A stretch of 37,808 nt of DNA from NCBI RefSeq assembly GCF_004010195.1, contig NC_057758.1, positions 986,562 to 1,024,369 on the forward strand. Reading direction: 5' to 3'. Of this stretch, positions 1 through 37,808 are shown piece after piece. The notes under the pieces were generated by a model that was given only the letters and a program-made list of their open reading frames with translations, was not told the DNA's origin and ran no database searches. A program made the translations under genes and the position numbers. Every line of letters begins with the position of its first letter. Position 1 is the first letter of the stretch. This DNA comes from Chiloscyllium plagiosum (Eukaryota).

Positions 1-176
1 ACTGCTCTTGTGTTTTTCCCTGACTCTTCCGAATTAGATTGCTTGCACAGCTTGCAAGGAAAGGCGGTCTGTTCACAGAATTCAGTGAAGTCAGGCTTTC
101 AGCATTAAATTGACTTTAGAAGGTATTAATTTACAGATTTAAGCGTAAATGCTAATTTTGTGCATTTTCAATTACA
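1..176 (-). mobile_element. ERV LTR, U3 end (truncated by window edge); second copy of the LTR at 35506-35950
   Basis: Ungapped alignment to 35775-35950 with 22 mismatches in 176 nt by manual count (~87.5% identity). Similarity stops exactly at the LTR terminus (minus strand TGTAATTGAAAA). No polypurine tract follows, so this is a 5' or solo LTR. Confidence 0.9.
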
Positions 177-617
177 ACGTGGGGCACACAAATCAGGTTT
201 CTAAGATGAATTTTCTCAGAGGATACTGGCAGGAATCTTTGTCTGAACGAGTGAAGACAATTTCAAGTTTTATTATTCCGAATGAGCTGTATCGTTTTAA
301 ATTTTTTCCAAATAGTATGAAAAATACCCCAGCCACATCTCAACGACAAATTAATAAGGTTTTTCCGGATATCCAATTTGTCTCGTGTATATCTATGACG
401 CGGTGAGTTTTAGTCACACGTGGAAGGAACATTTGCAACATGTACTCGAATGTTCAATTGACTTCCGGAGGGAGGTTTGATGATAAACCTAGCTAAGACT
501 GTATATGCCAAAGACCAAGTCACCTTCTTTGGCCATGTTATTGGGCATGGACAAATGGCCTGACGGAATGTAAAAACAAACGGAATTGGGGACTTCTCCA
601 CACCATTGACAAAAGCG
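177..617 (+). mobile_element. Degenerate Ty3/Gypsy (Gmr1-like) reverse transcriptase, middle/3' portion
   Basis: Translates across frameshifts as VG..SKMNFLRGYWQESLSERVKTISSFIIP..LYRFK..MKNTPATSQR, then VYIYD (decayed YIDD) AVSFSHTWKEHLQH, then GLMINLAKT..VTFFGHVIGHG. These are typical Gypsy RT motifs. Confidence 0.9.
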
Positions 618-1116
618 AATGGAGGAATTCAACAACATGCGACCAAAGGAATGGGTGCCCCAGATGGGTGGGTGATGCGAGCGAAGGCCTGGAGGACAGG
701 GAAGGAGTGGAAGCAAGAGGAAAAATGTTAATAAAGAAAATCCGAAATTCATTCTGATCAAACGAGGAACCACTAAGATTTATGTTGTGGTGCTAAAGAA
801 TAAACAATTTATTGCCGACAACAGGAATGTTACTTTTGAATCAACACTAATGCAGTTTTACGGCGATGAGAATGCAAGTGGATGAATGGCCTTTTCATGC
901 TACTGCCAATGGCTTGATGGGAGGCATATACTGATCATTGATGTTGGGAATCAAATAATTCAGCAGACACAATCGGCCGTGTCTCTATCAGAATTCCACG
1001 TTGTCTGCTGAGTGTCTCCCAACTCTGGACCAGAGTCAGCCCGCATAGAGTCTCGTTATGAGTTCAAAAGGTATTCCCTCGTCAATAGTTTCATATCCAC
1101 AGCGGTGATTCGTTTC

Positions 1117-1850
1117 TGTTATGACACGGCGGTTAATCTTACTGTCAATTAAACCAAATACCCAAAACAACTCACCTCACCTCGTAATTTGTTGAAATAA
1201 ATCTGAGTGACAGAGATCTCACGAAACATAACATCAACTTTTTTAAAACCGTAAGTGAATATAAGAAAAAGAACAGCAACTAACCCCTCTACATCTTAAC
1301 TGCTCCAACTCGGTAACAATATATTGATCCAATAAGACACTTACTAAAATTACATCAAATTAATTTCAAAACCACACAGCAGCTGTCGTCTTCGTTATCA
1401 TTCTCATTCCAGTTGAAGATCTCTCTGGATCTACTTCTTCCTTTTTACTGTGAAGATGTTTTACGTGAAAAGATACATTTGATGAGGAGGATTTCAAGTC
1501 ATGGCTCTCCCTTTCTCGATTGCAATTCCTTTGTCTGATTTTCAAAATGCATGCCTTTTCAATATCCCCAACATTGGATTGTCTCATTGGTTCGATGTTG
1601 GCTCAACAATAAATTCAGACTCGATTAAGTTTTACAATCCTGTGGCATGATTTGAACTGACTGGTTAAATTCGAATTATTGACAGAACAGCAACCAACTC
1701 AGATACCGATTTCAAAGCCAAATGTGAACTTAGTTCCATTTTACATGACACTCTGAGACTGGTCTTATCAGCTCCCAGTGCAGAAAAGCATTCACACTCT
1801 CTTAACGGAACAGTACAATCCTCCAACTACACTCAAGAATTCGATAATCA
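1117..1850. mobile_element. Possible solo LTR-like repeat
   Basis: Starts with TGTTATGAC, the same TGTTATG start as the LTR at 30536, and has a degenerate inverted end (GATAATCA) near 1850. Non-coding. No TSD found. Confidence 0.35.
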
Positions 1851-2349
1851 AGGCCAGCAGAGATGGAATACATGATTCACCAATCTTTTCAAATATAAAT
1901 GACGTGGAGAGAGACATAGAGTTTGAAGCAGAGAAAATGAAATTCATTGCTACCATTAAAAAAAACAAACAGAAAACCGATGACAATCTCAAAACAAGCC
2001 TTCAGGATTTCTAGTGAAATATTTATTTAACATTTTCATTTCCTCCACTCGTGCATTTTGTCTTTTTCTTTCTTCTTGCCTCAAATGTTTAAATTCCTCT
2101 GTGTCAGGTCATTTTGAGCTCAGCGTTCAGTGTCGATCAACAAGAGTAGATTCGGGATCACATCAAATCACAACACTGCAACTCGCGAACATATTCATCA
2201 AAGACACGTGAGAGAGAGGGAATGTTGCAAGGCAAATCATTCCTACCACCCAAATAAATCATTCAGTTTCCAAATCGCTAATTATTCATCTGGCCATTCT
2301 CCTAAAGTGCCTTTATGATAGCACAAAGGCTTCAATTATGAAGCTCTTT

Positions 2350-2677
2350 GGGATGCCAATGCAAGCTTTCAAGATTGTTAGTAAGAGTGCTAGGATTGAA
2401 CTGAGGGGAATCTTCTTCACTCAGATTTGAAATGCACCTTCTGGGACAATTATGGTGCGGAATGCAAAGGATGTCTCAAAAGAGAATTGGATATATAATT
2501 AAAAGTGTTGGATTCACAGGGCTTTGAGTAGAGGGTTGGAGAATGTGACCAACTGGGCAGCCCTTTTGGACCCGGTACATTCAAGATGTATGTGACCAAC
2601 TGGGCAGCCCTTTTAGACCCGGTACATTCAAGATAATGTTCTTCTCTCATGGAAAATTCTGTAACTCTATGATTCTA
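2350..2677 (+). mobile_element. Old CR1 LINE 3' end fragment
   Basis: Contains the CR1 ORF2 C-terminal motif (gaggggaatcttcttcactcag; aaaagagaattggat) and ends in a ctctatgattcta microsatellite-like tail. Confidence 0.6.
2543..2634 (+). repeat. 47-bp period tandem duplication (2 copies)
   Basis: atgtgaccaactgggcagccctttt(g/a)gacccggtacattcaagat occurs at 2543 and 2590 with one mismatch. Confidence 0.95.
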
Positions 2678-2689
2678 AAGAGGGAAAGG

Positions 2690-3187
2690 TGCTCATCGGT
2701 TCACAATAGAAATAGGCTTCAGGGATCAGGGATGGAAATTTGTTAGAATAGAAAACTGGTTGAAAAGGTGGCAGCGTTGGGGGAGAGTGGTTCAGGGCCA
2801 GAAGTGGTAAGGGGCTCAGGGGATGATAACTGCAAAATGGTTCTGTTGGTCGGAACTGAAAAGGGTCAGGTGATCTGAAGTGGAAAATGATTAACGGGAT
2901 GTGAACTGGCAATGTATCACGTGTTCTGAATTTTGAGGAATGTATAGGAGTAGAGGAAATTTATGGTTCAAGTGCATGATTCTCTGAAGCTGGACAGGCA
3001 AGTTGAAATCTCGTTAAGAAGGCTTATACTATTTTGTAAAGAGGGGCATAGAGTATAAACCGACAATTCTACATCTCCACAAATCTTTGGCGGACTATAT
3101 TTGAAGTATTATATACAGTTCTTCGCACCTTATTAGCGTTTGAATGTCAAAGCCCTCGAGTCAGTTTGAAGGAGATTTAGTAGAATA
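2690..3187 (+). mobile_element. Highly degenerate CR1 RT fragment
   Basis: Remnants of the CR1 motifs IENWL, VKKAY, RGIEYK, LxYxxQFxAP and RRF. Confidence 0.55.
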
Positions 3188-3278
3188 ATTAGATTCCCTA
3201 AAGTATAGAAACAGGCTCTTCGGCCCAACAAGTCCACACCGACTCTCCAAAGGGTAACCAACCCAGATCCATTCCCTG
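3188..3278 (-). mobile_element. HE1-like SINE 3' fragment
   Basis: ttagattccct..agaaacaggctcttcggcccaacaagtccacaccgac is the reverse complement of the SINE tail seen at 15100-15179, and matches 21142-21210. Confidence 0.8.
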
Positions 3279-3442
3279 ATTGTGAAGGAATTCATTGGAG
3301 AATGCATTAACCTCTGTTTTTTTCAAAATTTGTGAAAGTCTTTCTGAGATTCAATTCTACGTATATCTCCATCCTCATTTATATTCATTTATATTATATG
3401 CATCTAATTTGTTTTTTTTTTACTAAATTCGACTACCCAGGC

Positions 3443-5602
3443 ATAGAACATAGAACATAGAACAGCGCAGTAAAGGCACTTCGGCCCTTGATGTGGCGAC
3501 GTCCTGTGAAACGACTCTGAAGTCCATCTAAACTACAGTAGCCAGTTCTCGCCTTATGTCTATCGAATGTCACTTTAAATGCCATTAAAGTTAAAGACTC
3601 CTCTGGTGCGTTACACGCCCCTATTCCACTCTGAGTAAAGAACCCACCTCTGACATCAGTCCGATATATTTCACCCTTCAATTTGAAGCTCTGCATCCAC
3701 GTGCTCAACATCACTATGCGAGAAAAAGGCTCTCACTATCGACCCGACCCAAATGCTCTTCTGGTGCGTTCAAGTAAGGCACCATTCAACCTTCTTCTCT
3801 CTGATGAAGACTGCCTCTCGATCCTCAGCCGTCCCTCGTGAGACGTTGCCTGCATACCAGGCAACATCCTCGTCAGTCCTCTCTGCACCCTTTCCAAACC
3901 TTCCATTTTCTTCTTATAATGCAATGACAAGAAACATGCACGATTCTTCAAGTGCGGTCACACCAGAATTTTTTAGAGCTGCAGCATGACCTCGTTGATC
4001 CGAAACTCAATTGCTTTCCCAATAAAAGCTATCACGCCGTGTTTCTTCTAAACAATTTTACAAGCCTGTGTGGCAACTTTTCGGGATCGATGAACATTGA
4101 CGCCGAGATCTCTCTGTTCATCTACTTACCAAGAAACTTACCATTAACGTAAAAGTTTATATTCCTGTTACGCCTTCCAGAGTCATTCACTTCACACTTT
4201 TCCGCAGCAAAAACCATTTTCCAAGTCTCAGCCAAGCTCTTCACCTTATATATCTCCCTCTGTCACCTACAACATCCTTCAGCACTATTCACAACTCTGC
4301 CGAATTTAGTGTCATTCGCAAGTTTACTAACCCACCCTTCCAGTATATCATCCAGTTCATTTCTGAAAATGACAAACAGCTATGACACCAAAAAAGATCC
4401 TTGCAGTAACCCCTTAGTAACTGAACTCCAGGATGAACAATTCCCATCAACTACCGATCTCTATCATCTTTCAGCCAGTCAACTGCTTATCCCAATCGCT
4501 AAATATCCCTCAATACCATGCCTTCTTATTTTGTGCAAGTTTACCGTGTTGTCTGTACCTAATCAACTTACTACTTCCCACATGGTTTTTAACCTTTTAT
4601 CGTATAATGTTATGCACCACTTTGCCCACAACACGGGTTAGACTCACTGGTCAACAGTTACCAGGGTTATATCTACTCAATTTCTTGAATACGGGAATAT
4701 CATTTGGTATCCTCCGGTCTTCTGGCACTATTCTTGTAGACAATGGCGATATAAAGATCAAAGGCAAAGACTCTGCAATATCCTCTGTGGCTTCCCAGAG
4801 AATCCTGGCATAAATACCATCTGGCCGAGGGGACTTAACTGTTTTCACATTTTCCATATTTGCTCTAACTCGTCCTTGTGAACATCAATCCCATCAAGTC
4901 TAGTAGCCTGTACCTCAGTATTGTACTCGACAACATTGACTTTTTCCAGTGTGAATGCTGACGAAATATATTCATTTAGCGCTTCCCCTTTATCCTCCGA
5001 CTCTACGCACAAATTCCCACCAGTATTCTTGATTGGCCCTAATCTTACGCTTGTCATTCTTTCATTACTGATGTACCTGGGTTTTCCTTGATCCTACCCA
5101 CCCATGAATTGCCATGCCTCTCCTGGCTCTTATTAGCTCTCTCTTTTGGTCTTTCATAGCTAGCCTGTCACGTCTCATCCTAACATAAACATTGTTCTTC
5201 CTCTTGAAAAGTTATTCCACTTCTTTAAAAAGAAAACACAGTTCCTTCGACCGATAACTTTCTCCCTTCCTGTCCTTCCGCTGTGACACTTGCCGTGCAG
5301 AATGAACCTGTCTCTTTCCATCACCAAAGTAAACATAACAGAATTGTAGTGACTATCACCAACGTGCTCACCGACCTCCAAGTCTAATCATTGGCCAGGT
5401 TCATGACTCAGCACCAATCCGATGTGGCCTCGCCCTTGTTGGCCTGTCCACATACTGTGTCAGGAAACCGTCCTGCACATAGTAGACAAAAACGGACCTT
5501 TCCAAATTCCTTGAACTATATATTCCTAGTCAATGTTTGTAAGTCTGAGGACCCCATAGCAACTACCCTGTCACTCTCGCTCCTATCGGGAATCATCTTC
5601 GG
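3443..5602 (-). mobile_element. Degenerate CR1/HER1 LINE (ORF2 with internal deletions)
   Basis: (ATAGAAC)n tail at 3443-3463. Minus-strand ORF fragments KSPRPDGIYARILWEA, LERVQRGLTRMLPGM and YRTDVRGGFFTQ. Endonuclease remnant GEHVGDSHYNSV. Confidence 0.92.
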
Positions 5603-5663
5603 GAGTTAACTGTCGAGTTAGAGGCTGATTAGAATGTTTTCTTTCAATGCCTAAAATGTTAGA

Positions 5664-6880
5664 CACAGAACATAGAACATACTGCATTACAACGCAGGAG
5701 ATGCCCTTCGGCCCTCGATGTTGTGCCACCCTGTGAAATCAAACTGAAGCCCATTTAACCTACTCTATTTCTTTCTCGTCCATAAACCTATCCAATGACC
5801 ACTTAAATGCCCGTAAGAATGGCGAGTCAACAACGGTTGAGGGAAATGGTTCTCCAACACCACCCACTACTCTCTGAGTAAAGGAACTACCTCTTATATG
5901 TGTCACCCCTCACAAAAAAATCATTCTCCATCGTGATATCCACCAACATCCTCGGAAAAGGGCTCTCACTGACCACTGGATCTAACCCTCTGATTATCAT
6001 ATATGTCACAATTAAGTCATTCCTCAACCTTCTACTCTTAAACGAAAAGAGTCTCAAGTTCCTCAACATTTCTGCATCAGACCTTCCCTCGATACCAAGT
6101 CTGAACCCTTTCCAAAGCTTCCACAACTTTCCTCTAGTGTAGTGACTAGAACTGCACGCAATACGCCACGTGCAGTTGCACCAGGGTTTTGTAGCAGGAC
6201 TTCGTGGATCCGAATGTCGATCCATCTACGAATAAAAGCTGTCACGTCATGTGCCTTCTGAACAACCCGATCAACCTGGATGGCAACTTTGAGGGATCTC
6301 TGTGCATGGACACCGAGATCTCTCTTTTCATCTGCGCGACCAAGAATCTTGCCATTACCCCACTATTCTGCATTCCTGTTACTCCATCCAAAGTCAATCA
6401 CGACACACTTTTCTCCATTAAACACCATTTGCCACCTCTCAACTCAGATCTGCCATCGTCATTCAGCAATATCCACAACTGTACCGATCTTACTGTCTTC
6501 CACAAATTCATTAACTCATCCTTCTTCTCCCTCATCCAGGTCGTTTCTAAAAATGACAAACCCAGTGAACATAGTGGTACATCACTAATAAGTGAACTCC
6601 AGGATGAACATTTACCATCAAACAGCAGCATCTGTCTTCTTTCAGCCAACCAATTTCTGATCCAAACCGCGAAATCGCTCTCAATCCAATGCCTCCTAAT
6701 TTTGTGCATTAGCCTACCATGGGGAAACTTATCAATCGTCTTACTGCAATCTATATACACCACGTCAGCGGCTTTACCCTCATCCACCTGTTTGGTCACT
6801 TGCTCAAAGAACCCAATAAGGTTTGTGAGGGACGACCTACTCTTCGCAAAACTGTGTTGATATCCTTAACCACATTATTC
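5664..6880 (-). mobile_element. Degenerate CR1/HER1 LINE, 5'-truncated
   Basis: agaacatagaacat tail. ORF 6398..6799 reads TKQVDEGKAADVVYIDCSKTIDKFPHGRL..WIRNWL; ORF 5887..6225 has LFSFKSRRLRNDLI. Confidence 0.9.
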
Positions 6881-6987
6881 TAATTGATATAATTATCAAC
6901 AGTTTTATATCTGTATTTGCACACCATCACAATAAAAATTCAAAATCAGCTTCCTGTGATACAAATTTTCTTAAAGTAGTATGAAAT

Positions 6988-8870
6988 ATATAGAACATAG
7001 AAATATACAGCGCAGTACAGGCCTTTGGGCCCTCGATGTTGCGCCGTTCCAAGCCCACCTAACCGACACTAGCCCACTATCCTCCATATGCCTATCCAAT
7101 ACCCGTTTAAATTCCCAGAAAGAGGGAAAGTCCACCACTGCTACTGACAGGGCATTCCATGAACTCACGACTGACTGAGTAAAGAATCTACCCCTAACAT
7201 CTGTCCGATACCTACCATCCCGAAATTTAAAGCTATGCCCCCTCGTAATAGCTGACTCCATACGTGGAAAAAGGTTCTCATGGTCAACTCTATCTAAACC
7301 CCTAATCATCTTGTGCACCTCGATCAAATCACCCCTCAACCTTCTTTTCTCCATTGAAAACAGCCCCAAGTTCCTCAGCATTTCCTCATACGATCTTCCT
7401 ACCATACCAGGCAACTTCCTGGTAAACCTCCTCTGCACCCGTTCCAGTGCCTCCACATCCGACCAAAACTGCACACAATACTCGAGGTGCGGCCGCACCA
7501 GAGTCCTTTACAACTGCAACATGACCTCAGGATTCCGGAACTCAATTCCTCTACCAATAAAAGCCAGTACGCCATATGCCTTCTTCACCGCACTATTTAC
7601 CAGGGTGGCAACTTTCGGATATCTGTGTACATGGACACCAAGATCCCTCTGCTCATCCACACTACCAAGTAACCGACCACTAGCCCAGTACCCCATCTTC
7701 TTGTTACTCTTACCAAAGTGAATCACTTCACACTTACCTACATTGAAGTCCATTTGCCACCTTTCTGCCCAACTCTGCAGCTTATCTATATCCCGCTGTA
7801 ACCTGACACATCACTGTCAACAACTCTACTGACTTTCGTATCATCCGCAAACTTGTTCACCCAACCTTCTCGCCCCTCCTCCAGGTCATTTATAAAAAAA
7901 AGCTATGGTCCCAAAACAGATCTTTGCGGAACACCGGTCGTAACTGCACTGCAAGTTGAACCTTTACCATCAACTACTACCCTCTGTCTTCTTCCAGCCA
8001 GTCAATTCCTAATCCAAACCTCCAACTCACCCTCAATGCCATACCTGCGTATTTTTTGCAGTAGCCTACCATGGGGAACCTTATCAAACGCCTTACTAAA
8101 ATCCATATACACCACATCTACCGATTTACACTCGTCTACCTCCTTAGTCACCTTCTCAAAGAATTCAATAAGGTTTGTGAGGCACGACCTGCCCTTCACA
8201 AAACCATGCTGACTATCCTTGATCACATTATTCCTATCCAGGTGTTCATAAATCCTATCCCTTACAATTCTCTAAGACTTTGCCCACAACAGAAGTGAGA
8301 CTCACCGGCCTATAGTTACTCAGGTTATCCCTACTCCCCTTCTTGAACAAGGGAACCACATTTGCTACCCTCCAGTCTTCTGGCACTATTCCTGAAGACA
8401 GCGAGGACATAAAAACCAAGGCCAATGGCTCTGCAATCTCCTCCCTTGCTTCCCAGAGAATCCTAGGATAAATGCCATCAGGCCCAGGGGACTTTTCTAT
8501 TTTCATCCTTTCCAGAATTTCCAACACCTCTTCCCTACATACCTCAAAGCCATCCATTCTGCTTAATTGTGACTCAGTCTTCACATCGGCAACAATGTCC
8601 TGTTCCTGAGTGAATACTGACGAAAAGTATTCATTCAGTGTCTCCCTAATTTCTTCAACCTCCACACGCAACTTCCCACTACTATCCTTGACTGGACCTA
8701 TTCCTACCCTAGTCATTCTTTTATACCTGACATACCTATAGAAAGCCTTAGGGTTTTTTCTAATCCTACCAACTGAGGATTTTTCATGTCCCCTCCTTGC
8801 TGCTCTTAGCTCTCTCTTCAGATCCTTTCTGGCTACCTTATAACTCTCAATCGCCCCAATTGAACATTCA
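6988..8870 (-). mobile_element. Younger CR1/HER1 LINE, 5'-truncated, frameshifted ORF2
   Basis: Well-preserved motifs KSPGPDGIYPRILWEAREEIA..NYRPVSLTSVVGKVLE, QHGFVKGRSCLTNLIEFFE..YMDFSKAFDKVPH and RPHLEYCVQFWS..ERVQRRFT; tagaacatagaa tail. Confidence 0.95.
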
Positions 8871-9847
8871 AATATTAATATTTGAATGAGAGCTAGGCTT
8901 CCGTCATTCTTTTAAGAAATATTGATGACATTATTTATTCGGGAATGAAGCTAATTGCTTTATTAGAGTGGACTACATTGTTTGAATATCGGTTCTGTTG
9001 AATTTGTCATGTTAATTAATCACATGTATGCAATCAGATACCTCATGCAGCTAAGAAGTATCAAAAACTTCACAGGAAAAAATGTTGTTTCTACTCTGTG
9101 CTTGCAGGAATAGATATGGCAATGGCGAAATTACATACTAGAAAAAAATTGCTACTTTTGGAACCTCCAACGTATTATCAACTACACGCATTTTATTTTA
9201 GTGATATGATGCAAGTGTGCGGTTTTGCAGTATTCTTTAATAGAATTACAATGTTTGCTCGTTGAGATTATTGTATTAATCCATTTAGTTGATTTTTTTG
9301 TTTTCTTCTCCATTAATATAAATATTACAATCCACAGGGTAGGCATCAATTGTATTCTTTCACTACATTGACAATCTTGGATTCACATCTAATCTGATTC
9401 TGTTTAATGCCTAAACCAGCAGATATATCGCCATGACAAATAAAAACTCGCAAGAGACTCTGGGCTTCCAGCAGTGGAGACAGCTCTAGGCACTAAGTGA
9501 ATGAGAGTCGAAGGAAATCAATCATCTTACTTCCAGTTGTCAGGGGGAGTTTTGTTGTGTTATGATTCGTGGTTATGATGTATTCTGTGTTGAACGGAAT
9601 GTATGTCATTGAGTATGAATCTGCAGATTTAGATAATTATCTACTCGAATTAGGTTTTATGCTTGAACCCTAAGTTGATGCACAAATAATGTTGTATATG
9701 TTGTGACCAAGATTATCTCAGAGAGCAGTTGAAGGATGCGTAGTAATAAAGCCCTTTATATCAATTTCTAAATTAATAAACTTTTCAAAAGAGGAGTCAG
9801 AAGTACAAGTCGATCAAGTGATATGTTTTCTCCACAATTAACTCTCC

Positions 9848-10347
9848 NNNNNNNNNNNNNNNNNNNNNNNNNNNNNNNNNNNNNNNNNNNNNNNNNNNNN
9901 NNNNNNNNNNNNNNNNNNNNNNNNNNNNNNNNNNNNNNNNNNNNNNNNNNNNNNNNNNNNNNNNNNNNNNNNNNNNNNNNNNNNNNNNNNNNNNNNNNNN
10001 NNNNNNNNNNNNNNNNNNNNNNNNNNNNNNNNNNNNNNNNNNNNNNNNNNNNNNNNNNNNNNNNNNNNNNNNNNNNNNNNNNNNNNNNNNNNNNNNNNNN
10101 NNNNNNNNNNNNNNNNNNNNNNNNNNNNNNNNNNNNNNNNNNNNNNNNNNNNNNNNNNNNNNNNNNNNNNNNNNNNNNNNNNNNNNNNNNNNNNNNNNNN
10201 NNNNNNNNNNNNNNNNNNNNNNNNNNNNNNNNNNNNNNNNNNNNNNNNNNNNNNNNNNNNNNNNNNNNNNNNNNNNNNNNNNNNNNNNNNNNNNNNNNNN
10301 NNNNNNNNNNNNNNNNNNNNNNNNNNNNNNNNNNNNNNNNNNNNNNN
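9848..10347. other. Assembly gap (500 N)
   Basis: Run of N characters. Confidence 1.
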
Positions 10348-12058
10348 GAGGCATGGCAATTCGTGGGTGGATCGGATCAAGGAAAACCCAGGTATATCAG
10401 TAATGAAAGAATGACGAGCATAAGATTAGGGCCAATCAAGAATACTGGTGGGAATTTGTGCGTAGAGTCGGAGGATAAAGGGGAAGCGCTAAATGAATAT
10501 ATTTCATCAGTATTCACACTGGAAAAAGTCAATGTTGTCGAGTACAATACTGAGGTACAGGCTACTAGACTGATGGGATTGATGTTCACAAGGAGGACGT
10601 TAGAGCAAATATGGAAAATGTGAAAATAGGCCAGATCGTATTTATGCCAGGATTCTCTGGGAAACCACAGAGGATATTGCAGAGTCTTTGCCTTTGATCT
10701 TTATATCGTCATTGTCTACAAGAATAGTGCCAGAAGACCGGAGGATAGCAAATGATATTCCCGTATTCAAGAAGTTGAGTAGACATAACCCTGGTAACTA
10801 TTGACCAGTGAGTCTAACCCCTGTTGTGGGCAAAGTGGTGCATAACATTATACGATAAAAGGTTAAAAACCATGTGGGAAGTAGTAAGTTGATTAGGTAT
10901 AGACAACATGGTAAACTTTCACAAAATAAGAAGGCACGGTATTGAGGGATATTTAGCGATTGGGATAAGCAATTTACTGGCTGAAAGATGATAGAGATCG
11001 GTAGTTGATGGGAATTGTTCATCCTGGAGTTCAGTTACTAAGGGGTTACTGCAAGGATCTTTTTTGGTGTCATAGCTGTTTGTCATTTTCAGAAATGAAC
11101 TGGATGATTTACTGGAAGGGTGGGTTAGTAAACTTGCGAATGACACTAAAGTCGGCAGAGTTGTGAATAGTGCTGAAGGATGTTGTAGGTGACAGAGGGA
11201 GATATATAAGGTGAAGAGCTTGGCTGAGACTTAGAAAATGGTGTTTGTTGCGGAAAACTGTGAAGTGAATGACTCTGGAAGGCGTAACAGGAATATAAAC
11301 TTTTGCGTTAAAGGTAAGTTTCTTGGTAGGTAGATGAACAGAGAGATCGCGGCGTCAATGTTCATCGATCCCGAAAAGTTGCCACACAGGCTTGTAAAAT
11401 TGTTCAGAAGAAACACGGCGTGATAGCTTTTATTGGTAAAGCAATTGAGTTTCGGATCAACGAGGTCATGCTGCAGCTCTAAAAAATTCTGGCGTGACCG
11501 CACTTGAAGAATCGTGCATGTTTCTTGTCACTGCATTATAAGAAGAATATGTAAGGTTTGGAAACGGTGCAGAGAGGACTAACGAGAATGTTGCCTGGTA
11601 TGCAGGGAAGGTCTCACGAGGGAAGGCTGAGGGTTACGAGGCAGTCTTCATCAGAGAGAAGAAGGTTGAAAGGTGCCTTACTTGAACGCACCAGAAGAGG
11701 CTTTGGGTCGGGTGGATAGTGAGAGCCTTTTTCTCGCATAGTGATGTTGAGCACATGGATGCAGAGCTTCAAATTGAAGGGTGAAAGATATCGGACTGAT
11801 GTCAGAGGTGGGTTCTTTACTCAGAGTGGAATAGGGGCGTGTAACGCACCAGAGGAGTCGTTAACTTTAATGGCATTTAAATTGACATTCGATAGACATA
11901 TGGCGAGAACTGACTACTGTAGTTTAGATGGACTTCAGAGTCGTTTCACAGGACGTCGCCACATCAAGGGCCGAAGTGCCTTTACTGCGCTGTTCTATGT
12001 TCTATGTTCTATGCCAGGGTAGGCGAATTTAGTAAAAAAAAAAAAATTAGATGCATAT
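10348..12058 (+). repeat. Inverted duplicate of 3396-5120 (decayed CR1 plus ~45 bp of 3' flank)
   Basis: Reverse-complement match. The decayed ORF translations are nearly identical (11741..12022 vs 3433..3714 differ at 4 of 93 aa). The copies share internal deletions and the flank gaatttagta(a)n-ttagatgcatat. Confidence 0.95.
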
Positions 12059-12559
12059 GAACAAAGATCAGTGAACCAGAAGGTCGTAATCGGATTGGCA
12101 GTCTGTATTCAGAGAATACAATTGAAAAAAAAACATGATTATCATGGTGCAGATAAAATTCAAGTGAGTTACTTCATCTACATGGAGCTTGTTGCAGCAG
12201 AACTGAAATTTAACTTATTCTGCATTCGTTCATGCGATTGCATTTGTCACTGGCTGGGCTAGCATTTAATGCCCAGAGGTCACTATAGCATGTAAACTTA
12301 AGGAAATTGAAACTAGGCCATGGATCCACTCTCGCTTATTGAAATGGATGAAGCGTAATGCAATTATTTTATAGTCGGGCATGATAGCTGAATATTAAAG
12401 GAGTGATCAAAATACATTTGTTACCTGACTTTGTAAATTTCATGCAAAATTCTGTACACCAATGCGAAGAGATGAAACTCGCTTGAATAGGACTCATGCT
12501 AAGAAGGATTGATGCAAGTAACACGTTGAGGTGTGGTACATTAGGGAAATGTCTGAAAA

Positions 12560-14600
12560 AAACTCTGGATACTGGAAATCTGAAACAAAAACAGGAATTG
12601 TCCTAAGATCTCAGCCAGTGCGGTAGCGTCAACGAAGAAGAATCACAGTTAATGTTTCTGGACCAATGGCTGTTCTTCAGAATTGATGGTAGCTCGATAA
12701 AGGATGTTTTTTTTAAAGTCGAGAACACGGGGGAAGCATGGGGTAAGAGTAAACGATAGATCGAGATAGAGAAAGAGAAACAAAACTGTTGGAAAGAAAA
12801 ATCAAACAATGATGCTCAGTCAGAGTTAATGAAATGCTGCTGATGGAGACTACTCGTGGCTGACAGGTACACTTGTGTGAGAACAACCCATGTGATAAAA
12901 CAGCCTGGTGTGTGGGGTTAGCAGAAAATGGCTAATGGTGCTCAAACACTAAATTTGTTGAACTTGACATAACTTCCATCAGGCTTCTGCGTTTCTAAGT
13001 TGTAAATGAAATGTCGTTCATTCATGGTGAAATGGTGGCTTGTCGAAATGTCAAACAACAGGAAGCTCAGTCAATTCTGCGGAAATAACGTAAGTGCTTC
13101 TTCAAAGCTGTCACACAGTCTGCATCCAGGAGTGGAGAAGACATTGTGACCAGCGAATACAACTATTGAGTGAAGTGCAGGTAAAGCGCTATTTCACCTG
13201 TACAGAGTAGGTGGGGCGTTGGATAATAAGGAGGAAGGATGTAAACAGGTAGTTGTTACACCTTCTGCAGTTGCAGAGGAAGATTCTGTGAAGGACTGGG
13301 GACGTGCTGGGAGTGACCAAAGAGTGAACCATCATCAGTCCGAGGGAACACTCCTTGTAGAAACCTGACAAGGTAGTCGCATCCCTCTGAAGATGTTGGA
13401 AGTGGGGGCTTATGATCCTGAGGATGTGAATGATTGTGGGAAGGCAGGCGATGACAAGCTGAATACGATTAGTTTTGTCAGAGACCAGATACGGGTAAAC
13501 TGTTGAATTGCAGGAAATAGACCAAATCTCTTCGAGTGCTCCCTCAGTTACATTGCTGTGGAATCGTACGGAGAGGAAAAAGGTGCCCAGTTTGCTGGCA
13601 CCCTTATCGAAGTTTGCAACGTCACAGCAGACGTGACAGAGACTGACGGAATGGTAGAATGAAAGAGAGTCTTTACATCAAGAAAATTGTGGGAGTCAAT
13701 GGGTTTATAGTGTACGTTGGTGATCAACCTATCCCAAGAAATGTAAACAGATATGACGAGGAAGGTAAAGGGGAACTGAGAGATGACCTTGGTGAAAGTG
13801 TGAGCAGGTTGGAGCATACATTTGTCCTGAAGAAAGTGAGAGGAATTAAAAGAGAACTCTTTCAATTTGATTGCAAGCTCAGACAGAGCGGGAGGGTGGT
13901 TTTGGCTGGAGACATTTCAAACCACATTTCCAGAAATAACTGCACAGACCTGATGCCATCTGATGGGGACTGTACGTGTAAAGTGATGCATGCGTATGGT
14001 CAATGAAACGCGGCTGCAAGTTGGGAAAAACCGACATTATATGACAGGGGAGTATCGGATATAATTTGAAACAGTCGGGAAACGGATGAAAACGTCGAGA
14101 CGAATACAGAGAGAGATGAGATATCTCGGGCAGGAACTGTCAGAAATAACAGGTCTGCCCCGATTGTCCTCTTTTTAGATTTGGGAAGGAGGTAATTAAG
14201 TCGAGGATGCGCACCAGGTGAAGTAAGGTCCGTAAGAATTGTGAACACAATGGCCTGGAGATCCGTGGTGGTGTCATGATACATGGGGAGACAGGAGGAA
14301 ATATCTAAGATATATCAGGCTCAGCAATTTCAAGGTTCGTACGCCACAGAACAGAAGCACCACCGGAGGTGGCAGGATTAATTACAAAGTTAAGGTTTAA
14401 TAGAGAATACTGAATGCAGTTAGTTCATAGTGAGACAAGTTGGAATGGGTAAGGGAGGCAAGAGCAATTGAGTTGAAAAATGTCATGCTGTCAGTTCTCA
14501 ATGAATACATCAAGTCCAGGTAAAAAGCCAGAAAGAGGGTTCCAGGTGGAAGGTTGGAAGTTGTTGAAGCGGTCTATCGACCAGGGAGAGGTTATTGTTA
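12560..14600 (-). mobile_element. Degenerate Penelope-like element (RT + GIY-YIG region + terminus)
   Basis: Minus-strand ORF fragments LITNVHYKPIDSHNFLD (PLE RT thumb), CNCRRCNN..IQRP..VQVK (Cys linker before GIY-YIG) and DLQAIVFTILTDL. Terminus ctggaaatctgaaacaaaaacag resembles the other PLE termini in the window. Confidence 0.8.
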
Positions 14601-14629
14601 AAAGAAACAGGCGCTGAGTTCAAAGAGTA

Positions 14630-15389
14630 CATGACGGGTCACTGCCCATTTCAATTCACCCAACCACTCCCTTTCTGACATGACATCCTTGGTCTCGTCA
14701 ATTGCCAAAACCAACCACAGCACAATCTGAAGGAACAACACCTCATCTTCTGCCCGGAAGATTAAAACACGGGTGATTAAACATTGAGTTCTCAAATTTC
14801 GAATCATATCACTCCATATCCCTTGATTCCCTTCCCAGCCCTTTCCCAACCCTTCTACTGCTTCCCTACCACCAACGGGTATGGTGGTTCAGTGGTTCGC
14901 ACTGCTGACTCACAGCACGACTGGTCTGGATTCGACTCTGACTGTCTGCATGGAGTTTGCACATTCTCCCCGTGTCAGTGTGGGTTTGCTCCGGTTGCTC
15001 TATTTTCCTCCTACTGTCCAAAGACGTGCAGGCCAGGTGAATTGGTCATGCTAAATTGCCCATAGTGATGGTGGCATTAGTCAGAGTGAAATGGGTCTGG
15101 GTGGATTACTCTTCAGAGGGTTGGTGTGGACTTGTTGGGCCGCACTGCCTGTTTCGACACTGTAGGGAATCTAATCTAAAAAGGGTATTGATTCCTCCCA
15201 TTGATCAGCCAGGTCGTACCTCTACCTGTCTTTACCTATCCCCACTTCACGATCCTACCAGCCACCACCCCTTTTACCTGCAGCTCCCCGCAAACCCACC
15301 CAAGTCTTGAAGAATGTTTACATCCGAAACGTTGACTTCTCCACCTACTGATTCTACCTGGCGTTTTGTAATTTTCCAGCCTCCTGCCT
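14630..15389 (+). mobile_element. Penelope-like 3' segment in the opposite orientation, interrupted by a SINE
   Basis: catttcaattcacccaaccactcc..gaaggaacaacacctcatcttc (HFNS..HS..EQHLIF) is the GIY-YIG C-terminus. It ends in the PLE terminus with ccgaaacgttgac. Confidence 0.75.
14876..15179 (+). mobile_element. HE1-like V-SINE
   Basis: tRNA-like head (ggtggttcagtggttcgcactgctgactcacagc), V-domain (ggagtttgcacattctccccgtgtc) and CR1-derived tail ending aatctaatctaa. Confidence 0.9.
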
Positions 15390-15545
15390 AGGTAAAAACA
15401 AGGGCTGCAGATGCTGGAAACCAGATTCCAGACTAGAGTGGAGCTGGAAACACACAGCATCCTAGGAGCAGGAAAATCCACGTTTCAGAAAAAAATCCCC
15501 TCATCAGGAATAGAGGCAGAGTGCCTGCAGGGTGGAGAGATAAAT
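15390..15545 (-). mobile_element. 156-bp Penelope terminal fragment with perfect 13-bp TSD
   Basis: Flanked by cagcctcctgcct at 15377-15389 and 15546-15558. Internal ctgcagatgctggaaaccagatt..cgtttc..tcatcagg is a PLE terminus. Confidence 0.85.
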
Positions 15546-16904
15546 CAGCCTCCTGCCTGTCGAGCATTGAAGGCTATGGCATGGAGGTGTGTAATGATGA
15601 GTGTATTCAATCTGCATGACATCTTTTGCAAAAACAAGTCTGTGGTAGCATGAATAATGGAGGTGAACCAGCCATCAAGATGAAGAAAACATGTAAGCAC
15701 AGCAGTACTCGTAAAAAACGGCTCACTAAAACGCATGTTTGAGAATTAAAATAAACATGGGAACGAATGAAATTGTAAGGAATTAAGCAGATGGGAAAGA
15801 ACTTGGTACAACTGGCAAATTTCCCGATAGATGAGGTTAGGGACGGGGTTGGAATTTTAGTTTGATAAAATATAAATCTTTTACAATTGAGTGCAGCGGC
15901 TGAAACACTTCTGACAGTATGTCCTTTGAATGAAATCACATGACCATCGACGCTGTTCTCCCCAGAATTTTATCCGACCAAACAGGCTGTTATCTAACAT
16001 CAGCTTTATTGTCGGCAAGACTTGCAAAGAATTGACTTAATGGAACCATGGAACATAATTCCGTATTGGGGACGGGGTGGGGGGCGTGGAGGTGGTGCTG
16101 ATGGTGGTAGAGAGACACACATTCATCAGGCAGAATATGCAAGTATCATTTTTACATTATTACGGCATCACAGAAAAAGCGATAAAAGTAGTAAACTGTT
16201 AAATAGAGTTTGAAAAGCTGCATTGAAGAGACAACCAAGGTGAGAACTAAAAGTGGGACACAGTGATTCTAAACAAATGCAAGACAAATTATCAGACACA
16301 TTCATTTACCGACAAGATTGTTTGCAAGCTTTTTGGCCCTAAGCAATTCTCAGAGGTGGTGAGAGACTCTGTACCTGAAGCACTCAGTTGTTTATGGACA
16401 ATCATGGGCAAAAAAATCAGACAGAAGGATCCGTGATGGCACACAAAATGAAAGTGATGAGCGGGATGAGGCTGATATTGCTGCCTGAAATTCAGCATTC
16501 AGAGAACCCAGCAACCAACGTGCCTGAACATCGAGGTTTGAAAAGTTTCGAAGGTCTGAGGAGCATCGACAATGCTCTGTGACCAAAGTGGGAGATTCTC
16601 ACGATGCAAGCTATGGAGGAGCGTAGATATTTCAGAGGGCTTTGGTTTGAATCAGATCATTGATGAATAATAAACTATCAGAAGGAGTTTGGAAAGGAAA
16701 GGTTTGCCACAGGCCAATTTGGTTTAAATAAAGCTTTCATTGCCATTTCAATAGGTATACACCAGACTTTCATGCTTTGAATTTCTTGTTTCTTTCAATC
16801 TGTTGTTTCAACCAAACGAAAACTTACCTCACTCTTTATTTGTTAAATGACGGCAATTCCTGTGAATAATATAACTGATTTATTTCCCGAAGTTTTGATG
16901 CATG

Positions 16905-16912
16905 CATAAATA
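16905..16912 (+). promoter_or_regulatory. Candidate TATA-like box for the GPCR gene
   Basis: cataaata about 65 nt upstream of the ATG at 16973. Position-based only. Confidence 0.3.
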
Positions 16913-16972
16913 TAGATTTACTTCCATGCCTCTGAGATTTAAACTCTGAAGAAACATTCACTGTCTCACAAA

Positions 16973-18760
16973 ATGATGAAGCCTGCAATTCTGCTGGTGA
17001 AAGAAATTTACGACACTATACTTGCACTTGTTGCTCTTCCTGGTGAGTCGCTTCATTTCTAAAGCCATTTTTATCAATAAGCTTGTTCAGAAATATTTTA
17101 CAAACGTCTGGAACAGTTGGATTCGCTTCAGGGTTTCTCGGTTCAGGGACAATGGGACTACCCTTTTTCCACAAGATCGCTCAGTGAGCCATGATAATAT
17201 GTTTGTGTTTAGCCCTATCCAAGTTTTGATTTGTTACCTGCACATTCAGTCAAGTAACCGATATCTTCCGTGTCAACGTTTCATAACAACTAATTTTGAG
17301 AGCTAATCGATCAACGGTGGCTCAGTGGTTCGCGCTGCGACCTCACAGTGCCAGGAACAGTGTTTTCAAAACTACCTCGGACGACTGTCTATGTCGCCTA
17401 TGTACGTTGTCCCTGTGCCTGTGTAAGTCTCCTCCGAATTTCCGATTTTCACTCGCTGGCAAAGTTAAGCAGGGTGGATGAATTGGTCATTTTCAATTGC
17501 CATTGTGTCCAGGGATGTGCAGGCCTTGTGCGTCAGCCGTCCAATATGGAGGGTTACTGTGCGGTGCAGGATGGTCTTCTGAACTTTGATGTGGACGTTT
17601 TGGATGAAACAGCCTGCTTTCACACTGGAGTGGTTCTACCATTGTATGAACCTTGCGTTCTCATCTCTGCTTTAATTAATATCCAATGCTGGTGTGATAA
17701 TAATGTTATTTCATGTACTAATTATTTTTCTTGCACTGTTAAGGAATTTTAACAAATGACATGCATGATCAGGCTCTGTCATGAATATTATCATGAATCA
17801 CTATTTGGTTTATCACTCACTGCTGTTTCTCTCCATCATAGCGAACTTGGCCACAATTTGGATTATTTCACTGAGAAAATGCGGCCTTACCAAATGTGTC
17901 ACGTTTTACATGTTGGCCATGGCAGCACAGATGTACTGGTCATCAACAATTCATCTACTGCATCTTCAGTTATCACTTTCCTTGGTAAGTCTTGTCCATC
18001 ACGCCTCTCTGCAGAGTCATTATATACATGACTGCTGTTACTTCTGAGTTGTCTGTCTGGTGCGTTGTCTCCTTCACATTTGACTGATTTATACTAATTT
18101 GCTGCCAGAAGTTTCAAACAAAATACTGCACCCAAAGTACTGCAAACATTCTTGTAATAACCATCACAGTTGTAATCGTATTGAAAGGTATGCCAGTTTT
18201 GTTTGCTTATGAACCCGAACAAATTAGTAACAAAGTGCAGTGGGGCTGCCGGTCAAGCAAAGCATTTTTTTTCATCTTCAGCAGCAATAGTATTTGTCTG
18301 GTTTTATAGCGCCTGTATCGTTTGGATTCCCTTTTCTCTGATTGTCTTGAGTAATTCATCTGCAGCGTAATTCATTAATTGTCAAACGTATTGTACGAGC
18401 GAATAGAAACCCCACTGCACTGCGGAGCTCCAGGAGTGGGAATGAAAGTGACTCAGCAATGGAGAACCGCAGGATGTCCAGAATTTTATTATTCTGCATA
18501 ACGGTAAGTTTCCTCTTGCTCTGGTTGCCAATTTCCGTGACTTTAGGCATTACCAGACTAACAGGCACCATTTATTACCGAGGAAAGTTCAGAGACCCTG
18601 AATTTATCGCCAAGAAAACTGCAGATATCTTGATATATTTTAATTGTTTTCTAAACCCCTGTATTTATGTCACGACCCAAAGCAAGATCAGAGGAGAGAT
18701 GAAAAAATGTCAACATTTCCATGGATTTTAATTTGGAGACACTTCGATCGAAATATGTAA
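16973..18760 (+). pseudogene. GPR139/GPR142-like class A GPCR pseudogene, two exons (16973-17042; 17842-~18760)
   Basis: Exon 1 MMKPAILLVKEIYDTILALVALP with donor G|GTGAGT; acceptor ctccatcatag| at 17841 (phase 1). Exon 2 reads ANLATIWIISLRKCGLTKCVTFYMLAMA..TPLC..SVWCVVSFTFD*FILICCQKFQTKYCT..WGCR..MENRRMSRILLF..SFLLLWLP..NCFLNPCIYVTTQSKIR. Stops at 17986-17988 and 18085-18087; frameshifts near 17925-17962, 18265-18272, 18351-18375 and probably ~18705. Confidence 0.92.
17312..17648 (+). mobile_element. Old HE1-like SINE in the GPCR intron
   Basis: acggtggctcagtggtt..cctcacagtgccagg head, degenerate V-domain and cctgctttcacactg tail. Confidence 0.8.
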
Positions 18761-18892
18761 AATGACTTCGTCAGAGAAAGTGGCACAGCTGAAGAAAATT
18801 TTATTTTAACATCTTTTTCGAACAGAAAACGTGCTAAAATAACATACCTTTTATTTCAATATTCAATGTGTTGGATTTCCTATGGGAACTTT

Positions 18893-19036
18893 GATGTCAG
18901 TTCTGAGGAAGGGTCACTTGAGCCGAAACGTTAATTCTGATTTATCTTGCAAAATGCTGTCACAACTGCAGAGTATTTTCCAGTAAACTTATGTTATTGA
19001 TTATGATTTAAGGCATCTGCAAATGTTTCGGTTTTA
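18893..19036 (+). mobile_element. Penelope terminal fragment
   Basis: ctgaggaagggtcacttgagccgaaacgttaa..atgctg..ttttccag..gcatctgca matches the PLE termini elsewhere in the window. Confidence 0.75.
18903..18932 (+). ncRNA. Minimal hammerhead ribozyme-like core (PLE-associated)
   Basis: CTGAGGA-AGGGTCACTTGAGCC-GAAAC-GTT fits CUGANGA/stem II/GAAA/NUH with a palindromic ACGT stem III. Stem II has one mismatch. Confidence 0.5.
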
Positions 19037-19569
19037 ACAGCTGATGTGGGTACAGTTCTCTGTTTCCTGAATCTTTGTTGAGTAAAGAAAACCTCCTTCA
19101 GGAAGTATAGCACATCCAGCACTCAGAGATCTAAGACAAACTGATGATTATGTATCTGCAACAAAAAACAATTTATCTTAAATGCAGCTACAAGTTCGAA
19201 GACGTCTTTTTGAAAGCATCAATTAACTTGTATTTAGTCTTCAGCAAAGGAACGGTATTTTCACATGCCTTGTTAATTCTCAGGACACTACATCAGAATA
19301 TTGTTAGGTGTGGACACATTAAGGCAGAGGTCATCAAGGTGAAATTTGACTTGACACTTTCACACAACTGATATTCTTTGAACGAAACAGTCCACACTCA
19401 GTCCATCGATAACACTTCTCATTTTATACAATTGGTTTTCCCACTCATTAATACTAGTTTCGAACCAATTGCGACGTGTACAGCATCGTCTTAGTAAGTT
19501 TATAAAAAAATGTAAAATGATGCTGAAAGTCAGCATGTGTAATCACATCTGCGAAGAATGGAAACAGAG

Positions 19570-21085
19570 TTAACTACCACCGCTGGCAGTACCCAACACT
19601 CCCTTTGTAAAGAAGCTTTCTCTGACATCTCCCTTGAATCTCCCACTCATCACCTTAATATTACGCATCCTCATGATTGTCATTTCAGCCCTGGCAAAAA
19701 AGTCTCCTGCTATCCACTTTATCTATGCCTCTCATCATCTTGTACACCTCTATCAAGTCACAGCTTATCCTTCTTCGTTCAATGAAGAAAATCCTTTCTT
19801 CAGAAGACATGCCCGACAGTCCAGGCAGCATCCGAGTAAATCTTCTCTGCACTCACTCGAAAACTTCCTGTAACGAGGCGAACAGAACTGAACACGAGTT
19901 GGAGGTGTCAGTGTTGTTCTGGGCGGGGGAGTACGCAAAGTTAAAAATCACACAACACCAGGTAATAGAACATAGTACATAGATACAACAATACAGAGCA
20001 GAACAGGCCTTCAGCACTCGATGGTGCGTCGACCTGTGAATTAATCTAAGCTTCTTCCCCTACACTATCTCATCATCATCCATGTCCATGTGCATAGTCC
20101 AACAGGTTTATTTGAACGGAACACAGCATTCCAAGCATGCTCTAACCAGGTGTTTACAGAGTTGCAGCATAACCTCACGGCTCTTAAAATTAAGTCTCCT
20201 CCAAGTGAAAGCCAACACACCATACGCCGTCTAAGTAAATCTATCAAATTGGGTGAACAGATTGAGGGATCTATGCGCATCGAGACCAACATCCCTCTGT
20301 TCCTCCACGCTGCCAGGAATCCTGCCTTTAAACCTGTAATTTAGTGTGACCTTCCATAACGAATCATTTCATACTTTGCCAGACTGAGCTCTTTCTGCCA
20401 CTTCTCTGTCCAACTCTGTATCCTGATAATATGCCATGGCAAAATACAACAGCCTTCCACACTATTCACTACTTCATCCATCTTCGTTCAATCAGCGAGT
20501 TACTAATCAAAAATTATACTTCGTTATCCAAGTCATTTAAATAAATCGCAAAGAGTAGCGGTCCCACAACAGATGCCTGTCGAACAACACTGGTTACTGA
20601 GCTCCAGGCTGAATATTATCCATCTACTGCCACTCTCTGTCTTCTATGGACCAGCCAATTCCGAATCTAGGAAGCTAATTTTCCCTGTATCTCATCCATC
20701 CTTATTTTTTGAATGGCCCTCCAATGGGGAACCTTATCAAGCGTCTTGCAAAACTCCATACACACAACATCCACTGTTCTACCTTCATCAATGTGTTTTG
20801 TTATATCCTCAAAGAATTCAATAAGTGTTTGCGAGGCATGAGCTGCCTTTCGTGAAGCTATGCTGAATATATCTAATGAAAGTATTCTTTTCCAAATAAC
20901 CAAAGTATAATTTTCCTATGATCACAACTCCGATCCTTCCGAATCCTCTATAAAAAATTGCCCACCACATCCGTAAGAATGACTGGTCCGTAATACACAA
21001 AATTATCCCTATTCTCTTAATCAAAGAAGAGAATTTACCACCCTCCAATCATCTGGTACTACTCGCGTGGGCATCGAGATAGCAA
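19570..21085 (-). mobile_element. Degenerate CR1 LINE with nested insertions at 19896-20113
   Basis: Minus-strand fragments LIEFFEDITKHIDEGRTVDVVCMEFCKTLDKVPH and QHSF.KG.SCL; 3' ORF2 remnants at 19570-19895. Confidence 0.85.
19896..20113. mobile_element. Short Penelope-like repeat fragment, itself split by a CR1 3' tip (19965-20093)
   Basis: aaagttaaaaatcacacaacaccaggta|atag ... atag|tccaacaggtttattt is interrupted by atagaacatagtacatag..caggccttc, a minus-strand CR1 tail. The PLE family assignment is from recall of shark repeats. Confidence 0.6.
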
Positions 21086-21141
21086 AGAGTTCCTGCTGGT
21101 AGTTGGAGAAGTCACAGGGTTATATACCTGAGAAGGTTTTT

Positions 21142-21459
21142 TTTAGATTAGATTAAATTACTTACAGTGTGGAAACAGGCCCTTCGGCCCAACAAGTCCA
21201 CACCGACCCGCCGAAGCGCAACCCACCCATACCACTACATTTACCCCTTACCTAACCACTACAGGAATTTTAGCATGCCAATTCACCTAACCTGCACATC
21301 TTTGGACTGTGGGAGGAAACCGGAGCACCCGGAGGAAACCCACGCAGACACAGGGAGAACGTGCAAACTCCACACATTCAGTCGCCTGAGGTGGGAATTG
21401 AACCCGGGTCTCTGGCGCTGTGAGGCAGCAGGGCTAACCACTGTGCAACCATGCCGCCC
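21142..21459 (-). mobile_element. Young full-length HE1-like V-SINE
   Basis: Minus strand begins GGGCGGCATGGTTGCACAGTGGTTAGC (A box) and has GGGTTCAATTCCC (B box), a V-domain and an (AATCT)n tail. Possible TSD aaggtt/aaagtt. Confidence 0.95.
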
Positions 21460-24400
21460 AAAGTTGCTCTACCTGAAACACTACTCTAGCGGTTTCTCCC
21501 ACCTATCTTCCTCCTCTAACCAAAAAAAAAAATGATGTGCTTTTGTTAGTAAGGTTTCAAATGTTTTCTTTCCTATTTCTTTTTTATTTTCAGCAAGTCT
21601 ATTTGGGAATTTAGATTAGTTGGAATTGAGCTTAAGGCAGTTGAATGTTCCTCCTGCAGTACGTGGGAGGTAATGGTCACCTCTAGTGTCCTGCTGACCT
21701 CAGTTGTGGAAAGTGCACTCAAATCTAGCTTCTCGAGAACCGTGTAATGGAACTGGAGCTGGAGATGTCTCAACTTCCGGTCATTCGGGAGGTGGAGGGG
21801 GTTATTGAGAGAACGTACAGGGAGGTACTGTCTACACAGCTACTTGAAGAAGGTAGATGGGTTACAGTCAGGGGTAGAAAAGGGACCCAGCAGGTTGTGC
21901 AGGGCTATTCGTGGTAGTTTCCTTCAACAACAAGAATACCATTTTGGATACTGTTGAAGGGGTGACGACTTACCGGGAGTAAGCAATGAGGCTCTGGTCT
22001 CTGGCGCAGAGTCTGTCCCTGTTGCTCAGAGGAGAACGGGCAAGAGAAACAGAGCTTTAATCACTGGGGACTCCATGGTAAGGGGACAGAAAAGAGATCT
22101 TGTGGGAATGAAAGAGACCCACGTTTGGTGCGTTGTCTCCCAGGTGCCAGGGTTCATGATGTCACTGTTTGTGTTTTCGGGACCCTTGAGGTGGAGGGGA
22201 AGCAGCCCTAAATCTTGGTCCACGTAGGCATCAACAACCTAGGTAGGAAGAAAGGTCTGGATCTAAGTCATAAACTCATGAAACTCGAGTGGAAACTTAG
22301 AGCTGGAACAAACCAAGATGTTTTCTCCGGTTTGTTGCCCATGCCACGGGATTTGAAGCGAGAAACAGGCAGAGAGTGGAGTTGAACACGTGCAGGATCG
22401 TTCAGGAGGGAGTGTTTTCCGATTCTTAGATAATTGTGCTCTTTCTGGTGAACAGGATTGTCTGCACCTGAAACAGATGGGTACCAATATGGAGGGAGGG
22501 GTGGTATTTGCTCATGCTCTGTGGTGCAGTTTAAAGTCGGGCAGCTCGGGGAATGGAACCTAAATTGTCGTTCCTTTGTTCAGGAGATTGAGGGTAGTGA
22601 GGTTAGGGATGGGTTTACAAGGTCGCGAGAGAGCACTCCCTATCATGATATTGGCTTGACATCTGTGTACATCTGGAATAAGGTGGGTGAACTTTCGATA
22701 TTGTGGCCATTTCAGAGAGATGGCAAGAGAATCGACAGTAATGGCTGCTGCAGATTCCCATATTTAGATGATTCAGCAATAAGAGAGAAGATGGTCAAGA
22801 GGGTACGGGGTGTGGGTGGGCGGGAGGTTTGATATTGTTTATCAACAATAGTATTATTGCAACTGAGATAACGTTTGACTACACATTCAATGAGGTAGTT
22901 TGGGTTGGTGTGAGAAACAGGAAAGAAGCGGTCACCCTGTTGGGTGTTTTCTATGGGACTCCAAATTATTCCAGGCATGTACAGCAAAGGATAGCAAAGT
23001 TGATTCTCGGATGGAGCGAGAGTAAGACGATAGTTGTTATGGGGGACTATCACTTCCACAATATTGAATGGAGATGTTGTAGTTCAAGTAGCTGAGATGT
23101 GTCAGTTTTTGTTCAATGTGTGCACGAGGTATTTTTGGTACATTATGTAGACAGCCAAGAAGGGGATATAACATTTTGGATTTGTACCCGTGAATTAACC
23201 CGGCCAGGTGAGCGCCTTAGCGATAGTGATGAGCAGCAATAGGTGTACACTGCAGGATAAGAAGTATCACTGGGGGGAAAAGCAATTTTGATGCGATGAA
23301 AAAATCATTTAGGATTCATAGCATGCGGATGGAAACTGCAAAGGATGAACACACATAAAATGTGGAGCTTATTCAACGAAGAGAGACTGTGGGTCCTTGG
23401 TAACTTTATACCTGTCAGGCAGGGAAGGCAATTCTCGAGAGAGTGATCCATGGTTTACTAAAAAACTTGAAGCTCTTGTGAAGAGGAAGAAGAAGGGTTG
23501 TGTGAGGATCAGGCGTGAAAGCTCAGTTACGGGGCTTGAGAGTTATAAGTTAGCCAGAAAAGATCTAAACCATGGGCGAAGGAGAGATAGGAGGGGACAT
23601 GAGAAGTTGTTGGTGGACAGGATCAAAGAAATGTCTAAGGCCTTCTATAGGTGTGTCAGAATTCAAGGAATCCGAATTGTAAGATTAAGGCCAATTGAAG
23701 AAAGTAGTGGAAAGTTGTGTGCTGAATCTGAGGACATAGGGGAAGCGCTTAATGATTACTTTTCATCAGTATTCACATTGGAAAGACAAATTCACAAAGG
23801 ACAATATTAGTCAGAATACGGAGATACAGGCTACAACGTTAGACGGGATTATGGTTGACAAAGAGGAGGTCCGAGCAATTTTGGAAGATCTGAAAATAGG
23901 TAAGTCCCCTCAGCCGGCTGGGATTTATCCTCGGATTCTCTGGGAAGCCAGGGAGAAGATTGCAGGATGTTTGACTTCACACTTTCTGCCATCACTGTCA
24001 ACAGGGATAGTTCCAGAAGACGGGAGGATAGCAAATGTTTTTCTCTTTTTTAAGAAGAGGAGTCGGGACATCCCGGATAATAGTAGGTCAGTGATCAGTA
24101 CTTCAGTTGTTGAAAAGATTTTGGAAAACATTACAAGATGTAGAATTTATAATCATCTGGAAAGGAATCATTGGCTTAGCGATATTCAACACGGTTTTGT
24201 GAAAACTAGGTCGTCCCTCAATAACCTTATTGAGTTCTTCGAGAAGGTGACAAAACAGGTGCAGAAATCTGAACTGGTTTTTGGGGTGTCAATGGGCTTC
24301 AGTAATGCATTTGATAGGGATTCACATGGTAAGATATTATGCAAAAGACGGAGTTTCGATATTAAAGTTGATTTCGCGATTTGGATCAGAAATTGGCACC

Positions 24401-24594
24401 CTTAAAGAAGACAGAGTGTGGTCGTTTATGGAAAATATTCATCCTGGAGCTCAGAGACCAGTGGTGTGCCGGTAGGATCTGTTCTAGGGCCAGTGCTGTT
24501 TTTCATTCGTATGAATGATCTGGAGGAGGGCATAGATGGATGAGTTGGTAAATCTGCGGTTGACACTAAAGTCGGGAGGGTTTTTGGTCACTGC

Positions 24595-26635
24595 CTAGAC
24601 TACAGTGGTTCTGCAAAAGCACAATAGTTCAGGCAGCATATGAGGAGCCGAAACATCGACGTTTCGTGCAAATGTCCTTCGTCAGGAATGACGCAGGAGC
24701 CTCCGGAGTGGAAAGATAAATGGGAGTGGTTGGGCCTGGGGAGAGGGTAGCCAAGAGTACATTAGATGGATGGAGATGGGGATGAAAGTGATAGGTCGCA
24801 GGGGAGGGTGGGGCTGATAGGTGGGAAGAAAAATGGGCAGGCAGGACAGGCCGTGAGAATAGTGCTAAGCTGGCAGATTGGAAATGGGGTAAGGTGGGGG
24901 AAAGGGAAATGAGGAAACTAGTGAAGTCCACAGTGATGGCCTGGGGTTGAAGTCTTCCGAGGCGGAAGAAGAGGCTTTCTTCCTCCACACATCGGATGCT
25001 GAGGGAGTGGCTTTGAACCTGCATGTCCTCCGTAGAGTGGGAGGGGAGTTAAAATGTTCGGCCCCGGGATGGAGGGGTTAATTGGTGCGGGTGTGCCGAA
25101 TATGTTCGCTAAAGTGCTCTGCAAGAAGGCGTCCAGTCTCCCCAGTGTAAAAGAGACTGCATGGAGAGCAACAGATACAGTAATTGACATTGGTAGATGT
25201 GCACGTGAAACTTTGATAGATGTGGGAGTCTGCTTTGGGGCCTTCGATGGAGGTGCAGGGGAAGCTGTGGACGCAGGATTTGCAATACCTGCCATGGCTG
25301 GGGAAGGTGCCAGGAGGGGAGAGTGGCCTGTTGGGGGGCTGGGACCTGACCAGGTAGTCACGGAGGGACTGGTCTTTGTGGAAAGCTGAAAGGGGTGGAG
25401 AGGGAAATGTATCCCTGCTAGTGGGGTCTGTTTGGAGGTGGCCGAAATGTCAGCGGATGATGCAGTTTTTGCAGAGTTTGATAGGGTGGAGGTGAGGATC
25501 AGGGGGTTTCTGTCCTTGTTGCAGTTGGATGGGTGGGGTTTGAGAGCGAAGGTGCGGAACGTGGAGGAGACGTGTTGGAGGGCATCTTCAACCACGTGGG
25601 AATGGAAATTGCGGTCTTTAAAGAAGAAGGCCATTGGTGTGTTCTGTGGTGAAGCTGGTCCTCCTGGGAGCAGATACGGTGGAGATGGAGGAATTGGGAT
25701 TTCGGGATAGCATTTTTGCAGGAGGTAAAGGATCAAGAGTTGTAACGAATGAGAATGTCAGTGGAAGGGTACTAGTGGGATGTCGGTAGAGGCAGAAACG
25801 GAGTCCTTGGAAGCTCTTGTCATGGCGGATAGATGTGTAGAGGGATTGGATATCCATGGTGAAGATGCGGCATTGAGGGCCGGGGAAACGGAAGTCTTGG
25901 ACGAGTTGGAGGGTGGTGCCTTGAATGTATTTGGGAAGTTCGTGGACTGGGGGGAAAGGACAGTATTGTGGCAGGGGAAGATGAGTTAAGTCGGGTAGGG
26001 ACAGGCTAAGACAATCGGTCTGCTGGGGTGGTTAGCTTGTGGTTCTTGGGAAGGATATGGAATCCGGCGTTGCGGGGTTCCCGGACTATGAGGTTGGAAG
26101 CTGTGGGTGTGAGATATCCTGAGGTGATGAAGTTGAGCAAAATTCTAGGAGATGGTGATTTGGTGAAGGGGTCATAGTTAAAGGGGCGGTAGGAGGAGTC
26201 TTCAAGTTGGCGCCTGGCTTCTGTAGTGTAGAGGTCAGTGCGCCAAATTCCCACTGCACCCCCTTTATCTGCTGTTTTGATGGTGAGCTTGGGATTGGAA
26301 CAGAGGGAGTGGAGGGCTGAGCATTGTAAGGGTGAGAGGTTGGAGTGTGGAGGGGTTAGAGAGGTTGACGTGGTTAATGTCTCTGCGGCAGTTAGAAATT
26401 AAGAGATCAAGGGCAGGTAATAGACCAGCACGGGGTGTCCAGGTGGACGGAGTGTGTTGGAGGAGGGTGAAGGGGTCCTCGGAAGGTGGGCGGGAGTCCT
26501 GATTGAAAAAGTAACCTCGGACATGGAGGAAGAAGTACTTTTGGTCACGACCCTTGATGCGTGGACAAATGTAAGATCTTTGCTGAGGACTGCTCTTTCA
26601 TCCTCAGTGAAGGGGAATGGTGAGAACTCAGCAGG
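24595..26635 (-). mobile_element. Penelope-like element (RT + GIY-YIG), decayed, inserted in the CR1 RT
   Basis: Minus-strand fragments WRTDLYTTEARRQLED, MDIQSLYTSIRHD and EEESLFFRLGRLQPQAITVDF; PLE terminus at 24595-24690. Confidence 0.9.
24658..24685 (-). ncRNA. Minimal hammerhead ribozyme-like core (PLE-associated)
   Basis: Minus strand reads CTGACGA-AGGACATTTGCAC-GAAAC-GTC. The core and GUC triplet are intact; stem II is degraded. Confidence 0.5.
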
Positions 26636-27430
26636 GAAGAAAGTTGTGGGCTACAAAGGGACATCGGATAAGATGCAGAGCTGGGGTGAGAAGTGGCAAA
26701 TGGAGATTAATGCAGAAACGTGCGAGGTAGTTCACTTCAGAAGAAGTAACAGGATTGCAGAGTACTGGGCTAATGGTAAAATTGTTGGCAGTGAAGGTAA
26801 AACAGACATAACTCGGTGTTCAGGTACATAAATCTCTGGACGTTGCCACCCAGATTGATGGGGTTGTTAAGAAGGACATGGCGTTTATTGTTGGCGTCAC
26901 AAGGATACTTCGTCTGAACAAGACACTGTTAAGGCTGCACCTGGAACATTGCGAGCAGTTCTGGTCACCGCATTTTGGGAAGGATGTGGAAACTTTAGAA
27001 AGGGTTCAGTGGAGATTTAACAGGATGTTGCCTGGCATAGAAAAAAATGTCTTACGAGGAAAGGATGAGGGAACTGAGGATGTTTCAGTTGTAGAGAGGA
27101 AGGTTGAGAGGTTAATTAATCGAGACGTATATGATGATCTGATGATTAGATAGGGTGGGCAGTGAGAGACGTTTTCCACAGTAGTTGAAGGCTAACGCGA
27201 GGGGACATAGCTTTAACTTGAGAGGTGATAGATTTACGACAGATAGATGGGGTGGTTTCATAACTCAGGGATTATTATGAGTGTGCACTCGCCGATGTTC
27301 TCAGCATGTAACTGGGCATTGGACGTCTATATGGATAATAACACAACAGTGTAGGTCAGATGGGCAGCAAATCAATTTCACAGGCCGGCACAACATTAAT
27401 GGTTGAAGGGTTGTATATTCGATGTTCTAG

Positions 27431-29105
27431 ATCATCGCAAAAGATGCAGCAATCTATTTCATCGCTTCCTGTTAGATCCTTGGGTCTACCCTATCTGGCC
27501 CAGGTGACTCAGCTATGGTCTTTTTTTCTTTCGAAATTCGCAGCACATCCTCTTTCTTAACATTAAGCTGTTTCAGCATTTCAGCCCATTTCACGCTACC
27601 CTCACAAACGACAGGATCCGTCTCACGAGTGAATACTGAAGCAGAGTATTCATTACGGATCACTCCTAACTCCTCTAACTCCATGCTCAAGGTCCTTCCA
27701 CTATACCTGATCGACCCTACCCTCAGTCTATTCACCCTCATATTCCTCGCATGAGTGTGACATATCTTGTGGTTTTTCTTAATCGTGCCCTGTCTCGCTC
27801 TCCTAAATTTATTCTTCAGTTCCTCCTGGGCTACCTTTTACCCTGTAGATCATTGCCTGATCGTTGCTTCCTCAAACTTAAGTCAGCTTATTTCTTCCTC
27901 TTGACTAGATTTTCCGCATCTCTTATCCAAAGTAATGTTTCATAGTTTAAGCCTAATAGAATTAAAATTCCCACTCCCTAATTTTCCATGTCATCAGCTC
28001 CTATCCCTAGCCATGACTATAATAATGGTCAGAGAGGTGCGGTCGCTATCACCAAAATACTCTCCCAACGACCTGCTACGTTATCAAGCACAAAATCTAA
28101 TATGACCTCCCCTCCAGTCAGTCAATCTACAAAGTGAATTAGAAATTATTGCTGCGCTCAGCTGACAAAATCTGCTCCATCTAAACTATTTGAACTGTGT
28201 AGGTTCCGATCGATATTGGGAAGTTGAAGTCATCCATAACAGCAAAAACGTTACATCTACACCTTTACAAAATCTGCCTCCCAATCTGCTTCTCTGTATC
28301 TCTGTTGTTATTGGGGGTTCGATGGAAAACTCCCAGTCAAGTGGGGGCTCGTTTCCTGTTTATCTCTTACTCTCATGATGTGTCTTAGACAAACCCACCT
28401 CAATCACCTCTCTTTTATTTAATTCGTTCATGAGATGAAGTTATCACTGAAAAGGCAGCGTTTATTGCCCATTCCTAATTTCCCAGGCAGTAGTTAGGAG
28501 ATAACCATATTGATGTGGGTCTGGAGTCATACGTAGACCAGAACAGGTAAGGATGGCAGATTATTTCCCTAATGGACACTGGTGAACCAGGTGTTGTACT
28601 ATCTACAATTAGCAATGTCACTCCTCAATGTCTTTTACTTCCCTCCCTATTCCTTTTGAAACACCTAATTCCAACTAACATTCCTGCTCCTCTAATATCC
28701 AGGTCTCCGTAATGACCACAAAATTGTAGCTCCAAGTACTGGTCCATACTTTACTTTAATCACCCTTATTATTGACACTTTTTGCGTTAAAGTACACACA
28801 CTTCAAACTATCACACTGACTGTAACATGCCCTATCAACTCTGTTATTCTTCACAAACTCTCTGCACCCTGTATCTGCCTGTTTGCTCGCTACGTCACAC
28901 TCTGATTCATTGCTCTGGTTTCCCGCCAAACGAGCTGAAACCATCCCAATGAGCTCGAGCAAACCTCACTCGCAGGGTATTGGTACTCCTCCAGTTCAGA
29001 TGTAACTCCTGCTTCTGTTATAGATCCCATATAGCCCTGAAAATATTCCAATCTGACATATCTATAGTCCTCCCTCCTACATCAGCTCTGCAGCCAGTTT
29101 TTCCA
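27431..29105 (-). mobile_element. Degenerate CR1 fragment (ORF1 end, endonuclease, linker)
   Basis: Minus-strand fragments LKCVYFNAKSVNNKGD and EYSASVFTRE..ESPGPDRVDPRI. Confidence 0.85.
28415..28610. repeat. Short interspersed repeat of uncertain class inserted in the CR1 endonuclease region
   Basis: tttattgcccattcctaatt..gtgggtctggagtca..ggtaaggatggcag interrupts CR1 homology and resembles a common shark repeat (from recall, unverified). Confidence 0.5.
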
Positions 29106-29329
29106 ACATCTTCACAATAGTTGAGTAACGTTATTGCATTTTCTCTGCATCTGTCCTGAAATAACTGAAAATTTGATATGATTCTCTTCACACGAATGAT
29201 ATCCTGTCGAGGAAACAGTCCATATCAAGTCGATCGATGGCATACCCAAATTCTGATACTCAGAGAACCAAGGAAGTTAAACGAACTGAGAAGTTGGACT
29301 TAAATAGCTCTGTCCTTGTTTTCATCTCC

Positions 29330-29800
29330 GGTGACAAACTCTCCGTTCACATTGCCCTTAGACTCTAAGTCCTGACTACATTTGAATCCGCTGTTTCTTT
29401 TTTTATCTCTTTCGCCGCTTCCTGCGAACTCCCTACTATTTCTTCACGCTCTTTAGCTTTTTCCTCCTCTGTTTCGTATTCACGCTGTCCCTGCTGGAGT
29501 CGCTCAGTCCATCCAAAGTTCCTAACTTTCTCCACACCTCTATTCCTGTAGCCCCGTGTCATCTTTCTTCTTTCCTCGTTTTCTCTTCATCATTGTATCC
29601 GTTAATTTCAATTCCTCTATCTGCCTGTTGCTCTTTCTCGCTCCCTCCTACTTATGGCTAACTTATGTATTTTCATCTTTCTCACTACTTCGATGCCTTC
29701 CTTCTCTCTTGCTTCTACTCTCTCCCATTTGACCTCCTTATCTCCGTATCTCTCTGTGCCTGAGTAATGCAACACATTCCTCACAGCCCTGTAGTTTGGA
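29330..29800 (+). repeat. Pyrimidine-rich low-complexity tract
   Basis: Strong C/T bias, e.g. tctttcttctttcctcgttttctctt. Confidence 0.6.
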
Positions 29801-30039
29801 TTTCCCGCTGTGCCATCTCGAATGTGTTTCTTCAGTGGACCAGGTTCGTATGTGTGAAGAGCCATGTATTCTACCTAACTCACTCATTTAGGTGTCGGTG
29901 AACCTTCCCTGTCCAAATTTATAGTTACATGACTAATCATCTGCCTTCCCATATACAATGAAAAGTGGACAATTTCGCACTTATTCACAAAATAGAGGAT
30001 CCATAGTACATTCACTCACTCAGTCTTCACATGCCTACC

Positions 30040-30235
30040 TATGTATTTCTATCTCTGCACAAATACATGTCTGTGCGTCTGTAGCGGTGCAAATGTGTAT
30101 GGTTCTATCTGTTTCTGCATGTCAGCTTTAGCATGTTTGTGCATGTGTCTGTATGAGTGCACGTCTGTGTGTGTCAAAACGTCTATACGGGTATGTTGCC
30201 ATGCATTGTGTACGTTACAGTTGTGTATAAATTCA
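30040..30235 (+). repeat. Decayed (TG)n-like microsatellite
   Basis: Runs of tgtctgtgcgtctgt, atgtgtat and gtctgtgtgtgt. Confidence 0.6.
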
Positions 30236-30244
30236 TGAGTGGCT

Positions 30245-30533
30245 GGGTTCGGATGAACACCCAGGGTCTTTTCTTCCAAGGGTGTGGGGATACGAAACTA
30301 GAAAGCATCGGCAGAAGTTGAAAATTAAAAAGGAGCTGAGTGGTAGTTCTTTAACACCGACAGCAGTAACTGTATGTAAGGAGCTGCCAGATGAAATGTC
30401 AGAGGTGGGTACATTTTCAACACTTAAAAGGCATCTCGATTGATATATGTATAGGAAATGCTTAGACAGATAGGAGCCAAATGCTGGAAACGGAATGGGT
30501 CAGATCGAGATGCCTGTTGGGGCGAACGTATTG
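30245..30533 (+). mobile_element. Old CR1 3' fragment
   Basis: cagggtcttttc..ttctttaacaccga..aaaaggcatctcga..ccaaatgctgg follows the CR1 ORF2 end and 3'UTR pattern. Confidence 0.7.
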
Positions 30534-30721
30534 TTTGTTATGTTGATGGTACTCCTGAAACAAGGTGATTCTGTACTTGGCCTTTTATTTCAAAAGATCT
30601 CGTAAATATAGACGTGCCGCAATGTCTGAACTGGCTAACTTAATAATGGATAACAGATGCTATCTAACTCAACTATTCAGAATAGACGTTAAGGTTTTTA
30701 TTTAAAACAGTTGCAAAATTG

Positions 30722-31190
30722 ACAATATACAATAGGTGCAGGAGTAGGCAATTCTGCCCTTCGATCCTGCACCACCATTCAATATGATCATGGCTGATCA
30801 TGCTTAATCATGCTTAATCAGTATCCTGTTCCTGCCTTATCTCCATAACCCTTGATTCCACTATCCTTGAGAGATCTATCCAAATCTTTCTTAAATGAAT
30901 CCAGAGACTGGGCATCCACTGCCCTCTGGGGCAGAGCATTCCACACAGCCACCACTCTCTGGGTGAAGACGTTTCTCCTCATCTCTGTTCTAAATGGTGT
31001 ACCTGCATTTTTAAGCTGTGTCCTCTGGTTCAGCACTCACCCATCAGGGGAAACATGTGTCCAGAGTGTCCAATCCCTTAATAATCTTATATGTCTCAAT
31101 CAGATCCCCTCTCAGTCTTCTAGACTCAAGGATATACATGCCCAGTCGTTCCAGTCCTTCAGCGTAAGGTCGTCCCGCCATTCCAGGAAA
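30722..31190 (-). mobile_element. CR1 3' fragment inserted in the Gypsy LTR
   Basis: Minus-strand fragments ESRRLRGDLIETYKIIKGLD and FRTEMRRNVFTQRVVAVWNALPQ; acaatatacaat tail. Confidence 0.9.
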
Positions 31191-31611
31191 TGAAAGGGGA
31201 GTAGCCAGTATAGCCAGTTCAGTGTATCTTCTAGCTTTGATTTTGTTTTTAGCTTTGGCACAAACAAGCAGCTCCATGCTTATCCAGCCTATCTCTAACA
31301 TCTCTTTCCTGTAAGAACCTCTGTTGATATATATTTTTTTTTGCTAAGCTGTGTGTTAATGTGATGTTGCAGGAAATCGGAACATATATTTGTTAAGTTG
31401 AAGTTTCTTGTCGGTTGGGTTCTTAAATAGATATCTGATCCCAAATTAGGTTTTCATTTGTTTATGTGCAATTAACTTCCGTTTTGTGTCGAAAGGAATG
31501 GTTTTACCAACTGTGTCGGTCCTGGAATACAACTAGAACAACTAGAAATTTTAGTTTCTGGGCTCCCTTCTTAAATGTTTTGTGGGGGGTCTGGCCTGAT
31601 CCATTACAGAC

Positions 31612-31629
31612 TGGGCGCTCGTCCATGAC
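31612..31629 (+). promoter_or_regulatory. Primer-binding site, tRNA-Pro type
   Basis: TGGGCGCTCGTCCATGAC matches the known PBS-Pro TGGGGGCTCGTCCGGGAT at 14 of 18 positions and lies 3 nt after the LTR-terminal CA. Confidence 0.75.
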
Positions 31630-33044
31630 TTCTTCCAAATTGGTTGCAGGGTTGGTGAACTCAAAGGCAGCGTCTGGTAGATGATAGTGTTTCTGGAATT
31701 GACAATCTTGCTGGAGATGGAGTTATCTTCGTTTGTAGGAAACGTAGAAATAATTACCGTAATAACTCAGCATTTAAATTTTATGGAACTGTCATTGAAA
31801 CCTTTGGAGAAGGCTAAAATTCAATTAAAACTAAACAGCTTGAGTATGAAACAAAAGCAAAGGAAAGTAAAATAAAGAAACTAAACTGTCTGAATTACGA
31901 TTAGTAACAGAAGAAAGAGCAAAATAATCAATGAAAAACCCGAGCAGAACGAAAACACAGAGGAGTAGAAGGAAAGAAGAATGATACAGTGAACTTCATA
32001 GATTGACTCTTGCACAATAAATTCAGCACGAGTAATGGAGATGAAGGCATAGTGAAGGTTAGCTTAGTTGTGAAGAGAGTGAGAATGTGCAAAGCGATTG
32101 CAGACAAAGTCCTGGTGGGGATCAGGTAAAATACATTCAAGTCTTCCCTAAATTTGATGACCAAGACATGGACGCCATTTCATTTTCTTTGAGAAAGTGG
32201 CTAAACAAATAAAATGGCCACAGACCATGTGGGTTTTGTTAATCCAAACAAAACTTGTAACTAGAGTTAGTGAGGTATTTACGTCAATATGAGAGGAAGT
32301 ATCTTTGGCCTATGAGGGGATGACGAACGCCACCTTCAATGCAAATGATGACAGACGTTTCAGAAATCTAAGGAGGGATCCTGGTCAAACCAACAATGAG
32401 TTTTCAAGGAGCAAACAAAGTAAAATTGCTAAGTGGATAAGTGCATGAAAAATAGAGCAAACATTTGACTTTTAGAGAGACGATAATTTTGGAGGAGTTC
32501 GAAAATTCACTTCCGGAGGTTTTGAGAATGCATGTGGAAGAACAGAGAGTTAAAATAGTAAGATCAACAGCTAAAATAAATGATGTGGATGAGTTGCTCT
32601 TTAAATCAAAGTTTAGCTACCTCATGTGGTACGGAAAAAGTATATTTTGGTGAAGAAAATATCATTAACTGACCACACAGTTCAAAAGTAACCCTTGAAA
32701 GGGAAATAAATATTTCAAATAGCTCCGATGTTTGCACTGCAATGAAATAGGCGACGTGAAATAACACTGTTGTGGCTTAGAAAAAAGCACTGGAAAGATG
32801 GATATAGAAGAAAAAAAAACATATAGCATTGAATTTTGTGGAACAGTAATGGAAGGTCAGTGGAGGCCAAAAAGCTGCACCAGAATGTACAACCTGGCCA
32901 GAGGTTGATAAAAGAGGAAGTGCCAGTTCTTCGTAAAGCATATACTAGCGAAGGAACAGTTTACTCGCATAGGGCCAGGAGCAGCAGTTAAAGAGTGTTC
33001 AATATTAAGCGATACCAAGTTCCTCTCAATCTTTGATGTTGAAG

Positions 33045-33556
33045 GGTTGTGTACCGTTCTGGTCACCACATCATAGGAAGGATGTGGATGTTTTGGAAAG
33101 AGTACCGAGAAGATTTACTAGGTTTCTACCTGGAATAGAGGGAAGGTCTTTCGAGGAAAGGCTGAGGGGTCTGAGGCTGTTTTCGTTGGAGGGAAGGTTG
33201 AAAGGTCACTTAATTGAGACATACATGAAAATCAGAGGGTTAATAGGGTAGACAGTGAGAACACCTTTTTTCCACAGATGGCAATGGCTAGCACGAGGGG
33301 ACATAGCTTTAAATTGAGGGGTGAGATATATGGGCCAGATGTCACAGGAAGTTTCTTCAGTCAGAGTGTAGTGGGTGCGTGTAATGGCTTACCTGCAATA
33401 GCAATAGACTCGCCAACGTCATTGACATTTAAATGTTCACTGGAAAGCATATGGATGAAACTTGAGTGCTGTATGTTAGATGAGCTTCAGACTGGTTTCA
33501 CAGGTTAGCACAACATCGAATGTCGAAAGCCTGTACTTCGCTGTAATGTTCTATCT
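33045..33556 (+). mobile_element. CR1 3' fragment inserted in the Gypsy protease region
   Basis: CVPFWSPHHRKDVDVLERVPRRFTR and TRGHSFKLRG; tail gctgtaatgttcta. Confidence 0.92.
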
Positions 33557-35505
33557 TCAAAGAGGAGATATGTACTTGTGAAGGACGATTGACATAGAAA
33601 TTATGAGTAACTGGAATTCACGTTCAGATAAGAAGAGTTCAATTATTCGCAGTGCTGTTAGAGTATCGAGTGAAGAGTACATAAGTGATGCCACGAGTAC
33701 TGGACAAACTCTCAACTCAGGAATACAATTTGTCTTTGACAACGATATAGCTGATTCACAGGTAAGATTGCTGCCTATTGCGGTTGAAAAGCCAATTGAA
33801 AGTCTGGCAACTGGGGCATTAAAGGAATCCTTTACTGGGATTTTTCCTGACTGTGTAACAACGAGGTCACAAATTTAACAGTTGAAACAGGAAAAAACAA
33901 AGAGTAAAGACAGGAAATTTGAAGTGAAATTATAATAGATCCTGCTGAACCAGGTGGCTGAGACAAAAGAGGAGATTGACAACGTAGATATCTTTAGTTC
34001 AGAGAGATTAACTGACTTACAACAGAAAGATGAAAATGTGTAGGAATTACATCAAACGTTATATATAGAAAAAAAACACTGAATGCATCTCTGAGTGCTA
34101 CTACGCTAAAAGTCGGTGTGGTATCTTCAGCCATCATCTAATTAGGTCTAGGTGTAGTTCAGAGGTTCCTCATGTCGTACTGCCAGTGGGCGATAGAAAG
34201 AAGAGCTTGGGGGTTGCACTTGAACTCCCACTGGAGATCACTTCAGTGTTAAAAAAAATGTCAAGCTGAGAAACGAAAACATTTTAAATGCTGAGATTGC
34301 ACAAGAATGTCGGTGAATTTTGCCAGACAGGACATACATGTCAGGCATTGGAAACGCAACGACAGAAATCAAAGCCACACCATTCATACGTATTCCTGCA
34401 TTTGGCCAACATTTGTCGAGAGTCTTAATTGATTGTGCAAGATTTCTACATTAAATGAAGAGTGGGAATCAGCAGTTGTTAACACTAATGGATGCGTCCA
34501 CTGGATTTCAGTATGCAATATCACAGTCCAATGGATTATAGAGGAGATACTCAAACGTTTTACCAGTTATGGAGTACCCACGGGTAAATAACAACAACGG
34601 GTAAATTTCACATTAACGTTTTTGAAGTAAGTTCTGGACAGCCGAGGAATAAAACAATTCAAATCTACTGCATACCATCCAGAACCGCTGGAAGCAGTAG
34701 GAAATTTGCATCAAACATTAAAGACCAGGTTGAGGCCTTACAGTCAATTCGATTCAGACGATTGGAATTAAATAATTCCGTTTTTTACTTTTGCCAGCAG
34801 TGATGCTGCAAGAAATTGTTATTGCTGCTTCAAGTGGTATGTGAATCTTTATAAAGAAGGCTTAGTGGACGATTTTAAGTGGAAAGGAGATTAATGAGTT
34901 GAAGTGTTTGGTAAGGACTTCAGACAGATGGAAATTGTGCATTGTGTCATGCGAATATGCTCAGATAGCATTATGGCAGGGAAGGAAAGCAAAGGGAGTT
35001 CATGCTTCTTGTTAAAATACTGAGTGAAAAACAAAGTTCAGAGGATTTTCAATTGGGCATTCCTCGACTTAAATTGGACAATGAGGACGTTGTCATGTGA
35101 TGTGTTAATTTTCAGAGGAAAATCGACTGAACGAGGTTTTGTTATTGCGGGAAGGGGGCGGGGGGCGTGAGAGGTGTATGTGCACATAATCTGGGATGTA
35201 ATAAACTAATTCTCCACGATTTAGAGAAAGGAAATGCTGATCCTATTAAGCAACGTCTTTAGCGAATTAATCCTCTAAATTTGGTGGTGTTTCAAAAGGA
35301 GAATGAACGCATGCTGCAAGATAACGAATCAATGTGAATTGCAGTGGCTGGAATTCAGCATTAATAATGGTGCCAACATCAGATGGTAACCAACGGTCAT
35401 GTGTGAACTGTCACAAAGTCAGTTACAGAGTCCCATTCGGTTGATGCTATTACAAAGGATGATTTGGATGCGATTCCAAGTTTAAAAGACATTATTGAAT
35501 AGGTT

Positions 35506-35950
35506 TGTCGTGGAAATTAAATTGACTCGACTCAACTATTAGCAAGATCCACCAAACGAGCTTTATTAATTGTAACCTCTGCATTGCAGAGGGGCCACAC
35601 GCACTTGACAAAAATGCGTTGTGCAAGGGCCCCGAGTATCATTCATATGTTTCCTTGATACCTTACTTCGCTCAGCCTTATCTCACCTCAATGACAATCA
35701 GCTTGGGAACAGCTCGAGCCCTTTTCCACAGAAGGAGTTGTTTTCCCATTCCTTCACTGTTGAAAAAAACTGCTCCTGCTCTTGTGTTTTCCCCTGACTC
35801 TGCCGAATTAGATTGTTTGCAAAACTTGCAAGGCCAGGCGGTCTGTTCATAGAATTCAGTGAAGTCAGGCTGTCTGCATCAAATTGACTTAGGAAGATAT
35901 TATTTAACAGATTTAAGAGTAAATATTAATTTTGTTCATTTTCCATTACA
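35506..35950 (-). mobile_element. ERV 3' LTR, 445 bp, complete
   Basis: Terminal inverted repeats TGTAATGGAAA / TTTCCACGACA on the minus strand. AATAAA at 35562-35567 (minus). Directly preceded by a polypurine tract; second copy at 1-176. Confidence 0.9.
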
Positions 35951-35962
35951 TTTCCCCGTTTT
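35951..35962 (-). promoter_or_regulatory. Retroviral polypurine tract
   Basis: Minus strand AAAACGGGGAAA abuts the LTR TG. Confidence 0.8.
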
Positions 35963-36029
35963 GTCATTTTATGACGACAGGGACAACAACCAAAAAAAGC
36001 CAGATTTTGTAAAAATACGGAGCCAAATA

Positions 36030-36730
36030 AATAAAACTCAGCGATCAAGACAGCTGTCTTCGTTGAAAGGAGCATTTTATGCGGTCGCAGCCAACTCTTT
36101 GCTTTCCAATTTTTCCTCCTGAAGTCTTTCACCATGATACAGACTTCAGGTTTTAGATCGTGCAGCTTCCCTTCTGCTGGTTGGGGTCGTGCTGCTTTCA
36201 CTTGATTCTGTATTTCAGACAAAAGTGCAGAGAGTTTCAAAAAGTAACGCAACATCTCATCCTCACAATGGCCTGTTATCTGTTTTACCTTAGGATTCGG
36301 GCCAATTCCTGTGTTGGGCGGCCTACCAAACAAAATCTCAAACAAGCTGAGATTAACTCTTCCTAGAGCTCATATACATTAGCACAATTGGAAGTGCTTT
36401 TGTCCATGCCACCCCGAGTTCCTCACATTTTGTCAATTTATATTTAAAGGTAGCATTTTCCCTTTCCACTGCCCCACCACTCGCTGGGTGGTAGGCACAG
36501 TGCTGTATCATGTTTATTCCCAAATAATCACGGATCTGTTATCAGGCATTACTGGCAAATGGTGTCCCATTGTCACTACTAAGCCTTTCAGGGATGATCC
36601 TGTATTTACCAAAAAAGGTAACTGAGGTATCTTCCACATATCAGATAGAGGTAGGCATTGACTTATACGCATCATTATTGTCCTGAATATATGGTACACA
36701 CTCTGCAATCTCAGCGCTCAATATGGGGGT
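36030..36730 (-). pseudogene. pol: Class I (epsilon/gamma-like) ERV integrase remnant
   Basis: IPERLSSDNGTPF, HCAYHPASGGAVERENATFKYKL, WTKALPIVLMYM, FEILFGRPP and C-terminal VKDFRRKNWKAKSW..LLSTKTAV. Confidence 0.9.
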
Positions 36731-36859
36731 GGGACATGTTTCAGTGCCCGTAACGTGAGTAGAAGAGATTAGCATAAGCGAGTCTTCGTTGCCAAGCATA
36801 AAGTAAAGAGGCGTACCTGTACCTCATGAGCTGCCCAACTCCACCTCAGCCTTCCCCTG

Positions 36860-37808
36860 TCAGTCACACTGCTCTCCAGCCTTCTGGACAAATTGACGCT
36901 ATCTGTGTTGGCACTGTCTCGCCCAACGGTCCATTGCTCCCCAAACAAAGTACACATATGCCAGCGCATCTACATATGCCAGATCTACATATGCCAGATC
37001 TACATATGCCAGCGCATCTTCCTCTCTCTTTTTCGCAACACCTGCCTCCTACGGCTGGGCCACCATCTGCATCAGAATTAGCTGCGCTTATGTGCTTGCT
37101 GTTCCATCTTTCATTTCCTCTTATCCTTCTCTTGGGTTAGCATTTTTTCTGCATGTATCACATGTTGTTCTATGAAATTCTGCTTTTCCATGGCCCAGGT
37201 AATACATCTTCTTCCCTATTTCGGCCTTCATTCCACTGATCCTCAGATGTGCTTCAACTGGTGTGATTTTTGCCGCCGTTATGTCGTCGGGTGAGAAGCG
37301 TAAGGTACTGGGACACTGTCTCAAGTTCCCGTTGTTTACAAATTGCAATTTTGGTCATGTCCATTCGCACTGGGAATGCCTCCCAGGCGGTCGCCAGCGC
37401 AGCAATAAAAGCATTAAAGTCTCTGTTCTGCTCCACTTGCGGGTTGCCTACTGTGGTATGGATGTTTGCGGTTGGCCAGTTATACTTCTCCTGGGCTTCT
37501 TGGTCCAATATGTTTCGGGTACGAGATGCTACCAGTGATTCAGTGGACCCTGAAGTGGCGGCCGCTGACGTGGTACCTTCGTCAGCTGGATCTCGGAGGG
37601 GGGCTGTAGGTCTCGGAGGGCAGTCATCAAGATCAGGATCTGAAACAGAATTAAGATACTGTACAACTTTGTTTGGTTGTTTTCCGCGCAAGTCTGCATG
37701 TGCGCTGGTGTGTGTCCATGTATTTGATCTACCCTTTACTTGAGATTTCCTTTCCCTGATATCAGCCTAAGCCTTCCACATGTTATAAGCACTCCAATTC
37801 ACAGGTTC
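36860..37808 (-). pseudogene. gag: ERV gag remnant (capsid C-terminal/MHR region), runs off the window end
   Basis: EAFPVRMDMTKIAICKQRELETVSQYL resembles the major homology region (Q...E....Y). It is followed by a frameshifted ..SGMKAEI.. segment and lies upstream of IN on the same strand. Confidence 0.75.
36954..37019 (+). repeat. Tandem repeat of 18/15/15/18-bp units
   Basis: acatatgccagcgcatct, acatatgccagatct x2, acatatgccagcgcatct. Confidence 0.95.

Follow-up and report, generated by a model that had tools for sequence, protein, structure and literature searches.

The window, here the whole 37,808-nucleotide stretch of Chiloscyllium plagiosum DNA that we analyzed, lies on chromosome contig C49 (C97872, C92806, C89844 and C20914 are other contigs). 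Both of its ends carry parts of an endogenous retrovirus (ERV) adjoining reverse transcriptase (RT) sequence of a Gypsy-type element, with receptor sequences and CR1 remains between them (Table 1). About 1.8 kb of pol present in the ERV's kin is absent near 36597.

Table 1. Features of the window and of the gap-free copy A
Feature	Position	Strand	Remarks
ERV 5′ LTR part, copy B	1..176	-	88% to 35776-35950; remainder in N gap left of window
ERV 5′ LTR, gap-free copy A			Full LTR adjoining primer site; continues what copy B shows at 1..176
Right 5-bp TSD copy, ACGTG	177..181	+	Identical in 4/4 right junctions (B, C, A, C97872)
RT remainder of Gypsy-type host element, copy B	177..617	+	93-96% to three other copies; 75-78% to 36 dispersed relatives
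Module B, right part	1..3384	+	Whole module ~7.7 kb, C49:981733-989945; derived ERV-truncating junction common to inverted copy A
Rearrangement junction, module B / inverted stretch	3385..3395	.	11-nt local duplication
Inverted copy of duplicated block's upstream part (CR1 remains and psi1)	3396..9847	-	95% to C49:968488-976299 and window 10348-12058
Receptor pseudogene psi1	8900..9847	+	Copies at C49:968k (97%) and C89844 (95%); allele-like C20914 (99%); old paralog (81%)
500-N gap	9848..10347	.	Most likely a scaffolding join, its size and orientation nominal
Duplicated block's upstream part, copy C (CR1 remains)	10348..13464	+	94-97% to C49:974642-977701 and C97872
16.6-kb block, copy C only	13465..30071	.	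13464 abuts 30072 in C49:977701 and C97872
Broken two-exon class A GPCR gene, auto-named GPR139 shark family	16973..18731	+	Exon 1 16973-17042, exon 2 from 17842; 7tm_1 match, splice sites
Duplicated block resumes, including Gypsy-type 5′ part (about 33600-35505)	30072..35505	+	91-97% to C97872 and C92806; 83-85% to old paralog
Left TSD copy, AGGTT	35501..35505	+	C92806 also AGGTT; old paralog AGATG
ERV 3′ LTR, copy C	35506..35950	-	Purine-rich tract adjoining
Internally deleted ERV body	35926..37808	-	Integrase C-terminal remnant 35926-36369; gag-region remnant 37254-37766

The retrovirus, its host element and their junctions

The ERV lies on the minus strand: the polypurine tract is on the side of the LTR at 35506, which is the 3′ LTR, and the primer site is on the side of the other, which makes 1-176 the 5′ LTR. 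The structural marks of a class I ERV are present, namely two LTRs with TG...CA ends, a target site duplication (TSD), a polypurine tract and a primer site, which we take to be that of tRNA-Pro; a search for a tRNA gene matching it found none. Natural frames of three ERV kin match RNase_H, rve and MLVIN_C, with protease and RT matches below Pfam's cut-off and no Pfam match in the gag-region frames, and the kin frames follow the gag-PR-RT-RNase H-IN order with an MLV-type integrase C-terminus. The window ERV's own frames match no Pfam family, so its integrase and gag labels come from aligning its DNA with that of kin. In 6/6 kin the end of the integrase lies next to the 3′ LTR, at similar spacing, leaving no env-sized interval; env loss is common among ERVs. 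Judged from structure and domain order, the ERV is class I-type. Relatives of the Gypsy-type host have RVT_1 matches, and both of the two scanned encode integrase ahead of RT and RNase H, all on the same strand. By this integrase-first order of its relatives, which is the defining order of Gmr1-like Ty3/Gypsy elements, the host is a putative member of that group; the copy here differs in being degraded and interrupted by the ERV.

Both junctions proposed in the earlier note are real. RT-like sequence ends at 35505/35506, where the LTR starts, and resumes at 177, following a stretch (2-176) that aligns with 35776-35950 (88% over 175 bp, E 3e-58). The two flanking 5-mers had been read as a decayed TSD, and uninterrupted host relatives bear this out with AGGTG in two of three and AGATG in the third. 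Among six dispersed kin of the ERV, two have perfect 5-bp TSDs (CACTC, TTCTT), one matches at 3/5 letters and three are unreadable. In all three host relatives chosen by the right RT half, the left half immediately precedes it in collinear order, so both halves belong to one family, as the earlier note supposed. Its reading of the junctions as the permuted ends of one insertion fares less well: each comes from a separate copy of the insertion. The predicted downstream 5′ LTR and RT remainder lie at C49:1025555-1026133, 1.2 kb beyond the window end and offset by 38,951 bp. The sized gap in this copy (C; 1185 N) agrees with 1033 bp at the same place in copy A, so in copy C the insertion is complete and its parts follow in the normal order, and since this copy has its own right junction, the one at the window start is not its missing half. 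A Gypsy 5′ half had also been predicted upstream of position 1, and no match was found within 120 kb upstream; the copy at the window start (B) stops inside the ERV, lacks a 3′ LTR and gives way to unrelated DNA.

Copies of the insertion and their origin

Right (RT-side) junctions were found in four copies and left junctions in three. All six pairs of right junctions are 3.1-4.9% apart, 3-5 times as diverged as three allele-like pairs (0.74-1.23%), and an older paralog at C49:412-439 kb, 560 kb away, is 12-15% diverged. Copies have common flanks over 5-20 kb, non-repeat DNA included, and their 1.5-6 kb blocks, 92-97% identical and strung together across about 20 kb, fall within the definition of segmental duplication (>1 kb, >90%, non-repeat DNA included). 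A 16.6-kb block of copy C is missing from three other copies, among them the old paralog, which has no room for it; when 15600-17300, 17800-19400 and 28600-30100 were searched for in the assembly, none had a close match.

By these divergences the copies appear to be paralogs and not alleles or false duplicates, and read depth lends this weak support, though two of them may instead be alleles of one locus that have diverged unusually far. In raw reads of three other animals, covering window 22000-35499 (downstream of the GPCR gene), depth was 1.0x and 1.2x single-copy at 29200-30099 (two bins, about 11 reads). Three bins of the duplicated part that are low in repeats gave 4.8-8.1x, an upper bound inflated by dispersed repeats. 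These five low-repeat bins were used out of 30; the other 25, most of them swamped by dispersed repeats, were set aside. Some set-aside bins of low depth, e.g., 27400-27849 and 28750-29199, lie in older repeats of the single-copy block. Five near-identical contigs from the single-copy block have depths of 9-10.6, against 19.5 and 23.3 for two from the duplicated part, which is suggestive only. A contig at word depth 39.9 (30328-30731) was rejected as a measure of copy number, as it overlaps a very high-copy repeat.

We consider it very probable that the right junction in the window comes from one copy and the left junction from another, both descended from a single old insertion of the ERV into a Gypsy RT, with the copies most likely made by repeated segmental duplications that copied the host DNA only in part. 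Overall, ordinary mosaic segmental duplication in a birth-and-death receptor cluster is the most likely account. The earlier note's interpretation stands in part: one insertion was multiplied through duplication of host DNA, but the copies as assembled are partial and in both orientations, with no head-to-tail unit of at least 36 kb. Events began with insertion of the class I-type ERV into the RT with a 5-bp TSD (its LTRs at the site now differ by about 10-12%). An early duplication would then have given the old paralog, and a later burst copies A, B, C, D and C92806, which differ by about 2-5%. Copies A and B have a common breakpoint inside the ERV, and B is set as a ~7.7-kb module against an inverted piece of another copy. 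Six rearrangement junctions were read, and they join unrelated sequences: three have microhomology (about 8, 4-6 and 3 bp), a fourth has the 11-nt duplication, and two have microhomology of at most 1 bp or an unknown partner. These letters suggest microhomology-mediated template switching or end joining and not LTR-LTR crossover. By parsimony, the 16.6-kb block with the window GPCR was probably gained later by copy C, and lesions held in common suggest that the receptor genes were carried along already dead.

In an unlikely extension of this scheme, the old ERV acted as a hub of breakage from which one duplication after another started in the receptor cluster. Of about ten breakpoints mapped in a block inferred to span ~50 kb, those of three independent rearrangements fall within the ERV's ~3.5 kb: the deletion in the old paralog, the truncation common to A and B, and the join in C92806. 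This excess is biased by finding copies through ERV-junction queries. Were the hub reading true, the giant receptor clusters of sharks would expand through modules joined by microhomology and anchored on old proviruses, and not by gene-to-gene unequal crossover.

It is improbable that the pattern is an assembly artefact, with contigs mis-ordered (the alternative given in the earlier note) or two haplotypes of one locus set side by side. There is some ground for suspicion: the C49 DNA examined has 19 N runs, six of exactly 500, which look like scaffolding joins across which the assembled order and orientation are unproven; at another 500-N gap the neighbouring piece sits on an unplaced contig; copy D is split, with unplaced C97872 ending exactly where C49:1044206 starts in unit coordinates; and haplotype-like overlaps at about 99% occur nearby. 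A piece joining C to D was sought, and C97872:20001-22471 had no match of at least 88% among the DNA compared; for the contig ending at 9847 we found paralogs and a short contig, with no bridging piece. However, copy C's own right junction, four distinct right junctions where one locus has two alleles, their divergence relative to allele-like pairs, the older paralog and a depth in the duplicated part well above single copy (as an upper bound) argue that mis-ordering alone does not explain the copies. Order and spacing on the C49 chromosome should nonetheless be treated as unreliable at 500-N joins.

A head-to-tail array with a unit of at least 36 kb holding Gypsy, ERV and window GPCR, amplifying the receptor family as the earlier note proposed, is very improbable. 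As assembled, B and C are direct repeats and D follows C the same way, and the duplicated block does carry receptor-family sequences (psi1, psi2 and psi3); some copies could lie in tandem across 500-N joins. Against this, B is only ~7.7 kb and has neither 3′ LTR nor Gypsy 5′ half, the B-C offset crosses a 500-N join, and copy A and 3396-9847 are inverted. The window GPCR, which the repeated unit was said to include, sits in the block confined to copy C, and the duplicated receptor genes have common disabling lesions, so the recent layer added no working receptors to the family. Independent insertions of one ERV family at the same site in different Gypsy copies are scarcely credible even though both families are dispersed through the genome, given the common flanks and an 18-row LTR tree in which the six near-complete LTRs from the site form a single clade (100/100) and sort across copies according to the end they come from (5′ or 3′), whereas in 4/6 dispersed kin the two LTRs of one element pair with each other.

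Receptor genes and comparison with known systems

Relative to an intact relative at C49:453k, the window GPCR has five frameshifts and two internal stops, and it has no close copy in the assembly, the next best being 75% in protein and 75-78% in DNA. Disabling lesions are common to the copies in 5/5 recently duplicated receptor sets nearby. This dead-only duplication is not a significant excess, as with 2/10 ancestral loci intact its chance is 0.22. The N-terminal half of psi1 aligns poorly (64% to the reference), and only its C-terminal shared lesions were counted; an apparent shared frameshift at codon 149 was left uncounted, as it lies at a T run and cancels in one copy. No amplification of a working gene was seen in the copies examined.

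The best 120 protein matches to the family include 119 named ones, all shark or ray and mostly 'probable GPR139'. Compared with human GPR139, one member scored 29.6 bits, and for another human GPR139 was absent from the best 60 of 67 matches; going by these protein searches, the label on the shark family is not one of orthology. Human GPR139 (PDB 7VUG) and the elasmobranch proteins are alike in belonging to the class A 7TM fold family, but the similarity is slight. Literature on GPR139 in sharks and cartilaginous fishes and on elasmobranch-specific GPCRs, supplements aside, yielded no account of the shark family; the supplementary tandem cluster lists of bioRxiv 10.1101/2025.06.08.657570 may cover the receptor cluster.

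The insertion offers a dated internal marker for turnover within one section of a shark receptor cluster that is very large and has been little described, running from insertion through early duplication to a burst at about 2-5% divergence. Since recent duplication here copied only broken genes, raw family copy counts overstate the working repertoire.

The ERV resembles fish class I (gamma/epsilon-related) ERVs, clade Mu (PMC6001957), and chimaera ERVs (PMC4422223) in LTR-gag-PR-RT-RNase H-IN order, the MLV-type integrase C-terminal domain and the old, degraded state of the copies. It differs in the missing env-sized interval of its kin and in the loss of much of pol from the window copy, and the likeness is one of structure. 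Duplication of this kind is familiar from the MHC and from other clusters. In PMC7848197, MHC class I alpha-block duplicons are marked by HERV16/ERV3-16A3, and HERV16 is described as a site of unequal crossover. As there, one old ERV insertion here was apparently copied through a multigene cluster by host segmental duplication and marks the duplication history. In contrast to the HERV16 crossover site, the shark junctions that were read connect unrelated sequences, with short microhomology at half of the joints, and every receptor gene found in the recent shark duplicates is broken.

Junctions and the inserted element

As the earlier note had observed, both junctions of the ERV-in-Gypsy insertion are real. 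The LTR pieces at window 1-176 and 35506-35950 are 88% identical, and the AGGTT and ACGTG flanks fit AGGTG or AGATG in 3/3 uninterrupted relatives of the host element, where both RT halves also lie in line. The window (NC_057758.1:986562-1024369) is bounded by N runs on each side, with a single 500-N gap inside. Dispersed ERV kin (n = 6; L041-L047) carry 5-bp target site duplications that are perfect in two, match at three of five letters in one and are unreadable in three; a five-base duplication is the habit of the family. RNase H, rve and an MLV-type integrase C-terminus were found in natural frames of three kin, with weaker matches to protease and RT, and an env-sized interval is absent in 6/6. 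By the domain content of its kin, we assign the inserted element as a putative class I-type ERV. Since the six kin LTR pairs are only 0.033-0.090 apart, the family was still active after the insertion studied here. A 15-bp tandem repeat (3.7 copies) lies in the ERV gag region (window 36954-37012). In 2/2 relatives of the host element integrase precedes RT and RNase H, which is the order of Gmr1-like Gypsy elements.

Copies of the insertion and their arrangement

Using window 177-620 as the query for the right junction (5′ LTR/RT remainder), we found four close copies (A to D) among 40 scored matches of 2748 candidates, the other 36 being at 75-78%. The left junction (RT/3′ LTR, 35505/35506) is whole in three places among 40 scored of 954 candidates: the window, contig C92806 (97%) and C49:428876 (87%; C49 is NC_057758.1).

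Copies of the insertion and duplicated receptors
Feature	Location	Remark
Copy A	C49:935214	inverted; 177-620 match 93-100%
Copy B	window start	177-620 match 93-100%
Copy C	C49:1025689	177-620 match 93-100%
Copy D	contig C97872	177-620 match 93-100%
Receptor pseudogene set psi1	window 8900-9847; C49:968k; contig C89844	
Set psi2	C49:930k, 1031k, 1048k	
Set psi3	C49:964k; contig C91354	
Receptor pair	C49:1058k/1128k	
Receptor pair	C49:875k/879k	with a 500-N join between the two
Second duplication family	C49:1050675-1066648 vs 1107303-1136833 (L023-L025, L029-L030, L057-L058)	92-97%; broken receptor pair and long low-complexity array
Direct duplicate	C49:872444-876242 vs 876743-880407 (L056, L055)	91-97%; flanks 500-N join; with broken receptor

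The earlier note proposed a head-to-tail unit of at least 36 kb containing Gypsy, ERV and a GPR139-like gene, and this arrangement is contradicted by copy B. It is only a ~7.7-kb module (copy A coordinates) ending at window 3384. There, at an 11-nt local duplication, it meets window 3396-9847, which copies the upstream part of the block in inverted orientation. The DNA before window position 1 consists of a gap and ~1.7 kb from the interior of the ERV, beyond which comes unrelated sequence shared with copy A alone. The Gypsy 5′ half expected there (window 33601-35505) is not matched anywhere in C49:866562-986561. The alternative of mis-ordered contigs, with the window-start junction a displaced half of the window-end element, is not sufficient by itself: copy C runs across a sized gap (1185 N; 1033 bp in gap-free copy A) into its own 5′ LTR and RT remainder, which had been predicted downstream of the window end, and the window-start junction is therefore not a misplaced half.

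Divergence among the four RT remainders is 3.1-4.9% (6/6 pairs); that of allele-like pairs (n = 3) is 0.74-1.23%. In an LTR tree (18 rows), the six near-complete LTRs from the insertion site form one clade (100/100) and cluster by end (5′ vs. 3′), not copy by copy. K2P distances are 0.10-0.12 between 3′ and 5′ LTRs, 0.10-0.11 between the old paralog (a diverged copy, C49:412-439 kb) and young 3′ LTRs, and 0.025-0.058 among young copies. The distances and the grouping by end thus indicate an insertion, soon an early duplication, and later a younger burst. Six rearrangement junctions were read: three have microhomology of ~8, 4-6 and 3 bp, and the others have the 11-nt local duplication at 3384, 1 bp of microhomology and an unknown partner (one each). 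Such joints probably formed by template switching or end joining rather than LTR-LTR crossover.

Of 19 N runs across the C49 stretches retrieved, 6 are exactly 500 long, and unplaced C97872 (C97872:1) ends exactly where C49:1044206 (L022) begins after a 500-N gap (unit coordinates 1084|1085). Because of both observations, scaffolding cuts are the most likely nature of these gaps, and the order, the orientation and the offset of 38,951 bp across them are provisional. The end match suggests that scaffolding removed real sequence from the receptor cluster here. Depth from raw reads (three runs, 0.54x expected each; 25/30 bins set aside) was 1.0x and 1.2x single-copy at 29200-30099 (~11 reads) and at most 4.8-8.1x in the duplicated part, where three bins low in repeats were used, weakly consistent with the assembly. 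Window 30550-31449 is a very high-copy short repeat, with >2000-fold depth per run at 30550-30999.

The receptors

Aligned to an intact relative at C49:453k, the window gene (broken GPCR, 16973-18731) is interrupted by 5 frameshifts and by 2 internal stops. This 335-codon relative (L039, C49:453445-454449, minus strand) is 80% identical to a zebra shark protein and has a similar upstream region ~4-5 kb away. Further GPCR copies had been predicted, but for the window gene the closest other matches are 75% in protein (150 scored of 3763 candidates) and 75-78% in DNA (40 scored of 1130), with only diverged, partial matches for the region upstream. Neither the copy at C49:977701 nor C97872 has the block containing it (13465-30071), and the old paralog has no room for this block. 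This block is only in copy C, and no close donor was found in three stretches searched; one contig from another animal crosses its right junction by 45 bp. Reading frames at window 24918-26600 look like the remains of a retroelement of Penelope/GIY-YIG type.

The idea that duplication amplified this receptor family is not borne out. Disabling lesions are common to members in 5/5 duplicated sets, five psi2 lesions being common even to the old paralog, and the 875k/879k pair may be a false duplicate. The stretch C49:866.6-1164.4 kb holds 15 family loci; a single one keeps an open frame >300 codons, and another has a frame of 263 codons that a gap interrupts. No close copy of either is present among the fetched loci. 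Dead genes are not significantly over-represented in the duplicates (chance 0.22).

The GPR139-labelled family is very large in this genome: 150/150 scored matches (of 3763 candidates) match a 126-aa piece, many with open frames >300 codons. For the neighbouring intact receptor, 119 of the best 120 homologs are named, all shark or ray proteins, and one is unnamed, which marks the DNA as elasmobranch-type. The family has slight similarity only to human GPR139; GPR210 has been placed near GPR139/142 in PMC6504862. Passages of bioRxiv 10.1101/2025.06.08.657570 and PMC11979771 do not name the family, and PMC8455134 describes cartilaginous fishes as poor in GPCRs.

Ordinary mosaic segmental duplication within a birth-and-death cluster most likely explains both junctions. 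ERVs related to class I occur widely among fishes (PMC6001957; PMC4422223). In the MHC class I alpha block, duplicons marked by ERVs are known (PMC7848197).

Follow-up and report, generated by a model that had tools for sequence, protein, structure and literature searches.

The window, a stretch of 37,808 nucleotides from Chiloscyllium plagiosum, carries on its plus strand (positions 16973 to 18760) a two-exon pseudogene of a class A (rhodopsin-like) G protein-coupled receptor (GPCR). Exon 1 (16973 to 17042, plus strand) encodes a very short N terminus and the first part of transmembrane helix 1 (TM1), ends at a GTGAGT donor, and matches the N terminus of protein P0004 at 17 of 25 residues by tblastn. 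An intron of 799 nt (17043 to 17841, plus strand) with a pyrimidine tract and a TAG acceptor separates it from exon 2 (17842 to 18760, plus strand), which extends from the remainder of TM1 to helix 8 and closes with a TAA at 18758 to 18760. The intron is in phase 1 and cuts the Ala codon of LP|AN as G|CG; this reading of exons and splice sites upholds the short N terminus and the phase-1 LP|AN intron in TM1 of the preliminary description. A high-copy repeat fragment lies within the intron near 17300 to 17360, where contig depth is very high (17296 to 17361), and a TATA-like stretch is found at about 16905 to 16912 (plus strand), roughly 65 nt 5′ of the start codon. The Pfam model 7tm_1 matched the window piece 18351 to 18728 above its cut-off (E = 7.8e-08) and also matched the relative P0002; four other window pieces gave no match. 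In a frameshift-aware alignment, the pseudogene is identical to P0002 at 205 of 302 positions and to P0003 at 199 of 299. The NP.IY motif is present as described earlier, but it is generic to class A rather than of GPR139/142 type, human GPR139 being without that proline.

The gene is disabled, as had been claimed. Alignment to three intact relatives places five frameshifts in exon 2 (near 17926, 17949, 18265 to 18274, 18353, and 18706), and the frameshift-aware alignment locates two stops on the plus strand: an in-frame TAA in extracellular loop 1 (17986 to 17988) and a TGA (18085 to 18087) that replaces R3.50 of the DRF motif, a position held by arginine in each of the 184 family rows that are not gapped at this site. 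We checked these lesions against contigs of two public DNA-like runs, X1 and X2 (samples S1 and S2 of one study, same species), either of which could be the source of the assembly itself. X2 record 10 spans the TGA with no differences and no gaps, and X2 records 13 and 14 and X1 record 6 reproduce the three later frameshifts (near 18270, 18353, and 18706) gap-free. A single contig (X1 record 4) spans the TAA, with one unplaced mismatch, and no listed X1/X2 piece bridges the two 5′-most frameshifts, near 17926 and 17949. Of the high-depth paralog contigs, one is a base short at 18265 and a second carries an additional base at 18703, as expected if both breaks are specific to the window copy. 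The earlier wording "highly diverged" suits the family as a whole, which is far from GPR139, but not the copy itself, which is only modestly diverged within its subfamily; its end branch is 0.25 versus 0.05 to 0.17 for intact relatives.

The window holds another, older relic of this family at 9349 to 9784 on the plus strand, 7 kb upstream of the pseudogene and directly ahead of a 500-N gap. It is recognizable from TM5 to helix 8 only and has accumulated four frameshifts and four stops. Its HMM match (E = 1.8e-08) compares with 1.7 for the best reversed-window control, and its alignment to P0179 of Heterodontus scores 198 against a maximum of 51 among 20 shuffles, with 66 of 145 columns identical; it differs in subfamily from the copy at 16973 to 18760. 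The N-terminal half of the relic (score of 40; shuffle median of 37) did not rise above shuffles, and scanning the whole window with eight family members revealed no third copy. The presence of two dead genes of unlike subfamilies and decay states within 7 kb of each other directly documents clustering and turnover at this locus.

LINE, SINE, and LTR debris (types read by eye) makes up most of the remaining sequence, and Pfam named none of the 14 window open reading frames (ORFs). The "duplication unit" proposed earlier was not substantiated, as self-comparison returned only transposon copies and one 175-bp match of 88% (2 to 176 versus 35776 to 35950); this match sits at the window edge, and the homology may extend beyond it. 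A 26-bp satellite, looked for within the window, was absent upstream of the pseudogene. The segments 3396 to 5120 and 10348 to 12058 form a LINE-like inverted pair of 1.7 kb with 95.5% identity, one arm of which begins exactly where the N gap ends, a configuration that would be explained by two recent insertions or, alternatively, by an assembly artifact. On the minus strand, an ORF at 35929 to 36369 resembles the end of a retroviral integrase by eye (without a Pfam match) and is flanked by sequence that likewise looks retrovirus-like (about 36400 to 37800). Decayed fragments on the plus strand at about 400 to 600 and 34300 to 34800 were recognized by eye from remembered motifs, and we take them to be Gypsy-like reverse transcriptase and integrase.

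To place the pseudogene, we built trees from which true GPR139 and GPR142 were left out throughout. With IQ-TREE (50 rows), the window copy grouped with the Stegostoma and Rhincodon genes P0001 to P0003 at a support of 100/100 and was nested within a single clade of 35 elasmobranch rows (98/92), which was sister to an amphibian and sturgeon gene (99/99). A FastTree analysis of 196 rows agreed (a minimum coverage of 80% of the profile core left 200 of 275 rows, from which 4 redundant ones were then removed). In the tree, distant sharks and rays have subfamilies in common. The sister gene was represented by 20 amphibian clusters, each from another species, with 66 to 74% identity to P0207, and by a sturgeon gene with 46% identity; as the search was word-limited, these are the lineages found, and others may have been missed. 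These proteins (P0207 and P0276 to P0295) represent a conserved amphibian/sturgeon orphan receptor that is labeled "probable GPR139" but is not GPR139; it has one cluster per species, and its predicted polar pocket is near-invariant. This conserved gene offers the best starting point in a search for the ancestral ligand.

The window copy is almost certainly a pseudogene of this elasmobranch family and not an ortholog of GPR139. Among PDB sequences, P0010 matches human GPR139 best (E = 1.3e-10), at 44 bits versus 160 bits for a salamander protein and 151 bits for a coelacanth protein, and these two proteins themselves score only 53 and 70 bits against human GPR139. This receptor is also the best PDB match of the family profile (E = 6.2e-22, 81 bits), the next being at 2.2e-16 (63 bits). 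Judged by profile, GPR139 is thus the closest characterized receptor, and the family belongs to the GPR139/142-related superfamily; being the nearest solved receptor explains the RefSeq label. P0010 and human GPR139 share about 71 identities over about 300 columns, or about a quarter, versus 70% identity between the zebrafish and human orthologs according to the available text of PMC7318219. The same text gives the GPR139 pocket, defined by mutagenesis, as E108, F109, H187, W241, R244, and N271. None of 187 sequences keeps more than three of these six residues, and the window copy keeps the tryptophan alone; among 186 proteins, E108 is kept in 1, R244 in 4, N271 in 9, F109 in 24, and H187 in 86. 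We therefore rejected GPR139 orthology, given the identity of about a quarter, the lost pocket, and an amphibian/sturgeon gene as the nearest bony-vertebrate relative.

Compared directly, GPR139 (PDB 7vug and 9m42) resembles the family in its two exons, the TM1 junction, and the end of TM3; the two exons of the human gene are documented in the accessible part of PMC7318219. It differs in that the human chain shows no cysteine at C3.25 or in extracellular loop 2 (ECL2), both of which are present in the elasmobranch family, and in being one conserved gene, whereas the family is multicopy with pseudogenes. Comparing P0274 with P0215 reveals a coelacanth model with 24 inserted residues at the junction equivalent to LP|AN. 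Other nonmammalian relatives of GPR139/142 have been described as GPR210A/B in fish and coelacanth (Rinne et al. 2019, PMC6504862); in the text available from that paper, sharks are mentioned zero times and the sets include no amphibian member. Our coelacanth, teleost, sturgeon, and lamprey outgroups (P0215, P0221, P0253, P0268, and P0255) probably correspond to GPR210A/B, for which a supplement of that paper carries no identifiers that would allow matching to our proteins (PMC6504862). The amphioxus protein P0247 has three of the six human GPR139 pocket residues (W, R, and N), with conservative replacements by D and Y at two others, and none of the vertebrate outgroups examined comes as near to GPR139.

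Searching with P0002 yielded 309 proteins at E ≤ 0.001, and 119 of the best 120 came from 12 shark and ray species. Family copy numbers are lower bounds from protein clusters rather than genome counts: among the matches listed, Heterodontus, Heptranchias, and Pristiophorus have at least 26 clusters each. Also among the matches listed, the closest proteins are from Stegostoma (P0001 and P0002) and Rhincodon (P0003), and there is no chimaera member. An unindexed search gave 115 representatives (at 50% identity) at E ≤ 1e-30, and all 18 in-clade representatives that we looked up were elasmobranch. Sixteen of the 26 listed Heterodontus clusters lie on a contig or contigs of one size (74.9 Mb), as do all seven listed Scyliorhinus canicula clusters (226 Mb), and these common sizes point to arrays; one S. 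canicula cluster consists of four consecutive accessions. A clade of 17 rows from Heterodontus only, with a support of 100, represents a species-specific bloom. In the species of the window, collapsed paralog contigs have depths of 200 to 460, compared to 3 to 21 for locus-specific contigs, which hints at tens of near-identical copies, depth not being a copy number. In both DNA-like runs, contigs with a depth of 208 to 248 join 17002 to 17010 to 17839, with exon-1-like and exon-2-like parts, suggesting a multicopy subfamily with a much shorter intron. The earlier proposal of a birth-and-death shark receptor family is thus borne out by many clustered paralogs, pseudogenes, and the second relic, and extends to rays.

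The RefSeq name "probable GPR139" is an automatic label, and the first exon is wrong in many of the models, P0002 and P0003 among them. We found no description of the elasmobranch family in the literature searched, including part of the supplements. Marra 2019 reportedly noted an excess of GPR139 copies, with a few dozen genes labeled "probable GPR139" in the white and whale sharks; if so, the family would be less new. The supplement files covered from PMC8455134 (12 of 24) and PMC13188829 (8 files) contained no match to it. The family looks like an independent, undescribed instance of an expanded receptor repertoire that arose from the GPR139 branch.

To locate the variability among family members, we compared 26 predicted pocket sites (TM4 omitted), a list that we take to be a generic class A set, with the other 140 TM sites. 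Measured as site entropy, which ignores relatedness among sequences and is not dN/dS, variability in the amphibian orthologs was 0.05 in the pocket and 0.41 elsewhere in the TM region (ratio of 0.12), and in 186 shark proteins it was 2.54 and 1.39, respectively (ratio of 1.83). Within five single shark species, the ratio ranged from 1.54 to 2.20 (P ≤ 0.002), and in a catshark set at matched identity (0.84 versus 0.86; n = 7) it was 2.19. Of the amphibian-invariant sites, the ten that vary most in sharks include eight from the pocket. Against a stricter control, the nonpocket sites of the extracellular half, the pocket excess was significant in four of six shark sets and not significant in Heterodontus (P = 0.135) and Rhincodon (P = 0.069). 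Signaling motifs are kept in 178 to 184 of the 186 proteins, W6.48 in 179, and the mean TM identity of the shark proteins is 0.53. A predicted pocket that is nearly invariant in the amphibian gene but most variable in the shark paralogs is the pattern that characterizes a ligand-diversifying repertoire, and the hypervariability bears out the earlier expectation of a sensing repertoire.

The AlphaFold model of P0010 is a seven-TM fold (pLDDT of 86) with a two-stranded ECL2 and a TM-score of about 0.7 to class A structures; in a fold search with this model, GPR139 ranked sixth and was not singled out. The TM3-ECL2 cysteines are each conserved in at least 90% of the sequences. Together with the predicted ECL2 strands, the cysteine pair would weakly suggest peptide-like or other polar ligands rather than free aromatic amino acids.

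From these sequence patterns, the intact members probably constitute a ligand-diversified repertoire of sensors, of which the window copy would be a dead member. An orphan GPR139-related gene with a fixed ligand, present once per amphibian species, would have been amplified in elasmobranchs by repeated tandem duplication. The duplicates would have kept the signaling core (D2.50, C3.25, DR3.50, W6.48, N7.49, and Y7.53), while the pocket-lining residues may have been rewritten copy by copy such that different copies bind different molecules. Redundant copies would then decay, the window pseudogene being an example. As to where such receptors might act, external chemosensation in the nose, taste buds, or skin is a tentative candidate with somewhat less than an even chance, and internal sensing in the gut, immune cells, or sensory nerve endings appears somewhat less likely still. 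Two single-cell RNA runs of one sample, X5 (about 2% read) and X6 (about 6%), yielded no reads matching the exons at 82% likeness and are uninformative either way; X5 matched the intronic repeat only, and X6 matched nothing.

Some of this evidence could be read differently. The preliminary description had noted GPR139/142-type motifs and suggested a possible expansion of amino acid- or peptide-sensing receptors, and the family might accordingly be an expansion of GPR139/142-type aromatic amino acid receptors sensing Trp, Phe, and relatives as food cues. This reading draws on human GPR139 as the best PDB match of both P0010 and the family profile, on the tryptophan at 6.48 and the H187 position (kept in 179 and 86 of 186 proteins), and on the preference of the wider clade for aromatic ligands reported in the available text of PMC8557429. 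It is nonetheless improbable, as E108, R244, N271, and F109 are almost always or mostly replaced, no sequence retains more than half of the pocket, and the 44 bits of human GPR139 against 160 of the salamander protein are far from what the 70% identity of the zebrafish ortholog illustrates for true GPR139 (PMC7318219, available part); the earlier ligand idea is not supported, given the pocket and the different nearest relative. Another view is that the expansion is mostly nonadaptive, a short two-exon gene having been amplified in repeat-rich, recombination-prone regions with its copies drifting. Both window copies are indeed dead and lie amid LINE and LTR debris, and the paralog contig depths of 200 to 460 versus 3 to 21, although not copy numbers, suggest recent amplification. 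Drift, however, would move the ratio of pocket to other TM entropy toward 1 and not to 1.5 to 2.2, and it sits poorly with signaling motifs conserved despite a mean TM identity of 0.53 and with the subfamilies that distant sharks and rays have in common. We regard it as unlikely, if less so than the aromatic amino acid reading.

Clustering, pseudogenes, and pocket diversity are typical of MRGPR- and FPR-type families, and they fit equally well if the receptors were internal sentinels for microbial, parasite, or damage peptides, by analogy with MRGPRs or formyl peptide receptors, in immune cells, gut endocrine cells, or sensory nerve endings. Such a scenario falls within the repertoire explanation and departs from it in the tissue. 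According to the available part of PMC8455134, cartilaginous fishes lack MAS1-related receptors, which would leave the niche of these receptors open. Olfactory neurons of the catshark all carry microvillous markers with V2R-dominated expression, as given in the accessible text of PMC10116579, and in such a nose the need for a further receptor family is hardly apparent, so skin, taste, gut, or immune roles are candidates. Nothing in this analysis ties the family positively to immune tissue, and the sentinel version would be doubtful, though better placed than drift.

The ligand-diversified repertoire resembles the OR, TAAR, V1R, V2R, T2R, MRGPR, and FPR families in its clusters, pseudogenes, and compact genes as well as in combining a conserved core with a variable pocket. 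It differs from them in its separate origin from the GPR139/MIP-receptor branch (PMC8557429, available text), and it is absent from the chemoreceptor families surveyed in the catshark, as far as the accessible part of that survey extends (PMC6368271). The same survey counts 65 chemoreceptor genes in total in the catshark, and a "relative paucity" of GPCRs has been noted for cartilaginous fishes (PMC8455134, in the part available). As a pseudogene the window copy is unremarkable, and what makes it useful is that it leads to the family and to the amphibian sister gene found once per species. It is conceivable from the sequences, if short of an even bet, that sharks and rays possess an additional, so far unrecognized chemosensory family, independently recruited from the GPR139/MIP peptide-receptor branch, that outnumbers all canonical smell and taste families together, which, if true, would explain their chemical senses despite about 65 known receptors. 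Whatever the organ, be it nose, skin, gut, or immune system, a large, fast-turning, pocket-diversified family under a misleading "GPR139" label would change the picture of these animals as chemoreceptor poor.
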